Shown: positions 1-64,000 of the stretch, piece after piece | Position numbering within the stretch: position 1 is the first letter of the stretch | Layout: each line of letters starts with the position of its first letter | Origin: an uncultured virus (IMG/VR IMGVR_UViG_3300016476_001224) | Taxonomy: Duplodnaviria; Heunggongvirae; Uroviricota; Caudoviricetes | IMG/VR virus record: IMGVR_UViG_3300016476_001224 | Reading direction: 5' to 3' (one strand) | DNA: 64,000 nt | Program-made: the position numbers and the translations under genes | The notes under the pieces: generated by a model | Seen by the model: only the letters and a program-made list of their open reading frames with translations | Told to the model about the DNA's origin: nothing | Database searches by the model: none

Positions 1-1
1 A

Positions 2-691
2 AATGGTTTAACTGCTGATGGTATTGTAGGTGATGGTACTTGGACAAAAATGTTTGGTGCTGCACCTGTTGCTAAAGTTGTTGAATCTGGTTCTCTTAAT
101 TTAGCAGCACTTAAAGGACACATTCCTGATAGTGTAATTGCACAAATTCCTGATACTGCTGCAAAATTTGGTATCACTACTAATTTAAGATTAGCACATT
201 TCTTAGCACAATGTGGTCATGAGTCAGGTGGTTTCAAAGCAGTTACTGAAAACTTAAATTATTCTGCAGATGGTTTAGTTAAAATATTTGGTAAATATTT
301 CAATGCTACTACTGCTGCTTCTTATGCAAGAAATCCTGAAAAAATTGCATCTAAAGTTTATGCATCAAGAATGGGTAATGGTGATGAAGCATCAAAAGAA
401 GGTTTCAAATTCAGAGGTAGAGGTTATATACAATTAACCGGTAAAGAAAACTACACAAAATTTGGTAAATTTATTGGTGAAGATATTGCATCTAATCCTG
501 ATTTAGTTGCAACTAAATATCCTTTAGCTTCAGCTGCATTTTTCTTTAATTCCAATAATCTTTGGTCTATTTGTGATAAAGGTGCAGATGATGCAACAGT
601 TACTGCAGTAACAAAAAGAGTAAATGGTGGAACTATTGGTTTAGCTGATAGAATTAAACACTTTAAAGAGTATTATAATTTACTTACATAA
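2..691 (+). CDS. Endolysin, glycoside hydrolase family 19, with N-terminal peptidoglycan-binding domain (5' truncated by window)
   Basis: GH19 motifs AHFLAQCGHESGGF, FRGRGYIQLTG and VTKRVNGG. The frame is open from base 2 and reads NGLTADGIVGDGTW, typical of a PG_binding_1 domain end, so the start lies upstream of the window. Confidence 0.9.
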   Translation, partial: NGLTADGIVGDGTWTKMFGAAPVAKVVESGSLNLAALKGHIPDSVIAQIPDTAAKFGITTNLRLAHFLAQCGHESGGFKAVTENLNYSADGLVKIFGKYFNATTAASYARNPEKIASKVYASRMGNGDEASKEGFKFRGRGYIQLTGKENYTKFGKFIGEDIASNPDLVATKYPLASAAFFFNSNNLWSICDKGADDATVTAVTKRVNGGTIGLADRIKHFKEYYNLLT

Positions 692-693
692 TA

Positions 694-720
694 AAAAAGA
701 GAGCATTTGCTCTCTTTTTT
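694..720. terminator. Bidirectional intrinsic terminator
   Basis: aaaaaagagagc-attt-gctctcttttt between convergent genes. Confidence 0.8.
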
Positions 721-1352
721 TATTCTAATATTTGAGATAATTTTAAATCTCTTGCAAATGATATACCTGCAACACTTTTCATTATCTCAAACATTTCTTT
801 CTTCTTAAAGAAACCTTCAAATATGGTTTTAATACCATCAGAGTTTTGATAGAGGATCTTTACTTTTAAATTAGGTTGTAATCTACATATAAATTTTTCA
901 TCAATAAGTTCAATTAAATAGGATTGTTCAAATTCAGGACCAACATTAGTTATTGAAGGAGTAAATCCAATCTTTTTCAAGAATGATGTAACATAATCAT
1001 ATCTTTTATATCTACCTACTAATTTAGTTTCAGTATCATAATATGAAAATCTTGATGGTAAACCTCTAAAATCATCTTCTGTTCCTATATGGAAACAATC
1101 ATTATCATCTAATAATAGAGTTAATTTTTCATTTCTTGAAGTTTCAGTAGTTAAGTTATTATTGGTTTCAATTCTATTAGAAATCATATCATCAAATATA
1201 AAATATACTTTATTATTCTCTTGTGATAATCTATCACATTCATCAATAAGAGATTGTTTAATCTCTGAGTTTTTATAATTAAAGTCAATTGGTTCTAATA
1301 CTGGTCTTTCTGCAAAGGAAATAGTACCATCAGGGTTCATAACTATTTTCAT
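720..1352 (-). CDS. Hypothetical protein with internal and C-terminal RxxKLxxLL-type motifs
   Basis: 210 aa ORF; internal RNEKLTLLLD and C-terminal RDLKLSQILE. Confidence 0.75.
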   Translation of the reverse strand: MKIVMNPDGTISFAERPVLEPIDFNYKNSEIKQSLIDECDRLSQENNKVYFIFDDMISNRIETNNNLTTETSRNEKLTLLLDDNDCFHIGTEDDFRGLPSRFSYYDTETKLVGRYKRYDYVTSFLKKIGFTPSITNVGPEFEQSYLIELIDEKFICRLQPNLKVKILYQNSDGIKTIFEGFFKKKEMFEIMKSVAGISFARDLKLSQILE

Positions 1353-1421
1353 AATTATTATATGAAGAATAAGGTTTTTGTTTTAAAAATATAATATATA
1401 GATTATAAAAAAGATATAAAT

Positions 1422-1763
1422 ATGAAACATTTAAAAAAGTTTGAGAGCTTTTCGGTTAATGAGGAAGAAGGATCATTTAGAAAATTCTTTACTGGACACT
1501 CAGATAATGCTGAAAAATTTGGAACTATGAAATCTTTTCTTGTAGATTTAGAAAAGTTTGAAAAAAAGGCAGCAGAAGATGATAGTATTGTTTTCAATAA
1601 AGAGACTTTACTAAAAAAAGCAAAAGAGAATAACTACAAAGGACACTTAGAAGAAAGAGACTCAAGAAGTGGTGGTACATATATTATATATGTTAAAGGT
1701 GCATCTGACTTTGATAAAATTGCAGGAGCTGCAGCACATAAAAGAAATAATCCTTTAAACTAA
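1422..1763 (+). CDS. Hypothetical protein with capsid-targeting-like N-terminal leader
   Basis: Starts MKHLKKFESF; TAATATATA at 1392-1400 upstream. Confidence 0.75.
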   Translation: MKHLKKFESFSVNEEEGSFRKFFTGHSDNAEKFGTMKSFLVDLEKFEKKAAEDDSIVFNKETLLKKAKENNYKGHLEERDSRSGGTYIIYVKGASDFDKIAGAAAHKRNNPLN

Positions 1764-1766
1764 TTA

Positions 1767-1790
1767 AAAAACCACTCAAATGAGTGGTTT
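1767..1790. terminator. Bidirectional terminator, repeated at about 14656-14679 and 25776-25800
   Basis: aaaaccactca-aa-tgagtggtttt. Confidence 0.85.
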
Positions 1791-2197
1791 TATTTATTTA
1801 ATACTTTTTTATCTATTTCATCCAATGAATCAATTCCTTTCTCATTAATTTTATCCAATACATCATCAATAGTAGTATTGTCTAATCTAAAATTCTCAAA
1901 TAATTTTGGTGTAAATCTCTCAACCTCAGGATATAACTTTTGCATTTCACCTGAAATTACTTTATCAGTAACATCAGTTTTACAGAAAATAAAATACTTT
2001 TTAAAAATTGCTTCAATTTTTTTAACTTTATATTCATCTAATCTAACAAATAAATCATCACTATCAGTAAAACCAATATATTCTTGGTCTTTCTCATCTA
2101 AACATTCTGTTAATTCCTCATAAAATGGGTGTACCTCATCTTCTTTATAATCAGGTGTATTTCCATCAACCATTCTAAGTAAGTAAATTCTATTCAT
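1790..2197 (-). CDS. Hypothetical protein with C-terminal DUF6576-like helix hairpin
   Basis: C-terminus IDDVLDKINEKGIDSLDEIDKKVL. Start moved to MNRIYL at 2197 because a host-type promoter lies at 2216-2246. Confidence 0.65.
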   Translation of the reverse strand: MNRIYLLRMVDGNTPDYKEDEVHPFYEELTECLDEKDQEYIGFTDSDDLFVRLDEYKVKKIEAIFKKYFIFCKTDVTDKVISGEMQKLYPEVERFTPKLFENFRLDNTTIDDVLDKINEKGIDSLDEIDKKVLNK

Positions 2198-2215
2198 GTG
2201 GTTATTTTGTTTAAA

Positions 2216-2246
2216 CAAATATAACACTATTTATTAAATCTACAAA
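2216..2246 (-). promoter_or_regulatory. Bacteroidota-type promoter (-33 TTTG, -7 TAnnTTTG)
   Basis: Minus strand TTTG-N19-TATATTTG. Confidence 0.65.
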
Positions 2247-2304
2247 ATTATTTATAACTTTTTTAAAAAATAGTTATATAAAATGTAAATTAAATTGAAA
2301 ATTA

Positions 2305-3834
2305 ATGTTAGTAGAAACAAGTTATTTAACTAATACCAAAAAATTGGTTTGTAGTTATGTTGATAAATCAGGAGATATAAAACTCAAGTACTATGACTGG
2401 GACACACCTATGAAATATGTATCTTGTGAAGATGATGATCCACAAAGACATGAAAAGTTTAGATCTTGGGATGGTAAATCAGTAAAACAAGTTGAAGTAA
2501 ACCACCCTGACAGATATGCCATTTATGAATTTTTGGATTCACTACCAGAAAAAGAAAAGGAAGAAATTTTTGAGTTCAACTTACCTAAGATATATTTTAT
2601 AGATATTGAAACTGAAATTGTAGATGGATTCCCAGAAGCTGCAGATATTAAAGATGCAGATGGTAATATCATTACAGAAGGAGCTGCTACAAAAGTACTT
2701 TCTATTTCTATTGTATATGATGATAAGATAATTCTTTTGGGTCTTAAAGACATGCCAGAAGATATGCAAGAAAGAATATGTAAAAACACTAATAAATACT
2801 TTGAGAAGTTTGGTACAGAATACAAACTAAAATATGTAAAGTATGAAGATGAGTTTGATATGTTGTATGCTTTCTTCAATAAAATGATTCCTAAAATGCC
2901 ATTATTAACAGGTTGGAACTTCTTAAACTATGACTGGTTATATTTAGTAAACAGAAGTAGAAAATTATCTAAATGGATGAATGGTAAAGAATGGAGAATT
3001 GACCCTGCAGTATCATCACCATTAAAAAGAATTAATAAAATGTGGGGTACAGACTTTGAAGTACCTGCACATAGAATGATTTTTGATTATATGCAGTTAT
3101 ATGAAATCTGTGATACTTCTATTAAAGTAAAAGAATCATCATCATTAGACTTTGTTTCCAGTAAACTTGTTGGTGTTGATAAGATTAAATATACTGGTTC
3201 ATTACAAAAATTATATGAGGATGACTTTGAAACCTTTATGTATTATAATGCGGTTGACTCTGTGTTAGTACAGAAAATACATGATGCAAGAAATTATATA
3301 TCAATTGTTTATGCAATCTCATCATTGGCACAAATTAGAATAGTAGATGTTGTTTCACAAATGAATGGTGCTTTAGCATCTTTAGCAATTACTGAGGGTG
3401 TTTTAAGAAACAGATTTAGAGATATGGATAACATTGTACTCTTTAAAGATGAAAGAGGTGATGGTGAATCTACAATTGCAGGTGGTTGGGTTAAAGATCC
3501 TGTTGTTGGTATGAACCAATGGGTAGTTGTTTATGACTTTGCTTCACTATATCCAACAACACAAAGACAATTCTTTATTTCACCAGAGAACTTTGTTGGT
3601 GTACAAAATCCAAATAATAAAGATTTTTGTGATAATGGAAGACCAATTGATAAAGAGAAACATGTTGTTTGTGTAAATGGTGTAGTATTTGAGAAAAGAT
3701 TATCACCAACTCTTAGGATGCTTGAAGATGTCTATGCAGACAGAAAATACAATAAAGGTATTATGATGAAAAAGAAAGATGAACTCAAAGCAGTAATGGA
3801 TGAGATAAAAGAATTAGAAGCTGAATTAGATTAA
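2305..3834 (+). CDS. polB: Family B DNA polymerase, N-terminal subunit of a split enzyme (3'-5' exonuclease plus motif A)
   Basis: ExoI DIETE, ExoII GWNFLNYD, ExoIII YNAVD, GGWVKDP and motif A YDFASLYP. Ends in a fingers helix with no motif B or motif C and is followed by a terminator. Confidence 0.9.
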   Translation: MLVETSYLTNTKKLVCSYVDKSGDIKLKYYDWDTPMKYVSCEDDDPQRHEKFRSWDGKSVKQVEVNHPDRYAIYEFLDSLPEKEKEEIFEFNLPKIYFIDIETEIVDGFPEAADIKDADGNIITEGAATKVLSISIVYDDKIILLGLKDMPEDMQERICKNTNKYFEKFGTEYKLKYVKYEDEFDMLYAFFNKMIPKMPLLTGWNFLNYDWLYLVNRSRKLSKWMNGKEWRIDPAVSSPLKRINKMWGTDFEVPAHRMIFDYMQLYEICDTSIKVKESSSLDFVSSKLVGVDKIKYTGSLQKLYEDDFETFMYYNAVDSVLVQKIHDARNYISIVYAISSLAQIRIVDVVSQMNGALASLAITEGVLRNRFRDMDNIVLFKDERGDGESTIAGGWVKDPVVGMNQWVVVYDFASLYPTTQRQFFISPENFVGVQNPNNKDFCDNGRPIDKEKHVVCVNGVVFEKRLSPTLRMLEDVYADRKYNKGIMMKKKDELKAVMDEIKELEAELD

Positions 3835-3839
3835 AAGTT

Positions 3840-3864
3840 AAAACCCTCCATAAAAGAGGGTTTT
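3840..3864. terminator. Bidirectional terminator
   Basis: aaaaccctc-cataaaa-gagggtttt. Confidence 0.75.
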
Positions 3865-4039
3865 ATTCATTTAATCTATCAATGTGTTGTGTAAAGTAGT
3901 CACCAAATCTTTCAATACATTTGTCATATATTTCAAGTTCATTTGAAAACCCACTTTCAATCAACTCATCAATAAATTCAAAGATTTCTTCTGTTGTTGT
4001 GTAGATAGAAAATTCGTCATGATGTAAGATGTGTTCCAT
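3863..4039 (-). CDS. Small acidic hypothetical protein (58 aa, absent from ORF track)
   Basis: Hand translation MEHILHHDEFSIYTTTEEIFEFIDELIESGFSNELEIYDKCIERFGDYFTQHIDRLNE*; ends at the terminator. Confidence 0.6.
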   Translation of the reverse strand: MEHILHHDEFSIYTTTEEIFEFIDELIESGFSNELEIYDKCIERFGDYFTQHIDRLNE

Positions 4040-4188
4040 AGATAATAGGGTAGTTTAATCTATATATCATATAAAAAATATAAAAAACCTCATTTTTTAA
4101 CAAAAATTACAAAAAAATTAAAAAAATCTTATTTTCTAAACAATTACCTTTTATATCATATAAAAAGTAACAAAAATATCATATAAAT

Positions 4189-5856
4189 ATGTCATTAAAA
4201 AAAGACCTCTTAAAATATAATCCAAGAAGAGAACAGCAAGAAACCTTGGATTTTATTGATGCAGAATATAAAAAAAATCCACTTAATAAATTCTTCTTAT
4301 TAAACCTTCCAGTTGGTACTGGTAAAAGCCACTTAGCACTTATGCTTGCTGATTGGTATAGAAAAAATGTCAATAGAATGGCCAGAGTAGATATTATTAC
4401 AAATAGTAAACTTTTACAAGACCAATATGCTGATACATATGATTCAATATGTGATTTGAAAGGTAAAGAAAACTATGAGTGTGAAGAATATGCTTGCTCT
4501 TGTGCTCAAGGTGCTGAATTTGCAAGATTAAATAAAACTTCTTGTGAAAGTTGTCCTTATAACTCTGCAAGAGACTCATATATAAATGGTGGTATCTCAC
4601 TTACTAACTTCTATCTTTATATATTATATGCAATGTATAATCCTAAATTGATGGAAGCAAGAGGTGCAAGAGTATTAATTGTTGATGAAGCACATGAGTT
4701 TGATGATGTAATGACTGGGTTTGTATCTATAAAGATAACAGAAACAATCATTAAGAAGTTTAAGTTTTCCAATGAACCTGTTCTATTAAAGGAATTGAAA
4801 CAAATTTCAACTATAGCTCATTATGTTGAGTTTTTAAAGTATCTAAATACTGAAATTGTATCAACTATGGAACAAATGGAAAAAGGAATGTATAAAGCAC
4901 CTAGAGATGTTGTTTCTGATAAAAGAGATTTAAAAATATCAAAAGTTCTTAATGTTAAGAACAAAGATGTTAAGATGATGCAATTAATGACTGATCTTAA
5001 ACAATATCAGTTAAAAATTGAGATATTCTTAAAAGAGTATAAAGACAATCCAAATAACTGGGTATTGGAAACATCTTATAATGAAAAGTTAAGACAGAAA
5101 GAATTGTCATTGGAACCAATATGGGCTTATGACTACTTAGACAAGTATGTTTTCTCACACTATGATATGGTTTTTCTAATGTCAGGTACTATTTTAGATA
5201 AGAATTTATTCTGTCAGTTAAATGGATTAGATGTTACAAAGGCAGTTTATTATTCTATTGAATCTCCTTTCCCTGTTAAGAATAGACCAATCTATTATAT
5301 GCCAATTGGCAAGATGTCATTTAAACAAAAAGAAGAAACATTTGAGAGGTACATTCCATATATTAAGAAAATACTTGATAAGTATAGTACTTCTAAAGGT
5401 GTAATTCATACAAACTCATTTGAGTTATCAAACTGGATTCAAAAATCTATAAAGGATAAAAGGTTGATTTTTCATGATTCAACTAATAAAGATGAAATGT
5501 TAAGAATGCATTGTGAGAGTGATAAACCTACAGTAATTGTTTCACCATCTATGGACACTGGAGTTAGTTTTGATGATGATTTGGCAAGGTTTCAAATTAT
5601 TGCTAAAATTCCTTATCCAACTTTAGGTTCTCAGAAAAACAAAATGAGACAAAGTAATAATCCTGATTGGTATGCTTGGAAGACAGTTTCAGGAATTATA
5701 CAGATGAGTGGTAGACCAATTAGATCTAATAAGGATTATGCAGATACTATTATTATAGATGGTTCATTTGGTGATGTGATGAAACATAGTTCACAATTTT
5801 TACCTGATTGGGTACAAAATGCCATTAAGAGAATTAACATTAAAGTTACTTCATAA
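4189..5856 (+). CDS. DinG/XPD-like superfamily 2 helicase
   Basis: Q-motif PRREQ, Walker A PVGTGKS, DEAH, SGT, QMSGRPIRS, and a Cys cluster compatible with an Fe-S site. Confidence 0.88.
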   Translation: MSLKKDLLKYNPRREQQETLDFIDAEYKKNPLNKFFLLNLPVGTGKSHLALMLADWYRKNVNRMARVDIITNSKLLQDQYADTYDSICDLKGKENYECEEYACSCAQGAEFARLNKTSCESCPYNSARDSYINGGISLTNFYLYILYAMYNPKLMEARGARVLIVDEAHEFDDVMTGFVSIKITETIIKKFKFSNEPVLLKELKQISTIAHYVEFLKYLNTEIVSTMEQMEKGMYKAPRDVVSDKRDLKISKVLNVKNKDVKMMQLMTDLKQYQLKIEIFLKEYKDNPNNWVLETSYNEKLRQKELSLEPIWAYDYLDKYVFSHYDMVFLMSGTILDKNLFCQLNGLDVTKAVYYSIESPFPVKNRPIYYMPIGKMSFKQKEETFERYIPYIKKILDKYSTSKGVIHTNSFELSNWIQKSIKDKRLIFHDSTNKDEMLRMHCESDKPTVIVSPSMDTGVSFDDDLARFQIIAKIPYPTLGSQKNKMRQSNNPDWYAWKTVSGIIQMSGRPIRSNKDYADTIIIDGSFGDVMKHSSQFLPDWVQNAIKRINIKVTS

Positions 5857-5945
5857 AAAATAAATATGATATGATATATTATTAAATTAAATCACTATAC
5901 TAATTTACAACCACTATGTAGTAAAATAAATAGAGATATAAAGAA

Positions 5946-5981
5946 AAACAAAATAACCACTATATAGTGGTTATTTTGTTT
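5946..5981. terminator. 36-bp perfect palindrome, likely bidirectional terminator
   Basis: aaacaaaataaccactat|atagtggttattttgttt between convergent genes. Confidence 0.75.
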
Positions 5982-6153
5982 AATTGTAATAGTACTCTTG
6001 TTTATATTTATCAAATAATTCTTCTGTTGAATAATATGTACCTCTATACTCCCATTTAGTGTTATTATGTATGTAACAATTCTTTAATAGAAATTCTGCA
6101 AATTCAATAGTTTCATCACCTGTAAAATTTTCAAATAATTTAATTTTATTCAT
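5980..6153 (-). CDS. Small protein with capsid-targeting-like leader (57 aa, absent from ORF track)
   Basis: MNKIKLFENFTGDETIEFAEFLLKNCY...; TIEFAEFLLKNCY resembles NIEFAEYLRQNFY in ORF 13732. Confidence 0.65.
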   Translation of the reverse strand: MNKIKLFENFTGDETIEFAEFLLKNCYIHNNTKWEYRGTYYSTEELFDKYKQEYYYN

Positions 6154-6155
6154 AA

Positions 6156-6668
6156 TTACTTTTGTTTTTTCAAAATAGCTTTTTGCATTGCTTCCGGTAA
6201 TTTCTTTTGAGCAGCTGTTAAACCTTTTTTACCATCTTTTTTGTCTTCTTTCTTATCATCTTTTTTAGCATCTTTAGCAGCCTTTTTCATACTTTCTTTT
6301 TTATCTCCATCTTTATCTAAATCTAAAAAATCTGGTTTACCTTTTCCACCTTTTTTGCCTTTTTCTTCTTTATCTGCTTTTTTACCTTTTTGTTTATCTA
6401 AATAAGCTTGAAAACCTGGATTAATCTTTTTCTTTTCCACTACTTCTTCATCACCCCATCTTCTGATTCTGTGTTCATCTTCTTCTTGTTCTTCTTGTTC
6501 TTCATCTTCATATCTTTCCTCTTCTTCATCCTCTACTTCATTAGCAAACTCTTCTTCTTCTGTATCAGAATCAGTAAAATCTTGCTCTTCAAAGTTAGGA
6601 TCTTTAACTTCTTCTTCATCATTGAATCTTCCAAAGTCAAAGTTTTCAAATTTCTTTAAGTGTTTCAT
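6156..6668 (-). CDS. Charged low-complexity protein, probable internal head protein
   Basis: MKHLKKFENF leader, acidic then Lys-rich blocks, KPDFLDLDKDGDKKESMKKAAKD; TTAATATATA on minus strand at 6693-6702. Confidence 0.7.
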   Translation of the reverse strand: MKHLKKFENFDFGRFNDEEEVKDPNFEEQDFTDSDTEEEEFANEVEDEEEERYEDEEQEEQEEDEHRIRRWGDEEVVEKKKINPGFQAYLDKQKGKKADKEEKGKKGGKGKPDFLDLDKDGDKKESMKKAAKDAKKDDKKEDKKDGKKGLTAAQKKLPEAMQKAILKKQK

Positions 6669-6750
6669 GGTTTTAGCTATTTTATTTTATTATATATATT
6701 AATGTTTTTTTATGGTTTTTACACTTTTTCTATAAAAATGAAAAATATTT

Positions 6751-6760
6751 TTAATATATA
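6751..6760 (+). promoter_or_regulatory. Putative phage late promoter TTAATATATA (representative of about 19 copies)
   Basis: Recurs shortly upstream of structural, leader-bearing and endonuclease genes on both strands. Confidence 0.7.
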
Positions 6761-6765
6761 ACTCT

Positions 6766-7566
6766 ATGAAGATACAAAGATTAGAAGAGTTTGCTCTTTA
6801 TGACAAAATGGCACAAGATTTCCTTAACTCATTTGACATGCCAATAAAAGAATCATCAGGTGGTACAAGAAAACCATCTTATAAAAGGATTCAAACTAAA
6901 ACAATGAAAGACTTGAGATTAAACACTCGTTTAATTTCTACTTTTGGTACTGGTATGACTGCATTTTATCCTATAGTTGATAGTTTAATGAAAAATATGA
7001 ATATTGATTCTATTGAAATGGATGCAAGTAAAGTTGTACTTCTTACTATTTGTGCTTTTTCTATAATCTATTTAGAAGAGAAAAAGTTTAAAGATGCAGA
7101 GGAAGAAGAAATTTTAACAAAAGATTCTAAATCTATGTTAGAAGAATTAAGAATGATGGGTATTGGAAATGGAATAGTTAAAGATATTATTAAAGCTTTT
7201 CAATCAATAAAAGGTATTTTTCAATTAATAGCAAAACATATAAATACGGTTGTAGGTAGTTTTATAGATATGTTTGCTTATACTGCAATTTTAATTCCTG
7301 TATTAAATGGTATTTCATATATTGTTGGTAAATATGATATGAACTTACAAACATTTTTAGCAAACTTTTTAGGTCTATCAATGGGTGTTGCAACAATAAT
7401 AACTAAACATGGTATTGTTGAATTAGTAAAAAAACTAAAAAGAAGACTTCATATTTCTAATCAAGACCAGAAAGAAATCATTGATGAGTTAGAAAATACT
7501 AATATTAAAAAACTTTCAACTTTTGGAGCTGACCCAAAAGAAGGTGAAATGATTAATGAACAGTAA
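6766..7566 (+). CDS. Hypothetical protein with hydrophobic, possibly membrane, segments
   Basis: 266 aa; hydrophobic stretches; TTAATATATA at 6751-6760. Confidence 0.7.
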   Translation: MKIQRLEEFALYDKMAQDFLNSFDMPIKESSGGTRKPSYKRIQTKTMKDLRLNTRLISTFGTGMTAFYPIVDSLMKNMNIDSIEMDASKVVLLTICAFSIIYLEEKKFKDAEEEEILTKDSKSMLEELRMMGIGNGIVKDIIKAFQSIKGIFQLIAKHINTVVGSFIDMFAYTAILIPVLNGISYIVGKYDMNLQTFLANFLGLSMGVATIITKHGIVELVKKLKRRLHISNQDQKEIIDELENTNIKKLSTFGADPKEGEMINEQ

Positions 7567-7574
7567 TTATTTGC

Positions 7575-7601
7575 AAACTTAGGTATTACTTTTTATATAA
7601 T
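7575..7601 (+). promoter_or_regulatory. Putative middle promoter AAC-N17/18-TATAA (representative)
   Basis: Same spacing before polB, both helicases, and ORFs 720(-), 17600, 25458 and 40159. Confidence 0.55.
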
Positions 7602-7626
7602 AATAAATAAGTAAATAACCAAATAA

Positions 7627-8958
7627 ATGACACCACAATTAGAAAAAATTTTTTTCAGCTACATATTAAAGAACAAAAAGTTCTTTGATGTGGTTAAACC
7701 TTTCTTTTATAGAAATGCTGAGATACAATTTGTGTATAATGTTGTCAGAGATTATATGTTAAAGACTTCTGATACTGCAATACCATCACCAAGACAAATT
7801 CTTGATATGGTGACATTGGAAGATAAAGAAGGTATTATTACAAAGGATATATTAAAATCAATTTTACAGGTAGACTTAAAAGAGTATGATGAAAAGAAAT
7901 TTATTGAACCAAAGTTTAATGCTTGGGTTTTACAAAATCGTCTAAAAACTGGAACTATTGATATTATTGATGAAACCAGAGGACTTGATTCAATAAATGA
8001 CTTTGAAAAAGCTATAGATGCTGCTAATAGAATTAGAGCAATTGTAGATGAAATGTCAAGTACTAATTTTGTTGATGATGAAGATATGGGTTCTGATTTT
8101 GATGATCCAGAATCACATAATCAAAATACATCTGCACTAAAAGTAAAAAGTGGATTTGAAACTATTGACCATATGTTAGGTGGTGGATGGGACCAAGCAT
8201 CATTAAACTTACTAATGGCTGCAACAAATGCAGGTAAAAGTTTATGGATGCAGAACTTTGCAGTTAAAGCAGCTGATATGGGTTACAATGTTCTTTACAT
8301 TTCATTAGAAATGACAGAGAAGAAAGTAATGAAACGTTTAGGTGCTATGCGTTTGAGAATACCTATAAATGATTATGATAATATATCTAAAGATGGATCT
8401 TTCATTAAGAAAAGAATTGATGCTTTAGGTCAAGCAGAGGGTGGAGATATTTTCAACAAAAAAGTTGGTAAAATATTTTGCAAGTTCTGGGCAGCAGGTA
8501 CTTCAACAGTTAATGACTTTGATAACTATTTACAGAAATTAAAAGAGAAAAAGGATATAAAAATTGACTTTGTAATAGTTGATTATATTACTCTTATTGC
8601 ACCAATTAAAGGAATTGGTTCAGATAACCTTTACACTAAAGGTAAACAACTTGCAGAGGGTTTAAGAGGACTTGCTGCAAAATGGAAGTGTCCAGTACTA
8701 AGTGCTGTACAAGTTGCTAAGGATGCTTGGAATGCATCAGATATTACATTAGAAAGTATTCCTGAGTCTAAAGCAATTGCAGAAACTGCTGATAGTTTCT
8801 TTGTTATTATTAGAACAGAAGAAATGAAAAGACAGAATTTATACAGATTTAAACTATTAAAGCAAAGGGATGGTGATTTCTCACAATCTCAAATTAGAGT
8901 AAACTTAAACCCTACTTACTTAACTTTAGAGGGAGACCAGTTTATTGATGCTGTATAA
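7627..8958 (+). CDS. Replicative helicase, T4 gp41/DnaB-like
   Basis: Walker A AATNAGKS, LYISLEM, VIVDY, SAVQ, LLKQRDG. Confidence 0.9.
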   Translation: MTPQLEKIFFSYILKNKKFFDVVKPFFYRNAEIQFVYNVVRDYMLKTSDTAIPSPRQILDMVTLEDKEGIITKDILKSILQVDLKEYDEKKFIEPKFNAWVLQNRLKTGTIDIIDETRGLDSINDFEKAIDAANRIRAIVDEMSSTNFVDDEDMGSDFDDPESHNQNTSALKVKSGFETIDHMLGGGWDQASLNLLMAATNAGKSLWMQNFAVKAADMGYNVLYISLEMTEKKVMKRLGAMRLRIPINDYDNISKDGSFIKKRIDALGQAEGGDIFNKKVGKIFCKFWAAGTSTVNDFDNYLQKLKEKKDIKIDFVIVDYITLIAPIKGIGSDNLYTKGKQLAEGLRGLAAKWKCPVLSAVQVAKDAWNASDITLESIPESKAIAETADSFFVIIRTEEMKRQNLYRFKLLKQRDGDFSQSQIRVNLNPTYLTLEGDQFIDAV

Positions 8959-8980
8959 AAGATAAAATTAAAATATAACT

Positions 8981-9925
8981 ATGACCAAGATTATAGATGA
9001 TGATGACTTTGAAAATGATTTTGAAAGTGATTTTGAAGGACCTTCAATGGAAGAGTTTGAAGATGATGATGTAGATGATTCAGGTTCAGATGATGATTTA
9101 GATTTTGATGATGATGATAATTTAGATATTATTATTGAGATTGATGAAGATGAACTTGATTTAATTGAAGAAGTAAAGCCTATTACATCTGACAATGATG
9201 ATATTGTACTTTCCAAACATAAAATAGAAGGTAAACACTCTTTGAAATATGATTCCATATTCAAAGGTAAAAAAGATGACCCTGTAGATGAAGATGATAC
9301 AGCAGATTTATTCTCAGGATATTATAAAGAAACAATAGAAGTAGATAGAGGTTCTAATTACCACTTTGAATCTATTGACAATGAAATGTATGTTAGATCT
9401 AAATTAGTTAAAGAAAGAGTTTATGCTATTTTAGGTGAACACACTTCTATTAACTTTTTGAATAATAGAAGAAAACCATCAAGAGTAGATTTTAACAATT
9501 ATTACTCTTTATTAAAAAATCATCTTAAAGATGAGAGTTTTACTAATGTTGAACTTTTTAATGAATTATCAGTTTATTTTTCAGATAATTTATTTAATAT
9601 GTTTAAATTATTAGACAACAAATGGAGAAATATGATTATAAATGAACTACAAGACCATATTGGTAAAAACACAAGTTCTAAAGATATTACAAATAGAAAT
9701 ATCTATGAAGGGACTGAGTTAGAGTTTGTTTGGGTTGACCCAATTACAGATGAAGAGAAGATAATAACTGGTGTTGTATTAGAAACATATTATGAAAAAA
9801 ATTCCTTTAAGATAGATTCTTATGAGAATATTTATAACATAAATCTTAATGATATTACAAAAATATTAAATAACACAAAATTTAAGTATAACTTAAACAA
9901 ACTGAATAACATAGATTTTTTATAA
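8981..9925 (+). CDS. Hypothetical protein with very acidic N-terminus
   Basis: 314 aa; D/E-rich first 60 aa; lies directly downstream of the helicase gene. Confidence 0.75.
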   Translation: MTKIIDDDDFENDFESDFEGPSMEEFEDDDVDDSGSDDDLDFDDDDNLDIIIEIDEDELDLIEEVKPITSDNDDIVLSKHKIEGKHSLKYDSIFKGKKDDPVDEDDTADLFSGYYKETIEVDRGSNYHFESIDNEMYVRSKLVKERVYAILGEHTSINFLNNRRKPSRVDFNNYYSLLKNHLKDESFTNVELFNELSVYFSDNLFNMFKLLDNKWRNMIINELQDHIGKNTSSKDITNRNIYEGTELEFVWVDPITDEEKIITGVVLETYYEKNSFKIDSYENIYNINLNDITKILNNTKFKYNLNKLNNIDFL

Positions 9926-10027
9926 AAAAAATATTTTTTTTATAATATAAAAAACCAATAAAAAACAAAATATTGATTTTTTTAGAGAAAAAATTAATTC
10001 AATATATAAAAAACAAAAAAATTATAA

Positions 10028-12580
10028 ATGAGCATGATAAAAGTAATAAAAAGAAATGGTAAGAAAGAGCCAGTCATGTTAGACAAAATCTTAGACAGAA
10101 TCACTCAGCAGACTTATGGTTTAGACCAGAAATGGATTGTACCATTTGAAGTTGCACAAAAAGTAATTGAAGGTATTATGCCTGATATTCAAACTTCTGT
10201 TTTAGACCAGTTAGCAATGGAAACTGCGGCTTCTCTTACAACAAAGCACCCAGACTATTCAACATTAGCAGCAAGATTGGCAATCACTAACTTACACAAA
10301 GAAACAAAGAAAAGTTTTTCAGAAACAGTAACTGATTTATATAAATATGTAGATCCTAAAACTAAAAAACATTCACCAATTGTTTCAGAACAATTTTATA
10401 AATTAGTTCAAAAACATGCAGATGAATTAGACTCTGCAATTGTACACTCAAGAGACCACAATTTTGATTTCTTTGGTTTCAAAACATTAGAGAAATCATA
10501 CTTATTAAAAATTAATGGTAAAGTGGCTGAAAGACCACAATATATGTATATGAGAACTGCATTACAAATATGTGGTGAAGATATTGAAGGAGCTATTGAA
10601 ACTTATAAGTTATTATCAGAAGGTTACTATACTCATGCAACTCCAACATTATTCAACTCAGGAACAAATAGACCTCAATTATCATCTTGTTTCTTATTAG
10701 ATGTTGAAAATGATTCTATTGAAGGTATATTTAATACTCTAAAAGAGTCTGCACAAATCTCTAAAAATGCAGGTGGTATTGGTATCTCTTTTACAAAAGT
10801 AAGAGCAAAAGGAACTTATATTGCAGGAACTAATGGTACATCAAATGGTATTATTCCTTTCTTGAAAATCTACAATGAAACTGCAAGAGCAGTTGACCAA
10901 GGTGGTGGTAAAAGAAAAGGATCAATTGCAATCTATATGGAACCTTGGCATGCTGATATTATGGACTTCTTAGATTTAAGAAAAAACCAAGGTGCAGAAG
11001 AATTAAGAGCAAGAGACTTATTCTTAGCTATGTGGAATAATGACTTATTTATGGAAAGAGTTGACTTAGATGAAGACTGGTCTTTAATGTGTCCACATGA
11101 GTGTCCTGGATTAACTGAGACTTATGGTCAAGAGTTTAGAGAATTATACACAAAATATGAAAATGAAGGTAGATTCAAAAAAGTAGTTAAGGCAAGAGAT
11201 GTTTGGAACAAAATTCTTGAATCTCAAATTGAAACCGGTACACCTTATATTTTGTATAAAGATTCAATTAATGAGAAATCTAACCAATCAAACATTGGTG
11301 TAGTTAGAAGTTCTAATTTATGTGCTGAAATTGTTGAAGCAACAGGAATTACTAAAACTCAAGGTGAGATATTACAAAATAAAGAGTTATTAGAGAAACT
11401 TGGATTAGGTGAGTTCTATGGACAAGAATCTGTTAATGAAACTGCTGTTTGTAACTTAGCATCTATTGCACTTCCTAAGTTTGTTAATAAAAACAAAACT
11501 TATAACTTTAACAAGTTGTATGATGTTGCTTATAGTGCTACTATTAACTTAAACAAAGTTATTGATGTGAATTACTATCCGTCACCAGTTGCTAAATTCT
11601 CAAACTTATTACATAGACCAATTGGTTTAGGTGTTCAAGGTTTGGCAGATGTATTTTTCCAAATTGGAATTGCATATGATTCTGATGAAGCTAAATTACT
11701 TAACAAAGAGATTTTTGAAACTATTTATTATGCTTCAATTAAGGCTTCTTGTGATTTAGCAAAAGTTGATGGTCCTTATGCTACTTATGCTGGTTCTCCA
11801 ATATCTGAGGGTAAATTCCAATTTGATTTATGGGGTGCAAAACCAACAAAAAGATGGGATTGGGATAAATTAAGAGAAGAAGTTAAAAAACATGGTGTTA
11901 GAAACTCTTTAACTACTTGTATTATGCCAACTGCGTCAACTGCATCAATCTTAGGAAATGAAGCAAGTTGTGAAGCACAAACATCAAATATGTACACAAG
12001 AGGTGTATTATCTGGTACTTTTATCATTGTTAACAAATATCTTGTAAAAGATTTAGTTAAGTTAGGTATATGGTCTGATTCACTTAGAAAGAAAATTATT
12101 GTTGAAAATGGTTCAGTTCAAAACATACCTGAGATACCAACAAACATAAAAGAAGTTTTCAAAACTGTTTATGAGGTTAAACAAAAAGATGTTATTGATA
12201 TGGCTGCAGATAGAGGAGCTTTTATTGACCAAACACAATCAATGAATATCTTTATGGACTCTCCAAACTTTGCTAAGTTAACTTCAATGCATTTCTATGG
12301 TTGGGGTAGAAGAAACCTTATGTATGATGATGCAGGTAATGCTATTATTCCACAAGGTGAAAATGTAGAAGTAGTTTATGATAAAAATGGTAAGCCAAGA
12401 TTCTACAGAGAGAAAAAATCAGCATTAAAAACTGGCATTTACTACTTGAGAAATAAGGCTGCAGGTGATGCAATTAAGTTCACTACACAAGTAGAAACTA
12501 AATCTGTTGAAGAACAAATGGCAGAAATAAGCTGTTCACTTGACTCAACTGATGGCGAATGCTTGGCTTGTGGATCTTAA
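10028..12580 (+). CDS. nrdA: Ribonucleoside-diphosphate reductase class Ia alpha subunit with ATP cone
   Basis: VIKRNG ATP cone, TPTLFN, SSCF, SNLCAEI, AVCNLAS, MPTAST, KTGIYYLR, C-terminal CLACGS. Confidence 0.97.
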   Translation: MSMIKVIKRNGKKEPVMLDKILDRITQQTYGLDQKWIVPFEVAQKVIEGIMPDIQTSVLDQLAMETAASLTTKHPDYSTLAARLAITNLHKETKKSFSETVTDLYKYVDPKTKKHSPIVSEQFYKLVQKHADELDSAIVHSRDHNFDFFGFKTLEKSYLLKINGKVAERPQYMYMRTALQICGEDIEGAIETYKLLSEGYYTHATPTLFNSGTNRPQLSSCFLLDVENDSIEGIFNTLKESAQISKNAGGIGISFTKVRAKGTYIAGTNGTSNGIIPFLKIYNETARAVDQGGGKRKGSIAIYMEPWHADIMDFLDLRKNQGAEELRARDLFLAMWNNDLFMERVDLDEDWSLMCPHECPGLTETYGQEFRELYTKYENEGRFKKVVKARDVWNKILESQIETGTPYILYKDSINEKSNQSNIGVVRSSNLCAEIVEATGITKTQGEILQNKELLEKLGLGEFYGQESVNETAVCNLASIALPKFVNKNKTYNFNKLYDVAYSATINLNKVIDVNYYPSPVAKFSNLLHRPIGLGVQGLADVFFQIGIAYDSDEAKLLNKEIFETIYYASIKASCDLAKVDGPYATYAGSPISEGKFQFDLWGAKPTKRWDWDKLREEVKKHGVRNSLTTCIMPTASTASILGNEASCEAQTSNMYTRGVLSGTFIIVNKYLVKDLVKLGIWSDSLRKKIIVENGSVQNIPEIPTNIKEVFKTVYEVKQKDVIDMAADRGAFIDQTQSMNIFMDSPNFAKLTSMHFYGWGRRNLMYDDAGNAIIPQGENVEVVYDKNGKPRFYREKKSALKTGIYYLRNKAAGDAIKFTTQVETKSVEEQMAEISCSLDSTDGECLACGS

Positions 12581-12645
12581 TTCCAGTGAGTTGTGTTTGT
12601 TGAGGGACATAACATAATTTAATATATAAAAGAAAAGAAAAAATT

Positions 12646-13695
12646 ATGTATTATATTTATGTTTATTTAGACACAAGAAAAAAAGGTTCATATTCATTTG
12701 GAGATTTCCATTTTGAATATGAACCTTTTTATGTTGGTAAAGGTGTCAATGATAGATACCTAACACACCTTAGGGTTGCTAAAGGTAGTAGAAAAGGAAA
12801 GAATAATTTAGCAATAACTAAAATCAAAAGTATTCTAAATGATGGGTTTGAACCAAAGATAATTAAGATAATTGAAGGATTAACAAAAGATAATTATAAT
12901 AACTATGAAATATCAACAATAAAATTAATTGGTAAATCTTGTGATGGATTGGGACCTCTATTAAATACAACTGATGGTGGTGATGGTGGAATAACTTGGA
13001 TTGGTGAACATCATAACAAGGGTAAAAAATTAGAAGAGATTGTAGGTGAAGAAAAAGCAAGTGAATTAAAACAAAAATTATCTGAACAAGCATCTAAAAG
13101 AGTTGGTGAATTAAACTCAAATTATGGTAATAAAGGTGAACTAAATCCTATATTTGGAACTAAAAGAAACCAAGAAACTATAGATAAAATAAGAAAGAAT
13201 ACATTAAAACAATTTTCAAATTATTCAGAAGAAGAAATAAATTTTATGATAGAAAGAATGAATAATGCTAGAAAAAATAAACCTGATGATGTTAAACAAG
13301 AATGGTATAATAAAATATCTAATACACTTAAAGAGAAATCAGAAAAAGGTGAATTGTTTACTGATGAACATAGACAAAAATTAAAAGATAATAATTATAA
13401 GAAATTAAATAAAGGAACTGATAAGTTAAAGTTAACAAAAGAACATAAACAAAAATTATCAGATAGTCTAAAAAATAGAGTATTTACATTAGAACATAGA
13501 GAGAAACTAAGAAAATGTATATCTTATGAAGAGTTTGAAATCATTATAGTTGATTTAGTACAAAAAGGAGTTATAAATACAATAACTGGATATAGAAAGT
13601 ATGCTAAAGATAATCCAGATTTGAAATATCCATTAAAACCAGAGAAATCATATAAGAATTGTGGTTGGTCTGATTGGAGAAAATATGGATTATAG
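12646..13695 (+). CDS. Free-standing GIY-YIG-type homing endonuclease with NUMOD3-like repeats
   Basis: YIYVYLD...FYVGKG..R, LLNTTDGGDG, repeated EH(R/K)QKL; lies next to nrdA. Confidence 0.75.
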   Translation: MYYIYVYLDTRKKGSYSFGDFHFEYEPFYVGKGVNDRYLTHLRVAKGSRKGKNNLAITKIKSILNDGFEPKIIKIIEGLTKDNYNNYEISTIKLIGKSCDGLGPLLNTTDGGDGGITWIGEHHNKGKKLEEIVGEEKASELKQKLSEQASKRVGELNSNYGNKGELNPIFGTKRNQETIDKIRKNTLKQFSNYSEEEINFMIERMNNARKNKPDDVKQEWYNKISNTLKEKSEKGELFTDEHRQKLKDNNYKKLNKGTDKLKLTKEHKQKLSDSLKNRVFTLEHREKLRKCISYEEFEIIIVDLVQKGVINTITGYRKYAKDNPDLKYPLKPEKSYKNCGWSDWRKYGL

Positions 13696-13731
13696 ATTTA
13701 ATATATACATTAAAATAAAAAATATAAATTA

Positions 13732-13965
13732 ATGATTAAAAAGTTTGAGAATTTTATAGGTGATAGTAGAAAATCTATTAATAAACCTATTAATAAACCT
13801 ATTAATAGGGAGAGTGAAACTGGTAAAGAACATTCATTAAGATATGATGATGATAATATAGAATTTGCTGAATATTTAAGACAAAACTTTTATAATGTTA
13901 AATTATCAAACTATGATGTATATCAATTAAAAAAGAATTTTGAAAATGAAAATAAGAAAATTTAA
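13732..13965 (+). CDS. Small protein with capsid-targeting-like leader
   Basis: MIKKFENF; TTAATATATA at 13698-13707. Confidence 0.65.
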   Translation: MIKKFENFIGDSRKSINKPINKPINRESETGKEHSLRYDDDNIEFAEYLRQNFYNVKLSNYDVYQLKKNFENENKKI

Positions 13966-14200
13966 TGAAGAAATTGGGAATCCAAGTTATCCTAATCCTC
14001 ACAGACCAATGAAACAATTTGTTTTAACAACAACTAGTGAAAGTTCAGATCACTATATTTATTTTATTGAACATCCTGAAATGCCTACAAGAGAAGAATT
14101 AAATAAATTCTTAATTGAAAATGGTAGTGATGTAGAAGATGGATATTCATATGAGAATGTTGATATGTGTGTTGAGATAAAAGATTTCAAGAGATTATAA
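13946..14200 (+). CDS. Small protein with capsid-targeting-like leader
   Basis: MKIRKFNEE from the ATG at 13946. Confidence 0.7.
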   Translation: MKIRKFNEEIGNPSYPNPHRPMKQFVLTTTSESSDHYIYFIEHPEMPTREELNKFLIENGSDVEDGYSYENVDMCVEIKDFKRL

Positions 14201-14202
14201 AT

Positions 14203-14655
14203 ATGATATATTTAAAAAGATTTAATGAGAGTGTAAGTGTTGATGAAATAAAAGATTTTTGTAAAGAATATTTAGCTTATTTGATTGATGATGGATTTGA
14301 TATTAGTACAGAAACTTTACATGAACCAAATTACAATAAAAAAATTACTGATTATATTTGTCTTACATTAAAATCAAGTAAAAAAGGTGATGAATTTTAT
14401 TGGAATGATATAAAAGATGATTTTATACCATTCATTACTATTTTATCAGAGAAATATAAATTAGATAGAAAACGTTGTATTTGGTTTAATGGTATTAAAT
14501 ATTATACTTATAGAGATCCATTTACTCAATTAGGTATGGATGATAGAAGATATAGAAGTGAAACGGTTAGAAAAATATACATGCCTAAGAGTATAATAGA
14601 AGAAACTTTAAGTTTCAAATATAAATTACAATCTATAACAATTTTTATAAAATAA
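14203..14655 (+). CDS. Leader-bearing protein of the D.GF paralog family
   Basis: MIYLKRFNES...EIKDFCKEYLAYLIDDGFDI. Confidence 0.7.
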   Translation: MIYLKRFNESVSVDEIKDFCKEYLAYLIDDGFDISTETLHEPNYNKKITDYICLTLKSSKKGDEFYWNDIKDDFIPFITILSEKYKLDRKRCIWFNGIKYYTYRDPFTQLGMDDRRYRSETVRKIYMPKSIIEETLSFKYKLQSITIFIK

Positions 14656-14683
14656 AAACCACTCAAATGAGTGGTTTTTATTT

Positions 14684-14917
14684 TTATCCAATATCATACT
14701 TATCAAATATTGCTTGTGTATATGCATCAAGTTCATTCATTATTAACTTAGCCCTTTCACATAACTCTACTAATTTCTGATCCTTAGTTCCTTTATAACC
14801 ATAGTGTTGTACCCAGTAACCAAGTCCTTCATGTTCTATTTCATTCCATAGTTGTTCAGCTTCTGATTCACTTAAACCTTCTGTAATGTTTTCATTAAAT
14901 TTTCTAATCTTACTCAT
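14684..14917 (-). CDS. Small protein with capsid-targeting-like leader
   Basis: MSKIRKFNENITE. Confidence 0.7.
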   Translation of the reverse strand: MSKIRKFNENITEGLSESEAEQLWNEIEHEGLGYWVQHYGYKGTKDQKLVELCERAKLIMNELDAYTQAIFDKYDIG

Positions 14918-14919
14918 AT

Positions 14920-15171
14920 CTATATTTTATTTTCTGTTTCTTTTATTAAATCAAGTATGATTTGTTGATTATTTTTACATTGTTCTAAACACTTTTGTAT
15001 CATTTCTAAACCATCAGGATGATTTAATAATTTATCCAGTCTTTCTTCTGATAATAAATCAACTAAAGTCCAAAATGGTCCTAATTGATTTCTCAATTTT
15101 GCCTGTGGTGATTCACTTACCCAATTACCCTCAATGTCTTTATGACCTGAACTTTCACTAAATTTTCTCAT
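14920..15171 (-). CDS. Small protein with short leader
   Basis: MRKFSES; 1-nt overlap with the upstream stop. Confidence 0.65.
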   Translation of the reverse strand: MRKFSESSGHKDIEGNWVSESPQAKLRNQLGPFWTLVDLLSEERLDKLLNHPDGLEMIQKCLEQCKNNQQIILDLIKETENKI

Positions 15172-16007
15172 TATTTATTAAAACTATTATTTTTAAGTAT
15201 CATTTTAACATGAGTAGAGTGTGTTATTTTTACACCAAAGTCTTTACCTACTCTATCTTTAATAAAAGGAACAATAAAATCTTCCTCATATTGAATACTA
15301 TAAGTTGATGGTATTTTTGTTTTAACAGTTTCTAAAGAAACAGGTAAGTAATTTTCATTTACTTCTCTTTCCCAGTTATCAAGGTATCTGTATTTTAATA
15401 AGAAATGACAAAAAGTTCTGTAATTATCATCAATAGTTCCCCATCTTTTTTCAAAGTCATTTAAGTAAAACTTATTAGCTCTCTTTCTTACTTTTCTTAC
15501 ATCATTTTTGAAGTTTTCTATTTCATTCTTATGAATATCTGATGAAGGTATCATATCTCTAATAGTAATCCATTTGAAATTACCACCAAATACTTGTTGT
15601 TCCCAAAACTTTTTAATTACAGATGAATGTGAATATGAATAAACTTCATGTATAACTGAACTTAGATTTAATAAAGGACTTTCATAGTTTGATAATTCAT
15701 TAACAACTTCATCCCAAGAACTTGTAAGTAAAGCATCTTCTCCTAAAACAACTCTTGCTTTTGATAACATAACATCATCTAAATCATAACCAATTATCTT
15801 AACATCAGGTTTCATTGTTTGTAATTTAGAAAGAAATATACCATTGGCACATCCAAAATCTACAATAACATCAAAGTCTAATTTATTAACAAAAAATAGT
15901 TTATCATCCATTGATTTAGCCATACCATCTGCATATGACTGATAGTTTGAGATTTCATTTTCTCCAACTAATTCCTCTAAAAATAATTCCCAGTTTAATA
16001 TCTTCAT
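15171..16007 (-). CDS. Class I SAM-dependent methyltransferase
   Basis: Motif I VDFGCANG, IGYDLD, SSVIHEV; TTAATATATA on minus strand at 16013-16022. Confidence 0.8.
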   Translation of the reverse strand: MKILNWELFLEELVGENEISNYQSYADGMAKSMDDKLFFVNKLDFDVIVDFGCANGIFLSKLQTMKPDVKIIGYDLDDVMLSKARVVLGEDALLTSSWDEVVNELSNYESPLLNLSSVIHEVYSYSHSSVIKKFWEQQVFGGNFKWITIRDMIPSSDIHKNEIENFKNDVRKVRKRANKFYLNDFEKRWGTIDDNYRTFCHFLLKYRYLDNWEREVNENYLPVSLETVKTKIPSTYSIQYEEDFIVPFIKDRVGKDFGVKITHSTHVKMILKNNSFNK

Positions 16008-16025
16008 AATACTATATATTAACTA

Positions 16026-16790
16026 TTATTTCCAGATTTTCTCAAGGTTAATCTTAGAGTTCATCTCTACAACTTTACCATCTTTTTTCAAGGAATATCT
16101 TTGTAATGGTAAAAATGTTTTGATAACTTCTTTAACTTTTTTCATCTCATCTTTATCCATATCAAAATTAAATATCTGTATAAGATTTTCAATTTCTTTA
16201 AACTTCAAATTATTTTTATCACCTACAAAATAAGTGAAATCATAATTATATTTATTGTAGTTAAATGCATCTTCTTGATTTGATTTAACTATTAAAAAGT
16301 TTGTTAGTGAATTTTCAACTCCAATAGAGGGTAATGTATATTTATAACCATAAATATTAAAACTTCTATCTTCACTATTATAATTTTGTAATAATTTATT
16401 ATTAAATTCAAAATAGTTAAAATATTTAGATCCAAATTCTATTTTACCTTCTTTATCTGTTTCAGTATCAAAGTATAATAAATTAATTGGTTTACCCTTT
16501 GTTAGTTTAACTATTTCTAAGAAAATAAATATTATATCAATACTTTTAATATCTTCATATACATAACCACTACTAAGTTTTATATTCTTTTCTACTATCT
16601 TTTTTATTAGATAAATTACAGTTCCTACATCATCTTTAACATAGTTTTGTTCATAATCTAATATATCTTCTTTACTTGCTTTCTTAATAGTAATCTCAAA
16701 ATCTTTTTTATAAAACAATCCTTGTGATGGTAATATCTTAGTATCTAATTTTACTCTTTTAACAAATAATTCTCTAAAAAAATCTATCAT
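16026..16790 (-). CDS. Putative baseplate hub assembly protein (T4 gp26-like)
   Basis: LPSQGLFY...ITIK and IDIIFIFLEI pattern typical of gp26-like proteins. Confidence 0.55.
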   Translation of the reverse strand: MIDFFRELFVKRVKLDTKILPSQGLFYKKDFEITIKKASKEDILDYEQNYVKDDVGTVIYLIKKIVEKNIKLSSGYVYEDIKSIDIIFIFLEIVKLTKGKPINLLYFDTETDKEGKIEFGSKYFNYFEFNNKLLQNYNSEDRSFNIYGYKYTLPSIGVENSLTNFLIVKSNQEDAFNYNKYNYDFTYFVGDKNNLKFKEIENLIQIFNFDMDKDEMKKVKEVIKTFLPLQRYSLKKDGKVVEMNSKINLEKIWK

Positions 16791-16854
16791 AATTCTAATA
16801 TTTTTCTTTTATATATTTATTTTAAGGGACTTCATGTTGACATATATATACATT

Positions 16855-17571
16855 ATGATTATTAATGATGACTGTTTCAACTATATAAAGACTATTGAAA
16901 GTAATTCAATTGATTTAATTTTAGTGGATCCACCTTACCTAATTTCAAGAGAATCAGGTTTTATAAATTACTCAGAAGATACTAAAGATGAATTAAAGTC
17001 AAAGTATGGTAAGTTATCAATAGACTTTGGACAATGGGATAAAGATGAGATAGATTGGAACTCTTTATTTAAAGAATACTACAGAATACTTAAAAAAGGT
17101 GGAACTCTTATTTTCTTTTTTGATATATGGAAATCTACAATAATAAAAGAAGCTGCAGATTTAAGTAAGTTTAAACAACCAAGAGTTTGTCAATGGGTTA
17201 AGAATAATCCTGTTCCTGTTAATTCAAAGTTAAACTACTTATCAAATGCAGTAGAGTTCTTTTTTACATTTACAAAGGTAAGTAAACCAACATTTAATTC
17301 AGAATATGACAATGGTGTTTACAAATATCCTATTTGTCATGGTAAAGAAAGGTATGAACATCCTACACAAAAACCATTAGAGTTAATTAAAGATTTAATT
17401 AAAAAACACTCAAATGAAGGCGACTTAGTTTTAGATACATTTGCAGGAACTGGAACTACTGGTCATGCTGCATATTTATTAGATAGAAGATATATTTTGA
17501 TTGAGAAGGATAAAAAGTATTTTGAGATAATAAAAAACAGGTTAGAGGAAGTCAACAAAGTTGATATATAA
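16855..17571 (+). CDS. Orphan DNA amino-methyltransferase (N6A/N4C, beta class)
   Basis: VDPPY, HPTQKP and VLDTFAGTGTT in beta order; likely start MIINDDC; no adjacent restriction gene. Confidence 0.9.
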   Translation: MIINDDCFNYIKTIESNSIDLILVDPPYLISRESGFINYSEDTKDELKSKYGKLSIDFGQWDKDEIDWNSLFKEYYRILKKGGTLIFFFDIWKSTIIKEAADLSKFKQPRVCQWVKNNPVPVNSKLNYLSNAVEFFFTFTKVSKPTFNSEYDNGVYKYPICHGKERYEHPTQKPLELIKDLIKKHSNEGDLVLDTFAGTGTTGHAAYLLDRRYILIEKDKKYFEIIKNRLEEVNKVDI

Positions 17572-17599
17572 TCATATAAAAAATAAAAGTAAAAATAAA

Positions 17600-18001
17600 A
17601 TGAGTATAATTGTAAAAAATTCACAACTTACTAATGATGCAATTGCAGCTCTTAATACATTAATTGAGTTAGATATTAATGCAGGAACTGCTTTTAAATT
17701 AACAAGAATTATTAAAGAGTTATCCTCTATTGTTGATGATAAATTAAAAATGGAGAAAAAAATCTTTGATAGATGGGTTGAGAAAGATGAAAATGGTGAC
17801 CCAGTTATTCCTAAAAATCCTGATGGAACTGCAGTTGAAGGTGCAGTAAACATTACAAATGTTGAAGAGTTCACAAAAGAAATGAGTGAATTAATGGATA
17901 TTGAAAGTGAAATTCCATTTGATGCTATAGCCTTTGAAGATTTAGGTTTAACAACTGCAAAAGTTAAAGATTTAATAAAAGTAGAGTTCTTATTCTCTTA
18001 A
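17600..18001 (+). CDS. Hypothetical protein
   Basis: ORF with likely start MSIIVKN; followed by hairpin aaaaagtccaa..ttggactttt. Confidence 0.7.
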   Translation: MSIIVKNSQLTNDAIAALNTLIELDINAGTAFKLTRIIKELSSIVDDKLKMEKKIFDRWVEKDENGDPVIPKNPDGTAVEGAVNITNVEEFTKEMSELMDIESEIPFDAIAFEDLGLTTAKVKDLIKVEFLFS

Positions 18002-18084
18002 TCAAAAAGTCCAATTTATTGGACTTTTATTTTTTTATAAGTGATATTATATTTTTAATATATACTAAAAAAGTAATTTTATAG

Positions 18085-19620
18085 ATGTCAGCTACTTTTA
18101 GTATTAATATAGGTCAATTAACAGAGGCTACAAGAAAACCAGATATTTTTAGTGTATTAAATGATATACAAGACAATACACAAAAATTAATATCTCCAAG
18201 AGATGTTAGAGATGCTGTTTTATCTACTTGGGCAAATACTCCTTTCAAAGTAACAACACCAAATTCATTATCAAACTATGAATATATTGGTATTGATTCA
18301 AGTAATCCTGGAAACAGAGATATTAAACAAAAGATTTTATTAGGTAAAAGAAGTTTTGGTGGTTTAGATATAATGAGCTCATCATTACTAAGTAGCTCAA
18401 ATGAAACTGACATTTTCTTATTTAATACTAAACCAGATTCTGTTTCACAAAGTTCAACAAGAATTGCAATTTTAGCAGGTACTGATTCTAATTTACACAC
18501 AATAGCTCCTTATATTGAGTCTAAAGTAAATAATGATGAAAGTGCAGTAGATTTAAACATTGTAAATCCTGCTGATAATGGTGCAATAAATTTACTTTCA
18601 ACAACAGGTAGAGTTGCTATAAATGGAGTTATATTTCCAACAATGGCAGAAACTGCAGGTAGTGCTTCTAATGGAATGATTTTAAGATATAGAGGAACTT
18701 ATCCTAATGGTTATTTTAAATGGGAAGAACCAACTATATCATTGAATAACATTGGTACTCCTGGTTACCCTACAAATATATATGGTAGCACAGTAAGTGT
18801 AAATGGATATTCAATAGAATTTATAGATGATAATTTAACACCTGCAACTTTGGGTGGTGTTGAAATGGGTTCATCATTTTCACAAAATTCATTTGATAAT
18901 GGTTCAGGATTTCAAAATTGGCCAGTTACAGAGGTATTGAGAGAGATACTTTATCCTTATGTAGCACCTGTTTTACAAATTACAGCAATTAATAATGATA
19001 ATCCAAGTAATCCTTCATATGCAGAAGTAGGTACAACACCTTCAATTAGTTTAACATTTTCAGTTACAACATATGCAAGAAATGAAGCAGAAAAGATAAA
19101 TCCATTTAGTATATCAGATACAAATATATATGGCTCTTTTTCTGGTCTTCCAGGAACATCAACATTTAGTACATATAATACATCAACATTTAGTGCAACA
19201 ACTGGTGTTAAAAATTGGACATTGAGTGCTGATGATAGTATTGGTGTATATTCAACAACAGCATCAATTACTTTTATTAATCCAGTTTATTATGGATTTG
19301 ATATTTCTATATTAACAAATAATTATAGTTCATTAACAAAAGTAATAACACCTTATCCAGGTGCAAGTAATTCAATTTCATTAGCATATAATGGTTCAGG
19401 TTATTTATATTTTGTTCATCATGCATCATTTGGTTCACAAATATCACAGATAAAAGATCCTAATGGATATTTAATATATGATTCAAATTATCCAATATAT
19501 TCAGCATTTACTTATTCAACACAAGGAAGTTATATAGTTTGGAGAACAAAACTTGAGTGTGCTTATCCAGGTACATATTCAATATTTGATCAAAATAGTA
19601 TGTTTAAATTTATATTCTAA
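18085..19620 (+). CDS. Virion structural (tail or baseplate-associated) protein, paralog A
   Basis: S/T/N-rich beta composition; TTAATATATA at 18055-18064; collinear similarity to the next ORF. Confidence 0.6.
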   Translation: MSATFSINIGQLTEATRKPDIFSVLNDIQDNTQKLISPRDVRDAVLSTWANTPFKVTTPNSLSNYEYIGIDSSNPGNRDIKQKILLGKRSFGGLDIMSSSLLSSSNETDIFLFNTKPDSVSQSSTRIAILAGTDSNLHTIAPYIESKVNNDESAVDLNIVNPADNGAINLLSTTGRVAINGVIFPTMAETAGSASNGMILRYRGTYPNGYFKWEEPTISLNNIGTPGYPTNIYGSTVSVNGYSIEFIDDNLTPATLGGVEMGSSFSQNSFDNGSGFQNWPVTEVLREILYPYVAPVLQITAINNDNPSNPSYAEVGTTPSISLTFSVTTYARNEAEKINPFSISDTNIYGSFSGLPGTSTFSTYNTSTFSATTGVKNWTLSADDSIGVYSTTASITFINPVYYGFDISILTNNYSSLTKVITPYPGASNSISLAYNGSGYLYFVHHASFGSQISQIKDPNGYLIYDSNYPIYSAFTYSTQGSYIVWRTKLECAYPGTYSIFDQNSMFKFIF

Positions 19621-19623
19621 GAA

Positions 19624-21165
19624 ATGGTAGGTACATTCAGTTTTAACCCAGGTACAATTACAGAAGCAATAAATTACCCAGTTCAAGATTATTTATCTTT
19701 AACCTCATCAACTACACCTGATACTGACCTATTATTTCCTTTATTAGATAATGAAGAGAAACTAATTAATCCAATTGCATTAAGAAATGCTATATTATCA
19801 CTATGGACAAGTGTACCATTTAAAGAAACTAAAACAACTACTTTAAATGGAACTTATTCTTATATAGGTGTTGATACATTAGACCCAGTAGATAATGACT
19901 TAAAAAGAACTATATTCATTGGTAAAAGGTCTTTCTCTGGTACTTACTCATATGATAACTCACATGATATTATGACATCAACATTACTCAATAGTGATGT
20001 TGACATATTCTTATACAATACTAAGTCTGATGTTGTATCAAATACAATTACTAGAATGTCAATTCTTTCTGGTAAAAAGACAAGTTTATATTCTACTGCT
20101 CCTTTTATACAAAGTGAAAGAGTATCTGGTGTAACAGAATCTGTTTCAATAGATTTTGTTTCTAAATCTGGTGATGTTACTATTGGAAATATAGTTGATA
20201 TTGGTAATCCTGCAACTGCAAGTTTTAACTTAAATGGAATATTACTACCAAATATAGATGTAAATAATAATGGAGATGGAACTTATTCAAATCCAGCTTT
20301 AGATAGCAATATATGGTTTTGGAGAGATGGTAAAGTTGTTTGGGATGAATTAACATTACCACAATTAGATACTATTGGTGCCACAGGTTCTGAGTTAAAT
20401 ATTTTTGGAACACCTGTTAATGTAAATGGATATTCATTAGAGTTAGATGATAATAGATATATGCCAATAACAATAGGTGGTTTACCAATGTGTAATTCAT
20501 TCAATAATATTTCAATAAGTGAAGTTCTAAGAGGTATGTTATATACTTATTTAGGACCTCTTTGTACAATATCAGTTGATCAAAAGTATTATGAAGTTGG
20601 AACTTATCCAACACCAACATTAACTTATACAATTACAAAAAGAACAAATAGTACATTACCAACTGGGTTAATGAATATGATACCTGGTGTTTATCCACCA
20701 ATAACTACACCTGGACAAACATCAATAACAGGAACATCAAGTGGAATAGTTATATCACCAATAGGTGCAACATCAACTACATTTACAATTACTGTAACTG
20801 ATGGAACAACAACAAACTCATCAAGTGTGAGTGTTGAAGGTATTTATCCTTATTTCTATGGATTTAGTAATGTAGATGTTATAGATAATAATGTTTTAAA
20901 TTCATTAACTAAGTTAGTAGATTACAAATCAGATAAAACAATAGATATATCTGGTTCAGGTAATTACTACTTTGTTTATGATAGTTCATATGGTTTATTA
21001 ACAGAGATATTAGATGATTATGGACTTGACCATATAAATGATTTTTCTTATTCAGTAAGAACACTATCAAAATTTCCTTGGGCAACTAAAGAGTTTTTAG
21101 TTTATCAATGGAATAATGTTAGTCAAATAGGTCCACCATCAATAAATTACCAATTCAAGTATTAA
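19624..21165 (+). CDS. Virion structural protein, paralog B
   Basis: Shares KLI.P...R.A.LS.W, GKRSF.G, DIFL.NTK.D, VNGYS.E and EVLR..LY.Y with 18085..19620. Confidence 0.6.
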   Translation: MVGTFSFNPGTITEAINYPVQDYLSLTSSTTPDTDLLFPLLDNEEKLINPIALRNAILSLWTSVPFKETKTTTLNGTYSYIGVDTLDPVDNDLKRTIFIGKRSFSGTYSYDNSHDIMTSTLLNSDVDIFLYNTKSDVVSNTITRMSILSGKKTSLYSTAPFIQSERVSGVTESVSIDFVSKSGDVTIGNIVDIGNPATASFNLNGILLPNIDVNNNGDGTYSNPALDSNIWFWRDGKVVWDELTLPQLDTIGATGSELNIFGTPVNVNGYSLELDDNRYMPITIGGLPMCNSFNNISISEVLRGMLYTYLGPLCTISVDQKYYEVGTYPTPTLTYTITKRTNSTLPTGLMNMIPGVYPPITTPGQTSITGTSSGIVISPIGATSTTFTITVTDGTTTNSSSVSVEGIYPYFYGFSNVDVIDNNVLNSLTKLVDYKSDKTIDISGSGNYYFVYDSSYGLLTEILDDYGLDHINDFSYSVRTLSKFPWATKEFLVYQWNNVSQIGPPSINYQFKY

Positions 21166-21184
21166 AAAATTTTATATATAGATT

Positions 21185-23464
21185 ATGCCAATTATAATAG
21201 ACAATTTTCAAGTAAATACCAATGCACCAATTGACAACAGATTTGTTGTTGGACCTGGTTTATTTTATCTAACTAAAGATGATATAAACTATAAATATGT
21301 AGGACTTAGAGTTTGGGACTCAAATGATAATATACCTTATTATTGGGATGGTACTCAATGGTTGAGTGAAAACTCTGTTGGTGTAATAATTGACAATACT
21401 GCAGCAGTGGGATATTTACCAAAATTTACAAATGGTCCTACAATAATTGGTAAGAGTTTACTATTTGAAAATGTTACTTCAAATCAATTAGGTTTAGGCT
21501 TAGTAGGTAATAATATCAATGCAAATCATGATAATACTACAACTCAATATGGTCTTCATGTTGCAGGTAATATAAAGACAAATAAATACTTTTTAGGTGA
21601 TGGACAATTTATTAACAATATAAATGCTACCAATGTAACTATTGGAAAAATGAATATTGCACGTATAGATAAAGTACAATCATTAGTAGCAGGTACTCCA
21701 ATTGCACCAAATACTAATTATGTTTTATATAATGATGGTTCTAATGTAACTTGGAAAGATTCAACTACTATATCAGTTTTAAACTCTGAAAACACAAATA
21801 ATGTAAATGTGGTTAGTGATATAGCATCAACTACCACACATTATATAACATTTGCTCAAAGTACTGGTAATGTTCCTGTTAAGATAAACTCATCTAAAAT
21901 ACAATTTAAACCAAGCAATGGTCAATTATTTTTAAGTAATGGTAGTTCAACTGAACCTGTTTATTCATTTTTAGGTAGTACAAATACAGGTATGTATTTT
22001 GATGGATATAATATTAACTTTACAAATAATGGTTTAAATAGAGTTAGTATTAGACCTGGTGGTATAACAATATATGACCCTAATTATACACAAATAGATT
22101 TTTATAAAAATCCTACAGATGTTCAAAAATTATTTGTAGGTGTAGGTGGTATTTTAAAATATAGAACAAATGCTTGGGATCCTGTAGATTCTGTACAAAT
22201 TGCAAGTGATAATATAGTTTGGCATAGTGGTAATCTTTATACATTAAGAAATTCAGGTAATTTAAGTATTGAGACTGGAAGAAATACAAACTCACAAAGT
22301 ACTGATGCAAGCGGTGCAATATTAAAAGGTGTTTACACATATAATGTTTATAATAGTGTAATAACACCATCAACACAAGTTCACTGGAGTGTAGTATCAT
22401 TTGGTAAAGGTGATGAAGGTTCAATACAATTGGCAAGTAACTGGTATGGAAATAATACTCAAAATGGTCTTGTTTATGCAGATAGAGATATTCTTTTAAG
22501 AAGTTTAAGAGATACTGTTGATGATTGGAGCCCTTGGGTTAAAATATGGAATAGTGGTAATTCAGGGTATGTACCATTTGGTGCTATTTTAATGTGGAGT
22601 GGTTCAGTAAATCAAATACCAACAGGTTGGAAATTATGTGATGGTAATAATGGAAATTCAGTTAGTATACCTGCAGGTTCTGTACCTGGTTATCCAAGTA
22701 TTACATCTATTACAATTCCTGATTTAAGAGAAAGATTTGTTGTTGGTGTGGGTAATAACCCAGGAATATCAAAATTAGATTACTCAACAACATTTACATT
22801 TACAGGTAAACATGGATCCACAACCACATCAACAAAAACTTATACAGTGAATACAACCACTTCATATTGGATTGATGGCACTCTTGCATCAGGTATTTTA
22901 AGAACAGGTAATGCACCTGATGGTTATAAATATCATTTATATACTACTACAGGTTTTTATTTCATTTATGATAATAGATTTAAGTGTTATGTACTAATAC
23001 AAGGAACAATTCCTGCAGTAAATGCTACTGTAACTGGTACTATAATCTTTGCAAATGGACAAGATGGAAATTTTAGTAATGGAAGAAATCCTATAGAATA
23101 CTCATCTGGTGAATATAAAGACTCATATACTACATATACTGATATATGGACAAATGGTAGAAGAGTTGCATATTTAGAAATTGTATGGCCAACTATACAA
23201 AGTAGTTATAGTGTAGGTGATATGGGAGGTACTAATTCAATTATAATGGATAATTCTCAATTACCAAGACACAAACATGATGCAACAAATGGTGAAAATT
23301 ATGCAAATAACGGTGTATATGGATATGTTGGTTCACAAAATAACTCAGGTGCATATGATGGTGATAATTATCATTATCTAACATCACCTATAGGTAATAA
23401 TCAACCTATTGAGAATAGACCACCATACTATGCATTAGCATTTATAATATACACAGGAATATAA
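21185..23464 (+). CDS. Tail fibre protein with tail-collar domain
   Basis: VPFGAILMWSG, IPTGWKLCDG, PDLRERFVVG, ENRPPYYALAFII, WSPWVKIW. Confidence 0.8.
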   Translation: MPIIIDNFQVNTNAPIDNRFVVGPGLFYLTKDDINYKYVGLRVWDSNDNIPYYWDGTQWLSENSVGVIIDNTAAVGYLPKFTNGPTIIGKSLLFENVTSNQLGLGLVGNNINANHDNTTTQYGLHVAGNIKTNKYFLGDGQFINNINATNVTIGKMNIARIDKVQSLVAGTPIAPNTNYVLYNDGSNVTWKDSTTISVLNSENTNNVNVVSDIASTTTHYITFAQSTGNVPVKINSSKIQFKPSNGQLFLSNGSSTEPVYSFLGSTNTGMYFDGYNINFTNNGLNRVSIRPGGITIYDPNYTQIDFYKNPTDVQKLFVGVGGILKYRTNAWDPVDSVQIASDNIVWHSGNLYTLRNSGNLSIETGRNTNSQSTDASGAILKGVYTYNVYNSVITPSTQVHWSVVSFGKGDEGSIQLASNWYGNNTQNGLVYADRDILLRSLRDTVDDWSPWVKIWNSGNSGYVPFGAILMWSGSVNQIPTGWKLCDGNNGNSVSIPAGSVPGYPSITSITIPDLRERFVVGVGNNPGISKLDYSTTFTFTGKHGSTTTSTKTYTVNTTTSYWIDGTLASGILRTGNAPDGYKYHLYTTTGFYFIYDNRFKCYVLIQGTIPAVNATVTGTIIFANGQDGNFSNGRNPIEYSSGEYKDSYTTYTDIWTNGRRVAYLEIVWPTIQSSYSVGDMGGTNSIIMDNSQLPRHKHDATNGENYANNGVYGYVGSQNNSGAYDGDNYHYLTSPIGNNQPIENRPPYYALAFIIYTGI

Positions 23465-23494
23465 TAAAAAAAGAGACTTTTTAAGTCTCTTTTT

Positions 23495-24184
23495 TTATTC
23501 TTCTAATTTTTCAAACCACCAGTTAAAGTAAATGTAATTATCACCAATTAAATTATATGTATCATTGTCATATCTTATTATAATTCTATCATTATGTGCT
23601 CTAACAACCTCTATAACAATTCCTTTTTCCATTTTTAATTGTTTACCAGTTTCAACTGAATAACAAGTAAGTTCATTATTTAATAATCTATACTCTCCAG
23701 GTTCTGGTTTTAACCAAGTTTTAATTGTTTTAGTAATCAATCCTGTAATCTTAATAATCCATTCTCTTGGTTGATATAAGTCTGCATCTTTAAATACCTC
23801 TGATGTTAACTCAGGATTTTGTCCCATTACATCTTCTAATTTACCCCAATACTCTTCTTCACCAATAACAAATGTTAAGTAAATGTCATAACCTAAAGTC
23901 TCAGATTTAACAATTCTTAATATCTTCATTGACTTAATATCTTGTTCTTCTAATGCTAATTTACTTCTAAGTGATCTATAAGCATTAGTTCCTTTAATGT
24001 TATACATAATGTCATTGATTCTAGACATTGCCTGTCTAATAGCATCCTGTGCTTTATCAAATGCATTTGTAGATAATGAAGGATCATCAACATGAGTAGA
24101 TGCTTGAACACTATCAGAGTTCATACGTTGCAAATTAAATTCTGATAGTTCAGTTATTAAATATTTAGACCTTTTATTTTTCAT
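23495..24184 (-). CDS. Hypothetical protein
   Basis: 229 aa ORF ending at hairpin aaaaaagagact..agtctcttttt (about 23467-23496). Confidence 0.7.
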   Translation of the reverse strand: MKNKRSKYLITELSEFNLQRMNSDSVQASTHVDDPSLSTNAFDKAQDAIRQAMSRINDIMYNIKGTNAYRSLRSKLALEEQDIKSMKILRIVKSETLGYDIYLTFVIGEEEYWGKLEDVMGQNPELTSEVFKDADLYQPREWIIKITGLITKTIKTWLKPEPGEYRLLNNELTCYSVETGKQLKMEKGIVIEVVRAHNDRIIIRYDNDTYNLIGDNYIYFNWWFEKLEE

Positions 24185-25079
24185 ATATCTGTTTAATTTT
24201 ATCTTCTATACATTCATTATATTTTATATTTATTAACTTAATATTCATTTTTTCACAGAATTCTTTTTTGATATTATCTCTTTTTTGTATGTTATTAAAC
24301 ATATTAACTCCACCAAAATACTCAATTGGTTCATAATGTTGTCTACCATTAAACTCTATACAAATATTATTATTTGGTAAGTAAAAGTCAAATTTAAGTT
24401 CTCTTATAAATTTACAATCTGTAAATTTATACTCTCTTATATAAGAAACATTATTATCTTTTAATATTTTTATTATATCTCTCTCACCTTTGGATATTTT
24501 ACATATAGGACACCCTACACCATATATATGAGAATGTGCAATTTGGTTAAAAACACCATGTTCTTTACAGATAATATCTAATCTACTATTCATATTATAA
24601 TAACTAACTAGTGAATAATCATATTTATTATTATGTATTATATTACATCTATTAATAAATTTTTTACTATCTATTTTAATACAATTAGGACAATCTTGTC
24701 CTTTTAAATGATTATTAGGAGTTTGTTCAAAAATACCGTGTTCTTTACAAATTATTTTAATATTATTTTTACTACCATTACAATCAACTAATGAATAATC
24801 ATACTTATTATTATGTATTTTAGAAGATTTCTCTATAAATTTTTCTGTATTTAACTTTGCATTCCCTTTACAATAAGGACAATCTTGTCCTCTTAAATGA
24901 TTATTAGGAGTTTGTTCAAAAATGCCATGTTCTTTACAAATTATTTTAACCTTAGTTTTATTATTGATATAGTTAACTAAAGAGTAATCATACAAAACAC
25001 CTCTAACTTCTAAACATTTTTTTAAAAATTTTTCTGTAGAAGATTTTTTGGTTATTCTTTTCATAATTAAACTTTTCAT
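24174..25079 (-). CDS. Putative homing endonuclease: repeated zinc-ribbon modules plus Vsr/PD-(D/E)XK-like nuclease
   Basis: Three YDYSLV...IICKEHG.F.Q....H..G..CP repeats; KFDFYLP...IEFNGRQHY. Confidence 0.75.
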   Translation of the reverse strand: MKSLIMKRITKKSSTEKFLKKCLEVRGVLYDYSLVNYINNKTKVKIICKEHGIFEQTPNNHLRGQDCPYCKGNAKLNTEKFIEKSSKIHNNKYDYSLVDCNGSKNNIKIICKEHGIFEQTPNNHLKGQDCPNCIKIDSKKFINRCNIIHNNKYDYSLVSYYNMNSRLDIICKEHGVFNQIAHSHIYGVGCPICKISKGERDIIKILKDNNVSYIREYKFTDCKFIRELKFDFYLPNNNICIEFNGRQHYEPIEYFGGVNMFNNIQKRDNIKKEFCEKMNIKLINIKYNECIEDKIKQIYEK

Positions 25080-25114
25080 AATTAATATATATATTAAAAT
25101 TATATTTTAGTAAA

Positions 25115-25435
25115 ATGAAAATAAGAAGATTTTTTGAAGCAGAAGAACAAAAAGATATAGCAACTGAAAGAGTTGAAGAAATACTAAAAGAGTTAAAAGA
25201 ATTTACTGACCAATTAGAAGAAAAAAGTAAATTCACTGATGCCTTAGAAACAGAATTAAGTAACTATAAAAACTTGTCAAATAAAAGTAATGATCAAATT
25301 GATGATTCTATAGCAGCATTACAAATAATTAAAAAGAATGTTGATGATAGTATTGATAAGTTAGATACTGTTATTACTAATATTCAAAACTATAATGAAG
25401 AAGGTAGAAAATACCTTTATACAGAAAACAAATAA
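25115..25435 (+). CDS. Coiled-coil protein with capsid-targeting-like leader
   Basis: MKIRRFFEAEE; divergent double late-promoter motif at 25082-25097. Confidence 0.7.
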   Translation: MKIRRFFEAEEQKDIATERVEEILKELKEFTDQLEEKSKFTDALETELSNYKNLSNKSNDQIDDSIAALQIIKKNVDDSIDKLDTVITNIQNYNEEGRKYLYTENK

Positions 25436-25457
25436 TATTTTAAATCATATAATAGTT

Positions 25458-25613
25458 ATGTCATTTGCAAGAGGTTGGGGAAAAGATGGTGATAAACACA
25501 GAAGAGAAGATGATTTAGTTAATTATATAAAGAAGTTACATAAGTCAAATAAAAATATCTGGAGAAAGATTAAAATACTAAAAATACTTAATAGTGAAGA
25601 GTTCAACAAATAA
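25458..25613 (+). CDS. Small protein with C-terminal tag
   Basis: Likely start MSFARGWG after AAAC-N18-TATAAT; ends RKIKILKILNSEEFNK. Confidence 0.55.
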   Translation: MSFARGWGKDGDKHRREDDLVNYIKKLHKSNKNIWRKIKILKILNSEEFNK

Positions 25614-25791
25614 TCCTGGTATAGTTTGGTTACCATATACAATACAAGCAATGGCTGCAACTTGGTCAGGAACTCCTAATTTAAGTAAGTCAATAACCAG
25701 TAGATATTCAATAGTAACAATTGAAACAAAAAATGAAATAAGAAAAAGAAAGATTAAAAATATATTAAAAGAAGAAAACCACTCAATTTGA
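25594..25791 (+). CDS. Mini-protein: major-capsid C-terminal-like fragment plus C-terminal tag
   Basis: GTG start; PGIVWLPY-x20-SRYSIV, then RKRKIKNIL. Confidence 0.6.
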   Translation: MKSSTNNPGIVWLPYTIQAMAATWSGTPNLSKSITSRYSIVTIETKNEIRKRKIKNILKEENHSI

Positions 25792-25800
25792 GTGGTTTTT

Positions 25801-26283
25801 TTATAACATATGGTCTGATGCAGATAATATTATATCTCTAACTGTATTAATATTTTCCTCAATTTCTGAACCATCAACTATTTTATATACATAACTACTA
25901 TTTATTATTAAAAATCCATATTCTTCAATAATCTCAAAAAATTCAATTTTTTGGTCAATTTTTAGATGTTCTTTAAAATAGGATAGATATTTATTCAATT
26001 CATTGGTTTTTAAACTATCATATTCTTTTTTAAATCTTATGGAAGGCATTGTATCAAAAAAATGATTAGATATACATTTTGTTAAATCTTCATTACTAAG
26101 TGATTTATATTTTTTTGAAAAATCTAACTTATAAACATAACCATACATTGACCACCATTTTTCAGCATCCTTTTTAATATTTTCATCAGAATCTCTATCA
26201 ACACCTCTTGAGTTTGCAGATGATAGTTCAATTAAATATTTATCAGTATCTTCAAAACTCTCAAATACTTTTAGATATTTCAT
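25801..26283 (-). CDS. Hypothetical protein with leader
   Basis: MKYLKVFESFE. Confidence 0.7.
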   Translation of the reverse strand: MKYLKVFESFEDTDKYLIELSSANSRGVDRDSDENIKKDAEKWWSMYGYVYKLDFSKKYKSLSNEDLTKCISNHFFDTMPSIRFKKEYDSLKTNELNKYLSYFKEHLKIDQKIEFFEIIEEYGFLIINSSYVYKIVDGSEIEENINTVRDIILSASDHML

Positions 26284-26795
26284 TATTTAGTAAATTTCAA
26301 TTTGTAAAGTGTTCTATAAATTAATGCAACAACTTCATCAATAATATTTTGTAAATGTGTATCTTCTGCAGATATAGCTTTTCTACCATGTTTTACAAAT
26401 TCAGCTAAACCTTCAAAGTACTCAATTTTCTCTTTAGTTCTTGTATCATTTGTATCAATTGTTTCATAACCATCAACAATACCATATTGACCTTGGTAAG
26501 TCTCAATTAAATCATCAATTAATTCTAATACACCATCATAGTAATCATTTAAAGCAGTATGTGCAGCATGTGAACCCATTTCACCATTTACTTGTAAGTG
26601 ATAGATGTGTGCCATCTCTCTTGATTCAAATAATTTAGAGAAAAGAGCAACAGGTGTACCTTCTTGAGTTTCAGGTTGTGGTTCAGGTTGTTCAGTCTTA
26701 CCAGTTTCCTCTGGTTGTTTAATATTTTGAGGTAGATTAGCTAAAGCCATTTCCTCAGCTTCATATACTTTTCTAATAGTAGAAAACTTTTTCAT
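26283..26795 (-). CDS. Ferritin/Dps-like four-helix bundle protein (DUF5856-like)
   Basis: AHIYHLQ, HTALNDYYD, DDLIETYQGQYG, LQNIIDEV...TLYKLKF. Confidence 0.7.
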   Translation of the reverse strand: MKKFSTIRKVYEAEEMALANLPQNIKQPEETGKTEQPEPQPETQEGTPVALFSKLFESREMAHIYHLQVNGEMGSHAAHTALNDYYDGVLELIDDLIETYQGQYGIVDGYETIDTNDTRTKEKIEYFEGLAEFVKHGRKAISAEDTHLQNIIDEVVALIYRTLYKLKFTK

Positions 26796-26877
26796 ATAAT
26801 ATCTTTATTTTTTCTGTTATATATATTTTTTGAAATATAACTTTTAATATATATATAAAATATAAAAGTCATAAATT

Positions 26878-27144
26878 ATGAAATATATCAGAAAGTATGA
26901 AAAGTTTGTTGAGTCAACAATGACTGCACCTGCTAAACCAGTTGTTAAACCAGACACAGATACACCAACTAGAACAAAACCTTCAAGACCAGGTGTAGTA
27001 CCAGGAAAAAGACCAAGTGAGGAAGATGCACCTTTGGCAAAATTAAAACAACCAGGAAAAGATGCAACTTTAGAAGATGTTTTCAACAGATTAGTTAAAG
27101 TTTGTAATGAAGAAGGTATAGAACTTAAAAATTTAATTAAATAA
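26878..27144 (+). CDS. Pro-rich small protein with leader
   Basis: MKYIRKYEKFVES; TTAATATATA at 26844-26853. Confidence 0.7.
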   Translation: MKYIRKYEKFVESTMTAPAKPVVKPDTDTPTRTKPSRPGVVPGKRPSEEDAPLAKLKQPGKDATLEDVFNRLVKVCNEEGIELKNLIK

Positions 27145-27145
27145 T

Positions 27146-28741
27146 ATGAAGAGTTTCTCACAATTTTTAAAAGAAGAAATAGATTTAAGAGGTAATCAAG
27201 GTATTCCTGATGATTTCATGAGTAATGCAGATAGACAAGCAAGAACAAATCTTGGTGTAAATATTGATGACCCAAGACAATTAGGACAATATGGTTCTCA
27301 AATTGGTAGATTAATTGCACAATCTCAACAAATGATGACAAGAGGTTTAGATAGAGAACAATTAAAAGAAAGAAAAGAGAAGTTAGAAAAATTAGCTTAT
27401 GATATAGTTATATCAGAATATGCTGAGATTTTAGAAGCTTCTGAAAAACCAGTTGAATTAATTATAAAGTTTGTTGAAGAAGGTAGAGTTCAAAATGAAA
27501 TTCCTGAAATGGGAGATATACCATCATTTCCAAATCAAGAAGAAGTAAGAGACCCAGAATTAAGAAAGGCTGTTGATAAAAAGAAAATATTAAATGCCAT
27601 TAATCAAGGTGAAGCAAAGGCAACAAAATCTATTATTCAATACTCTGATTTAGTTGAACCAGGATTAAGAGAGATATTTGGTGAACAATGGCAACAAATA
27701 TTAAATATATGGTTAGAAACTACTGATGTTGCAAATAAATTAGACTGGATTTTCCCATTACAAATGAAATCTCAAATGATGAAAGATGTACCACAAGGAA
27801 TGGCTGGTGCTTGTCAAGTTAAATGGGAAAAAGATGAAGAAGATGAAGAAGATGAGGCTCAAGAAGCACAAGAAGAAAATAGTTATCAAGATGAAGATGG
27901 TACAATATTAACAGGTGACCAAGATGATTTTGATAAGATTACTATTAAAGCAGTTGGTATTGACTTTCCAATGTTAATACATGAAGCAGTTAAAGGTATT
28001 TGGTCATTAATTAAATCTGGTTCTATTAAAGAAGATGAAGAGTTAGCACAATTAATTGCTAAAAACACTTCTTCTTTTTCAGATGAATCACAAGATTTTA
28101 GATATGGAGTTCCAATGCAAGCTATGTTTAGAGATTTTATCAATGCATGTAAAGATGCAAATAAATATTCACAAATGCCATTAAGAATTTATGGTAAAAT
28201 TGCTTTAGATAAAGACAGAGATGGTGAGTTCTCAGATGAAGAGTTCTTACAATTAACAAAAGAGATATTTGGTTCATTTGATTTAGTAGATGAAGGAAGA
28301 TTAGAGTTTACACTTAATATTGAGAAATTCAATGCTTCTCCTGCTAAAAGAAAAATTGAAGCAATAATTGCTAAAATTGTTGAACTTGAAAAAGAATATG
28401 AAGATGAATTATCTAAATGGGAAATGGAACAACAATTTGGTGGTTCAGAAGAACCTTCATATTCAGAGGAAGATGGAGAAGGTCTTGACAATTACTTATC
28501 TGGTTTAGGAATTAATAAGGCTAAAGAGGAAGAAGAAGTTGAGGAAGAAGATGAAGATGAAGATGACATTGATACATTACTTGATAAATTATCAGCTGCT
28601 AAAACAGAACAAGAAAGAGAAGAAATTAAGAAAAAGTTAAATAAATTAACTGAATCATTATCAGAAGATGGTAAGAGAATATATGGTATAGAGATAGAAA
28701 GAATACTTGAATCAACAAAATACCACATAAAAAGAAAATAA
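27146..28741 (+). CDS. Large acidic hypothetical protein with leader
   Basis: MKSFSQFLKEE; FPMLIHEAVKG. Confidence 0.75.
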   Translation: MKSFSQFLKEEIDLRGNQGIPDDFMSNADRQARTNLGVNIDDPRQLGQYGSQIGRLIAQSQQMMTRGLDREQLKERKEKLEKLAYDIVISEYAEILEASEKPVELIIKFVEEGRVQNEIPEMGDIPSFPNQEEVRDPELRKAVDKKKILNAINQGEAKATKSIIQYSDLVEPGLREIFGEQWQQILNIWLETTDVANKLDWIFPLQMKSQMMKDVPQGMAGACQVKWEKDEEDEEDEAQEAQEENSYQDEDGTILTGDQDDFDKITIKAVGIDFPMLIHEAVKGIWSLIKSGSIKEDEELAQLIAKNTSSFSDESQDFRYGVPMQAMFRDFINACKDANKYSQMPLRIYGKIALDKDRDGEFSDEEFLQLTKEIFGSFDLVDEGRLEFTLNIEKFNASPAKRKIEAIIAKIVELEKEYEDELSKWEMEQQFGGSEEPSYSEEDGEGLDNYLSGLGINKAKEEEEVEEEDEDEDDIDTLLDKLSAAKTEQEREEIKKKLNKLTESLSEDGKRIYGIEIERILESTKYHIKRK

Positions 28742-28749
28742 TAGATTAA

Positions 28750-30927
28750 ATGAAATTAGCTAGATATAACCAATTTTTAGGATTAGATTCAATAAATGAG
28801 AATTTAGATAAAGCAAAAAAATATCTAAAGGATAGATACCTTGTACAAACAGCTGCCCAACAATTAGGATTCTTAAATGGTGAGTTAGGTGAGCAACTTA
28901 AACATGGTGAAAGAAAATCTGTTACTTTAAATGATTTTAATGAAGAACAAAGAAATCAAATAAAGTTAAAAATAAGGGAAATAAGTTTAACACCTGAACA
29001 ATTAAAAAAGGTTGAAGCGGATCCTGAATTAAAAGCAATAAGAGAGCTTAAAACAAAAGTTGTACAATCTAATGGTAATGAAAAAACTTTTCAATTAGAT
29101 AAAGACAACATAGGTTGGTTATCTTCATTTGTTTATTTTTACTACTTTGAAGGAGCAACACTTGAAGATTTATCATCACTATATGGTAAGATACTTAGAA
29201 ACAAAGATATTATACAAAATCTTACAGTAAATAAAGGTACTGCAGATAAACCTGTTTTAGCTAAGAAAGCATTTGACTTAAATTTCATTGACCCTAATAT
29301 TACAAATAATATGGAACAACTATCTGATGGTTTAGATAGATTGGAACAATATAGAAAAGTTAAGAGAATAGCAGATAGATTAAGTGTTAGTTCTGAGTTA
29401 AAAGCAAGTTATGCTACTATATCTGAGATGAATGCAGAAAAATTTGCTGAAATTGCAGAAGGATTTGATAAATTGGATGATAAAGATGTTGATGCATTTT
29501 TTGGTGGTATTACATTAGATACATTCCAATTTAAAATGGTTAATGGTCAAGTTACTGATATTCCAAATCCTTTATACAATACTTATCACTTTATGAGTAC
29601 ATTACCAAGATACCACAACATTGAGGAATTCTTGAAAGCCGCTAAACAATATTTAACTTCTATTGAGATGAGTAAAGATGAAGTTATTGAAGGTGAAAGT
29701 CCAGAAGATAGAAGAATAAGAATTGTTAGAAGAAGATACTTAGATTTTTGTAAAAAAGTTGATGAGTGTGTTGCCAAATTAGGTGCAGCAGGTGCTGAAT
29801 TTATTTACCCATTCAAACCAGAAGATAGATTTGATCCAGAAATTAACAAAGAAGGTATCTTAATTATTGAAGTTAGATCATACTCTGCAAATGTTATGTT
29901 AAATGGACATACTGCACACTGTATTAAAGATAGTTTAGGTAACTGGGATAGCTATGTTGGAAATCATGATAATAAACAATATTATATTTATGACTTTAAT
30001 GTACCTCTTACAGATGACTGGTCAACTATTGGTATTACAATTGAACCAAGACAAAGAGTAAGAGCTTGTCACAATAGACGTGATACATCTGTTAATACAG
30101 ATAGATTTAAAGATATATTAAAAGGTTATGAAAGAGACCATAATATTGATGTAAATCTTTGGTCATTACTTGAACCAATGACTAGTGAAGAAATTGAAAG
30201 AAAAGAAAGAGCTAAATTAGCTAATAGAAAAATTGTACAACCTGGATTATCATTAGAAGAAATAACTAAATTAGTTAAAGATGATAATGCAGACATTAAT
30301 AAAGATAATGGTAAATGTCTTGAGAATGCAGTAGATGAAGATGACATTGAAAAAGTAGAAGGTATTCTTAAATTAGGAGCACTTACTACATTAAAGAAAA
30401 AAGAAGAAGGACCTTTATTAAGAGCTAAAGGAATTGATATGATTAAATTATTAGTTTCTTATGGTGCTGAGATGAATGGGGAAATTTTCAAAAATGTTGT
30501 TAATGCAGTTGAACCATTACAATTCTGTTTATCTGCTGGGTTGGATCCAAACTTTGGACAATCTTTACCATTAAGAGCTTGTTATAAAGGAACTTGGAAA
30601 GACCAAAGAAATGAAGGAGATTCTTACTATGAACCATTCTTATTATTAATGGATTATATTAAGAAAACTAAATTATGGAAAGACTTATTAGATGGTAAAG
30701 GTAATCAAATCATTAAATGGGCTGCAGAGTATGGTAGAATTGAGTGTTTAGAATACTTTAAAGAAGCAGGTTTATTTGAAAAGATAAGTGATGGTGATTG
30801 GGATGACATCTTTACTTGGATTAAAATTAGTAGAAAAAGATTAAAAGATTCTAAAATAGAAACTATAAACTGGATAACTAAAAATTCAGGTAAAAGACCT
30901 AAATATGATTTATCAGCAATAAAATAA
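28750..30927 (+). CDS. Large protein with C-terminal ankyrin-like repeats
   Basis: CLENAV....IEKVEGILKLGA, MIKLLVSYGA, WAAEYGRIECLEYF. Confidence 0.65.
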   Translation: MKLARYNQFLGLDSINENLDKAKKYLKDRYLVQTAAQQLGFLNGELGEQLKHGERKSVTLNDFNEEQRNQIKLKIREISLTPEQLKKVEADPELKAIRELKTKVVQSNGNEKTFQLDKDNIGWLSSFVYFYYFEGATLEDLSSLYGKILRNKDIIQNLTVNKGTADKPVLAKKAFDLNFIDPNITNNMEQLSDGLDRLEQYRKVKRIADRLSVSSELKASYATISEMNAEKFAEIAEGFDKLDDKDVDAFFGGITLDTFQFKMVNGQVTDIPNPLYNTYHFMSTLPRYHNIEEFLKAAKQYLTSIEMSKDEVIEGESPEDRRIRIVRRRYLDFCKKVDECVAKLGAAGAEFIYPFKPEDRFDPEINKEGILIIEVRSYSANVMLNGHTAHCIKDSLGNWDSYVGNHDNKQYYIYDFNVPLTDDWSTIGITIEPRQRVRACHNRRDTSVNTDRFKDILKGYERDHNIDVNLWSLLEPMTSEEIERKERAKLANRKIVQPGLSLEEITKLVKDDNADINKDNGKCLENAVDEDDIEKVEGILKLGALTTLKKKEEGPLLRAKGIDMIKLLVSYGAEMNGEIFKNVVNAVEPLQFCLSAGLDPNFGQSLPLRACYKGTWKDQRNEGDSYYEPFLLLMDYIKKTKLWKDLLDGKGNQIIKWAAEYGRIECLEYFKEAGLFEKISDGDWDDIFTWIKISRKRLKDSKIETINWITKNSGKRPKYDLSAIK

Positions 30928-30941
30928 AAATAAAAATAACT

Positions 30942-31448
30942 ATGAAACTTAAAAAATTTAATGAAATGTTTGACCCAATGGGAAGTTGGGATCCAAAACA
31001 CCCTGATAATCAAATAGAAAAAGAAACACCAGAAGTAAAGGAAGTATCTAATGAAGATTTTAAAAATCCTGAATATGTTAAGTCTTTACCTGCTAATCCT
31101 GAAAAATTAATAAAGGCATTAGATGAAGGTCTTGATCCAACAACTATGTCACATATTTTACTAAGAGTTTGTTTTAGAGATAATTTAAAAGAGTCTTTTG
31201 AAATACTAATGTCTTTAATTAAAGAAAAAGACCTTAATAGTCTTCAAAAATTATTACTATGTAAATATTCTGCAGAATATGGTAGAATTGAGTTTTTAAA
31301 AGAATTTGAAAGTCTTGATTGGTTTAAAGAGTTTGATGAAACTGACTGGAAAAATTTACTTGAGTGGTTAGAATTATCAAGACAAATGAAAAATAGACCA
31401 GATGATAAAGAAAAAACAAAACAATTTCTATTAAGCTTAAAAAAATAA
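30942..31448 (+). CDS. Leader-bearing paralog of the C-terminal domain of the upstream gene
   Basis: MKLKKFNE; shared GLDP, LR.C, AEYGRIE.L and DW....W...SR. Confidence 0.7.
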   Translation: MKLKKFNEMFDPMGSWDPKHPDNQIEKETPEVKEVSNEDFKNPEYVKSLPANPEKLIKALDEGLDPTTMSHILLRVCFRDNLKESFEILMSLIKEKDLNSLQKLLLCKYSAEYGRIEFLKEFESLDWFKEFDETDWKNLLEWLELSRQMKNRPDDKEKTKQFLLSLKK

Positions 31449-31460
31449 TAAAAACCCATC

Positions 31461-32192
31461 TTATGATGGGTTTTGTTTTTCTAAATATTTGTAAATTAAA
31501 AATGCATCATTTACATCTTCATATGGTTTAGGAATTTTAGCAATTCCCATAATGTCTGTTTTGGATAACTTACAATGTTTTGTCCAGTAATCATCCCAAA
31601 CTTGATTTTCAACAATAGCTAAAAACATTTCTGTTTTGGTAAATTTTCCACCAGAAATTCCTATGTTATTTCTATACTCTTCTTTAATTGTAATTTTCTT
31701 TTTACCACTTTCTTTTATAATTGGTGGGTAAGTTAATTTACAAGATTCAAGCTTCAAGGTTGAAGGAGAAAGTACAATAATGTCTTCTGATATTAAATCA
31801 AATAGTTTCTTTCTTAAAATGGTTGAAAATGTGACCAAATCAATTATGTCACCTGCTGTTGATGAAAATGAATAACCTTCAATACCAATTTTAGTTGGTT
31901 TATTAGGGTCTATATTTTCTTTAATGTCACTGATTATAATATCACTGATTTTATCATAATCTTTTAACTTTACTAATTCACCTTCTGAGTAATCTTTGAA
32001 TTTTCTATATTCAATGAATTTATAAGTTATAAATTGTTCTGCTAAACCAAACCATTTAGTTATTCCTTTTTTACCAAATGCACTTGATTCTCTACAATAA
32101 TTATACATTTTAAAGGTATCACCTGATGATACTACTAATGCTGTAGATATTAAACTGGGGTCTATTGTTACTATATTATATTTCATAAACAT
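31461..32192 (-). CDS. RuvC-like Holliday junction resolvase (RNase H fold)
   Basis: TIDPSLISTA, IEGYSF, EDVNDAF. Confidence 0.7.
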   Translation of the reverse strand: MFMKYNIVTIDPSLISTALVVSSGDTFKMYNYCRESSAFGKKGITKWFGLAEQFITYKFIEYRKFKDYSEGELVKLKDYDKISDIIISDIKENIDPNKPTKIGIEGYSFSSTAGDIIDLVTFSTILRKKLFDLISEDIIVLSPSTLKLESCKLTYPPIIKESGKKKITIKEEYRNNIGISGGKFTKTEMFLAIVENQVWDDYWTKHCKLSKTDIMGIAKIPKPYEDVNDAFLIYKYLEKQNPS

Positions 32193-32213
32193 ATATAGTA
32201 AATGAAGTAGTTC

Positions 32214-32891
32214 CTATTTTAATTTTTCTTTTAACCAATCTACCTTACTTTCATGTACAAGTAAACAAGGACTTGAAGTGAAAAATTCACAAGCACCCTC
32301 TCCTTTATAGTTAGGTGCTAATCCACTACCCAAATAAACCTTGGAATTTGGTAATGTATCAAGTTCTGAAAATGGAACTTTAAAGTTTTCAGTATAATTA
32401 GTTTTTATAAAATTATCTTTACTAATTCTTTTTCCTGAAACTTGGTCAGAATTTTTAATAGAACCACTTCTATCTCTTAATCCCCAAAGATCACATACTG
32501 GACAAAATACAATTTCACTATTATCAAATGGTATAACTAAGTAAATATCACTATTTACTAAAAATTTACAAATCTCTTTATTAGTACCACCAATTAAAGA
32601 GTTTTTTCTAACAACTGGATATTCTTCTGTATCATGTTCAATCTCATTAAAGAAATCTTTAAATGCAAGAGGATCTGCATTTCTTGGTGCAGGTGTAAAT
32701 AATTCTAAATCATACTTTTTATATTTTGATCTCCAAAGTAAATCACTATCAAATGAAAAGTTTTTACAATTACTTTTTAATATCTCTAAAAACTCTTCTT
32801 CATTAAGTTGTTTAGTTCTATTTAATTCTTCTAAATTAGAATCAGGTCTTGCCAAGCTTTCTAAAAATGCATCAAATTTTTTAATTTCCAT
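32214..32891 (-). CDS. Hypothetical protein with leader
   Basis: MEIKKFDAFLES; TTAATATATA on minus strand at 32896-32905. Confidence 0.7.
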   Translation of the reverse strand: MEIKKFDAFLESLARPDSNLEELNRTKQLNEEEFLEILKSNCKNFSFDSDLLWRSKYKKYDLELFTPAPRNADPLAFKDFFNEIEHDTEEYPVVRKNSLIGGTNKEICKFLVNSDIYLVIPFDNSEIVFCPVCDLWGLRDRSGSIKNSDQVSGKRISKDNFIKTNYTENFKVPFSELDTLPNSKVYLGSGLAPNYKGEGACEFFTSSPCLLVHESKVDWLKEKLK

Positions 32892-32939
32892 AGTGTATAT
32901 ATTAAATATTTTTAGTACTTTTGTAGAAACAAATAGTAT

Positions 32940-33398
32940 ATGTCAGGACACAAATTGAATAATTCAGATGCGCTAAAGTTTATGTTTGCAGGTAATTCAA
33001 CATTTACTGTTGTTAATACCAAGACAGAAAACAGATTTACTTTCAAAGTGAAAAAGTCTAAAGATAAAGATAGTAATCTTTTCTTTGTTAGTGTTTTAAC
33101 TGGTCCTGATAACTATACTTATATTGGAACTGTGGTTGAAGGTATTTACAAACATGGTAAGAAATCTGTTATTTCAACAGATGCACAATCAGTTAGAGTA
33201 TTTGATTATGTTTTAAACAAGCTTAAATTAGGTAAACTTCAAGAATTTGTTGAGGTTTGGCATGAAGGTACTTGTGGTAAATGTGGTAGAGTATTGACAG
33301 TTCCATCAAGTATTGAAAATGGTTTAGGACCAGAGTGTATTAAGTCTCTTTCAAAACAAGAAAAAAGAGACAAATTTTTATCTTTAATTTTATCATAA
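32940..33398 (+). CDS. DUF6011-like zinc-ribbon protein with C-terminal tag
   Basis: WHEGTCGKCGRVLTVPSSIENGLGPEC; ends RDKFLSLILS; TACTTTTG at 32916-32923. Confidence 0.7.
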   Translation: MSGHKLNNSDALKFMFAGNSTFTVVNTKTENRFTFKVKKSKDKDSNLFFVSVLTGPDNYTYIGTVVEGIYKHGKKSVISTDAQSVRVFDYVLNKLKLGKLQEFVEVWHEGTCGKCGRVLTVPSSIENGLGPECIKSLSKQEKRDKFLSLILS

Positions 33399-33916
33399 TG
33401 GATTTAGTATCAGTAATAGTTTCAGGATTAGCTCTAGTGGCTATAGTTTTTGTTTCAGTTAGTTTATTTAGATTATCAAGGAAAAGAAAGAATATAGGTT
33501 GGGATGTTAAACAAGGTATTAGATGTTATGCCTGTAAAACAGACTTATTAGAAGATTTATCTGAAACAGATAGATATGAGAAACTAATGGATGTTTATGA
33601 GAAAGCATCAAAAGACCCAAAAAATGAAGATTTTCATTTATGTGTTTCTTGTAATAGGAATGATAAATTAGAAGGAATAACAAGTCATAAATTCTTTAAT
33701 GTACATAGACTTAATAAATTAAAAAAATTATTATATTCAAGAAAATCTGATAAAATTCAAATGATAATGATAATACTAATGATTGTATTTCAATTTATTG
33801 ATGGATTAATCAAACACTATTTCAAGATACACACAATGATTGGTTCATTATATACTATTTTTTATTGGTTTATATGGTATTATAAAATGAGATTATCATT
33901 TGGTGAAAAAAAGTAA
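33398..33916 (+). CDS. Membrane protein with two CxxC pairs
   Basis: N-terminal and C-terminal hydrophobic helices; CYAC and CVSC; internal RNDKLEGI. Confidence 0.7.
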   Translation: MDLVSVIVSGLALVAIVFVSVSLFRLSRKRKNIGWDVKQGIRCYACKTDLLEDLSETDRYEKLMDVYEKASKDPKNEDFHLCVSCNRNDKLEGITSHKFFNVHRLNKLKKLLYSRKSDKIQMIMIILMIVFQFIDGLIKHYFKIHTMIGSLYTIFYWFIWYYKMRLSFGEKK

Positions 33917-33948
33917 AACCTCTAATTTCTTAGAGGTTTTTCTTATTA

Positions 33949-34000
33949 GGGTCGACAACTGGTACTGTCAACATCCACCACCATATTTTACAAAATATGG
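33949..34000 (-). other. Candidate structured RNA element in the 3' region of the Hc1-like gene
   Basis: Locally GC-rich; hairpins CCATATTTT/AAAATATGG and GTTGACA-N8-TGTCGAC ahead of the terminator at 33915-33940. Confidence 0.35.
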
Positions 34001-34016
34001 AAAAACAGAATTGTTA

Positions 34017-34187
34017 TTATGCTTTTGCCTCAGCAACAGAAGCAGCTCTATAAGGAGTTACTAATTTTTTGATTTCACCTAAAGCTTTACGAGCATCAGC
34101 ATCTGATTTTTTAGTTGTTTTAGCATGGTTAGCTTCAAAAGTAGCCCATAAAGCAGCTAATTGTTCAAAAATTTCTTGTTTGTTCAT
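34017..34187 (-). CDS. Histone H1-like (Hc1-family-like) small nucleoid protein, 56 aa, absent from ORF track
   Basis: MNKQEIFEQLAALWATFEANHAKTTKKSDADARKALGEIKKLVTPYRAASVAEAKA*; ARKAL.EIKKL...YR..S pattern. Confidence 0.7.
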   Translation of the reverse strand: MNKQEIFEQLAALWATFEANHAKTTKKSDADARKALGEIKKLVTPYRAASVAEAKA

Positions 34188-34240
34188 AATTTTATTTTTA
34201 TTTTTTGTTTTAAACCTACTTATCTAAGAGGTTTTAATTT

Positions 34241-35464
34241 TTATCCGAAAATATCATCTGCATCTGCTGCATCTGTAAATCCATTTGTATCATCATCTTC
34301 TTCAATGATTGCATTAAATTCTTTTTCAACTTCATCAATTTCATCAATAGACTTAAATCTAAAGTAATCATTTACAATTGGTGCCATTTTCTCCAACACT
34401 TCTTGAGTGAATACTTCTTGAGTGAATAATTGTTTAGTTGTTACTGATTTATTTAAGTGGTCAACATACCATCTTGTTCCACCTGGAATGAATTTCATTT
34501 CACCTGTTGATTTATCAACTTCCATTTTACCTTTAGCAATACCAATTTGATTAAAGTATTCTGGTCTACAGAAAGCATCTAATCCTGTGTAAGGATTCAT
34601 ACCATGTGCAAATGATATATCAAATCTAATCTTTTTAGGTTTTGCTAATCTATTTTTCTGTGTTTTAAATAGAACTGAAATACCTGATTGTCCTAAGTCC
34701 ATATCATCTTCCTCACCAGTTTTCAATTTTGATTTACTTAAAAATCCTAATACTGATGCAGAGTAAACAAGACCCATACCACCTTTAGAAATCTCTTTAG
34801 GGAATAAATCTTGAGATAAGTATGTGTGATTACAACAAACCATTGGAATATCTAAGAAACCTAAGTCAGAACTAATACTTCTGAAAAGTGCATTTAATCC
34901 TTTTGCTCTTGTCATATCTTGTTTCATAGCACCTTTTAATAAATCTTCTTTCTCTTTATTAGAAGACATCATACCAATTGAATCAAGTACAATAACAATT
35001 TTAGGGATTTCAAATCCATCCATTTTAGCTTCTTTTAATTCATCCAATAATTGTGTTAAAAAGATATTAATATCTTCAACTTTATTAGATCTAACTAATC
35101 TAAATTTATCTGGTGCATTATCAATACCAAATTTTGTAATACCCTCTAAATCAATTGAGTTCTCGGTATCAATATAAATAATTGACGAACCTGATTTCTG
35201 TGCAGATTTACAAATTGAGTAAGCAATAAATGATTTACCTGCTCCTGATTCTCCTAATAAACCAAAGATACGTCCACCTAAGATACCACCACCAACTAAC
35301 TTAGCTGATAATGCAGCATCCAATAAATAACAACCTGTTGATATAAATTGTTTTTCTTTAACTTCTTTCTCAATAATAATTGGCACTGATTTTGCTATGT
35401 TGTCCAAAATAGAACCAACTTTACTGAACTCAAACTTTTTTCCTTCTTTAACTTGTTTAGCCAT
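34241..35464 (-). CDS. uvsX: RecA/UvsX recombinase
   Basis: ISTG, GESGAGKS, YIDTE, IVLDSIG, DMTRAK, NHTY, GGMGLVYSAS, KNR. Confidence 0.92.
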   Translation of the reverse strand: MAKQVKEGKKFEFSKVGSILDNIAKSVPIIIEKEVKEKQFISTGCYLLDAALSAKLVGGGILGGRIFGLLGESGAGKSFIAYSICKSAQKSGSSIIYIDTENSIDLEGITKFGIDNAPDKFRLVRSNKVEDINIFLTQLLDELKEAKMDGFEIPKIVIVLDSIGMMSSNKEKEDLLKGAMKQDMTRAKGLNALFRSISSDLGFLDIPMVCCNHTYLSQDLFPKEISKGGMGLVYSASVLGFLSKSKLKTGEEDDMDLGQSGISVLFKTQKNRLAKPKKIRFDISFAHGMNPYTGLDAFCRPEYFNQIGIAKGKMEVDKSTGEMKFIPGGTRWYVDHLNKSVTTKQLFTQEVFTQEVLEKMAPIVNDYFRFKSIDEIDEVEKEFNAIIEEDDDTNGFTDAADADDIFG

Positions 35465-35595
35465 TTTAATTTCTAATATTTTTATAAAGTATATATAAAG
35501 TTTTTTCTCTCCCCTTTCAACATTTTTGAAAAAAGTTTTGAAGGGGGGCTTAACTTATTGATATATAATAAGAAATAAACATAAATATATAGGAA

Positions 35596-36318
35596 ATGAC
35601 AAGAACTGAATTTTTAGAAAAAGCTCATAATCAACATGGTTACAAATACAAGTACATAGATTTATCTGATAAAATAATATTATCTGATAAAATAATTATT
35701 GAGTATAATGGTATTCAATATGAACAAAGAGTTTCTAAACATTTAATGGGGAAATGTCCTGAGAAAACTACACCTACAAAGACTACAGAACAATTTATAA
35801 AAGAATCTATAGAGGTTTGGGGTAATAAATATGATTATAGTTTAACTGAATATAAAGGTGCATTAGTTGATGTTAAAATTATTTATGATGGTATAGTTTA
35901 TTTACAAAGACCTACTTCTCATTTAAAAGGTATGGCACCTGAGTTTAGAAGAACTGAGGAATCAATAATTAATGATGAGATGAGAAAAAGTGATTTATTT
36001 GGTGAAACAGAAATACATAACTTTTTGAGAAAATACAAAATACAATTTAAAGAAAGATATAGATTAGGTGAGGTTACTTTTGATTTTTATTTACCAAGTC
36101 TTAGAGTTTGTATAGAGTTTGATGGTAGACAACATTTTGAACCTATTGAGAAGTTTGGTGGTGTTACAACATATGAACGTATTAAATCAAATGATAAGAC
36201 TAAAAATGAATATTGTGAAGAACATTATATTGAATTAATAAGAATAAAGTATGATAAGATTGATGATATTTATAGAACACTATGGGATAGTTTAGCACAT
36301 AAAATAAAAAAGACCTAA
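35596..36318 (+). CDS. Putative homing endonuclease (Vsr/PD-(D/E)XK-like)
   Basis: KYDYSLTEY module; FDFYLPSLRVCIEFDGRQHF; related to 24174..25079. Confidence 0.7.
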   Translation: MTRTEFLEKAHNQHGYKYKYIDLSDKIILSDKIIIEYNGIQYEQRVSKHLMGKCPEKTTPTKTTEQFIKESIEVWGNKYDYSLTEYKGALVDVKIIYDGIVYLQRPTSHLKGMAPEFRRTEESIINDEMRKSDLFGETEIHNFLRKYKIQFKERYRLGEVTFDFYLPSLRVCIEFDGRQHFEPIEKFGGVTTYERIKSNDKTKNEYCEEHYIELIRIKYDKIDDIYRTLWDSLAHKIKKT

Positions 36319-36329
36319 ATGGTCTTTTT

Positions 36330-36650
36330 TTATTTTCTGAATTTATTTGGATATAATGTTCTTAATTCATGTCCAGGTGGAATATCAGATACTTTAATAC
36401 CCATTACTTTTTGTTCAGGTGTTGTATCTTTTCCATCCATTAAGAAATTATTATTACTTGCCCAAACCTCAGCAGTTCTATTAAATAATTGACCTACTGA
36501 AAAACAAAATCTTGTTCCTGTTGGGTTATCAATATCAGTTATTCTACCATCAGGTGATTTAGTAACTTTTATTACAATTCTTGGATTTCTTTTATTAGTG
36601 AAAGTAACAACTTTCTCTCCAAACTCTTCAAATATTTTTATGTGTTTCAT
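36330..36650 (-). CDS. Hypothetical protein with leader
   Basis: MKHIKIFEEF. Confidence 0.7.
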   Translation of the reverse strand: MKHIKIFEEFGEKVVTFTNKRNPRIVIKVTKSPDGRITDIDNPTGTRFCFSVGQLFNRTAEVWASNNNFLMDGKDTTPEQKVMGIKVSDIPPGHELRTLYPNKFRK

Positions 36651-37102
36651 TTTAATTTACTTTTTAATTTACTTTTTATATAAGTTTTAACTTTATCTAA
36701 AACATTAATTGGTCTAAAATAAATATAAATCCTTTCTAAACTTATACGTCTCTTTTGAATATTTTCAAATGAATCAAGTGTTTCTTTATTTTCATAACCA
36801 TTATAATTAAGAAAATATTTAGCTATAAAATCTAATTTAACATTATTACTTTCTTCTAAATATTCTTTGGCAACTTCTAATACTTCAAGAACTTCATCAT
36901 CAAGTAAAAAACTTCTATGATCATCTTTACTAACTTTGATTTCAATTCCTTTATCTACATCTTTAAAGTTTTTACCAATTGTTTTTAAATATCCAATATT
37001 GACTTCAATACTAAATCCCATATCTTGTAATTCTACAAAACAAGACTTAATTGAGTCTATGTCATACTTTGAACTTTCATCAAATCTAACTAAATACTTC
37101 AT
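36647..37102 (-). CDS. Leader-bearing protein of the D.GF paralog family
   Basis: Likely start MKYLVRFDES at 37102, just after TTAATATATA at 37107-37116; IKSCFVELQDMGFSI. Confidence 0.7.
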   Translation of the reverse strand: MKYLVRFDESSKYDIDSIKSCFVELQDMGFSIEVNIGYLKTIGKNFKDVDKGIEIKVSKDDHRSFLLDDEVLEVLEVAKEYLEESNNVKLDFIAKYFLNYNGYENKETLDSFENIQKRRISLERIYIYFRPINVLDKVKTYIKSKLKSKLK

Positions 37103-37141
37103 TTCATATATATTAAATTTTGATAGTATAAAATAATTTAC

Positions 37142-37149
37142 TATCTTTG
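37142..37149 (+). promoter_or_regulatory. Bacteroidota-type -7 element TAnnTTTG (early promoter, representative)
   Basis: Also at 32916, 42848, 44582, 49751 and 2216(-), each about 15-20 nt before a start codon. Confidence 0.7.
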
Positions 37150-37168
37150 TACAAATAAAAATAATAAT

Positions 37169-37759
37169 ATGAACATTTGGTTTACATCTGATACACACTA
37201 TCATCATGCTGGAATTTCTGGTCCTGAATTGTCTAAATGGAAGTCTGGTTATAGAACTTTCAAAACAGTTGCAGAAATGAACCTATGTTTGATAGAAACT
37301 ATCAACAAATATGTAAAAGAAGATGATATACTTTATCATCTTGGTGACTTTTCTTTTGGTTCACCTCAAAAAATGTATGAGTTCAGAAAATCATTAGTAT
37401 GTAAAACTATACACTTGATAAAAGGAAACCATGATGAAATTTTTGATGAATTTCATGCTGAGAAAAGAGCAAGATTATCATTTGATCCATTTGAACTATT
37501 TGCAAGTGTTAGAGATACTTATACTGGTTACATTGGTAAAAACAAATTCCACTTATCTCACTATGCACATAGAGTTTGGCCAAGTTCACACAAAGGTGTT
37601 ATTCACCTTTATGGACACTCTCATGGTAGTATTTCAGATTATGGTAAATCAATGGATGTTGGTATAGATGCACACAAAGAGTTTAGACCTTTCCATATCA
37701 ATGAAATATTACAGATTATGGAAAAAAGAGAAATTGTTAAAGTTGATCACCATGTCTGA
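37169..37759 (+). CDS. Calcineurin-like metallophosphoesterase
   Basis: FTSDTH, HLGDF, KGNHD, SHY, YGHSH, DVGID; TATCTTTG at 37142-37149. Confidence 0.9.
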   Translation: MNIWFTSDTHYHHAGISGPELSKWKSGYRTFKTVAEMNLCLIETINKYVKEDDILYHLGDFSFGSPQKMYEFRKSLVCKTIHLIKGNHDEIFDEFHAEKRARLSFDPFELFASVRDTYTGYIGKNKFHLSHYAHRVWPSSHKGVIHLYGHSHGSISDYGKSMDVGIDAHKEFRPFHINEILQIMEKREIVKVDHHV

Positions 37760-37937
37760 TTTGAAATTAGAAATATCTAAGTTAAAACTCTTAATAAATG
37801 CTAAATATGGTGCATATGGTAATAAAAAAGATACTATGTATTATGAACTATTAAGAAAGAGGAAAAAGATTACTGGTATGCTTTTGAAGATAGAGAATAG
37901 AAAGAGAAAAATAGAAAAACTACTATGCAAAATATAG
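37752..37937 (+). CDS. Mini-protein: PolB motif-B-like fragment plus C-terminal tag
   Basis: MSDLKLEISKLKLLINAKYGAYGNKKDTMYYEL...RKRKIEKLL; start overlaps the upstream stop. Confidence 0.6.
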   Translation: MSDLKLEISKLKLLINAKYGAYGNKKDTMYYELLRKRKKITGMLLKIENRKRKIEKLLCKI

Positions 37938-38248
37938 AAGATAGATTTGAAATGGGTACCTGTGTTGTTTGTATAAAAGAATATGAAACACTAAAAGTTA
38001 GAAGTCACTACAACATAAAAGGTTGTGGTGACTTGACTTGGAATGCTGCCACTGATAAAGAAGGTTATGGATTTTGTGTTGAAGATGAATTTGCATCCAA
38101 TAAAAAAGATTGGTGGAACCTTGCCTATTCAGAAAGAGTTAAATGGTATTACTTTACAGAGGAAGAAATGAATGAATATTTTATTACACAAGAAGAGGAC
38201 TTTATAATATATTCAAGAGATCAAAAATTAAAAGAATTAGGTATATGA
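37925..38248 (+). CDS. Hypothetical protein with C-terminal tag
   Basis: Ends RDQKLKELGI. Confidence 0.75.
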   Translation: MQNIEDRFEMGTCVVCIKEYETLKVRSHYNIKGCGDLTWNAATDKEGYGFCVEDEFASNKKDWWNLAYSERVKWYYFTEEEMNEYFITQEEDFIIYSRDQKLKELGI

Positions 38249-38688
38249 ATACAAATGAATTAAGAGAATTACTTAATGAAGTTTTCTTTGAAGATAAATA
38301 TGAGATTACTGAAACTGATTACACAAAATATGATGAAGATTTAGTAAGATTTAATGTAAAAGTTTATTCAAAGAAAATGAATAAACATATGACAATGATT
38401 GTAATACATAATTATATAATAGGTACAACAATATGTAAAGATCTTTGGATAATGGATTGGTCTCTACCTAATCAAAATTACTATATGAGAATACCTGGAA
38501 CAAGTTATAAAAGAAATACTAAAGATGTTGGTGATCCAAAATACTTTTTAATGTTATCAAAAGATAAGATGAATGATATTTTACTCATAAATGAATTAAA
38601 TAATAATTTAATTAGTGATATGAGAGAAATGGATAAAAACCCTATGACTATGACAAGAGACTATAAATTAAAAAACTTAGGAATATGA
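38245..38688 (+). CDS. Hypothetical protein with C-terminal tag
   Basis: Ends RDYKLKNLGI. Confidence 0.75.
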   Translation: MNTNELRELLNEVFFEDKYEITETDYTKYDEDLVRFNVKVYSKKMNKHMTMIVIHNYIIGTTICKDLWIMDWSLPNQNYYMRIPGTSYKRNTKDVGDPKYFLMLSKDKMNDILLINELNNNLISDMREMDKNPMTMTRDYKLKNLGI

Positions 38689-39302
38689 TAGATATATTTG
38701 GAAATGAACCTATTAGGTTAGATAGATTAGTATGTCATTCTGGTGGTGCAGAAGGTTCTGACACATATTGGGAAACCATAGGTGCTAATTATGGTGTGAA
38801 AACTAAAGCATATTCATATAAGACAAAATATCACACATCTGAAAACAAAGTAGAAATTAGTGATACTGATTATGAAGAAGGTGTAAAAGAAATAACTAAA
38901 GCAAACAGAACATTAAATAGATATGGTATTCATAAGTTTATGAACTTACTTGCAAGAAATTGGACTCAAATAAAATACTCTGATGAAGTATTTGCAATAG
39001 GAACTATAGTAGAACCAGGTAAAAAAGGTTCTAAAGGGTTTTATAATAAATCAGAGTTTCAAGTAGTAGATGGTGGAACTGGTTATGCAGTTCAAATGGC
39101 AATAAATAATGGTAGGTTTGTTTATGTATTTGACCAGGATAAAGACAAATGGTTTAGATGGTCACATACATCATTAAGGTTTATTGAAGTCACAAAACCT
39201 CTTAAAATAAGTTATGAGAACTTTGCAGGAATTGGCACAAGAGAGATTAAACCTAATGGAATAAAAGCAATAGAAGAAGTATATAAAATAACATTTAATT
39301 AA
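38685..39302 (+). CDS. SLOG-superfamily-like nucleotide-binding protein
   Basis: CHSGGAEGSD, LARN, GGTGYAV, FAGIGTR. Confidence 0.6.
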   Translation: MIDIFGNEPIRLDRLVCHSGGAEGSDTYWETIGANYGVKTKAYSYKTKYHTSENKVEISDTDYEEGVKEITKANRTLNRYGIHKFMNLLARNWTQIKYSDEVFAIGTIVEPGKKGSKGFYNKSEFQVVDGGTGYAVQMAINNGRFVYVFDQDKDKWFRWSHTSLRFIEVTKPLKISYENFAGIGTREIKPNGIKAIEEVYKITFN

Positions 39303-39306
39303 AAAC

Positions 39307-39702
39307 ATGGAAAAAGATACAATTATAGTTGAAATGACACCTTTCTTATTTGAGGATGGTAAAACTTATTATTTTGATATTAGAAAAGGTTATAGTAATA
39401 CATATCACTATTTATTTGTTTATAAAAAAGTTGAAATTACAACAGAAAGAAAAACTTGGTTTGGTCTTGGTAAAACTGAAACAAAAGTAACAACTGAATA
39501 TCAGTGTATAAATAAGAATAATGGTGCTTTAGTAAATATAAACTTAAATACAAGAGAAGTTAAAAGTGAAATAAAAAATGTCATTGTTGCCAATCAAGCA
39601 GTTACTAAGATAAAAGATTGGGATGGATTTGTTGGTGATATACCAACAGATGCAAAAATGGCTTTATTAAGGGATTCAAAGTTAAATGATTTAGGTATAT
39701 AA
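39307..39702 (+). CDS. Hypothetical protein with C-terminal tag
   Basis: Ends RDSKLNDLGI. Confidence 0.75.
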   Translation: MEKDTIIVEMTPFLFEDGKTYYFDIRKGYSNTYHYLFVYKKVEITTERKTWFGLGKTETKVTTEYQCINKNNGALVNINLNTREVKSEIKNVIVANQAVTKIKDWDGFVGDIPTDAKMALLRDSKLNDLGI

Positions 39703-40130
39703 TGGAAAGATCAGCAGGAATAATTATAATATTAAATAACAAGAAATTACTTTTAAGTCATCCAACTAATTCAAGATGGAATAATACTTACTCATTTCCT
39801 AAAGGTGGAATTGAAGAAGGTGAAAACCAAATTGAAGCAGCCATAAGAGAACTTAAAGAAGAAACTTCTATTGAAGTAACAGAAGATATGATAATTGATA
39901 AAGAGCCAATTATTGTTCTTTACAATGACAGAAAAGGTAAAATATACAAAGAAGTATATTTATTCAAAGTTTATATAAATGATGTAACTGAAATTGGTTT
40001 AACCAGTGAAACTTTACCAAAAGAAATGTTACAAATTGAAGAATTAGATTGGTGTGGGTTTTTAGATAAAGAAGAAGCTAAAAGTAAAATATTCTACAGA
40101 GTAGAACACTTATTAAACTTAATTGACTAA
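39702..40130 (+). CDS. NUDIX hydrolase
   Basis: Nudix box GGIEEGENQIEAAIRELKEETSI. Confidence 0.9.
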   Translation: MERSAGIIIILNNKKLLLSHPTNSRWNNTYSFPKGGIEEGENQIEAAIRELKEETSIEVTEDMIIDKEPIIVLYNDRKGKIYKEVYLFKVYINDVTEIGLTSETLPKEMLQIEELDWCGFLDKEEAKSKIFYRVEHLLNLID

Positions 40131-40158
40131 GTAAGATATAATAAAGAAAAACTTTATT

Positions 40159-40542
40159 ATGACTACTATTGACTTTGATTATAACTACCAACAACCAAGA
40201 ATTGAATTAAATTTAGATAATCCAATTTTTGTATTTTATATATGTGTTAATGGATTCTCAAGACAAAGAGCAGAGGAATATATGTATCAAATTAGAAGTC
40301 AATTTGATATATATAGTAATATAACAATGTGGATTGTAGCTACTGATGAACCAACAAGAATTGAATGTGTTTATGATGGTAAAGGTAGAACTAAGGATTC
40401 TGAAATTGCTGGATTGATTGAACAGATAAATGAAAGAATTACAGTGTTAGGACAATCCCATACATTTGAAGATTTCAAAATAAATATAAGAGATTGGAGA
40501 ATTGATAAAATAGTTAAACATCTTAATGAAGAAGACAAGTAA
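40159..40542 (+). CDS. Mini-protein: portal clip-domain-like fragment plus C-terminal tag
   Basis: VFYICVNGFSRQRAEEYMYQI...MWIVATDEPTRIECV; RDWRIDKIV near the C-terminus. Confidence 0.6.
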   Translation: MTTIDFDYNYQQPRIELNLDNPIFVFYICVNGFSRQRAEEYMYQIRSQFDIYSNITMWIVATDEPTRIECVYDGKGRTKDSEIAGLIEQINERITVLGQSHTFEDFKINIRDWRIDKIVKHLNEEDK

Positions 40543-40876
40543 AAAAGAAAAATATGATGTAGTCAAACGTGAATTAAACTTTGAGTTTATAGAATGGTAT
40601 GACTATTATGATTATTATGATACTGATTATGATTGGTATTATGATGATATGAATGATTTTTCTTATATTAAGAAGGAATTTTATGAAGAGAAATTACATG
40701 GTCCTTTCTTTAGAAGATCAAAGAGTACAAGTCATTATTTTCCATATAGTATAATTGATATGAATTCCTTTTACTCAAAACAAGAAAGAAGAAATAAAAT
40801 CATAGATGAACTTTTAGGTTATTCAAATCCTAAAGTTACATACAAACCAACATTTGCAGATATATGGAAAGGATAA
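40526..40876 (+). CDS. Tyr/Asp-rich protein with tag motif
   Basis: WYDYYDYYDTDYDWYYDD; RRNKIIDELLG. Confidence 0.7.
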   Translation: MKKTSKKEKYDVVKRELNFEFIEWYDYYDYYDTDYDWYYDDMNDFSYIKKEFYEEKLHGPFFRRSKSTSHYFPYSIIDMNSFYSKQERRNKIIDELLGYSNPKVTYKPTFADIWKG

Positions 40877-41283
40877 CACCAAATATGATTAAAAGACTTG
40901 ATAAAAATCAAGTCTTTGTTTTTGGATCAAACAGACAAGGAAGACATGGTAAAGGTGCAGCTTTGACTGCTAAGAATAAGTTTGGTGCTATCTATGGTCA
41001 AGCAAAGGGATTGCAAGGTCAATCATATGCTATAGTAACAAAAGAATTGAGAAGTAACTATAAACCTGTTACTTTAGATGAAGTTAAAGAAGGTATAGAT
41101 AATTTTATTATATTTGCAAAAGAGAATACTGATTTAACATTCTATGTAGTTGAAATAGGTTGTAATTTAGCTTATTTTACAGTTGAACAGATTGCACCTC
41201 TTTTTAGACCAGCATTAAGATTGAAAAATGTTTATCTACCTCAAAGGTTTATTGATAATTTACAAACAGGATTTACTATTTAA
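40864..41283 (+). CDS. Conserved phage protein, macro-like (A1S_2505-like)
   Basis: VFVFGSN..GRHG.GAA, G.QGQSYAI.T, FYV.EIGC..A.F....IAPLF. Confidence 0.65.
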   Translation: MERITPNMIKRLDKNQVFVFGSNRQGRHGKGAALTAKNKFGAIYGQAKGLQGQSYAIVTKELRSNYKPVTLDEVKEGIDNFIIFAKENTDLTFYVVEIGCNLAYFTVEQIAPLFRPALRLKNVYLPQRFIDNLQTGFTI

Positions 41284-41290
41284 AAAAGAT

Positions 41291-41509
41291 ATGGAAACAA
41301 AAGGAAAATTTAAAGTTGTATTTGAAGGATTTCAAAATGAACAACAAGCAAGAGAGTTTGCACAATGGTATTCAGGTTCAGGAGAACAGGATTCTGGAAT
41401 TTGGTTAGAAGAACATTCTGATGTTACCGGTGCATATGTTGAGAAAATTAACAAAGTAAATGAAAACAATGAAATCATTGTACCTTTAAAGATTTACAAA
41501 AAGTTATGA
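41291..41509 (+). CDS. Hypothetical protein
   Basis: Likely start METKGKF; WYSGSGEQ. Confidence 0.65.
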   Translation: METKGKFKVVFEGFQNEQQAREFAQWYSGSGEQDSGIWLEEHSDVTGAYVEKINKVNENNEIIVPLKIYKKL

Positions 41510-41748
41510 TGAAAAAGGTTATGTGTATCAAAAATACCATAGAGTTTGAGAATGATGTCATAGTAAGTGATATGGTTGAAGTTGGTAAAATATATGATAT
41601 GGAACATATAATTTATGGTGATGATAATTCTTTTGACTTATATGATTGTCTTATTTATGACAATGACAATATTTGGAGATTACCATTAAATTTCTTTGAA
41701 CCTTTAGATGAATACAGAAGTAGAATTATAGATAATATTTTAGAATGA
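41506..41748 (+). CDS. Small protein with C-terminal tag
   Basis: KKVMCIK...; ends RSRIIDNILE. Confidence 0.7.
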   Translation: MMKKVMCIKNTIEFENDVIVSDMVEVGKIYDMEHIIYGDDNSFDLYDCLIYDNDNIWRLPLNFFEPLDEYRSRIIDNILE

Positions 41749-42179
41749 ATAGAGAAAAACTAAAAGAACTAATAGAAAAAGAAGGAAATTCATTAGAGTG
41801 GGATTATACCTGTTCTAATGGAGTTATTATTAGTTGTTCTATTCATAGAAATAATGTATTTGCTTTATGTGGTTATATTACGCTAACTAAAGACAATTTA
41901 TTATATGGAATTGATTATGATGATATTAATATAAGCGCACATGGTGGTTTAACATACCAAGGATATGATCAAAATGAAAACTATGTAATTGGATTTGATT
42001 GTGGTCATTATGGAGATTTAACACCTTATTTCTTATTTAAAGAAGACTTTCCATTCTATTCTGATGGTGAATATAGAGATATGCAATATGTAAAATCAGA
42101 ATGTGAAAGTATGGCTGAACAAGCATCAAAATTCAGTAAGTCAATTGAAAGATATAATAAAATTAGTCAGATTATTTAG
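41745..42179 (+). CDS. Conserved phage protein (CGY..HGGLTY..GFDC.H) with C-terminal tag
   Basis: Motifs as named; ends RYNKISQII. Confidence 0.75.
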   Translation: MNREKLKELIEKEGNSLEWDYTCSNGVIISCSIHRNNVFALCGYITLTKDNLLYGIDYDDINISAHGGLTYQGYDQNENYVIGFDCGHYGDLTPYFLFKEDFPFYSDGEYRDMQYVKSECESMAEQASKFSKSIERYNKISQII

Positions 42180-42822
42180 TAAGTAATTCTGGTGTAATAG
42201 TTTTTGAAAATACATCAATCATTCTTTCTGAACCACCTCTTGCAGTAATTTTTTCATCTTTGATGATATTAAATACTTTAGTTGTATTTTCTAAATCAAT
42301 ACTAATATTAGTATTTTGAACTTTTACTCTAATGTCATTAAGTTGTTTATAATTAAATCCATTTCTATCAGGTTTACCTTCCCAAGTAATATTATAGTTA
42401 CTATTATTTTCATCTTTACAAAATAATATAATGCTACTAATAAATGTTTGACGATAAGTAAAAGAAGGATTATAGTTACCATATAATTGAAAAGCATGTG
42501 GATATAATCTTAACTTCTCACCTCTTAAAGTAATTTCAATTTCATCACCTGTTTTAATAACATTTTTAACTTCAATAATTATTTTAGTATTGAACTTTTT
42601 ATATGATAAATCTGTTTTTGTTATATCTTTACCATAAGCTTGTAATTTAGTAATTACATCATTATACATTTCAAGAGTTTTATTGAAATCAAATTCTCCT
42701 GTATATTTAAGTGTAAATTCATTTAATTTTCTTTCAATAGAAAATCCTTCATCTGTAAATTCTACAAAATAATCTTCAAGTTCCATTGAACTACTTTCAT
42801 TAAACTTTTTTAAGTGTTTCAT
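42172..42822 (-). CDS. Leader-bearing protein of the D.GF paralog family
   Basis: MKHLKKFNES..LEDYFVEFTDEGFSI; TTAATATATA on minus strand at 42828-42837. Confidence 0.7.
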   Translation of the reverse strand: MKHLKKFNESSSMELEDYFVEFTDEGFSIERKLNEFTLKYTGEFDFNKTLEMYNDVITKLQAYGKDITKTDLSYKKFNTKIIIEVKNVIKTGDEIEITLRGEKLRLYPHAFQLYGNYNPSFTYRQTFISSIILFCKDENNSNYNITWEGKPDRNGFNYKQLNDIRVKVQNTNISIDLENTTKVFNIIKDEKITARGGSERMIDVFSKTITPELLTK

Positions 42823-42870
42823 ATTTGTATATATTAAAAATTATATGTATATTTGTAGAAATAAAAAGAT

Positions 42871-43119
42871 ATGAAACTAATATTTGAACATCACTGGGGT
42901 GGAGAACCTTGTTCAGGAACTGATATAATTCCTTTTGAATATTCATCCAAAGAAGACTTTGTATTAATGATTTTGGATAAATTTAATTCAAAGTTTTGGA
43001 AAGATAATCATTTCTGTGAATTATTTGGTTCATATTTTTACAAAGATGATATAGACAACTTAGAGTATAATGTTTATACTTTAGAAGAATGGTTTGAAAG
43101 AAAAAAATATAAATTTTAA
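42871..43119 (+). CDS. Hypothetical protein
   Basis: 82 aa; TATATTTG at 42848-42855. Confidence 0.7.
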   Translation: MKLIFEHHWGGEPCSGTDIIPFEYSSKEDFVLMILDKFNSKFWKDNHFCELFGSYFYKDDIDNLEYNVYTLEEWFERKKYKF

Positions 43120-43130
43120 AAAATATCAAT

Positions 43131-43301
43131 ATGTACGAGACTATCAATGATTATATGCAAAATCCTAATATGGATACTAATAAATTAAATGACTTATTAA
43201 CAATGGCAGAAGATTTCAAAAATCAATCTGAACCATTATTTTGTCAGACATTTACTAAAAATGTTGATGAAAAAGAATTTATAAATGACTTACCTTTCTA
43301 A
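43131..43301 (+). CDS. Small acidic protein ending in an SSB-like DLPF tail (56 aa, absent from ORF track)
   Basis: MYETINDYMQNPNMDTNKLNDLLTMAEDFKNQSEPLFCQTFTKNVDEKEFINDLPF*; fills the gap exactly. Confidence 0.65.
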   Translation: MYETINDYMQNPNMDTNKLNDLLTMAEDFKNQSEPLFCQTFTKNVDEKEFINDLPF

Positions 43302-43302
43302 T

Positions 43303-44004
43303 ATGTTTGAAGCAGACGGAGATATGGGAATATATGATGTACCAAGTTGGATAAGTGATTTTGAACCAAAGAGAGCACTTAGGGAATTAAAGATTTTAAT
43401 GATTACTACAGATGATATTAAATTTTCAGTATCACCTGAGAGATTAGATGTTTATAAACCAGAGTTAGATTTCTTAAAAATTAACTGCCCTGATGATGTT
43501 ATAACAGGTTCATTTGCTTTAAATCTTTATAATCTTATTAATAGAGATACTAATGACATTGATATTCTTATCAAAGATAAAAATAGATATAGTTACTACA
43601 ATGATGAACAAGGATATGGTGATGTAGGTTTATCAGAAAATAGATTAGGATATAAATATCATATACACAGAAAAGAAGTTAAGATTAATAATAACTTTTT
43701 ACAAAGTTTATTATTTCCTATTATTCATACAATTAATACTTTAATAAGATTTTTTGGTAATGAATATAACTTCAAAGTTGATTATTTTATAGATGAAGGA
43801 GTTAGATTTAATACCTTTGAATATAAAGGTCACACTTATAAGATACATTGTCCTATACAAATAATGGAACAAAAGTTAGATATGTTTCTTAATGATAGTA
43901 ATAATACACATATACATCTTAAACACAAGAAAGATTTATTTGTAGTTTTTAAACAAATTCAATTTGACCAATTTAAGAAAGGTAACAAAATTGAATTAAT
44001 TTAA
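43303..44004 (+). CDS. Nucleotidyltransferase-fold protein
   Basis: ITGSFAL...RDTNDIDIL, KVDYF; likely start MFEADG. Confidence 0.65.
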   Translation: MFEADGDMGIYDVPSWISDFEPKRALRELKILMITTDDIKFSVSPERLDVYKPELDFLKINCPDDVITGSFALNLYNLINRDTNDIDILIKDKNRYSYYNDEQGYGDVGLSENRLGYKYHIHRKEVKINNNFLQSLLFPIIHTINTLIRFFGNEYNFKVDYFIDEGVRFNTFEYKGHTYKIHCPIQIMEQKLDMFLNDSNNTHIHLKHKKDLFVVFKQIQFDQFKKGNKIELI

Positions 44005-44060
44005 TTTATATATCATGATGTTGCATAAAATTTAATAAATAGATAAAAAGTAGAAAAAAT

Positions 44061-44570
44061 ATGACAGGTTCATTACAAGAAGCAATTAATCTTCAATTAG
44101 AAGAAGCAATACAAAAAATTATAAAATTGTCAAGAGAACAATTTGTTTTGGAAGACCATAACATACATGGTTTTGACCATTGGAATGAAGTAGAACAAAA
44201 TGGAATTATGTTAGCAAATCAACCAGGAGTTGATGTAACTGTTGTTAGGTTATTTGCACATATTCATGATTGTAAAAGATTGGATGACTTTCAGGATCCT
44301 GAACATGGTGATAGGTCGGCTGATTTTGTTAGAGAGATTGAAGAAGAATTATCTACTTTCTTAACCAAAACTCAAATTGACCAATTATGGGAAGCTTGTA
44401 AGTATCATCACAAAGGAGTAACTAATAGAGAAGATATGACAATTGGTGCTTGTTTTGATGCAGATAGAATTGAATTAATTAGATGTGGTTTTGTTCCAAG
44501 ACCAGATTTGATGAATACTCCTATTGGAATTAGAATTGCAGAAAAAATGCAAACTTTACACAATTATTAA
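44061..44570 (+). CDS. HD-domain phosphohydrolase
   Basis: HGFDHW, HIHD, EHG, YHH, DADR. Confidence 0.85.
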   Translation: MTGSLQEAINLQLEEAIQKIIKLSREQFVLEDHNIHGFDHWNEVEQNGIMLANQPGVDVTVVRLFAHIHDCKRLDDFQDPEHGDRSADFVREIEEELSTFLTKTQIDQLWEACKYHHKGVTNREDMTIGACFDADRIELIRCGFVPRPDLMNTPIGIRIAEKMQTLHNY

Positions 44571-44604
44571 AAAATAATCCTTATCTTTGTAGAAATATTA
44601 AGAT

Positions 44605-45243
44605 ATGGCATTATATAATAAATTCAGATACATATTCCCACCTCGTCCAAAGAATGCAATTCCTTCGGACGAGTTATCTTTTTGGGATAATAACTCATTA
44701 TTAGCACAACCAAAACTTAATGGTTCCAATACTACTATTTATACAAATGGTGAGAAACATATTGTAATGAATAGACACAACCAAAGACTTACCAATTTTA
44801 GAATTACTGATACTGAAATTACATCTATGTATAGAGGTAATGGTGAGTGGATGGTAATCAATGGTGAGTATATGAACAAATCTCAGAATGATGAAACTGG
44901 TAAACCATTTAATCACAAGTTTGTTATTTTTGATATTCTTGTACTTGAGGGTAACTATTTAGTAGGAACTACTTTTGAACAAAGAGTTGCAATTTTAAAT
45001 GACTTGTATGGTCAAGTAGATTGTGAGAAAGAACATTTGTATGGTATCTCTGAAAATATCTATAGAGTAAAATCATATAGTGGTAATTTCTTAGAATTAT
45101 ATAATGATTTGATTAAAATTGATATGTATGAAGGTTTAGTTATGAAAAGGAAAAATGCTAAGTTAGAATTAGGTACATCAGAGAATAATAATACTAAATC
45201 ACAAATTAAGGTTAGACGAATTACAAAAAACTACAAATACTAA
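44605..45243 (+). CDS. Minimal ATP-dependent ligase-family adenylation domain
   Basis: Motif I AQPKLNG, NGEY, IFDIL, EGLVMKR, IKVR; TATCTTTG at 44582-44589. Confidence 0.75.
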   Translation: MALYNKFRYIFPPRPKNAIPSDELSFWDNNSLLAQPKLNGSNTTIYTNGEKHIVMNRHNQRLTNFRITDTEITSMYRGNGEWMVINGEYMNKSQNDETGKPFNHKFVIFDILVLEGNYLVGTTFEQRVAILNDLYGQVDCEKEHLYGISENIYRVKSYSGNFLELYNDLIKIDMYEGLVMKRKNAKLELGTSENNNTKSQIKVRRITKNYKY

Positions 45244-45294
45244 TAAAGGAAGGCAATAATTTTTAATATATATAGTAAAAAAATACTATAAATT

Positions 45295-46332
45295 ATGAAA
45301 TTACCTAGTAATTATTGGACAAAAGAAAGGTGTCAAGAAGAGGCGTCAAAGTATAAAAGTCCTAATGAATTGAAAAATAATAATGATTATGTTTATGTAA
45401 AATGTTTCAAATATAAATGGTTAGAGGAATTCTACAAAAACTTTGAAATTAAAAGAGATATTTATTGGACTAAGGAAAGATGTCAAGAAGAAGCATTAAA
45501 ATACAATAATAGAAATGAATTTAGAATTAATTCAAAATCATCTTACACTATTTCACTGAGAAATAAATGGTTAGATGATATATGTTTACATATGATAAAA
45601 AAACCTTCTTCATTTTGGACTAAGGAAAGATGTCAAGAAGAAGCATTAAAATATAAAACAAGAACTGACTTCAAAAATAAATCATATCAAGCATATAAAT
45701 ATTCAAGAATAAATTGTTGGTTTGATGATATATGTTCACATATGCCAATTATTGGTAATATGTATAAAAGATGTATATATTCATTTGAATTTGAAGACAA
45801 TTATGTTTATATTGGTCTGACATATAATATAGATAAAAGAAGTGAAGGTCACTATACCAATATAAGTAGTCAAGTAAATAAACATATTAAAAATACAAAT
45901 CTACTACCTAAATTAACAAAATTAAGTGATTATATTGATGTTGAACTTGCCAAAATAAAGGAAGGAGAATATGTTAAATTATATAAAGATAATGGTTGGA
46001 ATATATTAAATATTCAAAAAACAGGTAATACTGGTGGTATAAGAAAAATAACAGAAGATAAATGTAGAGAGGTAGTTGAAAAATACACATCACTTTCTAT
46101 ATTTAGAAAAGAACAACCTAATATCTATAAAAATATAATTAGATATGATTGGAAACATTTACTCAAAGGTCTTAGTAGAAATACTAAAGAAAGTGGTTAT
46201 TGGACAAAAGAGAAGTGTCAGGAAACTGCATTAAAATACTCACGTAGAATAGACTTTTTCAAAAATGATATTAGTGCATACAATAAAGCACAAAAAAATG
46301 GTTGGTTAGATGAAATATGTTCACATTGTTAA
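45295..46332 (+). CDS. GIY-YIG homing endonuclease with WTKE(R/K)CQE repeats
   Basis: CIYSFEF...VYIGLT....R..H, E and LN; four W-T-K-E-x-C-Q-E repeats. Confidence 0.75.
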   Translation: MKLPSNYWTKERCQEEASKYKSPNELKNNNDYVYVKCFKYKWLEEFYKNFEIKRDIYWTKERCQEEALKYNNRNEFRINSKSSYTISLRNKWLDDICLHMIKKPSSFWTKERCQEEALKYKTRTDFKNKSYQAYKYSRINCWFDDICSHMPIIGNMYKRCIYSFEFEDNYVYIGLTYNIDKRSEGHYTNISSQVNKHIKNTNLLPKLTKLSDYIDVELAKIKEGEYVKLYKDNGWNILNIQKTGNTGGIRKITEDKCREVVEKYTSLSIFRKEQPNIYKNIIRYDWKHLLKGLSRNTKESGYWTKEKCQETALKYSRRIDFFKNDISAYNKAQKNGWLDEICSHC

Positions 46333-46372
46333 AAATTAAAATTAATATATAAAATTAAAATAATAAATAAAA

Positions 46373-46945
46373 ATGGAGAAGTTTTCAAGAATGAAACCTA
46401 AAAATGAATTTGAAGAAGGTAAAGAAAAAGTTCTTTACTCAGATGAAGCCATAAAAGTTATAGACTTTGAAGATTGGTCAGTTATAAAAGAAAGAGACTT
46501 AGTAGTTTGTATTCCTTACTTAATTGAGAAAAATGAATTCATTTTAAGATATGAATATATTCCAACATATAAATATGTAGATGGTCAAGAATATCATGTA
46601 ACTGTAGTTGGTGGTCAAGTAGAAACTGGAGAAGCTATTGAAACTGCAATTTTAAGAGAATTAGAAGAAGAAGCAGGTATAGTTGTAAATGAAGGTTATA
46701 AATTAGATGCTTTAAAACCTCTTTATATTTCTAAAGGATTAACATCTAAATATCATCCTTTTATTATTCCATTAAATGAAAGAGAATACTCAGAAGTAAC
46801 ACCAACTGGTGATGGATCTCAAGTTGAAAAAATGAGTAAATCAGTTAGAGTAAGTGCTAAGTTTATTGAATCAATAAAAACATCAGATTTAATAACAGAT
46901 TATCTACTTTTGAAATTAAAAGAGTATATGAACTTACAAAAATAA
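46373..46945 (+). CDS. NUDIX hydrolase (late)
   Basis: GGQVETGEAIETAILRELEEEAGI; TTAATATATA at 46342-46351. Confidence 0.85.
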   Translation: MEKFSRMKPKNEFEEGKEKVLYSDEAIKVIDFEDWSVIKERDLVVCIPYLIEKNEFILRYEYIPTYKYVDGQEYHVTVVGGQVETGEAIETAILRELEEEAGIVVNEGYKLDALKPLYISKGLTSKYHPFIIPLNEREYSEVTPTGDGSQVEKMSKSVRVSAKFIESIKTSDLITDYLLLKLKEYMNLQK

Positions 46946-46946
46946 T

Positions 46947-47258
46947 ATGAATTATATTTATACTAAAACAGAACACTATAAAATGTTCTGTGAGAAAATG
47001 AGTGACTCACTTAATGGATATACAATTGAACAGGTAAAGAAAGAAATTTCTAAAAATCTAAAATATGATGTTTTAGATATTAAACTATTTGGCTCAAGAA
47101 TAACTGGTGGGTGGAAAGACAAGTCTGATTTAGATGTTGCCATCAAGGACATTGACAAGGTTAATCATAAGATATTTAATAGAACCTACCTTGGAATAAA
47201 TTGTGAAATAAGATTTGTTGAGGATTTTGAAGTCTCTTGGTTAAGAGACTCTGTTTGA
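46947..47258 (+). CDS. Minimal nucleotidyltransferase (MNT-like)
   Basis: LFGSRITG...SDLDVAI. Confidence 0.75.
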   Translation: MNYIYTKTEHYKMFCEKMSDSLNGYTIEQVKKEISKNLKYDVLDIKLFGSRITGGWKDKSDLDVAIKDIDKVNHKIFNRTYLGINCEIRFVEDFEVSWLRDSV

Positions 47259-47271
47259 TTCAATTGTTTAA

Positions 47272-48636
47272 TTATGAAGGATTTTTTATACCAAGTATGT
47301 GATTTAACATATAAGTAACATCACTATTAAAACTTTTTGAATCAACTGTACCATAGTCAGAGAAATGTGGTTCAAAACTAAATGGCCCTATGTTTCCTAC
47401 ATATTCTCTAAATATAGCATCAAGTGAATAATCTTTTAAAAAGTCATAGTCAAAATCCTCAATCCATTTATTTTCATACTTTATTTTATAAAAAGTTTTA
47501 ACTGCTGGGTAACTTCTAGTTTCTCTTGTACCATCTTCTTTAGTATAAGTATGTTTTACTTCTACTTCTTTATCAAATTTAGAATATGATAACTCTGCTC
47601 CATAAGTTCTATCACCAACAATATTATCAAATTCATTAACAAGATCCTTATAGTTTTCATCCTGATGTGCAGTAACTGCATGGTCACCATACATTTGCTT
47701 AATATCATTAATCAATTCAGAATCTTCACATAATTTTTCCAAAGTTCTGTGGTAGCTTTCTTTAAGTAAGAAATTAATAACTTCATCTTCTGTCAGGCCT
47801 TCTAAATTATCATTATCAGCTTCTTTAAGAAATTCTTCTAATCCACCATATTCTTTAATAAGAGCTCTAATAGTTAATATTTCATTATCTTTATCTAAAT
47901 CATACTGAAATAAAGAATTAGTACTTGGTCTATATTCAGAGCTCCAATAATAATCACCATCTATACCATTAACTAATTGTTCTTTATATGAATTTTTACT
48001 ATCTCTAATTAAAGTATCTGCTAAATCTTCCATTTCTTCAATGATATAAATATCATTACCTTCTATAAAAGTATCTTTATTTTTATCTGATATCCACTCA
48101 TAGTATTCACATAATTCTTCTGCAGAAATATCAACTTCTTTTTTATCTTTAACAAATATACTAATAACATCATCTATCTGTATATCTTTAGTAATATCTC
48201 CACTTTCATCTTTTAAGAAGAAACCTCCTTTTACTAATAACTCATTTAAGTCTATTTTACTATCACCTTCAAGTAATTCAACTTCAAATCCAAGGTCTTC
48301 AAAATAATCAACCGCAGTTAAAACAACATCAGTAACATCTACACTGGTTGGTTTTGTATCATATATGTCAATTAAATATGCTGGTGTTACTTTACCTTTA
48401 ATTAGTTTTTTACCAAATACTTCTTTAGTTCCACCACCATAAAACCATTTTTGTTCTACATATCCTCTATCAATTTCAAAAGTATATCCTTCATCTTGTA
48501 ATTCAACAAAAAGTTCTTCAATTTTATCATCTTCAATTCTATAAGTCTTTTCTTCAACTACAGGTTTCATTACTTCTTCCATAGGCCATAGAGAAAGTTG
48601 TGATTCTTTAATAAATTCTAAATATTTCTTTATCAT
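47272..48636 (-). CDS. Acidic protein with leader, D.GF/Y paralog family
   Basis: MIKKYLEFIKES; IEELFVELQDEGYTF. Confidence 0.75.
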   Translation of the reverse strand: MIKKYLEFIKESQLSLWPMEEVMKPVVEEKTYRIEDDKIEELFVELQDEGYTFEIDRGYVEQKWFYGGGTKEVFGKKLIKGKVTPAYLIDIYDTKPTSVDVTDVVLTAVDYFEDLGFEVELLEGDSKIDLNELLVKGGFFLKDESGDITKDIQIDDVISIFVKDKKEVDISAEELCEYYEWISDKNKDTFIEGNDIYIIEEMEDLADTLIRDSKNSYKEQLVNGIDGDYYWSSEYRPSTNSLFQYDLDKDNEILTIRALIKEYGGLEEFLKEADNDNLEGLTEDEVINFLLKESYHRTLEKLCEDSELINDIKQMYGDHAVTAHQDENYKDLVNEFDNIVGDRTYGAELSYSKFDKEVEVKHTYTKEDGTRETRSYPAVKTFYKIKYENKWIEDFDYDFLKDYSLDAIFREYVGNIGPFSFEPHFSDYGTVDSKSFNSDVTYMLNHILGIKNPS

Positions 48637-48701
48637 AACTTATATATAAAAAAAAGAGAGTTAAAAACTCTCTTTTTATATAGCTGTTATTATTTATTTA
48701 A

Positions 48702-49601
48702 TTATATTTTAGAAAGTAATTCTTCTTTCTTATTTGTGAACTCTTCATCAGTTAAAACTCCAGCTTTGTGAAGTTCACCAAGTTTCTCTAATAGAACAAT
48801 ACTATCAAGAGATATAGTAACACTTTTTTTAATTTCTTTTGTTTCTACAGGTTTTCTACTATCAGGAAGTAATTGAATAATAGTAGATGCAATATAGTAA
48901 TTATCAAAATCCATATCTACAGTTTCAAACTTCTGTTTAGATTTCTCACCTTTTTCAACTCTACCAGTTTCAATTGTCTCAATATTACTTGAATATAATG
49001 AGTTATTTATAGGTGTCATATTAGTATCTGAATAGTAACTAGTTTTAATATTACTTAAATCAAATGCACTATTAGAGCAATAAACATTATTAGATGTTGT
49101 TGTTGTGCCTATAATAGAATTACTATTTGTTGTTGTAATACCATTATAATAAATGTATGGATTTGTTGTTGTGTACCAAGGATAAGTTGGATATGTCCAG
49201 TAAGGATAAGATCTAAATTTAGTCCAATTTTGTAATGTAACTACAGATTCTTTATAGAAGAAAACTTCTAATAAACCATTTTTTGCAATTGCATTAGCTA
49301 CTTCTTTAGTATCTTCTACCTCATAAGTATTGAAAATAAATTTCTTTTTATCATCAATAAAACAATCTAAATAAAATCTTTGACCTGGATTAAGAACTAA
49401 ACCTGTTTCTGAGATTGAATTACCATTTAATTTGATGTCTGCAAGTACTGCTTGTTGAAGTGGATTGAAAAGCTCAATTTCAAATTGTTCTTTATCTTGA
49501 AGATAAACTTTTCCTTTTCTGATAGATTTTCTTCCTCTATCTTTAGAGTTAACTACCCATGCACTTGGCATTGTAGTTTGTGTTTTGACTTGTTTTGCCA
49601 T
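48702..49601 (-). CDS. Hypothetical protein with C-terminal SHOCT-like domain
   Basis: LEKLGELHKAGVLTDEEFTNKKEELL. Confidence 0.75.
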   Translation of the reverse strand: MAKQVKTQTTMPSAWVVNSKDRGRKSIRKGKVYLQDKEQFEIELFNPLQQAVLADIKLNGNSISETGLVLNPGQRFYLDCFIDDKKKFIFNTYEVEDTKEVANAIAKNGLLEVFFYKESVVTLQNWTKFRSYPYWTYPTYPWYTTTNPYIYYNGITTTNSNSIIGTTTTSNNVYCSNSAFDLSNIKTSYYSDTNMTPINNSLYSSNIETIETGRVEKGEKSKQKFETVDMDFDNYYIASTIIQLLPDSRKPVETKEIKKSVTISLDSIVLLEKLGELHKAGVLTDEEFTNKKEELLSKI

Positions 49602-49774
49602 TTTTTAATTTTTATTTTTATATCCATATCTTTGATTCTCTTAGAAAATCTCAAAGGCATCCTATTGATACCCGACATGAATTGTATAACAGCTACAACA
49701 ATATATATTACTTTTTTCTCCTTTTGTTTGGAAAAAATAATAATTTGTATTATCTTTGTTTAAAATAATTCTAA

Positions 49775-51016
49775 ATGATAAAATCTACACAATTCATACC
49801 AGAAGTTTTTATTGAACTTACATCAAATACATATCCTCATGGAACTGAGAATATTATTGCTGATAAGATGTATAAACTTGGACTATTTCCAGAAGGAATA
49901 GATATGGATGAACATGGTAATTACTTCTGTAAAATTGGTGAATCAAGAACAATCTTTGCTTCTCACCTTGACACAGTTTCAAAAAAATATGAACCAGTAA
50001 AACATGTACTTGATGGTTTAACAATTAAAACTGATGGTACTACTACATTAGGTGCTGATGATAAAGCAGGAGTTACTATTCTTACTTGGATGATGAAAAA
50101 TCAAATACCAGGTTTATATTACTTCTTTATTGGTGAGGAATGTGGTTGTATTGGTTCAAGTGCTGCTGCAAAATATGGTGACTTCAAAGATTATGATAGA
50201 ATAATTTCATTTGATAGAAGAGCAACTACTTCTATTATTACACACCAATCTTGTGCAAGATGTTGTTCAGATGTATTTGCTGATGCATTTTGTGAAGAAT
50301 TAAATAAATCAGGTCTTTCTTATGTAAAAGATGATGGTGGAGTTTATACTGACTCTGCAGAGTTTGTTGATATTATACCTGAGTGTACAAATGTATCTGT
50401 AGGATATTACAAAGAACATACTTTCAATGAAAGTCAAGATATAGAACACTTAGTTAAATTAGCAGATGCTTGTTTAAAAGTTGATTGGGAAAACTTACCA
50501 ACTAAAAGAGACCCATCTGTTTATGAACCAAAATATAAATCTACTTATACTATTAGTAGCAGATTTGATGATTGGGATTGGGATGAAGACTGGCATGGTT
50601 CAAGAAGAGGTGTTGGAACTTACCCAATAAAAGGAAATGGTTGGAGTAGAACAGGTGGTGTTACAAAAACCAGAGACTATGATTATTATCAAAATGAAGA
50701 TATATTTGATGATGATTATAAACCAAAGAAAACAAGAAGAGGTAATAAATCAAAATCTAAAACCTACTTTGATAATGGACATGAATTAATACCAATGGAA
50801 GTTGAAGCTACTACAGACAAGCTGTGGATTGTTGTTGATGCTGGTAAAGGTAAATATGACTGGATAATGACTAAGTTCTCAAGTAATAAACTAAACAAAG
50901 AAGAACTTGATATTGTTAGAGAACAATATTTAGATATGGAAAATGACTATGATAGATACTTCTATGAAAACTTAGTAGATGAACTATTAGGTGATGAATA
51001 TCACTTTTTCACATAA
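49775..51016 (+). CDS. M28/M20-family zinc peptidase with long C-terminal extension
   Basis: SHLDTV, LGADDKAG, GEECG, FDRR, TDS, GYY.EHT; TATCTTTG at 49751-49758. Confidence 0.85.
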   Translation: MIKSTQFIPEVFIELTSNTYPHGTENIIADKMYKLGLFPEGIDMDEHGNYFCKIGESRTIFASHLDTVSKKYEPVKHVLDGLTIKTDGTTTLGADDKAGVTILTWMMKNQIPGLYYFFIGEECGCIGSSAAAKYGDFKDYDRIISFDRRATTSIITHQSCARCCSDVFADAFCEELNKSGLSYVKDDGGVYTDSAEFVDIIPECTNVSVGYYKEHTFNESQDIEHLVKLADACLKVDWENLPTKRDPSVYEPKYKSTYTISSRFDDWDWDEDWHGSRRGVGTYPIKGNGWSRTGGVTKTRDYDYYQNEDIFDDDYKPKKTRRGNKSKSKTYFDNGHELIPMEVEATTDKLWIVVDAGKGKYDWIMTKFSSNKLNKEELDIVREQYLDMENDYDRYFYENLVDELLGDEYHFFT

Positions 51017-51044
51017 CAAAAAACCCATCATCTGATGGGTTTTT

Positions 51045-51260
51045 TTATATCTTTAATTTATCTATTATATCTGATGATTTAATTTCTTCATCAGGTGCAT
51101 TTTTTATCTCAGATTGAGGTATATTATGACTTACTTTATATTTTGTCTTAGAAAGCTTCTCTACAATCTTACAAGGTGTAATCATATCATTGTACCAATA
51201 TTCTATTAACACAATATCACCAACATTATAAAATGACTTAAACTCTAATATAAATTTCAT
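51045..51260 (-). CDS. Small SH3/Tudor-like protein
   Basis: YNVGDIVLIEYW; TTAATATATA on minus strand at 51265-51274. Confidence 0.6.
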   Translation of the reverse strand: MKFILEFKSFYNVGDIVLIEYWYNDMITPCKIVEKLSKTKYKVSHNIPQSEIKNAPDEEIKSSDIIDKLKI

Positions 51261-51283
51261 ATTGTATATATTAAAATTGAATA

Positions 51284-52039
51284 TTATTTTTTAGGTTGAT
51301 TTTCTTCCCAAGCATCAAACTCATCTTCAATCATCATCACTATAGGATTTCTTACAATATCTTTAGTTTGAAATTCAAGTGTACCAATATTTGGTTTACC
51401 TGCAAATATAGAAACTACTGTATCTAAAGAGGATAATCTTTTATTTTTAATATCAATTTGTTTAGTATCACCAGTAATAATCATTTTTGAGTTATCACCA
51501 ATTCTTGTTAAAGTACTTCTCATATTTTTAAGAGAGATATTTTGAGCTTCATCTACAATAATAATTGAGTTATCAATACTTCTACCTCTAATATAAGCAA
51601 GTGGTAAAACTTCAATTAATCCTTCATTTAACATTAGTTGTGTATTATCTTCTCCAATTAACTTATAGAAATTATCTAAAAAAGAGATTGTAAAAGGAAA
51701 CATCTTCTCTTTTAAATCTCCTTTCAAAAACCCAACTTCTTCACCTTCAAGTACAGTAACACTTTTAACTAAAAGAATTTTTGTAAACCTTTTATCAGAT
51801 TTCAAAAGTTTCAATGCATGAGCACAAGCAAGATATGTTTTACCTGTACCTGCAGGACCTGAACATATTGTAATATCATTATTATTAATTAGATTACCTA
51901 ATGTCTTTTGTGATTTATTTTTACACTTTAAGTCAAATGATATTGAGTTAAGATTAAACTTAGGCATTTCTGGTTGTAAGATTGTCTTTGGTGCACTTAC
52001 AACCTCATCATCCTTTTTAGAATACTTTTTTCCTCTCAT
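51284..52039 (-). CDS. phoH: PhoH-family ATPase
   Basis: GPAGTGKT, GFLKGDL.EK, PLAYIRGRS, DEAQN, LTRIG, GD..QID, DIVRNP. Confidence 0.93.
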   Translation of the reverse strand: MRGKKYSKKDDEVVSAPKTILQPEMPKFNLNSISFDLKCKNKSQKTLGNLINNNDITICSGPAGTGKTYLACAHALKLLKSDKRFTKILLVKSVTVLEGEEVGFLKGDLKEKMFPFTISFLDNFYKLIGEDNTQLMLNEGLIEVLPLAYIRGRSIDNSIIIVDEAQNISLKNMRSTLTRIGDNSKMIITGDTKQIDIKNKRLSSLDTVVSIFAGKPNIGTLEFQTKDIVRNPIVMMIEDEFDAWEENQPKK

Positions 52040-52133
52040 AAATAGTTTTTATTTTTATATATTCATTTACTTTATTTCTCTGTTTAAGAGCATGTGATAT
52101 TTAATATATAATTGTGAAAAAAATTTTTTTGTT

Positions 52134-52349
52134 GTGAAGAAAACAGATGATTTAATTTATGATTTAATATTCTCTAATGAAACTTACTTTTTAATTGATA
52201 TTTCAGATTATATAGAAGACATATATCAGTATGAAGATTTTATAATAAAGTTAAGAGAAATATTGAAAAAGTCAAAAGTTTATATTGTCAAAAATGAAGT
52301 TTTAGTTGACAGCAAAACTGTTATGTGGGAATTAAAAGTAAGAAAATAA
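52134..52349 (+). CDS. Small hypothetical protein
   Basis: GTG start after TTAATATATA at 52101-52110. Confidence 0.6.
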   Translation: MKKTDDLIYDLIFSNETYFLIDISDYIEDIYQYEDFIIKLREILKKSKVYIVKNEVLVDSKTVMWELKVRK

Positions 52350-52352
52350 TTT

Positions 52353-55300
52353 ATGTGGATATTTAACAAAGATTATAACAAATGGGTTATAACAGAGGAT
52401 CAATTAGCTAAAAGTAATTTTGATTACCTAAAACAAGAACTTGTATCAACAAGATACTACTCAAAGTGTCTTAGTGGTGCTACTTATCTACCAATTAACA
52501 ATGTAGATAATATCTATGATATTTTAGGTGAATATGAAACAAGAAACTGGTACATAGATAGTTCAGGTTCTCAATATTCATATACTGCAATTCCACAAAA
52601 TGCAAGTCCTATCAATGGAATAACTTCAAATAATTACTATACTAAGTATTTATCTGAATATGGTTTGACATTGAAAAACTTATTTACCCCAGATAGACTA
52701 ATAAAGGATTCTATTAATTATTTATATGTTGATGTTGCAACAATAGAAGAAATAAATTTAAGTTCTAAATATACTAATCTTATTATTGATGGTGTTAAAT
52801 TACTTAATGGTCATAGAGTTTTAGTAAAAGATCAAATTTCAACTGAAACTTTACCATTTGATACTGATCCAAATACTTACTTTAAGGGTAATTATACTTT
52901 AGTACAAGACTATGGTGCTACAATAGAATATAGTTACTACAATTCTGAGAATGGTATTTATGTATTTAACAATGGTTACTTAACAAAGACTGATGATTTG
53001 TCTTTATATGAAGATTGTATAAGATATAGTGTTTCAGTTAAATTAGGAACTATAAATACACAAAAACAATTTCATTTAAGTAGATTATTAAATGGATATT
53101 ATCCTACATCATCTTTGAATGAACCTGTTGAGTTTAAAGAAAAACATAATTGGTTATTAAGAAATAGAGTAGATTATAACAATTTATTTGAGATTAACTA
53201 TTATGATGTTTTAAAACATGGTTCACAAACTTATACTATTAATTCAACTACTTATAGTATTCCTGAAAGAACTATTGCAGTTGGTGAATTTGGTGTTATA
53301 TTAAATACACAAGGTGGTATTTCAAATATAATTCCTAATAAATATAAAGTTAATTTAAGAAGTATTACTCAAACAGAACTATACTACTGGATTTGTGGAG
53401 ATGATGGAACTTTATTAAAAGTTAGAAAACATGATTTTACTATAGAAAAGATTGAACTTAATATTATAAAGAATTTAAAATCTGTATCATTCTTTAATAA
53501 CTTAAAAGGTGTTGTAGTTGGTGAATTAAATACAATATTAATAACAAATGATGGTGGTTTAAATTGGAATAGTATAATTGTAGATGATTTTGAATCTTAT
53601 TACTATAATAAAGTTCTTTTCCTTACACAAGATAAAATCTATATTATTGGTAATACTGGAGTATTTATTGAATTAGAGGAAGATATTTCTGGATGGTCAG
53701 CATATAAAAGAAGAATATCTAAATTTATAGATGATTATGAAGAGTATTTATTAGTTGATAATATCAATGATATTATTTATACTAATATTAATTGGCATCT
53801 TTCATATAACTATGGTACACAATCTATTACTGACCAAAAAGAACTACTATTATTAGTAACTGATAATGGTAAAGTAATTGCAAATGACTTAAATTCTACA
53901 ACTAAGTTTGATTTCCTTTATTTAGAATTTCAAACACAATATGGTAATATTAATAATATTATACAGCAAGGGACATCAAGTATTTTTTACTTTTCTGGAG
54001 ATAATGGAATATTAAAATTTGATATTACTAATTTTAACACAATTGGAGATAATATTTATTCTAATAAAATATCAGGCCCTGATGCAGCAAATTTAAGTGA
54101 ATTGTCTGTAAATAGATTATTTGATTACAATTCTAATGATTTATTAATATGTGGTAATACATCTCTATTACAAACATCTACTTATAGTACTCCTTTAAAC
54201 TTTAATATATTAGATTCTACTTTTGAATCAAGATTAAAATCTAAGATGTTATTTGTTGATTATGATGTTGCAAGTAAGTTAAACTTTTTTACTGATGCAG
54301 GTGATTATAGACTACCAAGTTCAACATCATTTAATTTAGTAACTTCATCAGATGATATTACTTATTCAAATAATCATTATTATCTTATGAATCCTAATAT
54401 TAGTGGAAACTTAATATCAACTATAAATGTTGATAGTCAAAGTGTTAATCCTAACAATATTGAGGTTACAATTAATCTATCTAATCCAGTAGGGATAAGT
54501 CATTTATTGGTTAATTTAAGATCACCAAATGGTAATGTAATAAATTTGAAAAGAGTAAATTCAGGAACAGGAACAACACTTGCAAATGTAACATTTTCAA
54601 CATCAACAGAGTATAATTACTTTAGAAATTCTTTAGCTCCTTATACTAGTCATACTTATCAAATGGATAAGATATTATCATTTAATCAATTTGCAAGATT
54701 TGCAATTTTAGAAAATGTTGAACCTGAATTTTTTAATTTTGGTTACAATGCAAATACAAATAACTTAGTAGATTTATTAGATGAGAATGGTGGATTTTAT
54801 GGTAATTGGGAATTATATATTGAATGGACTTCTATTAGTATATTTAGTAGGCCTAGTTTACCAATTACTTATCCAAATGGTACACTAATGGGTTGGGATT
54901 TAACATTTGTTTATTCAAGACCAAATGAAATAGATTTGAATTGTTTATCATTTGAACCTTTAGTTTATGGTCCAACTGCACCAAGTTTTATGACACAATC
55001 AGAAACTAACTGGTTAACATATTGGAAAGATAGACAAAAGACATTTGAATATTATTCTGTTAATCCAGCAGATAAAAATAGTAAAGTTGAAATATCAACA
55101 GACTTTTGTAAAGCAGTTTCTTCTACAAGATATATCTATTCAATAACTAATCAATTGTCAGACATATCAAGATTAGCACCTTCTTTAGTAGATTTAACAT
55201 CTAATAGATTTATTGGTGGTTCAGTTAGTATTTCATCACCTAATCAATTATATGATATTTATTTCTATGGTTACTTAATGATAGTTAGAGTTGATAGAAA

Positions 55301-58073
55301 TTATCCTGTTAAAGTAGGTGATGTAATTAGCTTAACAAGTTCAGTTGTTGATAGTCAGTTTGTAGTTAATAGAGTTGAAACATTGCGTAACCCAACACAT
55401 TTAGGACCTATTTTAAGACAAATAAATCTTGTAAGTAAGTATTTATATATGTATATGGATTTTAATGATAATATCATTACTGAATTGATGAGAACTCAGG
55501 ATCCTATTACTATTACAAACCTAAATAAGTTTACTGATTTAGATGAATTAAGTAATAAATTTAATACACATCCAATATCACATGGTTATGAATTAACATA
55601 TGTAGATAATACAATTACTATAGATAGTAAATTCAACAACATAACATCTTATTATAATTTAGCAACTCAAGTAATTGCCAATGGTGTTGATAATGCTGGT
55701 TTACCTTTAACAATAACAAATGAAATGGTATATACTGATGGATTTTTAAAATTTGGATATACACCAACTTATAATCTATTAGATTATTTAGAAGGACTAA
55801 ATGATACTACAAACCTAGCAACTGCTAAATTTAGAGCAGATAAAGAGTATTATGCAATGCCACATTACAAAGCTATTCCTTTAGAAGGTTCATTAAGTGG
55901 CAACTCATCTGGTCTTTACTTTAATTATAATGGTATTTTTGGTACAAATAGTTCAAATCAAAAACCAAGTAATATATTACAATTTGGTTCAGATTTAAAA
56001 TTAGAATGGGAAAGTATATTCTTAAATACATTTGTTGATATAGTAATGTATTCTGATTCTGATTACTATAATCCTACCAATGGTTCAACATTTAGCACTG
56101 AAAGGTTGTTAGTAACAAAGAAATACTATAATAGTACATATGATACTTATGATATTGAGTTTGGAAAAAGTATAAATTTCCCTATTGGTAGTCAACCTAG
56201 ATTTATTGATATTTTATCAAGAAGAACATTATTACAAATAAGTGAGGATTTACAAGAATTAAATAATATTCAAAGACCAAGATTTGTAAATAAATCAATT
56301 ATTGATAATAATGATAACAACTTCTATAATTATGATAGAACTACAAGTTATAAAATATCTACTGATTCATACACTAAGATTTTATTATCAGATGTTGATA
56401 CAATTAAAGAATTAACTGCAGTTATTTATACTGATTATAAGAATGAATTAGCAATGAATATAACAAGACTTGCTAGAGAATATAATATTAAGATAGCTGA
56501 TACAGATTCATATAATGGTAATTTACTTATTATATGTGGTGAAAAACATGAATTGAAAAATGGAGATGGTGTTGTATTAGAATTTAATGGTGGTACTTAT
56601 TCTTCACAAGTATTAAATCAACAATACTTTGGTTATCATACTGTCAATGTTGTTGATGACTATAAAGTATGGATAGATATTGATTATGTTAATAACACTA
56701 TTGTTAATGATACAGGATATTTGAAATACACTAAGAGTGATCCTTTCTTTAATTATCAACCAGTTGATATAATTGATGTAGGTGTTAATAAAAAAGGTAA
56801 AATTGCAATAGAATTGAATATTGACAATTTAAAATTAACTAATGATGTTTATAGTTTAGTTAATGTAGATTACAACAAATATAGATTTAGATTAATTGAT
56901 GGATTAAACATTGAAACATTATCACTTAAATATCCTTGGATATTAGAAGCAGAGGTTTCTGGTGCCTTATTAGGACTTGACACAAATGGTTTAGTTTGGT
57001 ATAAAGGTTATTGGGAATGTGGTAGATGGTTTGGTGGTACTTGGATATCAGGTACTTGGAAGTCAGGAGACTGGTATGCTGGTATATGGAATTCTAAAAA
57101 GATAACAGATAATTTAATATCAGTTGAAGTAGATAATAGTGTATCAGATACTATACAATCAACTTGGTTTGGTGGTAGATGGTATGATGGTACTTGGAAT
57201 AATGGTACTTGGGTAGATGGTAGATGGTATGGTGGTACTTGGAATGCAGGTGACTGGTATAAAGGTATATGGAATGATGGTACTTGGAATAATGGTATTT
57301 TCTCAGGTGGTGTTTGGGTACTTGGTACCTGGAATGGTGGTGTATTTAATTGTGATAATGAACCTTCTTACTGGATTGATGGTAAGTGGAATGGTGGTGA
57401 CTTTGAAAATGGTATTTGGTATAATGGTATTTTTGAAGAGAAAAATTCACTTTCAAGATTTGGAACAAAAGCTTACAATAGTAGAACTGCAAATTGGAAA
57501 TCTGGTAAATGGTTAAGTGGTAGTTTCTATTCAAGATTAATTACAGATAATAGTGGAGTTCCAGTAACTTCAATATCTCATAAATATTCAATTTGGAAAA
57601 CAGGTATTTGGTATACAGGTGATTGGTATGGTGGTATTTCATATAATATGGATTTTCAATCAGGAAACTGGTATGGTGGTATATTAGAAGATATACAAAT
57701 TATTGGCATTTCCTATAATACTTCTAATCCTGTGGATAGTTATATTACACTAAATGGTGAGTTTGAGTTTAATATTAGTGATGATATACATATTTTAAAT
57801 ACATTTGGAACTACAAGTAGTATTGAAGGTAAATATGAACTTATAAAATGTAAAACAGATACTATAAATAAGAAAACTAAACTTTATATTAGTATTCCTG
57901 ATGGCTATAATACATCTAATGATGATAATGAAACAGGATTAAGAGTAGTTAGTAGATTTAGAAGTGCCAATTGGAAATCAGGTATTTGGACTAATGGTAT
58001 CTATGAAACTGGACTTTGGGAAGGTGGTATTTGGTATAATGGTTTATTCAAAGATGGTGCAAATTGGATGTAA
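52353..58073 (+). CDS. Very large multidomain virion protein (beta-propeller, P-domain-like region, GxWxx repeats)
   Basis: RVLVKDQ..ENGIYV, BNR/Ycf48-like VGE.G.I..T.DGG.NW repeats, LLVNLRSPNG..GNWEL, many GxWxx repeats at about 56990-58070. Confidence 0.7.
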   Translation: MWIFNKDYNKWVITEDQLAKSNFDYLKQELVSTRYYSKCLSGATYLPINNVDNIYDILGEYETRNWYIDSSGSQYSYTAIPQNASPINGITSNNYYTKYLSEYGLTLKNLFTPDRLIKDSINYLYVDVATIEEINLSSKYTNLIIDGVKLLNGHRVLVKDQISTETLPFDTDPNTYFKGNYTLVQDYGATIEYSYYNSENGIYVFNNGYLTKTDDLSLYEDCIRYSVSVKLGTINTQKQFHLSRLLNGYYPTSSLNEPVEFKEKHNWLLRNRVDYNNLFEINYYDVLKHGSQTYTINSTTYSIPERTIAVGEFGVILNTQGGISNIIPNKYKVNLRSITQTELYYWICGDDGTLLKVRKHDFTIEKIELNIIKNLKSVSFFNNLKGVVVGELNTILITNDGGLNWNSIIVDDFESYYYNKVLFLTQDKIYIIGNTGVFIELEEDISGWSAYKRRISKFIDDYEEYLLVDNINDIIYTNINWHLSYNYGTQSITDQKELLLLVTDNGKVIANDLNSTTKFDFLYLEFQTQYGNINNIIQQGTSSIFYFSGDNGILKFDITNFNTIGDNIYSNKISGPDAANLSELSVNRLFDYNSNDLLICGNTSLLQTSTYSTPLNFNILDSTFESRLKSKMLFVDYDVASKLNFFTDAGDYRLPSSTSFNLVTSSDDITYSNNHYYLMNPNISGNLISTINVDSQSVNPNNIEVTINLSNPVGISHLLVNLRSPNGNVINLKRVNSGTGTTLANVTFSTSTEYNYFRNSLAPYTSHTYQMDKILSFNQFARFAILENVEPEFFNFGYNANTNNLVDLLDENGGFYGNWELYIEWTSISIFSRPSLPITYPNGTLMGWDLTFVYSRPNEIDLNCLSFEPLVYGPTAPSFMTQSETNWLTYWKDRQKTFEYYSVNPADKNSKVEISTDFCKAVSSTRYIYSITNQLSDISRLAPSLVDLTSNRFIGGSVSISSPNQLYDIYFYGYLMIVRVDRNYPVKVGDVISLTSSVVDSQFVVNRVETLRNPTHLGPILRQINLVSKYLYMYMDFNDNIITELMRTQDPITITNLNKFTDLDELSNKFNTHPISHGYELTYVDNTITIDSKFNNITSYYNLATQVIANGVDNAGLPLTITNEMVYTDGFLKFGYTPTYNLLDYLEGLNDTTNLATAKFRADKEYYAMPHYKAIPLEGSLSGNSSGLYFNYNGIFGTNSSNQKPSNILQFGSDLKLEWESIFLNTFVDIVMYSDSDYYNPTNGSTFSTERLLVTKKYYNSTYDTYDIEFGKSINFPIGSQPRFIDILSRRTLLQISEDLQELNNIQRPRFVNKSIIDNNDNNFYNYDRTTSYKISTDSYTKILLSDVDTIKELTAVIYTDYKNELAMNITRLAREYNIKIADTDSYNGNLLIICGEKHELKNGDGVVLEFNGGTYSSQVLNQQYFGYHTVNVVDDYKVWIDIDYVNNTIVNDTGYLKYTKSDPFFNYQPVDIIDVGVNKKGKIAIELNIDNLKLTNDVYSLVNVDYNKYRFRLIDGLNIETLSLKYPWILEAEVSGALLGLDTNGLVWYKGYWECGRWFGGTWISGTWKSGDWYAGIWNSKKITDNLISVEVDNSVSDTIQSTWFGGRWYDGTWNNGTWVDGRWYGGTWNAGDWYKGIWNDGTWNNGIFSGGVWVLGTWNGGVFNCDNEPSYWIDGKWNGGDFENGIWYNGIFEEKNSLSRFGTKAYNSRTANWKSGKWLSGSFYSRLITDNSGVPVTSISHKYSIWKTGIWYTGDWYGGISYNMDFQSGNWYGGILEDIQIIGISYNTSNPVDSYITLNGEFEFNISDDIHILNTFGTTSSIEGKYELIKCKTDTINKKTKLYISIPDGYNTSNDDNETGLRVVSRFRSANWKSGIWTNGIYETGLWEGGIWYNGLFKDGANWM

Positions 58074-58091
58074 AAAGTTAATATATAGATT

Positions 58092-58487
58092 ATGATAAAA
58101 AGATATACACAATTTGTAAATGAGGCTGGTGAGACCAGTATTGATGAGACACCAGGTGTTAAATCATTAGATTCTAATAAATTTTCTGAACTTAAAGAAG
58201 AGGTTAAGAAAATGATTGATAATACTATCTCTAAGAGTGGTGGTGAGTTTGCTTCTTTTGTTGAATCATTAAAGAAGAATCCAGAAGATGTTAAAGTTGA
58301 AGGATTTATAAATGATGCTGATATATATGATTTTTATCTTAAATATAGAAATGATATAGATGAATTACTTAATGGTGTTAAGTTTTATGATGAAGCACCT
58401 ACAAGTGTTAATGCATATGGTTTATATGAATACACAATAAAGGGAACTGAAAAGGCCTTTAGTGAAATAGTTAAAATGTTACAATAA
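58092..58487 (+). CDS. Hypothetical protein with leader
   Basis: MIKRYTQFVNE; TTAATATATA at 58078-58087. Confidence 0.75.
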   Translation: MIKRYTQFVNEAGETSIDETPGVKSLDSNKFSELKEEVKKMIDNTISKSGGEFASFVESLKKNPEDVKVEGFINDADIYDFYLKYRNDIDELLNGVKFYDEAPTSVNAYGLYEYTIKGTEKAFSEIVKMLQ

Positions 58488-58489
58488 TT

Positions 58490-58747
58490 ATGAGATACTT
58501 AGAGGGTTATAAAAGTTTTTTTTATACTGATGATGATTTACCTAATCAAGAAATGCTTGATTGGGTAGAAGAGTATAAATATAATAATTCACATATTGAA
58601 TTATCATCAAAGTTTACACACATGAGTGATGATAATTACTATAGTGATATAAATACTATGAGAGATGAATTTTTGAAAAAATTCCATGATGAATTATTAG
58701 GTCTATCATATACTCAAACTATTGATGTATTTAACTCTTGTTTATAA
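58490..58747 (+). CDS. Hypothetical protein
   Basis: MRYLEGYKSF. Confidence 0.65.
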   Translation: MRYLEGYKSFFYTDDDLPNQEMLDWVEEYKYNNSHIELSSKFTHMSDDNYYSDINTMRDEFLKKFHDELLGLSYTQTIDVFNSCL

Positions 58748-59756
58748 AATCATATTCATTTAATTGACTTTTCTTACTATTTATAATTCTTTTAGTTATA
58801 CATAAATTGGATATATCTGAAATAACACTAGTATCTAAATTATTTATAAATCCATAAAAACAAGAAATTTTATGGTCTATTGATGGATAATTATTATCAT
58901 TTTTATTTAGATTGAAATTATCTTTAATATATTCATTATCATAATAATCATAACCATTCCATTCACTAAATAACTTTTCTCTTAAAAGGTCTGTTTCATA
59001 CCTAACTTTCCTTCTATAAATTCTAAATAAATCTAATTTATATTTATCTCCATTAAAACTCCATTCTTTTTCTAAACTTTTATAAATTATGTTATTCTTT
59101 ATACCAACTTGTATTTCTTTATTACCAAATGGTGATATATGACCATATTTCTCTAAATTACTTTCTTGTATCTTCTTTTTAATTTCTGGTATATGAAATG
59201 AATATGATGCCCCATATTTATTAAACATACCTTTCTTTTTCAATTCATTATTATCAATAGTTGATAAGAAAGTAAAATATTCACCACTTTCTTTCTTATT
59301 TTTAATATTTTCTTTTATTTTAATTGAATTATTTTTCTTAAAACCATCAGTTTGTGTAAATAAACTACCATATTTATCTATTTGTGTTTTATTTGATTTA
59401 TCTCTAAATTTCTTTGATGACATCCAATTACTTTGTCTTTCTTTTAACTCTGGAAGTTGTGTTATATATTCAACACCATATTTTTCAGAGTTTGTTTTTT
59501 TCCTTTTAATACTGGAACATTTTTTACAAGAGTAGAAACCACCTCTATCAAAATTTTTATTATACTTATCAAATGATAAATTATTTTCACATTTACATAT
59601 CTCACATATAGCAATTACTATATTTTTAGATCTTTTAGGCATTGTTGATACATCTACTAATATAATATCACCTACATTACAATTATAATTTTTATCATTA
59701 TAGTATTTTTTATTTCTTGTAGTTATTTCAACTTTAGACACATTATTTTTAACCAT
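58731..59756 (-). CDS. Putative HNH-type homing endonuclease
   Basis: CxxC pairs, repeated KYG motifs, SIDHKIS...NL.....N..K. Confidence 0.65.
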   Translation of the reverse strand: MVKNNVSKVEITTRNKKYYNDKNYNCNVGDIILVDVSTMPKRSKNIVIAICEICKCENNLSFDKYNKNFDRGGFYSCKKCSSIKRKKTNSEKYGVEYITQLPELKERQSNWMSSKKFRDKSNKTQIDKYGSLFTQTDGFKKNNSIKIKENIKNKKESGEYFTFLSTIDNNELKKKGMFNKYGASYSFHIPEIKKKIQESNLEKYGHISPFGNKEIQVGIKNNIIYKSLEKEWSFNGDKYKLDLFRIYRRKVRYETDLLREKLFSEWNGYDYYDNEYIKDNFNLNKNDNNYPSIDHKISCFYGFINNLDTSVISDISNLCITKRIINSKKSQLNEYDFINKS

Positions 59757-59803
59757 TTGAAGAATAATTATTTTTATATATACATTAAAATATATATTAA
59801 ATT

Positions 59804-62470
59804 ATGTCTTGTCCCTTGTATAAGAAATTAAAAACTAATGGAACATCTTTCTATGCATTTCCAAGTGCAGCAGAAGACATTTCAGCAGCATATCAAAACT
59901 CAAATTATAAAATGTATTTCTCTAAATATGTTTTACTTAATTTACCTAAGCAAAACTTAAATCCAGGTTCAGGAACTGCATCAAAACCAGTTTATTTTGA
60001 CTTTGATAATGCTTTCAAAAAGTCAGTTACTGCAACATTACCAGCAGATTTTAAAGACCAAATAATTGAATCTTTAAGAAATTATGTTGCCAATCAAGAA
60101 GTTGTTATAAGAGAATCTAGATTAAACAATACTAATTATTATTATGATAATAATGCACTTGAAACTACAACAGAAAAGATTTTCTACAAATGGGCTAAGA
60201 AGTTAAATCTTATTGATTTTGAACCAGCTATACCAGATGATGAGTATTTCAGTTCATTTGCAGAGTTTCAATCTGCTAATATTACTGACCCTGAATATTT
60301 CCCTGAATACTTATGGAAAGAAAGAGAATTAACAGAATGGAGTACATCTACATTTAGAAATGATGGTAATAACTTATTACAAATAGAATTTAATGGAACT
60401 ACAAACTTTAGAGTTGGTGATATTGTTAATATTTATAACATAAGTAATTCAACTATTAGTGGTGAAATAGGTGGGAATACAAGTACAGGAATTAATGTAA
60501 AAGTAACAAGTATTATTCCACCAGATGGAATATTAGGACAATTAGTTACATTCAATATAAATTATTTTTCAGATACTCAAACTGAAATTACAGGTAAAGC
60601 AAAATTAGTTTATAATAGATTAGTACAATATATTGGTGAAGTAAATGGTATATCTAATGTACAAGAAGCTAATCGTTCTTATACAGAAGTTTATGCACAT
60701 ATTCCTGACCATACTGGACAAACTCCAGATATTCTTTTTAGAACAATGCAAGATGTAAATTATAAACCTAATTTATCATTTCCTATAGTTGCTTCTCAAT
60801 ATCAAGCAGAGATTATGGGGGCTGGTGAAACACAAGGTTTTAGTTCACCAATTGTTAATTCACCTTTAAATTACCCTGGATCTTACTTAGGTCAATTTGA
60901 TACTTTAGATTGGACTTATGATACTGCACCTGGTGATTCAATAAGAAGAAGTGGTGCTTATTATGGTGTTTCTGGTGATACAAATACACCAGTTGTAAAT
61001 GGTAATACTATTGATGGTATTACAATGGATTTCAATACTGCTCACTATGTTAAAATGAATATCTTAGGTAGAAACTTAACTAACTTTGATCAATTTAATG
61101 CTCTTTCAGTTAATAATTTACCACCATCTGATTTTGAATTTAATGCAATATTATGGTATTATACAGTTGAGGATTCAGCTGGTAATCAAAGAACTAATTT
61201 ATATGGTATTTCTTTCTTAGACAATCCAGATAATAATGTAATTGAAGATGAAAGAGGATTAAGATTTCCAGTTTATAAAAAGTTTGTAACTAATGGTAGT
61301 CAAGATGGTACATCATATGCATTTAGTTTAAACTTAAACTTTAATATAATCAATGAGAATCCTGTTGATAGTTATAATCCTGAGGCAATCAATTCAATGT
61401 TTAGTATGAACTTATTTAATCAGTCAATGAGTAGATTATCTTCAACTAATGATAGTTTCTTGAATCTAATTGCAGAACAAGGAACTATAAGAGATGAAGT
61501 AAATGCTTTAAAAGGATTAATATACACTCAAACAGATTTAGCCACAATAAATTCAAAAATACAAAACTTAGAAAATCTATTAAGATTATATTCTACAAAT
61601 CAACTTGTTTCAACTGATACAATTGAGGTTAGTACTGTAACTGGTACACCTCCAACAATTAGATTGAATACTGTAAATACTTCATATGAAAGAGTTTATG
61701 TTTATAATGCAACTGATATGTATAATACTCAAGGTGTTATAGCTACAAATTTATCAGTACCTAATAATAGAGATTTCTTAGTTAATTTTACTAATAATGA
61801 TGAGGTTGAACTTTCATTTACTGCAAGTAATTTAACATTTGTATTAGATAGAGATTTATATTACAGACAGTCAGTTGACTTTATGATTGAAGGTGGTCAA
61901 TATGCATCACAAAATAAGAAATTAGATATTTATATGAATAGTGATATTTCAAATACTACTACACAAAATACTCAAGTTCTTATTGTTGGTGGAATAGATT
62001 TACCTGTTTATTATAATACTATATCACAAAACCCTAACTCTGCTTATTTATGGAAAGACTTCAAGTTTAATATTGATTTCACAAAAGAAATAACTTTAGA
62101 ATATGGTAATAAACTTAGAGTTTACTTTGATATGAATTCCAACATTGTATCAAACTCTATAAAAGTAGGAGATGTATTGACATTAAACAATTTATTTGTA
62201 GGTACTGCATCTGTTTATGATTACTCTGGACAATATAATGTTATTGCCAATAATTCTTATGTTGAATTTGATATTTCATCTAATACAAGTTTAGTTAATT
62301 ATGCAAATAGTATTAATGTATATCCAATAGTATTACATGGAACACAATCATCTTTACTATCTAATATTCCTTATTTTTCTTTAAATAAAGGTAAGAAAAT
62401 TAGATTAACAAGAGTTTCAGATTCAACAATTCTTAAAGAAAGATATTCTGTAAATGTTCTTGATTTGTAA
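59804..62470 (+). CDS. Large putative virion structural protein
   Basis: 888 aa, N/T/S-rich, in the structural region. Confidence 0.55.
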   Translation: MSCPLYKKLKTNGTSFYAFPSAAEDISAAYQNSNYKMYFSKYVLLNLPKQNLNPGSGTASKPVYFDFDNAFKKSVTATLPADFKDQIIESLRNYVANQEVVIRESRLNNTNYYYDNNALETTTEKIFYKWAKKLNLIDFEPAIPDDEYFSSFAEFQSANITDPEYFPEYLWKERELTEWSTSTFRNDGNNLLQIEFNGTTNFRVGDIVNIYNISNSTISGEIGGNTSTGINVKVTSIIPPDGILGQLVTFNINYFSDTQTEITGKAKLVYNRLVQYIGEVNGISNVQEANRSYTEVYAHIPDHTGQTPDILFRTMQDVNYKPNLSFPIVASQYQAEIMGAGETQGFSSPIVNSPLNYPGSYLGQFDTLDWTYDTAPGDSIRRSGAYYGVSGDTNTPVVNGNTIDGITMDFNTAHYVKMNILGRNLTNFDQFNALSVNNLPPSDFEFNAILWYYTVEDSAGNQRTNLYGISFLDNPDNNVIEDERGLRFPVYKKFVTNGSQDGTSYAFSLNLNFNIINENPVDSYNPEAINSMFSMNLFNQSMSRLSSTNDSFLNLIAEQGTIRDEVNALKGLIYTQTDLATINSKIQNLENLLRLYSTNQLVSTDTIEVSTVTGTPPTIRLNTVNTSYERVYVYNATDMYNTQGVIATNLSVPNNRDFLVNFTNNDEVELSFTASNLTFVLDRDLYYRQSVDFMIEGGQYASQNKKLDIYMNSDISNTTTQNTQVLIVGGIDLPVYYNTISQNPNSAYLWKDFKFNIDFTKEITLEYGNKLRVYFDMNSNIVSNSIKVGDVLTLNNLFVGTASVYDYSGQYNVIANNSYVEFDISSNTSLVNYANSINVYPIVLHGTQSSLLSNIPYFSLNKGKKIRLTRVSDSTILKERYSVNVLDL

Positions 62471-62518
62471 TTATTAGTTTTTAGTTTTTAATATATACAT
62501 AAAAACTAATAATTAATT

Positions 62519-63649
62519 ATGGGATGTGGAACAACAATATTTGGTGGTGGAGCACAATATATTAAAGTAAATGGTGGTGACTTCATTGCAATTGATGGTG
62601 CCAATATAGTAGATAGACTTACTGTATCAGATTTAAGAATGCCCTACAAACAACTTCTTAAAAGTAGAATTATACTTAAAGCTGGTCAATCAAATTATTT
62701 ATTAAATCATTTAGGTTTAGGAGATAATGCAACATTTTTAGCAATTAAAGCACTTTATAATTCTGCTTCTGTTATAGAAGAAGATAATTATATTACTTGG
62801 AGTTTTTATGATGACATAACAAAAAGTCATCCTATGGCACAAATGATGTGTTTAACTGGTAATTCTACAAATAGAATTAAACAATTATATTTAACTAATC
62901 CAAATACTAAATATGCAGTAACACTAGAAGTAATGGTTGGTGTTATTGATGACTCATATACATTCTTTAATGATAGTTTAAATCAATCAGGAACCACATT
63001 TACTGGATTAGAATGCACTGATATAAAAACACATATACAAGGTGAGTCTATTAAAATAATGGATAAAGGAACACCTTCAAGACCTTTAATTTACCTACAA
63101 ATATCAAATATTCAAACTATTGAAAAGTCTGGTAATATTTTAATATTAGATGACACAAGTTATGGTCAAATATTTTTACATTTCTTAACAGAGTTTGATA
63201 CCTATCAGGCAAACTCTCTGCTCAATTATATTATTAATAATATTGATATAGATATAAATAATGAAAATTTAGATTCTGAGAAACCTATAATTTATTTTTA
63301 TAATAAAGTTTCAAATACAGGTGATTACATATCATTAAATGGTGCCACTGCTGGTCCTTACTCAACTATAGATGGATTAACATTCTCAACATCTATATCA
63401 ATTACAGATTATGGTACTGCTAGTGGTATAATTAACAAACCACAATTAATTAATTTACTAGTGGATAATATTAATGATAATAGAGATGGTTTAATGATAA
63501 TACAACCTTCTAATTTAACAATTTACTCTAATACTTTCAGTAGTATTGACACAATTAGTGACATAGGAAACTATTCAGTTAAAATTAATATGTCTGATAT
63601 AGCACATAATGTATTAGATGTAAATATATATTTAACAATAAATCCTTAA
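62519..63649 (+). CDS. Putative virion structural protein
   Basis: 376 aa; TTAATATATA at 62488-62497. Confidence 0.55.
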   Translation: MGCGTTIFGGGAQYIKVNGGDFIAIDGANIVDRLTVSDLRMPYKQLLKSRIILKAGQSNYLLNHLGLGDNATFLAIKALYNSASVIEEDNYITWSFYDDITKSHPMAQMMCLTGNSTNRIKQLYLTNPNTKYAVTLEVMVGVIDDSYTFFNDSLNQSGTTFTGLECTDIKTHIQGESIKIMDKGTPSRPLIYLQISNIQTIEKSGNILILDDTSYGQIFLHFLTEFDTYQANSLLNYIINNIDIDINNENLDSEKPIIYFYNKVSNTGDYISLNGATAGPYSTIDGLTFSTSISITDYGTASGIINKPQLINLLVDNINDNRDGLMIIQPSNLTIYSNTFSSIDTISDIGNYSVKINMSDIAHNVLDVNIYLTINP

Positions 63650-63665
63650 AAATAATTACTTTATA

Positions 63666-64000
63666 ATGTATAGATATGATAGTTTTTTAAGACCCTTAAC
63701 AGTCTCAGATAAGAATATTAAAATATTAGACAATTCTAATATAATTAAATATACCATTGATCCATTTTCAATAATTAATATTTCTGATGATAATAACCTA
63801 ATAAAAATAAGTTTAAAATCCTTAAAAACCATAAAAATTGATTTTAGTACAAAAAATGAGGCACTAATTGCTTTAGAAAAACTACAAGAACAAATAGACT
63901 ATTTGACCAATAAAATTCCAACACAGGTAGATAAAGAAATAAAAAAATATGTACAAAATATTTTTGAACAAGTTTCTATTATTGTTGGTCCAACAGGTCC
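63666..64000 (+). CDS. 3'-truncated ORF, possibly a collagen-like fibre protein
   Basis: MYRYDSFLRP... open to the window end, finishing with VGPTG. Confidence 0.6.
   Translation, partial: MYRYDSFLRPLTVSDKNIKILDNSNIIKYTIDPFSIINISDDNNLIKISLKSLKTIKIDFSTKNEALIALEKLQEQIDYLTNKIPTQVDKEIKKYVQNIFEQVSIIVGPTG

Follow-up and report, generated by a model that had tools for sequence, protein, structure and literature searches.

Introduction

Encapsulation peptides of microcompartments are amphipathic helices that occur at either end of unrelated cargo proteins and sometimes between domains. The clamp-binding tails of T4 gp43, gp55 and gp33, as well as the PIP box, follow the consensus polar-x-x-aliphatic-x-x-hydrophobic-hydrophobic, while MecA and the XB tail of SspB are adaptor elements of AAA+ proteases. 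In eukaryotic viruses, F-box and BC-box adaptor families couple a variable bait to a constant helical handle for a degradation machine; bacteria have, to our knowledge, no cullin system. Signals of the ssrA and Prc type depend on a free C terminus, and the UVR motif is a two-helix hairpin with FExAAxLRD. In the largest phages, orphans make up the majority of genes. Among phage proteins, the T4 internal proteins carry the capsid targeting sequence (CTS), a cleaved N-terminal propeptide of 10-20 residues on late head proteins (PMC5694885). The phage protein SPO1 Gp53 acts as an adaptor on ClpC and needs Arg94 together with the aliphatic residues Val87 and Leu95 (PMC6873191), and host immune sensors that respond to capsid, tail tube or helicase/RecA ATPase have been reported (PMC12803255, PMC11087589).

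The window studied here, i.e. the whole 64,000-nucleotide stretch of DNA from an uncultured virus (IMG/VR IMGVR_UViG_3300016476_001224), is part of a Mahaphage-type huge phage. An R-[DEN]-x-K-[IL]-x-x-[IL]-[LGI] helix, hereafter the tag, ends 10 of its 80 ORFs, and the presence of a common helix on about one in six proteins across this group of very large phages points to an undescribed docking handle. Like the T4 CTS, the tag is a short portable peptide common to unrelated phage proteins that would share one destination. It differs in being C-terminal or internal rather than an N-terminal propeptide, in belonging to non-late genes, in its number (more than 100 proteins per genome) and in never accompanying a CTS-like leader (0 of 187 leader-bearing proteins are tagged). 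With clamp-binding tails it has in common a short terminal or loop motif for one hub and the 1-4-7-8 spacing (D/E/N at +1, I/L at +4, I/L at +7, L/G/I/F at +8), whereas it possesses an invariant Arg, aliphatic rather than aromatic residues and a long helix, and is not carried by the polymerase or clamp partners. As in encapsulation peptides, a terminal amphipathic helix is placed on unrelated cargo; the invariant Arg, the phage context, the lack of any known shell system and the mostly tiny orphan carriers set the tag apart. The F-box and BC-box families provide an analogy only, as the phage baits would be unrelated folds and not repeats. None of 74 tag segments matches the UVR (UvrB/C) motif in Pfam (PF02151), the hydrophobic register after RD being different, and the tag does not need the free C terminus of an ssrA- or Prc-type degron. 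Clp adaptors such as SPO1 Gp53 resemble tagged proteins in being small, with a target-binding part and a short element docking on the Clp ATPase; known adaptors of this type are, however, single proteins acting on the ATPase N-domain, whereas more than 100 proteins carry the tag and the phage ClpC has no such domain.

Results

Sequence, frequency and position of the tag

The original prediction had listed 15 peptides of the form R-x-x-K-(L/I)-x-x-(L/I)-(L/G), all of which are in frame in the ORFs named. The motif is real, although the strict form fits only 7 C-terminal copies, as residues other than K occur at +3, while L, G, I or F can occupy +8. The core consists of R0, which is the invariant position, I/L+4, I/L+7 and L/G/I+8, often with T-5, K/L/I-4 and E-2 ahead. 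The copies in the window, with the related elements and carriers, are as follows.

726-752, minus strand: RDLKLSQIL, C terminus of ORF 720-1352 (210 aa); score 16.3; R0/+4/+7 kept in 4/4 orthologues
1110-1136, minus strand: RNEKLTLLL, internal and tag-like, same ORF; score 15.1; R kept in only 1/4 aligned orthologues (LR745206 reads RDFNLTEIL)
4189-5856, plus strand: DinG/Rad3-type helicase with the tag as an inserted extra helix (Pfam, PHROG; fold matches DinG/XPD)
4924-4950, plus strand: RDLKISKVL, residues 246-254, in a ~19-residue insertion of this DinG-type helicase; missed by the original prediction
25563-25589, plus strand: RKIKILKIL, near the C terminus of ORF 25395/25458-25613; score 10.0; kept in 2/2 close orthologues
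25594-25791, plus strand: small ORF copying major capsid protein C-terminal motifs (PGIVWLPY...SRY), tag at its end (alignment; GTG start inferred)
25741-25767, plus strand: RKRKIKNIL, end of this capsid-mimic ORF; score 22.5
32916-32923, plus strand: TAnnTTTG element, 5' of tagged ORF 32940
33366-33392, plus strand: RDKFLSLIL, after the DUF6011 zinc finger of ORF 32940-33398; 4/21 orthologues end before the tag
33656-33682, plus strand: RNDKLEGIT, internal, after a CxxC motif in membrane-anchored ORF 33398-33916; R0/+4/+7 kept in 19/19 orthologues at 34% mean identity
37142-37149, plus strand: TAnnTTTG element, head of the tag-rich gene run 37169-42179
37899-37925, plus strand: RKRKIEKLL, ORF with its end at 37937; score 20.7
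38216-38242, plus strand: RDQKLKELG(I), ORF 37925-38248; kept in 17/17 orthologues
38656-38682, plus strand: RDYKLKNLG(I), ORF 38245-38688; kept in 4/4 orthologues
39670-39696, plus strand: RDSKLNDLG(I), ORF 39307-39702; kept in 7/7 orthologues
40489-40515, plus strand: RDWRIDKIV, ORF 40159-40542; R kept in 13/14 orthologues; a shorter LR756501 homologue has no tag
40790-40816, plus strand: RNKIIDELL, 19 residues before the end of ORF 40526-40876; kept in 8/8 orthologues
41716-41742, plus strand: RSRIIDNIL, ORF 41506-41748; score 16.2; no orthologue among the loci compared
42150-42176, plus strand: RYNKISQII, MazG-like ORF 41745-42179 (PHROG); absent from the G003 orthologue
43381-43407, plus strand: RELKILMIT, N-proximal internal, ORF 43285-44004; matrix score 6.5; R0/+4/+7 kept in 11/11 orthologues at 37% mean identity

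We take TAnnTTTG to be the Bacteroidota primary-sigma -7 consensus. RKIKILKIL and RELKILMI have weak matrix scores but are kept in every orthologue compared. Of the internal copies proposed earlier, RNDKLEGI and RELKILMI are thus conserved throughout, whereas RNEKLTLLL is not.

A relaxed pattern, R[DNEKSY].[KRI][LIF]..[LI][LGIV], was searched in the last 25 residues of ORFs. It occurs at 10 of the 80 C-terminal ends in the window (shuffle mean 0.1, maximum 3 in 2000 shuffles) and in none of 698 internal windows. As this pattern was fitted to the original list, other genomes should be considered the independent test; with 112/968 ORFs in LR745206 (shuffle mean 1.4) and 62/655 in G001 (shuffle mean 0.9), the C-terminal excess over shuffles holds there too. 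All tagged ORFs counted, LR745206 has 175 of 968, in 174 BLAST clusters, and G001 has 114 of 655, where shuffles of either genome give about 1. LR756504 carries the form R-K-x-[KIR]-I-x-x-L on 138/951 ORFs. In IMG/VR, 85 stretches match one strict DNA pattern, which is the sole basis for any range beyond the records examined.

In most copies the Arg stands 9-16 residues before the stop, with tails of 0-15 residues after the motif. A few N-proximal and internal copies exist as well (32 internal copies at a score of at least 14, against 0-1 in shuffles), and some proteins have two. The tag is amphipathic, with a mean net charge of +1.2. Predicted models give its helix a pLDDT of ~50 compared to ~90 for the domain before it, such that the helix is predicted to be free of the domain it follows. 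Tagged proteins are nearly all small and most match no family, Pfam and PHROG scans naming very few; carriers include helicases, nucleotidyltransferases, a MazG-like enzyme, a riboflavin kinase and membrane-anchored proteins. Pfam has no family for the tag itself (the DUF6011 match is the zinc finger ahead of it) and no PDB sequence matches it, both searches having low power with a 34-residue profile. A tblastn search with one tagged window protein returned only three weak chance matches among cultured phages. We found no account of the tag, or of the DPYGEExW motif discussed below, in the phage literature, where degenerate motifs are not text-searchable.

Selection on the peptide and expression of tagged genes

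Selection at the protein level, as originally proposed, is supported by codon use. Arg, Asp and Ile codons at 0, +1 and +4 match the background, the choice among AGA, AGG and CGN at position 0 being indistinguishable from it (p 0.51), and second codon positions are fixed while third positions vary. Were the tag a DNA or RNA element instead, coupling translation to the next gene or serving as a recombination cassette with the peptide as by-product, one could point to the overlap of 150/285 tagged genes with the next gene, and to the skewed codons of Ile+7 (ATA, p 1e-6) and Gly+8. The background Arg codons and the free third positions argue against this, as do the convergent genes that face 51 of the 285 tagged genes and the in-frame internal copies hundreds of bases from any start; such an element is already largely refuted and barely credible.

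It had also been claimed that no ORF with the late N-terminal leader carries the tag, and this is borne out in the window (0/14), in LR745206 (0/114) and in G001 (0/73). Late promoters precede 2/84 tag operons, compared to 40/69 leader operons. As far as these genomes go, only genes that lack the late leader carry the tag, and tagged proteins are apparently made early; promoter context in LR745206, G001 and G003 agrees with the proposed early timing, whereas the host-type element in LR756504 does not support it.

Gain, loss and insertion of the tag

Among 47 orthologue pairs with the tag on either member, 44 keep it, and it is missing from some orthologues in tag-positive phages; on this comparison it is added and lost gene by gene, as a module. 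The consensus also shifts in concert by lineage, judging from the tags aligned: +1 is D/E in most lineages and K in LR756504 (45/83 tags, versus 12/157 in LR745206, p 2e-15), and I at +4 is found in 82/83 against 87/157 tags. Such dialects could also be spread by recombination between tails.

Of 29 aligned helicases, 24 have the DinG insertion and 4 do not, the remaining one being unclear; in the model of the window protein it is an additional helix, residues 241-254, which sits on the tip of a helical hairpin. UvsW has a separate tag insertion in 2/6 cases, while both DinG and UvsW of LR756504 lack one. The tag is placed at C termini, N termini and in loops, and as it occurs in loops of two core helicases, a free C terminus is unnecessary.

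Mimics of structural proteins and a second label

Following removal of the tag, 14/646 tagged proteins match parts of capsid or prohead protease profiles, compared to a single match in the reversed control. Recognizable mimics overall are 15/646 tagged proteins (~2%), compared to 17/1657 untagged small controls. Once matches to a segment of low complexity in the capsid profile had been removed, 6/7 capsid or protease fragments of LR745206 were tagged, against 195/831 other short ORFs (p 0.001); the enrichment is marginal in LR756504 (3/5, p 0.03) and not significant in G001 (2/3, p 0.14). One tagged protein has a tail-tube/Hcp fold (Z 11.9, rmsd 2.0 over 89 residues) and another copies terminase. 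ORF 25594-25791 reaches E 7.7e-5 against a profile of seven capsid C termini, where the next unrelated window protein gives 0.73.

In this capsid C-terminal mimic the tag follows SRY or lies between the two motifs. LR756501 has no tag, and its homologous mimic carries DPYGEEDW (DPYGEExW) instead, which is acidic and non-helical. The presence of different tags on the same mimic in two related lineages shows that labels of this kind can emerge and replace one another, a point of interest for the evolution of short linear motifs in prokaryotic viruses. Capsid or protease fragments with neither tag exist in LR756501, LR756500 and G004, so mimics need no tag; when LR756500 and G004 were screened de novo, no comparable third tag emerged at C termini.

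Interpretation of the tag

We favor, with a probability of roughly 0.45, a portable docking handle for one partner that couples bait or effector domains to it. The amphipathic helix would dock on one partner surface, and one reader protein very probably co-evolves with it. The original suggestion of a docking, localization or degradation signal read by one partner is backed indirectly, i.e. by 174 unrelated families, gain and loss as a module, insertion into helicase loops and concerted lineage shifts; its degron version, in so far as it relies on a free C terminus, is unsupported because conserved internal copies exist. The helix might otherwise act as an address label that docks varied early proteins on a replication scaffold, compartment or membrane site, much as encapsulation peptides do, and leaves targets untouched. 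This would cover helicases, nucleotidyltransferases, the MazG-like enzyme, riboflavin kinase and membrane-anchored proteins alike, the strict exclusion from leader proteins resembles two alternative addresses, and the amphipathic, positively charged character would suit it. We consider it unlikely, however, as the polymerase halves, DnaB, primase, SSB, clamp loader, ligase, RNase H and topoisomerase have no tag, no scaffold gene tracking the tag was found in the records examined, and the invariant Arg argues for a pocket over bare lipid. Restriction to non-late genes, the mostly small, fast-turnover families and the phage-encoded ClpC, ClpP, ClpS, DnaK, GrpE and J protein of tag-positive phages would fit a stability switch, by which an adaptor removes tagged early proteins at the early-to-late change or the tag shields them from host proteases. 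Given the independence of a free C terminus, the two copies on some proteins and the many early enzymes, indeed most, that are untagged, this seems distinctly unlikely.

That each copy only dimerizes or oligomerizes its own protein, the likeness being due to tails spread by recombination, agrees with the low-confidence placement of an amphipathic helix on its own monomer, with the dialects and with the excess of identical codons at +7 and +8. It is nonetheless very unlikely: no conserved acidic position pairs with the invariant Arg (+1 is mostly D/E, K in LR756504), R0 codons are at background, two helicases acquired the helix separately, and the acidic, non-helical DPYGEExW stands in for it on a homologous protein. 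Tagged proteins riding the phage clamp through a tail with D+1, I+4, I+7 and L+8, as in PIP-box or T4 gp45-binding spacing, are extremely unlikely. The spacing fits and two DNA helicases carry the tag, but the polymerase C-half has its own T4-type tail (VMDIFG, TLSLF, SSLF), the tag is missing from the polymerase, RNase H, ligase, sigma factor and clamp loader (the last four scoring <8), aromatics are rare at +7 and +8, and membrane-anchored proteins are tagged. A gp45 family search found no clamp; a clamp-like gene, singled out solely by its location and resemblance, occurs as well in LR756501 and G004, both of which are tag-negative. Capsid targeting, like the clamp and DNA-level readings, fails its tests.

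The proposed docking handle and the phage Clp system

Within the docking-handle reading, we infer a 'bait plus handle' design, in which a variable small domain would capture a target and the handle would carry it to a common machine, where it would be neutralized or remodelled. The recognizable baits would be partial copies of proteins that the phage itself encodes and that host immune sensors detect, namely capsid, prohead protease, terminase or tail tube. Against this stand the small share of recognizable mimics and the tags in full-length DinG and UvsW, which baits alone leave unexplained. A genome-wide counter-defence, whereby well over 100 tagged mini-proteins, including tiled copies of capsid, prohead protease, terminase and tail tube, trap immune sensors and other host proteins and pass them to an N-domain-less unfoldase as interchangeable substrate-selecting modules, sister lineages doing the same with a DPYGEExW handle, is an idea that we regard as rather doubtful. 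The tag joins 14-18% of the genes of several megaphages in one functional class, whose common partner is findable from a single tag peptide; baits, if real, would amount to programmable protein capture in a bacterial virus and provide a list of immune-sensor targets, and the helix is a possible portable targeting tag for Bacteroidota.

A candidate machine, of fairly low probability, is the phage Clp system (N-domain-less ClpC, ClpP, ClpS) or host ClpC; some other protein of the phage or host could just as well be the reader. ClpC is found in 12/13 tag-positive records, the exception being the 271-kb fragment G003, and in the records inspected it starts at the linker that follows the N-domain. 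A search for a gene co-occurring with the tag had been suggested by the original prediction; ClpS is present in 10/13 tag-positive and 0/4 tag-negative records. The tag-negatives are few, namely two complete relatives, a single fragment and a distant phage, so that co-occurrence has little power. N-domain-less ClpC and ClpS co-occur with the tag and are its candidate, unproven partners. ClpP was dropped as reader, since it is also found in tag-negative LR756500 and G004 (the latter having an N-domain-less ClpC as well), as were a PF18894-like protein that has no HExxH and is shared by tag-negative LR756501, and a 151-157-residue protein with no Atlas match, also in G004. Modelling of the tag in complex with ClpC (residues 10-348) and ClpS gave a score of 0.01 (mark 0.32), controls not having folded, and speaks neither for nor against. 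With 17% of genes tagged, it is not unusual for ClpC to adjoin one of them, and it is in this light that we note a conserved tagged gene directly upstream of ClpC at all six loci inspected of the sub-lineage concerned, and also in LR745206.

Source of the sequence and related records

The window has a G+C content of 27% and encodes T4-like replication genes. Its DnaB protein is 79% identical to that of LR745206 (635 kb) and 76% identical to that of LR756502 (642 kb), both records of uncultured phages, while identity is 44% to LR756501 (735 kb), 40% to LR756504 (636 kb), 34% to LR756500 and, at best, near 30% to cultured phages. TAnnTTTG is the consensus for Bacteroidota, and the boxes of this sequence ahead of several window genes would be compatible with a Bacteroidota host. 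PMC7162821 assigns its four largest genomes to the Mahaphage clade, with Bacteroidetes hosts predicted. The related records were analyzed in stretches (L numbers below) of up to 20 kb, with ORFs called from ATG on each stretch on its own; genes cut by a stretch border or starting with GTG or TTG are omitted from the ORF counts.

Occurrence of the C-terminal tag

The tag, R-[DEN]-x-K-[IL]-x-x-[IL]-[LGI] (Arg at position 0, the others +1 to +8), certainly exists as a feature. Every peptide listed in the original prediction was found in the window, where a relaxed pattern matched 10 of 80 ORF ends, as compared with 0.1 in shuffles and 0/698 internal windows. In an independent test, the same pattern matched 112 of 968 ORFs in LR745206 (shuffles 1.4) and 62 of 655 in G001 (shuffles 0.9). 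A matrix trained on these two genomes yielded 289 of 1623 ORFs at score 12, with 1.1 in shuffles. In this set, Arg0 is invariant except for one Cys, +3 is Lys in 73%, +4 is I/L, +7 is I/L/V and +8 is L/G/I/F; for 123 of 293 tags, the Arg lies 10 residues before the stop.

At score 12, the tag was found in 175/968 ORFs of LR745206, 114/655 of G001, 29/361 of G003 and 65/951 of LR756504, and in 1/1052, 1/679 and 0/214 ORFs of the tag-negative LR756501, LR756500 and G004, respectively. Partial samples, in which the stretches were partly picked as tag-rich, gave 74/361 for G002, 28/110 for G006, 39/125 for G007 and 8/29 for G011. With its own matrix, LR756504 reached 138/951 (shuffles 0-5), and the three negatives gave 4, 0 and 1. 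At the DNA level, a pattern search of 17 whole records gave 11-78 matches in 12 of them, 6 in G003 and 0-4 in G004, LR756501, LR756500 and Tunturi_5, with controls at 0-4. Two adjoining small genes of tag-negative LR756501 (L265:17504-17653 and 17984-18184) carry weak Arg tags (scores 11.4 and 11.7) and were perhaps acquired from a tagged lineage.

Tagged proteins, leader and promoters

With a median length of 105 residues, and 285 of 289 below 250, tagged proteins are small. They are also unrelated, as the 175 proteins of LR745206 fell into 174 BLAST clusters once the tag was trimmed off. Of these 175, 7 have a membrane helix, and BLAST against G001, LR756504 and LR756501 gave no match for 120. 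Recognizable cases include a terminase ATPase copy and the following:

Two acyl-carrier-like proteins, a SAM lyase and a riboflavin kinase: LR745206 L055:14697-15026; G001 L110:4349-4639; G002 L384:623-1192 and L387:4088-4759

Other ORFs begin with a leader of consensus [KRM]-[YH]-[LI]-K-x-[FY]-[NEK]-E-F, which we take to be CTS-like, after T4. It is present on 14 window ORFs (1422, 5980, 6156, 13732, 26878, 36330, 42172 and others) and on 114 of 968 in LR745206. The claim that leader proteins never carry the tag held, with 0/114 in LR745206 (p 5e-11) and 0/73 in G001 (p 6e-7), also among proteins of at most 200 residues. In LR745206, TAnnTTTG lies upstream of 35/84 tag operons, 7/69 leader operons and 42/258 others, and the late-type TT[TA]ATATATA upstream of 2/84, 40/69 and 65/258, respectively, a pattern repeated in G001 and G003. 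In LR756504, the late element is found at 0/29 tag operons, and TAnnTTTG is not enriched there (3/29 vs 90/418). The leader is probably a capsid targeting sequence and the upstream TT[TA]ATATATA a late promoter; from such elements we infer the expression timing of tagged genes.

Selection on the peptide and a probable common reader

For Arg0, Asp+1, Asn+1 and Ile+4, codon choice follows the background within these genes (p 0.51, 0.43, 1 and 0.57). Skew is seen at Ile+7 (p 1e-6) and Gly/Leu+8 (p 0.005-0.007), as expected wherever the start of the following gene overlaps. Same-codon fractions are mainly at background from 0 to +6 and slightly higher at +7 and +8, and a convergent gene faces 51 of 285 tagged genes. 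Judged by codon use, the tag is conserved as a peptide and not as DNA.

The tag also has dialects. At +1, LR745206 has D/E in 100 of 157 tags and G003 in 30 of 33, but LR756504 has K in 45 of 83; at +4, I accounts for 82 of 83 tags of LR756504; G at +8 makes up 67% of G007 tags but 1% in LR756504. If the tag co-evolved with one reader, a hypothetical partner protein docking it, such a shift in concert across unrelated genes would be expected; alternatively, the dialects may stem from tails spread by recombination. We consider a single reader behind the tag the probable explanation (about 80%), the tag working like a docking or address peptide. In comparisons with known types of peptide, it did not fit capsid targeting sequences, clamp tails, UVR motifs or free-end degrons. 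No description of the tag was found in the literature searched, although the supplements of PMC7162821 and PMC7824862 could contain protein-family tables relevant to its novelty.

The tag as an added module

In 44 of the 47 G001/LR745206 orthologue pairs with a tag on at least one member, the other member has it too. Four DUF6011 orthologues, nonetheless, end ahead of the tag, and the MazG-like orthologue of G003 is without it. At score 14, 32 internal copies were counted (0-1 in shuffles). In the DinG-type helicase of the window, the tag lies inside an insertion of ~19 residues, which is shared by 24 of 29 aligned helicases (identity down to 43%) and missing from those of G004, LR756501, LR756504 and Tunturi_5, while LR756500 was assignable neither way. 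The predicted structure has a DinG/XPD fold, in which the insertion forms an additional helix (241-254) flanked by two long ones. UvsW has a separate tag-bearing insertion in LR745206 and G002, not in four others. Of 87 conserved families, the tag is confined to DinG, UvsW, an unknown family and one further weak case. What chance gives in long proteins can be seen from tag-negative LR756501, with two matches of score 12-16. For a small tagged protein modeled from 22 sequences, the domain (1-90) was confident and the tag helix had a pLDDT of about 50.

Copies of core phage proteins and a second tag

In BLAST, tagged proteins match pieces of core proteins. Mimics here are miniature copies of the phage's own proteins. 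Profiles of the 87 families were run against 646 tag-trimmed proteins, with reversed-sequence and untagged controls. Of the 646, 15 had fragment matches (reversed sequences, 1). The major capsid protein (Gp23) and the prohead protease-scaffold protein (S77) account for 14 of these, and the remaining match is to the ClpC UVR motif. In the control of 1657 untagged small proteins, 17 matches turned up, 7 of them capsid or protease, of which two have internal tags and three lie in a low-complexity stretch. With low-complexity matches excluded, tagged fragments were 6/7 in LR745206 (p 0.001), 2/3 in G001 (p 0.14) and 3/5 in LR756504 (p 0.03). Placed on the capsid protein, the fragments form a tiling (6-50, 88-128, 131-283, 335-379, 400-532, 493-555), and window ORF 25594-25791 is one such mimic. 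The tagged gene upstream of ClpC has a minimal tail tube/Hcp fold (Z 11.9, rmsd 2.0 over 89 residues to 7yw0, with dozens of tail tubes as the next structural matches).

PMC12803255 and PMC11087589 describe bacterial sensors that target capsid, tail tube and helicase/RecA ATPase. Tagged proteins might be read as bait plus handle, a variable small domain on a shared helix, at slightly less than even odds; most of them match no explanation so far.

LR756501 has a different, second tag, D-P-Y-G-E-E-[DNE]-W, carried by 88 of its 1052 proteins, as compared with 0-1 in tag-positive genomes. It is often preceded by R-[VI]-[FY]-[ST]-x-x and stands after leaders, in internal repeats or two residues from the end.

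Examples of DPYGEExW proteins: LR756501 L262:5891-6127, L272:12409-16034 and L111:11314-11850

A mimic of the capsid C-terminus in LR756501 ends in DPYGEEDW and is homologous to mimics of LR745206 and LR756502 that carry the Arg tag (E 6e-4 and 1e-4); three further capsid or protease fragments have the same ending. In capsid mimics of other relatives, the Arg tag lies between two capsid motifs, not behind them. The second tag is not a full counterpart of the first: many DPYGE proteins begin leader-like, and the late element stands at 20 of 43 of their operons. Capsid mimics seem to be a clade-wide trait. Short copies of capsid pieces with neither tag were seen at:

LR756501 L265:16342-16932, L212:4998-5899 and L272:2326-2892
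LR756500 L370:6962-12704
G004 L358:9996-10745

Candidates for the reader

Among the genes that LR756501 lacks but LR745206, G001, G003 and LR756504 all have are ClpP, ClpS, a J-domain protein, a kinase, NUDIX enzymes and one unknown. ClpP and the shared unknown gene were rejected as readers tracking the tag, both being found in tag-negative records too. ClpS is present in 10 of 13 tag-positive records, the three without it being partial (281-344 kb), and in none of the 4 negatives. ClpC is present in 12 of 13 positives, without the N-domain in those inspected; of the negatives, LR756501 has an N-domain-bearing, M-domain-less ClpC, LR756500 has none and G004 has one without the N-domain. With so few negatives, which moreover lack independence, this co-occurrence is suggestive only. 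A Clp protein is a candidate reader, at well under even odds. The sliding clamp failed its main test.

A complete set for protein quality control comprises N-domain-less ClpC, one to three ClpP, ClpS, DnaK, GrpE, a J-domain protein, a rhomboid and small UVR-motif proteins, one of which carries the tag.

Quality-control genes: G001 L101:4643-6775, L109:754-1512, L089:370-654, L103:8736-10619 and L108:1690-2322; LR745206 L078:2777-3475 and L079:17769-18326

A conserved PF18894-like protein (G001 L087:14031-14462; 11 of 17 records) reads EQExD at the HExxH site and is likely an inactive peptidase.

Other features

Two widely separated genes encode the family B DNA polymerase, the C-half of which ends in a T4-type clamp tail (window 2305-3834; LR745206 L061:10568-11992). 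Further window features are:

34017-34187, Hc1 histone-like protein
26283-26795, DUF5856 ferritin-like protein
48702-49601, SHOCT-domain protein
1790-2227, DUF6576 tail
52353-58073, 1906-residue protein with terminal G-x-W-x-x repeats

The end of the last is resembled by a conserved 97-residue protein of the relatives (G001 L088:15537-15830).

Follow-up and report, generated by a model that had tools for sequence, protein, structure and literature searches.

The 64,000-nucleotide stretch analyzed here, called the window below, is part of a megaphage genome of 27% GC that has a Gp23-type capsid and is kin to the phages LR756502.1 and LR745206.1. UvsX identity among the three genomes keeping the gene that we call ORF1 is only 74-76%. 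An earlier note had described three mini-ORFs of the window as fragments of the major capsid protein (MCP), the DNA polymerase and the portal, each fused to one C-terminal helix. All three are indeed real, with the coordinates listed below, and each ends in the shared motif.

2305..3834, plus strand: N-subunit (exonuclease domain and motif A) of a split family B DNA polymerase (PolB), the C-subunit of which is absent from the window
25083..25091, plus strand: late-type promoter-like motif TAATATATA, 32 nt upstream of the gene 25115..25435
25458..25613, plus strand: ORF A, 51 aa, a tiny tailed ORF with a conserved ATG, ending RKIKILKIL
25594..25791, plus strand: ORF1, 65 aa, GTG start, ending RKRKIKNIL
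25777..25802, plus strand: intrinsic-terminator-like hairpin (8-bp stem, then a T run) overlapping the ORF1 stop codon
37119..37149, plus strand: TTTG ... TATCTTTG site (TTTG..TAnnTTTG) of the -33/-7 type, a presumed early promoter
37752..37937, plus strand: ORF2, 61 aa, tail RKRKIEKLL
40159..40542, plus strand: ORF3, 127 aa, tail RDWRIDKIV

Organization and conservation of the mini-ORFs

The motif TAATATATA also lies upstream of the portal genes of both LR756502.1 and LR745206.1, and their MCP genes are preceded by a closely similar motif, [AT]ATATATAG. Judged by these motifs, the promoter of the operon that begins with 25115..25435 and includes ORF A and ORF1 is late-type, and ORF1 would be co-transcribed from it within a cluster of genes sharing an N-terminal MK..F.. 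motif. The site at 37119, whose TTTG..TAnnTTTG consensus we take to be that of an early promoter, precedes the operon 37169..42179, which contains ORF2 and ORF3. The early or middle promoters formerly attributed to all three mini-ORFs are thus retained for ORF2 and ORF3 and not for ORF1.

ORF A has stops upstream of its ATG in the 3 relatives examined and overlaps the start of ORF1 by 20 nt; the GTG start of the latter is kept in 4 IMG/VR relatives. The last ORF1 codons lie inside the terminator stem, and equivalent hairpins accompany the homologues in LR756502.1 and LR745206.1; terminator stems hold the ends of several tiny ORFs. ORF2 overlaps a phosphoesterase gene on one side and 37925..38248 on the other, bridging both. 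A longer frame from 37668 is interrupted by a stop in relatives, and the start at 37752 is therefore right. Homing endonuclease genes are found near the mini-ORFs, at 24174..25079 and 35596..36318. Among close relatives, the dN/dS of ORF1-3 is 0.18-0.45, not near 1, with a synonymous excess for ORF1 (p 8e-4), ORF2 (p 0.03) and ORF3 (p 3e-6). On account of these ratios, we regard the mini-ORFs as real genes free of pseudogene-like decay.

A C-terminal tag on unrelated proteins

The shared motif was searched for as R..[KR][ILF]..[ILF][LVIGF], required to end within the last 23 residues. It matches 8 of the 79 called ORFs of the window, while shuffling yields 0.1 matches on average and never more than 2. 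ORF2 had been left out of these 79 and its inclusion gives 9 tagged ORFs; about four looser variants recognized by eye, two of them at 32940..33398 and 39702..40130, bring the count in line with the dozen or so genes reported before. Besides ORF A and ORF1-3, the tagged ORFs and the other two variants are as follows.

720..1352, minus strand: tagged protein, 210 aa, ending RDLKLSQILE
37925..38248, plus strand: tagged protein, 107 aa, ending RDQKLKELGI
38245..38688, plus strand: tagged protein, 147 aa, ending RDYKLKNLGI
39307..39702, plus strand: tagged protein, 131 aa, ending RDSKLNDLGI
41745..42179, plus strand: tagged protein, 144 aa, PHROG 2164, ending RYNKISQII
40526..40876, plus strand: looser variant RRNKIIDELLG, 19 residues before the C-terminus
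41506..41748, plus strand: looser variant, ending YRSRIIDNILE

In LR756502.1, the motif ends 119 of 987 ORFs, about one protein in eight, versus 1.6 expected. Its enrichment at C-termini is about 50-fold in this genome and about 60-fold in the window; counted per position, it occurs 6.75 times per 1000 in tails and 0.11 times per 1000 within proteins. The consensus reads h-R-[DNE]-x-K-[LI]-x-x-[IL]-[LG]-(I), and in a subclass of tiny ORFs (40-75 aa) the tail is more basic, R-[KR]-x-K-I-x-[KN]-I-[LF]. At the fixed positions, codons track the usage of the genome (AGA/AGG/CGT, TTA/CTA/TTG), with L/I swaps; homologues of ORF1 differ synonymously at the R and I codons of the tail; and in one orthologous family the ending alternates between LGI and IL-x. 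The tag is selected at the protein level. Once it is removed, the 119 tagged proteins of LR756502.1 fall into 117 BLAST clusters. Altogether, these data show that the tag is a portable protein-level module, a C-terminal amphipathic helix of 10-16 residues, and that it is carried by more than 100 mutually unrelated proteins, small for the most part. The model of 39307..39702 consists of a beta domain, a linker with pLDDT below 50 that holds an invariant WDGFVG (D in 25 of 29 sequences, otherwise N) and the tag helix at residues 114-128, and in this model the tag looks like a flexible appendage.

The tag is confined to part of the huge-phage tree. A strict DNA pattern derived from it has 17 matches in LR756502.1 versus 0 for the control, and no match in four other huge phages. 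In LR756504.1, 43 of 644 ORFs end in a variant, hRKxKIxxLL (0.9 expected), and 89 stretches with the tag were retrieved from IMG/VR, most of them on contigs of 80-480 kb. Our literature search returned no published account of the C-terminal tag or of core-protein mini-genes.

Parentage of the mini-ORFs

ORF1 is made of a segment resembling the C-terminal part of the MCP (G-h-V-W-h-P-Y ... S-R-Y) followed by its basic tail. A blind search of the window linked the MCP to ORF1 at E 3, not significant alone. At the family level, hhalign aligned 6 ORF1 members with 2 MCPs over 40 columns (probability 88.5%, E 2.7e-6), the LR756502.1 homologue is 46% identical to residues 513-546 of its own MCP (E 5e-7), and the LR745206.1 homologue matches Pfam Gp23 at E 2.2e-4 (21.2 bits, under the 24.4-bit cut-off). 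These alignments support the view, put forward earlier by comparison with gp23, that ORF1 is a diverged copy of the MCP C-terminal segment.

The polymerase and portal likenesses are weak. Ahead of its tail, ORF2 bears a resemblance to the PolB C-subunit, namely to the N-terminus and the motif B helix of that subunit (KLLINAKYGAYG). It matches PHROG 1252, 'DNA polymerase', at E 0.0019, and hhalign aligns it with the C-subunit over 17 columns (probability 18.4%, E 0.0013); no Pfam match at E<=1 and no PDB polymerase match were obtained, and the blind search of the window gave E 2.5 from the C-subunit to ORF2, not significant alone. The kinship with gp43 motif B thus stands only as a faint resemblance. 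LR756502.1 and 396 kb of LR756504.1 yielded no ORF2 homologue, so that ORF2 is young or dispensable. ORF3 shares a 37-residue stretch of 43% identity with the portal (E 0.002, against 9 proteins) and 24 hhalign columns (probability 23.5-29%), the likeness being limited to these 24-37 residues. The blind search of the window gave E 0.043, not significant alone, and no portal was among the matches listed in fold searches; the proposed relation to gp20 is likewise tenuous.

ORF3 is a separate case. Its family comprises complete small alpha/beta proteins of 107-143 aa, the invariant core of which is the tail region SF[ED]DFKINIRDWR. A fragment-plus-tag origin was therefore rejected for ORF3, which is, judged by its family, a complete small tagged protein in which a short strand-helix resembles the portal. 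When the families of ORF1-3 were compared in a 3x4 hhalign matrix, each chose the claimed parent, all off-target pairs having a probability <=0.5% and E>=0.12.

The joining of a core-protein fragment to the shared helix thus holds for the tiny ORFs, and it recurs in LR756502.1: this genome has three MCP-fragment mini-ORFs and one PolB motif-A mini-ORF, every one with a basic tail. Among its ORFs of <=80 aa, core fragments make up 4 of the 37 loosely tailed ones and none of the 156 untailed (Fisher p 0.0012). The idea that the other tagged ORFs are further baits is not supported: only 7 of the 119 tagged LR756502.1 proteins have a Pfam match at E<=0.001, riboflavin kinase and BtpA-like enzymes included, a single one of these 7 is a core-protein fragment, and neither Pfam nor PHROG relates the remaining tagged ORFs of the window to capsid, polymerase or portal families.

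Discussion

We propose, as a tentative reading to which we give somewhat less than an even chance, that the tag is a portable docking or targeting helix and that the tiny ORFs encode micro-protein mimics of core proteins. The tag would be a short linear signal recruiting its carriers to one common, putative partner, with R1, K4, L5 and L8 on one face of the helix and Gly-Ile as its cap; we assume this partner to be common to the RDxKLxxLGI tail and the basic one of the tiny ORFs. The bodies of the tiny ORFs would be copies, diverged yet conserved, of those segments that vary least in core proteins: the C-terminal strands of the MCP for ORF1, probably the second finger helix and motif B of the split PolB for ORF2, and two other MCP segments and PolB motif A for the mini-ORFs of relatives. 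By competing as mimics of a single interface of their parent, they could tune or block the assembly of capsid or polymerase, in their own phage or in co-infecting relatives, while the tail would supply partner binding or localization. Protein fragments can inhibit the interactions of their parent (PMC11831152). Counting against such mimicry, the apparent parentage of ORF2 and ORF3 rests on profile matches of 17 and 24 columns, and the copied segments are, in our reading, buried core elements of MCP and PolB. ORF1 would also be made at the same time as the MCP of its own phage, so that a pure poison would harm the phage itself.

One could also assume that the tag is a degron, by which a phage ClpC-ClpP or a host protease would remove many early proteins in a timed manner, no bait being involved. 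The relatives do encode a ClpC-like unfoldase without N-domain and 2-3 ClpP, and Clp genes occur in LR756502.1, LR745206.1 and LR756504.1, all three of which bear the tag. The tag is at the extreme C-terminus and has a non-polar end, 0-1 residue following the 9-mer in 71 of 127 tags, and tagged genes form tightly packed operons (median gap -1) in which the late motif is not enriched. However, 2-14 more residues follow in many other tags, which argues that a free C-terminus is not required; belonging to the invariant core of the ORF3 family is odd for a simple degron; and Lak-A2 has Clp genes yet 0 tagged ORFs in a 200-kb sample, so that tag and Clp have no phyletic link. We consider a degron rather unlikely.

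A role as capsid or virion targeting peptide, the carriers being packaged and ejected, seems to us rather unlikely too. In its favor, the megaphage has a Gp23-type capsid, LGI is the ending of some tags, ORF1 and ORF A belong to a late-type operon amid the MK..F.. genes, and diverse T4 internal proteins share only a short targeting sequence (PMC3012670). A crude promoter count nevertheless gave 19 late, 19 early and 59 without motif for tagged genes, compared with 58 of 78 late for the MK..F.. genes, and ORF2 and ORF3 are in an early-type operon.

That very operon would suit the bait hypothesis of the earlier note, in which the mini-proteins are candidate baits for host immune sensors or rival-phage proteins and the tag routes them to a hub or protease. 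The architecture of core-protein piece and shared tail is real, and the Clp genes of relatives imply that a phage-owned protease hub exists. Yet the ORF1 promoter is late-type, the other tagged proteins are not core-protein fragments, the copied segments are to our eyes core strands and helices and not surface features, and Lak-A2 has the Clp genes but not the tag, all of which makes baits very unlikely.

Recombination scars, or ORFs bridging genes for translational coupling, with a tail that is a by-product of A-rich gene ends, are a highly improbable origin. ORF2 does overlap a gene at each end and is lineage-restricted, several tiny ORFs finish in terminator stems, and homing endonuclease genes are close by. 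Against this stand the purifying selection on the amino-acid sequence of the mini-ORFs, the MCP-like residues retained by ORF1 homologues in three genomes at 40-43% overall identity, the synonymous codon variety at fixed tail positions and the four independent LR756502.1 fragments with the same tail. Finally, a membrane-targeting amphipathic helix of the MinD/FtsA type, which would make the carriers peripheral membrane proteins, fits a short C-terminal helix whose hydrophobic face (L5, L8, L9) is flanked by R1 and K4, but is barely plausible with only 3-4 hydrophobic residues and with a strongly conserved Asp/Asn at position 2 and Gly at position 9, which suggest a specific protein contact.

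Comparison with known systems

Several known systems come close to the docking helix and mimics that we propose. AAA+ proteases recognize C-terminal degrons and adaptor tails such as the ssrA tag, the MuA end and the SspB XB tail. These are, like the tag, short C-terminal signals on unrelated proteins, and relatives have ClpC-like and ClpP proteins; the tag differs as a structured helix with fixed R, D/N and K that tolerates C-terminal extensions and has no phyletic link to Clp. Clamp-binding motifs (the PIP box; the gp45-binding ends of T4 gp43, gp55 and gp33) similarly place an extreme C-terminal h-x-x-h-h motif on many proteins that use one hub. The tag carriers, in contrast, are mostly small proteins of no assigned function, and no tag was seen by eye on the C-terminal ends of the PolB N-subunit, UvsX, helicase and ligase of the window or of the PolB C-subunits of relatives.

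The capsid targeting sequence of T4 is N-terminal and removed by the prohead protease. Our tag is C-terminal and not enriched behind late-type promoters; the separate N-terminal MK..F.. motif of the megaphage is a better fit. The parallel lies in a short conserved terminal peptide being all that diverse small phage proteins have in common (PMC3012670).

The tiny ORFs can also be compared with microProteins, a concept known from plants and animals. Our literature search found no microProteins or inhibitory fragments reported for phage capsid or polymerase. What the two would share is small size, a single interaction segment taken from a larger protein and action by competition (PMC11831152). 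In the megaphage, the fragment carries in addition a tail found genome-wide, and its activity is putative.

Encapsulin cargo-loading peptides and the C-terminal capsid-binding helices of scaffolds (P22 gp8, 80alpha gp46, SaPI1 CpmB) serve to attach unrelated or mimic proteins to a shell of the HK97 fold. Their sequences differ from the tag save for an occasional L-G-I, and most tag carriers appear non-late. The likeness is that of short C-terminal peptides or helices on unrelated or mimic proteins, as in SaPI1 CpmB, which is small and reproduces just the binding end of a larger protein.

The C-terminal tag

Many proteins of the window end in the same short helix motif (the tag, or tail), as the earlier note had proposed from the sequence. 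When we searched for R..[KR][ILF]..[ILF][LVIGF], with the match ending in the last 23 residues, 8 of the 79 ORFs of the window were retained, against a mean of 0.1 and a maximum of 2 after shuffling. The GC content of the window is 23-31%, and its genes for replication and recombination are T4-like: RNR, a DnaB-like helicase, UvsX and a partial PolB. Two huge phages that are uncultured, LR756502.1 (642 kb) and LR745206.1 (635 kb), referred to below as the two relatives, have a UvsX 74-76% identical to that of the window; identity is 55% with LR756504.1, 47% with LR756501.1 and 33% with Lak phages. The accessible part of PMC9723777 gives a freshwater lake and a subsurface sample as the sources of LR756502 and LR745206. 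LR756502.1 was used as the reference proteome: its 33 pieces, analyzed one by one with a simple greedy caller, yielded 987 ORFs of at least 40 aa. In this set, 119 ORFs matched the expression, compared with a mean of 1.6 and a maximum of 6 after shuffling, and per position the motif was about 50-60 times commoner in tails than in protein interiors. In the tail alignment the consensus reads h-R-[D>N>E]-x-K-[L/I]-[N/K/D]-x-[I/L]-[L/G]-(I)-stop, with 0-1 residue following the 9-mer in 71 of 127 tails.

A single paralogous family can be dismissed, since the 119 carriers of LR756502.1, once trimmed of the tag, fall into 117 BLAST clusters (E<1e-3). A second explanation would be a nucleic-acid signal at gene ends, such as a promoter or a coupling site. 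The tail occurs too on ORFs followed only by a terminator. The arginine of the tag is encoded by AGA, AGG or CGT in the proportions of the genome, its leucine positions use TTA, CTA, TTG and CTT and interchange with isoleucine, and in the tails of the ORF1 homologues (see below) the R and I codons differ synonymously. Moreover, the LGI and IL-x endings alternate inside one orthologous family of 29 sequences. Since codon choice at the fixed positions mirrors that of the genome, we reject a DNA-level reading of the tag.

The tag is therefore a protein-level C-terminal module carried by more than 100 unrelated proteins, and it would dock or target its carriers to a single partner. The carriers are short (median 109 aa versus 144 aa for all ORFs), and their genes are densely packed into operons, the median gap being -1. 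Only 7 of the 119 match Pfam at E<=0.001, namely riboflavin kinase, BtpA, DUF6011, DUF2158, a zinc ribbon, DNA_pol_B and one other; as these are mostly non-core families, the proposal that every tagged protein is a bait finds no support. A literature search, judged by its listings, turned up no account of the tag or the fragment genes described below, and the word 'motif' is absent from the accessible text of PMC9723777.

Three small tagged genes are under constraint

The earlier note had singled out three mini-ORFs, all of which are present at these positions, given here with the neighbouring ORF A:

25594..25791 (+), ORF1, 65 aa
37752..37937 (+), ORF2, 61 aa
40159..40542 (+), ORF3, 127 aa
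25458..25613 (+), ORF A, a tiny tailed ORF of 51 aa overlapping the start of ORF1

In IMG/VR, close relatives were found at 4 loci for ORF1 (83-87% identity), 3 for ORF2 (83%) and 5 for ORF3 (84-89%), the latter having 12 more at 49-57% identity. The GTG start of ORF1, which sits 20 nt inside the preceding tiny ORF, is kept in the relatives. The longer upstream frame of the ORF2 relatives contains a stop, and 37752 is thus the true start of ORF2. A check for pseudogene-like decay, in which dN/dS would be near 1, gave Nei-Gojobori values of 0.18-0.45 for ORF1, 0.24 for ORF2 and 0.19-0.32 for ORF3, indicative of purifying selection, with an excess of synonymous changes (p 8e-4, 0.03 and 3e-6, respectively). 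ORF1, ORF2 and ORF3 are coding genes under constraint. Homologues of ORF1 and ORF3 exist in LR756502.1, and the 41-kb LR745206.1 locus has a further homologue of ORF1 and none of ORF3. No ORF2 homologue was found in LR756502.1, in this 41-kb locus or in 396 kb of LR756504.1.

Several other genes were recorded. The window has an Hc1 histone-like gene (34017..34187 (-), E 1.5e-5), and LR756502.1 a ribosomal protein S21 gene (L026:3871-4065, in a stretch of that genome; E 7e-12). Four homing-endonuclease-like genes, two treble-clef or DUF559 and two GIY-YIG, are found in the window, two of them near the ORF1-ORF3 loci:

24174..25079 (-), homing-endonuclease-like gene
35596..36318, homing-endonuclease-like gene
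12646..13695, homing-endonuclease-like gene
45295..46332, homing-endonuclease-like gene

Capsid fragments

The major capsid protein (MCP) of LR756502.1 is of the Gp23 type (571 aa; PF07068, E 4.5e-28). ORF1 shows local homology to a defined segment of it, and its proposed likeness to the capsid C-terminal segment is borne out at the family level. Indeed, the ORF1 homologue of LR756502.1 is 46% identical to MCP residues 513-546 (BLAST E 5e-7, with about 1,070 proteins searched), and the six-member ORF1 family aligns with MCP 508-548 with an hhalign probability of 88.5% (E 2.7e-6), off-target controls giving at most 0.2%. Taken alone, ORF1 of the window reaches E 3e-4 in pairwise comparison with the MCP and E 3 when the window is searched blind, and has no Pfam match at E<=1. 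The Pfam Gp23 profile matches the LR745206.1 homologue at E 2.2e-4, its 21.2 bits lying under the 24.4-bit cut-off. ORF1 is not a whole T4-type MCP, given its 65 aa against 571 aa, its lack of a Pfam match and the score of its LR745206.1 homologue, below the curated threshold.

Other capsid pieces bear the same tail. Positions 164-194 of the Gp23 profile are matched by a tailed 70-aa ORF of LR756502.1 (E 1.3e-3) and a tailed 62-aa ORF of LR745206.1 (E 5e-4), and MCP 421-451 is matched by a tailed 59-aa ORF (E 0.002 in the proteome search, 1e-5 pairwise). Among the 193 ORFs of at most 80 aa in LR756502.1, MCP or PolB fragments account for 4 of the 37 that are loosely tailed and 0 of the 156 untailed ones (p 0.0012); the anticipated enrichment of core-protein fragments among tagged small ORFs is thus seen, in this one genome. 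Untailed fragments of other genes also occur in LR756502.1: a 51-aa PCRF piece, a GIY-YIG piece and an Imp-YgjV piece. The PCRF ORF (L015:7774-7926; peptide chain release factor domain, E 5e-7) lies among other small ORFs and could represent a release-factor gene that is broken or split.

Altogether, these data define a subclass of tiny conserved genes in which the tail is joined to diverged pieces of MCP and, as detailed below, PolB. Such genes would act as competitive mimics of their parent proteins.

Polymerase fragments and the portal likeness

In this group of phages, PolB is split into an N-subunit (window 2305..3834), with the exonuclease domain and motif A, and a distant C-subunit (polC) with motifs B and C, the two genes lying about 100-135 kb apart in the relatives (stretches L003-L008). 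By our own reading of the sequences, the break would fall between the two finger helices. A tailed 49-aa ORF of LR756502.1 resembles PolB motif A (Pfam E 1.3e-4). Searched against the PDB, it gave 84 matches at E<=10, all 60 of the matches listed being DNA polymerases, and it aligned with residues 398-425 of 1d5a at E 0.0015. The start of ORF A, S-F-A-R-G-W-G-K-D, recalls the T-I-A-G-G-W-V-K-D found just before motif A of the N-subunit of the window, a likeness that is not significant (5 of 9 residues, E 2.6).

ORF2 had been compared with motif B, whose consensus in PolB is K-x3-N-[SA]-x-Y-G. It contains K-L-L-I-N-A-K-Y-G-A-Y-G, of which K-L-L-I-N-A-K-Y-G fits this pattern and aligns with KLVLNGSYG of the polC of the relatives, and ORF2 as a whole aligns with the first 48 residues of the C-subunit. 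BLAST against polC gave E 0.004 (9 proteins searched), positions 398-437 of PHROG 1252 'DNA polymerase' were matched at E 0.0019, and hhalign of the ORF2 family with polC gave a probability of 18.4% over 17 columns. ORF2 had no Pfam match at E<=1, and phmmer against the PDB returned designed repeat proteins and no polymerase. The motif B pattern is thus present in ORF2, but the profile support for it is thin and neither Pfam nor the PDB contributes any. A predicted complex of the N-subunit of the window with ORF2, run without controls, scored 0.00, which speaks neither for nor against an association.

For ORF3, the suggested likeness to the portal is seen over a short segment, and no portal was listed by the fold searches. 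ORF3 is 43% identical over 37 residues to portal residues 264-300 (G-[FL]-[SP]-R-Q-R-A-E-E), and hhalign of the family with the portal gave a probability of 23.5-29% over 24 columns. On the other side, ORF3 belongs to a complete family of 107-143 aa, whose invariant block S-F-[ED]-D-F-K-I-N-I-R-D-W-R is the tag region itself. Its model (pLDDT 74.5; strand-helix-hairpin-helix-helix) matched nothing in the PDB at E<=0.001 with Foldseek; a wide VIA-align search gave a best Z of 7.2, for a helical hairpin only, with no portal among the matches listed, and a profile search of the PDB with the family found no relative and no portal. In a 3x4 hhalign matrix, every family gave its claimed parent an E value that was better by two to three orders of magnitude than for any of the three other core proteins.

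Other tagged carriers

The tagged carrier at 39307..39702 has 29 aligned homologues, all 'hypothetical'. Its model (pLDDT 77) comprises a beta domain (6-77), a helix (82-100) and the tag helix (114-128), and the linker, with pLDDT <50, holds an invariant W-D-G-F-V-G. Such invariant residues, where the model cannot place them, suggest contacts with another molecule. With VIA-align, all matches of the model were below the noise level of the tool; the best of these for the beta domain were the AcrIF24 N-domain (Z 6.1), the lysozyme inhibitor PliI (Z 5.2) and phiKZ Dip (Z 5.0), and this predicted likeness should be taken as a lead only. For 37925..38245, the ESM Atlas returned only viral clusters of 'hypothetical protein'.

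Candidate promoters and an N-terminal motif

In both relatives the portal genes have TAATATATA about 20-30 nt upstream, and the MCP genes have a close variant, [AT]ATATATAG, upstream of them. TAATATATA marks portal, tail-fibre-like and N-motif genes (those with an N-terminal MK..F.. motif), about 13-33 nt upstream of the start codons, and is a candidate for a late promoter in this group of phages. It also precedes many genes of the window; sites in the window and the relatives include:

window 25083, 18056, 62489 and others, TAATATATA sites
upstream regions in stretches L043-L046 of the relatives' genomes, TAATATATA sites

The operon 25115-ORF A-ORF1 is among those concerned, and the claim that all three mini-ORFs are early is therefore not supported. 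A terminator stem stands at the end of ORF1, of its homologues and of two other tiny ORFs. The operon of ORF2 and ORF3 starts at 37169, downstream of a TTTG...TAnnTTTG site, which we take to be the Bacteroidota-type promoter consensus. By a crude count of the nearest upstream motif, 19 of 125 tagged genes were late, 19 early and 59 neither, and 58 of 78 genes with MK-x-[LI]-K-x-F-[EN] had the late-type TAATATATA.

The N-motif MK-x-[LI]-K-x-F-[EN]-x-F occurs in 17 of the 79 ORFs of the window by one regular expression, and in 78 of 1066 ORFs of the window and LR756502.1 by another. Examples are:

1422..1763, N-motif protein
6156..6668 (-), N-motif protein
13732..13965, N-motif protein
25801..26283 (-), N-motif protein
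36330..36650 (-), N-motif protein
42172..42822 (-), N-motif protein

Its sequence resembles the T4 signal, and it may be a capsid targeting sequence such as T4 internal proteins bear.

Distribution of the tag and its possible partner

A strict pattern, written at the DNA level for the LGI-stop form of the tag, was found at 17 sites in LR756502.1, with 0 for the reversed-pattern control, and in 89 stretches of IMG/VR, mainly contigs of 80-480 kb; it had 0 sites in LR756504.1, LR756501.1, Lak-A2 and LR756500.1. A variant, hRKxKIxxLL, ends 43 of 644 ORFs in LR756504.1 (0.9 expected). In 200-kb samples the tag was absent from LR756501.1 (3 of 286 ORFs, 0.35 expected) and Lak-A2 (0 of 227-347 ORFs). 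The tails of LR756501.1 (735 kb; stretches L198-L207) are enriched for another motif, D-x-Y-G-E...W, with Y-G-E in 11 of 265 tails, which was not found in the window or LR756502.1.

Both relatives code for a ClpC-like unfoldase of 701-707 aa, with two AAA modules, a UVR motif and a D2-small domain and without the Clp_N domain, and each has two or three ClpP:

stretches L172, L173 and L167-L171 of LR745206.1 and LR756502.1, ClpC-like and ClpP genes

One ClpP-like gene adjoins a gene for a sigma-70-type factor. Neither relative has S41 peptidase, PDZ_2 or the ClpX zinc finger. Clp genes are also present in LR756504.1, which has the tag, and in Lak-A2 (0 tags in a 200-kb sample), and LR756501.1 has the unfoldase only. 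All three tag-bearing genomes hence possess ClpC-like and ClpP proteins; as Clp also occurs in the tagless Lak-A2, the phyletic pattern speaks neither for nor against Clp as the partner.

A bold proposal, to which we assign very little likelihood, would be that the tag serves as an address label, more than 100 unrelated early proteins each binding a different target of the host or of rival phages and delivering it by way of the common helix to one machine, for which N-domain-less ClpC-ClpP would be one option. In this scheme, the mimics of capsid, polymerase and portal would be adaptors aimed at sensors of these proteins or at the assembly lines of competitors.

A helix present on about 12% of the proteins of a 640-kb phage, which are otherwise unrelated and mainly unannotated, points to a single partner for much of its uncharacterized gene content, and identifying this partner would open a way into more than 100 orphan genes in each genome. 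Kept by purifying selection, the tiny genes for capsid and polymerase pieces would offer natural cases of protein fragments that inhibit or regulate virus assembly and replication, and could bear on phage-phage competition, defence evasion or control of very large capsids. Both the tag and the fragment genes lend themselves to simple reporter-fusion tests.

A parallel can be sought in known systems. The concept of a capsid targeting sequence on T4 internal proteins is described in the accessible part of PMC3012670. The T4 signal is generally known to be N-terminal, late and removed by the prohead protease, whereas the tag is C-terminal; given this position and a late motif before 19 of 125 tagged genes versus 58 of 78 N-motif genes, the tag does not fit this type. 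The address-label proposal resembles the ankyrin/F-box arrangement of poxviruses, of which such a hub system would be the bacterial-virus counterpart.

Follow-up and report, generated by a model that had tools for sequence, protein, structure and literature searches.

Why would a huge phage whose family B DNA polymerase (PolB) is encoded in two separate pieces also carry a 61-residue protein with a helix that resembles the fingers motif of such enzymes? The question is raised by a small ORF in a 64 kb stretch of DNA from an uncultured phage (the window), which has a G+C content of 27% and contains phage replication and structural genes. These include a lysozyme-like ORF, the N-terminal part of PolB, DinG-like and DnaB-like helicases, methylases, a RecA-like protein, PhoH and a class I ribonucleotide reductase followed by a GIY-YIG endonuclease. 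The closest records are those of the uncultured huge phages LR745206.1 (634,780 bp) and LR756502.1 (642,428 bp), with 82–85% amino-acid identity in the PolB N-terminal subunit (PolB-N). More distant matches are found in other phages of 0.46–0.74 Mb and in the Lak phages, and the genomes of the clade measure about 0.4–0.7 Mb.

Several other genes of the window were recorded. Free-standing homing-endonuclease-like genes are located at 12646..13695 (+), 45295..46332 (+), 35596..36318 (+) and 24174..25079 (-). The set comprises one GIY-YIG gene right behind the ribonucleotide reductase large subunit, one GIY-YIG gene behind a short ligase-like ORF with an adenylation domain only (44605..45243), a DUF559 or “HNH endonuclease” PHROG gene resembling Flavobacterium phage genes, and a DUF4379 zinc-finger ORF. 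A 56-aa ORF at 34020..34187 (-) matches the histone H1-like Hc1 family (PF07432, E 1.6e-5, above the family cut-off), and a 1,906-aa ORF at 52353..58073 (+) has no Pfam match at E ≤ 0.01.

The product of the small ORF is MSDLKLEISKLKLLINAKYGAYGNKKDTMYYELLRKRKKITGMLLKIENRKRKIEKLLCKI, which contains the pattern K-LLIN-A-K-YG, and the coordinates of this and related features are collected in the table. The ATG overlaps the stop of the phosphoesterase ORF by 8 nt, and the stop codon overlaps the start of the following 107-aa ORF by 13 nt. The protein is very basic. The AlphaFold2 model, computed with the family alignment, contains a helix at residues 2–19, a loop and a second helix at residues 28–59 (mean pLDDT 87.1, pTM 0.65); the small protein is thus predicted to be a two-helix hairpin, with helix 1 ending at Y19-G20. 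When this model was compared with the PDB by Foldseek, there was no match at E ≤ 0.001, and the search in the ESM Atlas yielded no usable feature match, only generic helical hairpins being returned in both cases. The six-frame translation of the window contains a single K...N[SAG].YG, where 0.035 would be expected, and 7 of 200 mononucleotide shuffles of the same DNA contain at least one. Taken alone, this single occurrence is modest evidence.

Positions of the small ORF, its parts and the related features (window coordinates unless another record is named)
Feature	Position	Strand	Basis
61-aa mini-protein ORF	37752..37937 (stop included)	+	ORF translation; homologues share its start Met
PolB motif-B-like segment K12-L-L-I-N16-A-K-Y19-G20, end of helix 1	37785..37811	+	alignment, hhalign, PHROG
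C-terminal tag R50-K-R-K53-I54-E-K-L57-L58 (R-x-x-K-[IL]-x-x-[IL])	37899..37925	+	alignment, pattern in window ORFs
Present/absent module, 181 nt versus 5 nt (ATAAG) in natural deletion forms	37756..37936		DNA contigs, IMG/VR loci
Calcineurin-like phosphoesterase, directly 5' of the small ORF	37169..37759	+	PF00149 E 1.5e-8; phrog_547 E 5e-47
107-aa ORF ending in the tag (RDQKLKELGI)	37925..38248	+	ORF list, tag pattern
Tag-ending ORFs	720..1352 (-), 25651..25791 (+), 37925..38248 (+), 38245..38688 (+), 39307..39702 (+)	as given	R-x-x-K-[LI]-x-x-[LI]-[GL]
PolB N-terminal subunit, PolB-N (exonuclease, motif A, fingers helix N), 509 aa, ends inside the fingers	2305..3834	+	PF03104; PF00136 profile 20-151/453; RB69 alignment
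49-aa motif A fragment ORF	L010 1486..1635 = LR756502.1 523495-523641	+	PDB profile matches, tag
PolB-C C-termini compared with the tag	L005 442..1866, L004 442..1866, L082 676..1713	-	tail spacing
Interrupted polB-C	L085 (G003:366150-366760); L100-L145, first 240 nt of match	minus (L085)	hairpin insert

The decisive argument for the motif being real is its conservation among homologous sequences. Using the phosphoesterase as an anchor, 59 IMG/VR loci of 6.5 kb each were scanned by a six-frame regular expression. K...N..YG was found in 14 of them and nowhere else within those loci, and all 14 matches belong to an ORF of 54–67 aa directly 3' of the phosphoesterase. A 52-aa ORF occupies the equivalent place behind the phosphoesterase of LR745206.1, which extends the synteny of the two genes to this genome. 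A phmmer search of 1.84 billion protein representatives yielded five small relatives of 33–77 aa. The resulting alignment of 15 sequences, which are 21–89% identical to the window protein, contains six columns that are invariant in 15/15 (K12, N16, Y19, G20, R50 and K53), whereas M1, L4 and I54 are near-invariant (I54 is kept in at least 90%), and position 17 is occupied by S in 12 sequences and by A in three. An earlier note on this DNA had described a 61-aa ORF with a motif-B-like helix and had made its case dependent on the conservation of KxxxNxxYG; the sequence is as quoted there, and the pattern is kept by every aligned homologue.

Pairwise dN/dS values for the small ORF are 0.24, 0.45, 0.18, 0.18, 0.28, 0.20, 0.37 and 0.29, with a ninth pair at 0.89, and the ORF is under purifying selection. 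These comparisons establish it as a genuine accessory gene with the look of a translated one, belonging to a clade of huge AT-rich phages from freshwater and wastewater. In the one metatranscriptome run (X20), analysed as contigs like all other runs, no contig covers the ORF, a result that does not bear on expression. One database protein of 77 aa (P0002) agrees with the window protein over residues 1–28, a stretch that extends through the motif, and continues with an unrelated tail, which suggests a modular exchange behind the motif helix. Members of the family are found on dozens of contigs of up to 656 kb and are named just “hypothetical protein” in public sources; this is a conserved small-protein family not described before. 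A tblastn search with the 61 residues against 50,697 phage records gave no match at E ≤ 10, and a profile search for longer, fused forms gave none at E ≤ 1 among 7,999 candidates, the latter being weak evidence.

Regarding the nature of the motif, K12, N16, Y19 and G20 correspond to the four residues that define PolB motif B (K-x3-N-S-x-Y-G), with S or A at position 17 in all members. As described for RB69 gp43, an incoming nucleotide has its triphosphate coordinated by K560 and N564, the former serving also as proton donor; Y567 probes the newly formed base pair from the minor groove, and G568 is among the crucial residues of the nucleotide-binding site; the four residues are placed on fingers helix P, facing R482 and K486 of helix N (PMC3564110). 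The small protein shares with helix P of RB69/T4 gp43 the spacing of K, N, S/A, Y and G at the C-terminal end of a helix, but it is a stand-alone protein of 61 aa without exonuclease domain, motif A, motif C or thumb. Positions 12–27 of the family profile align to gp43 residues 560–578. In the PDB profile search, 16 of the 21 weak matches are family B DNA polymerase chains (E 0.3–3.8, not significant), 13 of which align at residues 560–578 and the other three at the equivalent motif in their own numbering.

Searches against protein families point in the same direction for part of the alignment. At E ≤ 0.01 the window protein matches a single PHROG, the “DNA polymerase” family phrog_1252 (residues 8–45, E 0.0015), and a second polymerase PHROG is matched at E 0.021. 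DNA-polymerase PHROGs are matched by rows 1–5 of the alignment, which form the window-like subfamily, whereas rows 6–15 match no polymerase PHROG; the PHROG families matched by at least two members are three, all of them DNA polymerases. PF03175 is weakly matched by two members (E 0.004), and PF00136 is not matched by any of the 15 at E ≤ 10. In a single-sequence search of the PDB with the window protein, none of the seven matches is a polymerase. The similarity to polymerases is restricted to the motif region, and neither motif A (D-x2-S-L-Y-P), motif C (Y-G-D-T-D-S) nor an exonuclease domain is present in the 61 residues; together with the missing PF00136 match, this led us to reject the small protein as a family B DNA polymerase in its own right.

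The significance of an isolated motif B depends on how the clade builds its polymerase. The alignment of PolB-N to RB69 gp43 366–492 covers motif A and fingers helix N; another 19 residues of PolB-N follow before its end, so that, as had been noted earlier, the polB ORF starting at 2305 stops before motif B (PF00136 profile positions 20–151 of 453). The 120 relatives listed for this subunit measure 508–543 aa (117 of them 508–513 aa) and are 81–96% identical, and the seven that were inspected all end at ...DEIKxLEAEL. Since the relatives share this length and this end, the split is ancestral to the clade. The second subunit, PolB-C, is encoded in LR745206.1 and LR756502.1 by a separate 474-aa gene about 100 kb from the PolB-N gene. 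It begins with about 34 helical residues followed by KLVLNGSYG and then by YGDTDS, and PolB-C of relatives can be aligned with the corresponding motifs, B and C, of an archaeal PolB whose structure is solved. These alignments place the split between fingers helix N, at the end of PolB-N, and helix P, at the start of PolB-C.

No C-terminal PolB subunit was found within the 64 kb window, which contains no motif B or C beyond the small ORF. The description of this genome as one without motif B was nevertheless misleading: because PolB-C of relatives carries KLVLNGSYG together with YGDTDS, the polymerase of this genome type has a motif B of its own. As that subunit has its own motifs B and C, the small protein is not the missing one. 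With hhalign, the family and the N-terminal 75 residues of the clade PolB-C align over 21 columns at motif B with 43% identity (P 1e-4, probability 57%). The clade's own motifs are DFASLYPT and NGSYG; the motif of the small ORF, of the N-S type, is nearer to canonical PolB than the N-G type (NGSYG) of the clade's own PolB-C. Given this canonical N-S motif, the small protein may mimic or derive from another polymerase.

In many IMG/VR relatives the PolB-C gene is interrupted at or inside motif B by GC-rich perfect hairpins of 30–46 nt, mostly after a stop codon. Three insertion sites were observed (QLAL/KLV, KLV/LNG and NGSY/GAF, with the stroke at the insert). Most of the inserts shift the frame, and at two of the three sites the codons flanking the gap encode an equal residue (CTT..CTA, GCT..GCA, GTT..GTA). 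From their sequence, these stop-plus-hairpin inserts look like a bypass of the T4 gene-60 type. In one interrupted gene a 291-aa ORF lies directly upstream. The 64 kb window contains no GC-rich hairpins.

The second half of the small protein carries the C-terminal tag to which, according to the earlier note, the motif helix is fused. This holds: R50, K53, I54 and L57 fit R-x-x-K-[IL]-x-x-[IL], RKRKIEKLL being residues 50–58 of 61, followed by three residues (CKI), and the same pattern ends five other ORFs of the window, including both downstream neighbours. Examples among these are RDQKLKELGI, RDYKLKNLGI, RDSKLNDLGI, RDLKLSQILE and RKRKIKNIL. Weak matches of the family profile elsewhere in relatives fall on the tag part only. 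We considered helix 2 as a mimic of fingers helix N (R-x3-K), and rejected it on the spacing, which is R-x2-K, and on the presence of the tag at the end of unrelated proteins. The tails of PolB-C (…RRLSVVMDIFGGFK and similar) have an R / hydrophobic i+4 / hydrophobic i+7 / F i+8 spacing as in the tag, without its invariant K. A role of the tag as a sliding-clamp tail was also considered, but PolB-C tails (RLSVVMDIFGG) share only the R and hydrophobic spacing, and neither LR745206.1 nor LR756502.1 contains a match to PF02916, the family of T4-type clamps. As a lead from these tails, the reader of the tag might be a partner of the polymerase tail.

The body to which the tag is attached is in this case no orphan and contains a recognisable polymerase motif. 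A second tagged fragment of this kind is present in LR756502.1, where residues 6–33 of a 49-aa ORF align to motif A and its flanks (archaeal PolB 398–425; best PDB E 0.0015). The best 60 of its 84 PDB matches are all polymerase chains, and its tail, RIAKIKRIL, is the tag as found in the small protein. This ORF is a singleton in the databases searched. Both mini-ORFs, with motif B and with motif A, are nearer to canonical PolB motifs than those of the clade itself. Among the other small intergenic ORFs of the window, no enzyme fragment was found in the 16 scanned of 26 listed.

Although conserved where it occurs, the small ORF is not a constant feature of the locus. Taking as close loci the 22 whose phosphoesterase is at least 57% identical to that of the window, the ORF is present in 14 and absent from eight, and the latter include three at 92–95% identity where the 107-aa gene begins in direct overlap with the phosphoesterase stop. 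The deletion gap is also seen in the IMG/VR loci L017, L020 and L021, and LR756502.1 and G003 lack the ORF as well. In two runs of environmental DNA from different studies (X3 and X5), contigs join position 37755 to 37937 with five other letters (ATAAG) between them, while a third environmental run contains the small ORF without a difference. In the ORF-less form the 107-aa gene starts at the ATG that here opens the small ORF; the module is therefore a clean cassette, supplying the neighbouring gene with a substitute start. Downstream, a 205-aa ORF at 38685..39302 (+), DprA-like by its match to phrog_768 (E 8e-12), is kept in all relatives and provides a synteny anchor.

The presence of the ORF was compared with the state of polB-C. 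The ORF accompanies an intact motif B in LR745206.1 and L023/L110, and an interrupted one in L024/L111 and L025/L116; it is absent with an intact motif B in LR756502.1 and with an interrupted one in G003. A compensation for interrupted motifs was rejected, there being no correlation in these six genomes. The small ORF is dispensable, an optional gene, and it is not present wherever the polymerase is present, as would be expected of an obligate PolB subunit.

We favour, with a probability of about 40%, the reading that the small protein is a tagged surrogate of fingers helix P which docks on the orphan half-fingers of PolB-N. The mini-protein would derive from a polB fragment and act in trans as a stand-in for helix P, docking on the orphan helix N and palm. 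To our knowledge, the only partner of a helix P is helix N plus palm, and PolB-N is favoured as the partner because this site is not covalently occupied in the free subunit. The docked mini-protein would compete with PolB-C, as a regulator or a dominant-negative; alternatively, it would hang an address tag on PolB-N and thus serve as an adaptor. It would in any case be an optional modulator and not a core subunit. Pairing with the fingers helix of the split subunit, as a regulator or a decoy, had been put forward in the earlier note and stays putative. In favour of the reading are the conservation of the motif, its similarity to PolB motif B, the division of the polymerase between helices N and P, the stable assembly of split subunits in PhiKZ, the predicted end of helix 1 at Y19-G20 and the tagged motif A fragment of LR756502.1. 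Several observations speak against it, among them the lack of polymerases among the single-sequence PDB matches, the non-significant E-values of the PDB profile matches, the missing PF00136 match, the failure of rows 6–15 to match a polymerase PHROG and the pair with a dN/dS of 0.89. The invariant residues face the nucleotide and are not obviously those of the face that packs on helix N; the motif, compared at the sequence level, is foreign in type to the clade's own polymerase (N-S versus N-G); and the presence of the ORF does not track the state of polB-C in the six genomes.

Among the other explanations, an essential role as a third polymerase subunit, from which an enzyme devoid of motif B would obtain it, might be suggested by the lack of this motif in the PolB-N of the window and by the hairpin inserts in motif B of some relatives. 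It is, however, highly improbable: LR745206.1 has both an intact PolB-C motif B and the small ORF, G003 has an interrupted motif B and no small ORF, and the ORF is missing from 8/22 close loci and from LR756502.1. Absence in close loci, together with the failure to track polB-C, is what excludes the essential role. Chance or convergence, by which K, N, Y and G would serve another structure in a tagged helical-hairpin protein unrelated to polymerases, is quite unlikely in our estimate. The motif is short, the polymerase E-values are weak (at best 0.0015 for PHROGs and at least 0.3 for the PDB), the single sequence matches no polymerase in the PDB, Foldseek and the ESM Atlas yield generic helical hairpins only, and some look-alikes are expected when very many windows are surveyed. 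Yet each of the four residues that are invariant in the N-terminal half belongs to the motif, with S/A at the fifth position, hhalign gives P 1e-4 against the clade's own PolB-C, and the three PHROG families matched by at least two members are all DNA polymerases. Moreover, it is precisely at this helix that the PolB of the clade is divided, and the same tag is attached to a motif A fragment of 28 residues.

A polymerase origin without a polymerase function is possible, if doubtful. A polB fragment would have been moved by homing-endonuclease and hairpin cassettes targeting motif B, captured in a slot for tagged small genes and kept for a job unrelated to the polymerase, for instance as a basic nucleic-acid- or nucleotide-binding accessory delivered by the tag. 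The three hairpin sites at or inside motif B in polB-C of many relatives, with GC-rich inserts of 30–46 nt, and the 291-aa ORF directly upstream in one interrupted gene are in line with such traffic, as are the very basic character of the protein, the canonical N-S motif where the clade's own is N-G-S, the retention of the first 28 residues with a different tail in P0002, and the singleton status of the tagged motif A fragment in LR756502.1. Neither an endonuclease gene nor a hairpin adjoins the small ORF, though, the nearest such gene being that at 35596..36318 and the window having no GC-rich hairpin; furthermore, without a polymerase context one would hardly expect just the four residues of the catalytic face to be invariant. 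A conflict weapon or decoy, in which a dominant-negative helix poisons the split polymerase of a co-infecting relative or distracts a host or phage factor that recognises motif B, seems unlikely. An accessory gene that is polymorphic even where its neighbours are 92–95% identical, with both forms found in natural DNA runs, would suit this role, and competition by a free helix requires that helices P and N are not covalently linked, which is the case in the whole clade; on the other hand, seven sequences compared by eye reveal no obvious difference in helix N of PolB-N between genomes that have the ORF and those that lack it.

Returning to docking on PolB-N, a broader version can be formulated, which we regard as doubtful. 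The clade would produce tagged miniatures of single PolB catalytic elements, namely of helix P in the window and at least 14 further contigs and of the motif A strand-helix in the case of LR756502.1. These would fit in trans into the active site that the PolB-N/PolB-C split leaves half open, and would either route PolB-N to the tag reader or disable the polymerase of a co-infecting relative. If true, this would be a phage microprotein system acting on a replicase, a kind so far undescribed. Should helix 1 dock on PolB-N, the small protein would be the first natural one to copy a polymerase active-site helix in order to act on a split replicase, and it would be the first cargo of the tag with a predictable partner, providing a handle for finding the tag reader. 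Gene fragments, these results suggest, could find new uses as regulators or weapons. On a cautious reading, too, the ORF stands for a conserved family of small proteins, so far undescribed, in abundant phages of freshwater and wastewater. A literature search, with incomplete coverage of subscription journals, retrieved no description of a stand-alone motif B mini-protein.

Two-gene family B polymerases are known from other phages, another one being gp43A/B of a T4-like Aeromonas phage. As in the clade described here, the PhiKZ polymerase is encoded by two genes, DNAP-N and DNAP-C, whose products must assemble, and these subunits form a stable 1:1 enzyme (PMC13648687). According to the same account, the PhiKZ split is located within a palm insertion, in contrast to the position between fingers helices N and P found here, with the genes about 100 kb apart, and the available text mentions no extra helix-P mini-protein (PMC13648687). 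The inserts in motif B of the relatives' polB-C resemble the coding gaps of the T4 gene 60 / mobA bypass cassette, as far as this is set out in the available text (bioRxiv 10.1101/2022.08.31.505936). Unlike that cassette, the small ORF has no hairpin, stop, gap or adjoining endonuclease gene. By analogy, the gene-60-like inserts offer a route by which polB fragments could be mobilised.

A further comparison is provided by the microProteins of eukaryotes. These consist of a single small domain resembling one interaction module of a larger protein, and their regulatory effect is dominant-negative. Known microProteins copy dimerisation domains of transcription factors; the small protein, a putative binder, instead copies a helix of a catalytic site and joins it to an address tag. 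If docking on PolB-N holds, the logic of the two would match, the small protein being likewise a small, optional and regulatory copy of one module of an enzyme.

Follow-up and report, generated by a model that had tools for sequence, protein, structure and literature searches.

We describe a 127-aa protein (P0001, hereafter the mini-protein) encoded in a 64,000-nucleotide stretch of DNA from an uncultured virus (IMG/VR record IMGVR_UViG_3300016476_001224; the window in what follows), whose residues ~25-49, comprising the end of a strand, a turn, and a helix, resemble, with statistical support from sequence comparison, the clip tip of the portal protein of its own phage lineage. Because the copied segment corresponds to the part of the T4 portal protein gp20 at which the large terminase docks, the mini-protein would most likely bind whatever reads the portal tip, the most probable reader being the large terminase. 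We accordingly put forward, at a probability of roughly one in three, the reading that it is a tagged micro-protein displaying the portal docking tip, most likely to that enzyme. The features on which the analysis draws are listed here in window coordinates:

39702..40130, + strand, NUDIX hydrolase gene (Pfam NUDIX, E 6.3e-14), the usual upstream neighbor
40137..40142, + strand, TATAAT within a conserved TATAA-type box, ~17-22 nt upstream of the start codon; candidate promoter
40159..40542, + strand, mini-protein gene P0001 (127 aa, stop codon included in the coordinates), with a family of 174 matches and 211 representative clusters
40192..40392, + strand, predicted N-terminal β-α-β-β domain, residues 12-78 (AF2 model of the domain alone; the full-length model agrees)
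40231..40305, + strand, portal clip-tip look-alike, residues 25-49, VFYICVNGFSRQRAEEYMYQIRSQF (BLASTP, hhalign, shuffles, reciprocal hmmsearch, and column counts)
40393..40536, + strand, predicted helical hairpin, residues 79-126 (AF2 helices 79-98 and 103-126; generic fold matches with Z up to 6.7)
40489..40512, + strand, C-terminal tag R-D-W-R-I-D-K-I, residues 111-118 (regex scan with positional control)
40526..40876, + strand, next116 (116 aa), the conserved downstream partner, whose start overlaps the last 17 nt of the mini-protein gene

A conserved stand-alone family in very large T4-like phages

The window is AT-rich (27.0% G+C) and codes for a T4-style complement of proteins, namely a family B DNA polymerase, a DnaB-like helicase, a UvsX-like recombinase (34241-35464), a RuvC-like resolvase, and PhoH, together with tail-fiber-like proteins. 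A megablast search with 12 kb of the window recovered no match among phage records, i.e., no phage deposited there is alike at the DNA level. The contigs nearest to the window are 32-92 kb long and rated 4-16% complete, which points to a genome of roughly half a megabase; viral contigs as long as 476 kb also encode the mini-protein, as do two deposited uncultured phage genomes of 0.63-0.64 Mb.

The ORF at 40159-40542 (+) begins with ATG, and direct reading agrees with the earlier note on the frame, on its 127-aa product, and on the residues quoted from it. A word-indexed search retrieved 174 relatives of 69-223 aa, and a second search recovered 211 representative clusters (50% identity) at E ≤ 0.001, of which the 150 listed span 47-190 aa. 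Given that this second search read proteins of every length, with no length limit, the sizes of these 150 indicate that the mini-protein is a stand-alone protein rather than a piece of a longer one. The ORF is a real gene, and its relatives form a conserved stand-alone family in huge T4-like environmental phages. The 50 close relatives share an invariant block near the start (L-N-L-x-N-P-I-F-V-x-Y) and another near the end (F-E-D-F-K-I-N-I-R-D-W-R); across 98 distant relatives the most conserved positions are P22, which is invariant, and I23, F24, Y27, N54, and R111, each retained in at least 90%.

Scans of Pfam, PHROGs, NCBIfam, and PADLOC assign no family to P0001, and those of Pfam and PHROGs assign none to the 98 relatives. 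At E ≤ 1 the only Pfam return for P0001 is DUF7357 (E 0.019, below its cut-off), with no match to PF07230, and at E ≤ 0.05 no portal family is among the best 25 of the 39 Pfam families returned by the 98 members. A profile search of the PDB with the family yielded 7 sequences at E ≤ 10, of which 0 are portals, and the sole return from the ESM Atlas is a nameless viral cluster at 0.84. T4 itself gave no match to the family profile, an empty result that carries no weight. Two labels attached to homologs were set aside: PA5033_fam was matched by the homolog in the related genome G001 only (E 0.0014, 17 bits versus a cut-off of 100), and 'antirestriction protein' is the annotation of a single record from one source, with no support.

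Gene neighborhood and expression

Gene order was compared across 24 loci, i.e., the window and 23 related ones (one more locus, in which the target ORF was uncalled, was left out). The mini-protein gene starts 28 nt downstream of the NUDIX hydrolase gene, and a NUDIX gene is immediately upstream of it in 19 of the 24 loci. On the other side, next116 follows directly in 21 of the 24, and in all but one of the 22 loci possessing it (21 of 22) its start and the end of the mini-protein gene overlap by 1-20 nt, an arrangement that suggests translational coupling of the two genes. The next116 product, which has no Pfam, PHROG, NCBIfam, or PADLOC family, combines a Trp/Tyr/Asp-rich acidic stretch with an internal tag-like helix. 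Genes for ligase-like proteins, phosphoesterases, and a second NUDIX protein recur near the target in the related loci. In G001, a relative of 385 kb, the portal gene lies at ~36 kb and the terminase gene at ~50 kb, with the mini-protein gene at ~151 kb. The locus is not the packaging module, and its surroundings consist of nucleotide-metabolism-type genes.

Upstream of the gene the earlier note had placed a middle-type promoter. The AAAC-N18-TATAAT pattern that it cited is literally present at 40115-40142, but it occurs at the level of chance (2 instances in the window versus 1.4 expected, and at least 2 in 42 of 100 shuffles), and the designation as middle-type finds no support: judged by this pattern, the window shows no recurring upstream box at a fixed spacing from a -10 element, as would be expected of T4-type middle promoters. 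Generic sigma-70-like sites in the window are not enriched either (42 versus 51.9 ± 7.8). The TATAA box itself is conserved, being found within 35 nt upstream of the target start in 23 of the 24 loci, as against 131 of the 507 other ORFs of those loci, and in G001 TATAA[AT]A is enriched ~3.4-fold before starts (89 ORFs versus 26 sites expected). It is plausible from this pattern that the gene possesses its own promoter at the TATAA box, which resembles the T4 late core, TATAAATA. In one metatranscriptome run the NUDIX gene is covered at 39676-40003 by a pair of identical 151-nt contigs (depth 2); over the target the same run has short unlike pieces only, which say nothing on its transcription or start.

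Likeness to the portal of the same lineage

Seventeen records with the mini-protein were surveyed for a portal. A Portal_T4 match (E ~1e-57 to 1e-62) is present in 9 of the 17, and such a portal is encoded in three of the three records that are at least 90% complete and in both genomes of 0.63-0.64 Mb, far from the mini-protein gene. The 8 records without a portal match are 4-84% complete, and the contigs nearest to the window (4-16% complete) have no portal. As open frames the lineage portals are 555-594 aa long, the ORF in L027 being of 575 aa; at 127 aa, the target does not have the full portal architecture of wing, stem, clip, and crown (about 520-590 aa). The TerL of the lineage is of the gp17 type, its identity with gp17 being 36% across 237 residues.

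At the position of gp20 284-304 the lineage portals read F-T-I-P-I-K-G-[LM]-S-R-Q-R-A-E-E-Q-I-G-Q-L-I, and the counterpart in the target reads F-Y-I-C-V-N-G-F-S-R-Q-R-A-E-E-Y-M-Y-Q-I. BLASTP aligns P0001 with the L027 portal at the position homologous to gp20 284-304 with 15 identities in 37 residues (E 2e-4), and a distant family member, P0213, with the portal at 12 in 18 (E 1e-4). A profile comparison against T4-like portals, one of the checks named in the earlier note, gave a match: hhalign of the 98 members against 22 portals, T4 included, returned a probability of 91.5% (E 8.7e-7) over 31 columns. Against the real score of 49.5, column shuffling (n=150) produced scores of 14.4 ± 2.3, the highest being 25. 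Shuffles that keep 8-column blocks intact, and with them the nonamer, averaged 27 and once reached 52.9, which indicates that one short motif carries much of the portal-likeness signal.

Since the motif had already been spotted by eye, we added genome-wide scans of G001 that are independent of the chosen pair, using 460 ORFs from a simple caller that took greedy, non-overlapping frames of 45 aa or more with ATG starts. A search of these 460 ORFs with the family HMM puts the portal at the head of the non-self matches (E 4.4e-5, as two weak stretches), and, reciprocally, a search with an HMM of the clip tip (the portal columns of gp20 279-312) puts the mini-protein at their head, at E 4.4e-6, the next ORF being at 0.74; in this latter scan no ORF other than these two attains E ≤ 0.01. 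Built without T4, the tip HMM still ranks the mini-protein first among non-self matches, at E 0.0033. Longer profiles are weaker: with T4 included, the mini-protein ranks first among non-self matches to the whole-clip and stem-plus-clip profiles (E 9.1e-4 and 0.0054, respectively), and without T4 it ranks second (E 0.13 and 0.2). Applied to the family, the tip profile recovers 41 of the 98 members at E ≤ 0.01 and 66 of the 98 at E ≤ 1. A six-frame profile search with the family, on the other side of the ledger, leaves the portal unlisted at E ≤ 10 in five of five records. A separate alignment of target residues 35-77 with portal wing residues 144-190 was rejected as noise, the wing profile giving E 0.16 or leaving the target unlisted and the match not being reciprocal; the wing profile reaches E ≤ 0.01 in only 2 of the 98 members.

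The earlier proposal of a stand-alone clip-like mini-protein is thereby narrowed to ~25-31 residues at the clip tip, for which there is support. Over the remainder of the clip no similarity could be detected with confidence, although hhalign, extended greedily past the tip, stays collinear through the clip hairpin at low confidence. An unrelated predicted fold combined with the want of any profile match had been named as the outcome that would speak against the proposal, and a profile match exists.

Correspondence with T4 gp20 and drift of the nonamer

The comparison that had suggested the portal was one with T4 gp20, and both of the gp20 strings cited for it do exist in the gp20 sequence of the T4 record, at residues 284-304 and 334-350. 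The first block, said to align without gaps, is indeed the best BLASTP HSP against gp20 and ungapped (target 25-45 with gp20 284-304), but it has 5 identities in 21 residues and E 0.43, a value that, as a single comparison, is alone not above chance. The second block (MWIVATDEPTRIECV versus YWLQRRDGKAVTEVDTL) is absent from the BLASTP output and appears only in the low-confidence greedy hhalign extension, leaving it unconfirmed. The BLASTP alignment pairs target residues G32, F33, Q36, and R37 with gp20 N291, M292, R295, and K296. According to the parts of PMC4493910 covered here, the gp20 clip (residues 279-358) consists of three strands and helix α6 and is where the packaging ATPase gp17 attaches, as the neck does later; the tip residues N291, M292, R295, and K296 face gp17, and double alanine changes at them abolish packaging. 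The same parts cite a 24-residue gp20 peptide, 288-311, as a gp17 binder and an inhibitor of packaging (Lin, Rao & Black 1999, cited in PMC4493910).

Across 268 sequences of the family the commonest residue in each column yields G-M-S-R-Q-R-A-E-E, with L second at position 2, so that the commonest residues of the family fit the portal nonamer G-[LM]-S-R-Q-R-A-E-E at 9 of 9 positions. Individual members depart from it to varying degrees: among the 251 that could be scored, 12 match at 9 of 9 positions and 81 at 7 or more, the mode being 6, and the deep-branching members match the portal tip best. In 8 phages in which both genes are available the portal tip is invariant, whereas the mini-protein copy drifts (e.g., SRQSAEE, SPQVAEE, TRQSGIE, STERANE), and variability in the family extends to the positions that pair with gp20 M292 and K296. 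One portal, LR756502, has an S-to-P change in the tip and its paired mini-protein has P at the aligned position, a weak correspondence given P in 41 of 257 members. At the DNA level, the mini-protein and portal segments of G001 are identical at 39 of 78 positions, with the shared Ser and Arg residues drawn from different codon families; this indicates that the likeness was kept or reached at the protein level, with no recent gene conversion with the portal.

Predicted structure

The full-length AF2 model (pLDDT 81.5, pTM 0.46) has predicted strands at 23-29, 56-62, and 67-72, a helix at 35-49 between the first two, and C-terminal helices at 79-98 and 103-126. Modeled alone, the N-terminal domain attains higher confidence (pLDDT 91.3, pTM 0.72), and its β-α-β-β order of elements equals that of the three strands and helix α6 of the T4 clip, as described in the covered parts of PMC4493910. 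Six fold searches returned no portal at a significant score; they covered the whole model and the N-domain in the Foldseek PDB and VIA-wide searches, the whole model in BFVD, and the N-domain in a VIA second look at 949 chains. The best matches are generic, being helical hairpins with Z up to 6.7 and thioredoxin-like, DegV, and DinI units with Z up to 4.3, and BFVD lists 8 weak portal or 'capsid assembly protein' entries among 50 (E 0.05-0.43). As the T4 clip sheet is assembled from two subunits (PMC4493910, in the parts covered), single-chain fold comparison is a poor test of the likeness.

The C-terminal tag

The earlier note had also stated that the protein carries the tag, and R-D-W-R-I-D-K-I indeed occupies residues 111-118, 9 residues from the end. 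We scanned for the pattern R-[DNESQ]-x-[KR]-[LIVM]-x-x-[LIVM] within 12 residues of the C-terminus, with the expectation derived from its internal rate: it is found there in 5 of the 79 ORFs of the window versus 0.27 expected, and in 32 of the 460 ORFs of G001 versus 0.84 expected. The tag, in the form R-[DN]-x-[KR]-[LI]-x-x-[LI], is present on about 6-7% of the ORFs of these phages and usually ends 2 residues before the stop. Within it, R111, W113, and R114 are invariant in the 50 close relatives, and R111 is kept in at least 90% of the 98 distant ones. A tagged 112-aa protein of G001 resembles the target homolog in the C-terminal half only, at 30% identity across 63 aa. The possibility that other tagged proteins are likewise copies of large phage proteins was examined by BLASTP in G001, and none was found at E ≤ 0.01 besides this tagged 112-aa relative of the target.

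Possible functions

Under the reading that we put forward, the compact β-α-β-β domain would present the strand-turn-helix tip of the portal clip in monomeric copy, and the mini-protein could thereby hold the terminase in reserve, or regulate it, until all twelve tips are presented together by proheads; alternatively, it might compete with the portal for the terminase. The tag, in either case, may tether it to a common partner of the tagged proteins. That the matched gp20 segment is the gp17-binding, packaging-inhibiting peptide 288-311 lends the terminase reading indirect support, and a prediction of the complex of the G001 mini-protein (60-row alignment) with TerL 1-445 (22-row alignment) gave no answer (score 0.00) and has no weight either way. 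Against the terminase as the partner, a phage blocking its own terminase would need an extra regulatory story, and several further observations weigh against this reading: the likeness is short, the copy drifts while the portal tip is invariant, no significant portal fold match was obtained, and the locus is outside the packaging module. The main rival, which we judge nearly as probable, is that the portal-like segment was left over from an ancient partial duplication, or is a strand-turn-helix cap that arose by convergence, with the protein acting elsewhere, together with next116 and the reader of the tag, as one of many tagged accessory proteins. One nonamer gives much of the score and drifts in many members; the strongest conservation lies outside it, at P22, I23, F24, Y27, N54, and R111; the context of NUDIX, ligase-like, and phosphoesterase genes and the tight coupling to next116 fit such a role; the tagged 112-aa protein of G001 shares the C-terminal half of the target homolog alone; and the 39 of 78 identical nucleotides with different codon families indicate no recent exchange with the portal gene. 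A random cap motif, however, would not be expected to yield reciprocal best non-self matches among 460 ORFs, and neither a relic nor a cap sits easily with a family whose commonest residues (268 sequences) still agree with the portal nonamer at 9 of 9 positions or with deep-branching members being the best matches to the tip.

If the tip is displayed, its reader might also be encoded by the host. Portals are established triggers of bacterial immunity, via Avs4 and via the ring sensor RAZR, according to the passages of PMC13017515 covered here, and an abundant monomeric copy of the tip might soak up a sensor of newly made portal and block its assembly. The invariant exposed tip of the portal is a plausible target of recognition, and the mini-protein drifts faster, as conflict genes typically do; a decoy should, however, track an invariant target, and this copy drifts. 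Moreover, in those passages RAZR reads the assembled dodecameric portal ring, Avs4 binds a phage-encoded protein as a monomer and then tetramerizes, and neither is described as reading a 25-residue tip; together with the lack of a PADLOC family for the mini-protein or next116, this leads us to regard an immune-sensor decoy as unlikely. Distinctly unlikely, in our estimate, is a composite of these ideas in which the mini-protein and the acidic next116, both tagged, would make up a two-piece dummy of the packaging vertex (portal tip plus DNA-like surface), capturing terminase or baiting a sensor of the portal-terminase interface as tag-addressed, self-mimicking baits. The clip-like first strand of the mini-protein, together with its hairpin, would also suit a portal assembly or capping factor that holds a free portal monomer, by strand pairing with its clip, until the ring is assembled, but AF2 closes the three strands into a sheet of their own with high confidence, and the likeness to the clip hairpin is confined to a low-confidence alignment, making this role quite improbable. 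Least probable is a DinI-like small regulator of the phage UvsX/RecA-type recombinase: 1ghh tops one second-look fold list (Z 4.1, rmsd 3.5, 51 aligned), DinI also figures in another fold-search list at probability 0.51, and a UvsX-like gene is present in the window at 34241-35464, yet the Z of 4.1 is tied with many generic thioredoxin-like entries, and no DinI family is returned for P0001 (Pfam, E ≤ 1) or stands among the best 25 of the 39 families of the 98 members.

Relation to known systems and implications

The T4-type portal clip (gp20 279-358, PF07230) and the mini-protein have in common a strand-turn-helix segment in which the aligned gp20 residues are the terminase-docking ones. In contrast to both the clip and the 288-311 peptide, the mini-protein is a natural, stand-alone, folded protein of 110-140 aa with its own hairpin and tag, i.e., it is neither part of a 570-aa ring protein nor a synthetic peptide, and, unlike the PF07230 portals, it has no Pfam PF07230 match, any similarity to the remaining clip being confined to a low-confidence alignment.

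MicroProteins, or dominant-negative small proteins, of plants and animals copy one interaction module of a larger protein. The mini-protein is comparable in keeping only the contact element of a larger protein from the same genome, which suggests titration of the partner of that protein; it differs in that the copied element is ~25 residues inside an otherwise unrelated fold. The literature surveyed, by title and the opening of the abstract, describes no microProteins for phage packaging machinery. Packaging-interference proteins of phage satellites bind the small terminase of the helper. They are likewise small, and the mini-protein, like them, would act on terminase to control packaging; however, they are encoded by the parasite and target the small subunit, whereas the mini-protein is the product of the phage's own gene. 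The satellite proteins are not known to mimic the portal. A natural mimic of the portal tip was not found in the literature surveyed by title and abstract opening, and the passages of PMC13017515 covered here contain neither 'clip' nor 'decoy'.

If the tip does engage the terminase, the synthetic T4 gp20 peptide that inhibits packaging would have in the mini-protein its first natural equivalent, and the phage would use a micro-protein copy of the docking site to regulate its own packaging motor or to compete for it. If a host sensor is engaged instead, it would represent a new type of anti-defense decoy derived from a conserved structural epitope of the phage itself. The finding also connects to two unexplained address-like motifs whose share of the counted ORFs of these phages varies with motif and genome, from about 6 to 18%. 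Either way, it provides a nine-residue, testable handle on portal-terminase recognition in uncultured phages of 0.4-0.6 Mb.

Tagged proteins and the partner gene

Besides the 127-aa mini-protein with its likeness to the portal clip tip, the C-terminal tag (R-[DNESQ]-x-[KR]-[LIVM]-x-x-[LIVM]) is carried by four further window proteins, three of which are encoded no more than 2.3 kb upstream of the mini-protein gene:

720-1352 (-), tagged protein
37925-38248 (+), tagged protein
38245-38688 (+), tagged protein
39307-39702 (+), tagged protein

Their tag endings are ...RDLKLSQILE, ...RDQKLKELGI, ...RDYKLKNLGI, and ...RDSKLNDLGI. A 112-aa tagged protein is also found in the 385-kb relative G001 (206043-206381 (+), in the stretch L120), ending ...N-V-R-D-W-K-I-K-N-I-L-K. 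It shows 30% identity over 63 aa to the homolog of the mini-protein (hmmsearch E 1.1e-4), with the overlap limited to the C-terminal half, namely the last strand, the hairpin, and the tag; hairpin and tag together may form a module that can be reused. The overlapping downstream partner gene (40526-40876 (+)) codes for a protein with a basic N-terminal start and an acidic stretch rich in Trp, Tyr, and Asp, which some relatives have in a Cys-rich form; it further has a conserved helix (...I-D-M-x-S-x-Y-S-K-x-x-L-R-Q-K-R-I-x-x-x-L-G-I...), which corresponds to the tag placed internally, with 15-25 further residues after it.

A second, N-terminal motif

A second address-like motif, N-terminal and of the type M-K-H-L-K-K-F-E/N-x-F, was observed in window ORFs; the mini-protein is without it. 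Scored as [LIVM][KR][KRVI][FY][ENDS] starting within the first 9 residues, it is present in 14 of the 79 window ORFs, where 0.11 would be expected; in G001 it occurs in 27 of the 460 ORFs, against an expectation of 1.0. The window ORFs are:

(+) strand: 1422-1763, 13732-13965, 13946-14200, 14203-14655, 26878-27144, 30942-31448
(-) strand: 6156-6668, 14684-14917, 14920-15171, 25801-26283, 26283-26795, 32214-32891, 36330-36650, 42172-42822

One G001 protein with this motif (101 aa; 317020-317325 (-), in the stretch L126) bears a weak likeness to the hairpin region, which comes after the tip in the portal clip, with E 0.0028-0.015 for portal profiles built without T4 gp20 and 0.61 with it included; this likeness is possibly noise.

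Other genes of the window

Several ORFs contain internal Cys/His-containing repeat modules (e.g., ...I-C-K-E-H-G-I-F-E-Q-T-P-N-N-H-L... three times, or ...W-T-K-E-R-C-Q-E-E-A-L-K-Y... four times) and, judged from their translations, look like free-standing homing-endonuclease-type genes:

12646-13695 (+), repeat-module ORF
24174-25079 (-), repeat-module ORF
35596-36318 (+), repeat-module ORF
45295-46332 (+), repeat-module ORF
58731-59756 (-), repeat-module ORF

The 1906-aa ORF at 52353-58073 (+) had no match in a PHROG search at E <= 0.001, and the C-terminal third of its translation contains many G-x-W-x-x-G-x-W-type repeats. The 509-aa DNA polymerase ORF (2305-3834 (+)) matches positions 84-503 of the 856-position polymerase family phrog_262; this could be one piece of a split polymerase whose remaining part is encoded at another site. 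Two 151-nt contigs (depth 2) from one wastewater metatranscriptome run, placed at 39676-40003 (+), are identical to the NUDIX gene upstream of the mini-protein gene; as indicators of presence rather than of transcription, these contigs place the same or a near-identical phage in that library.
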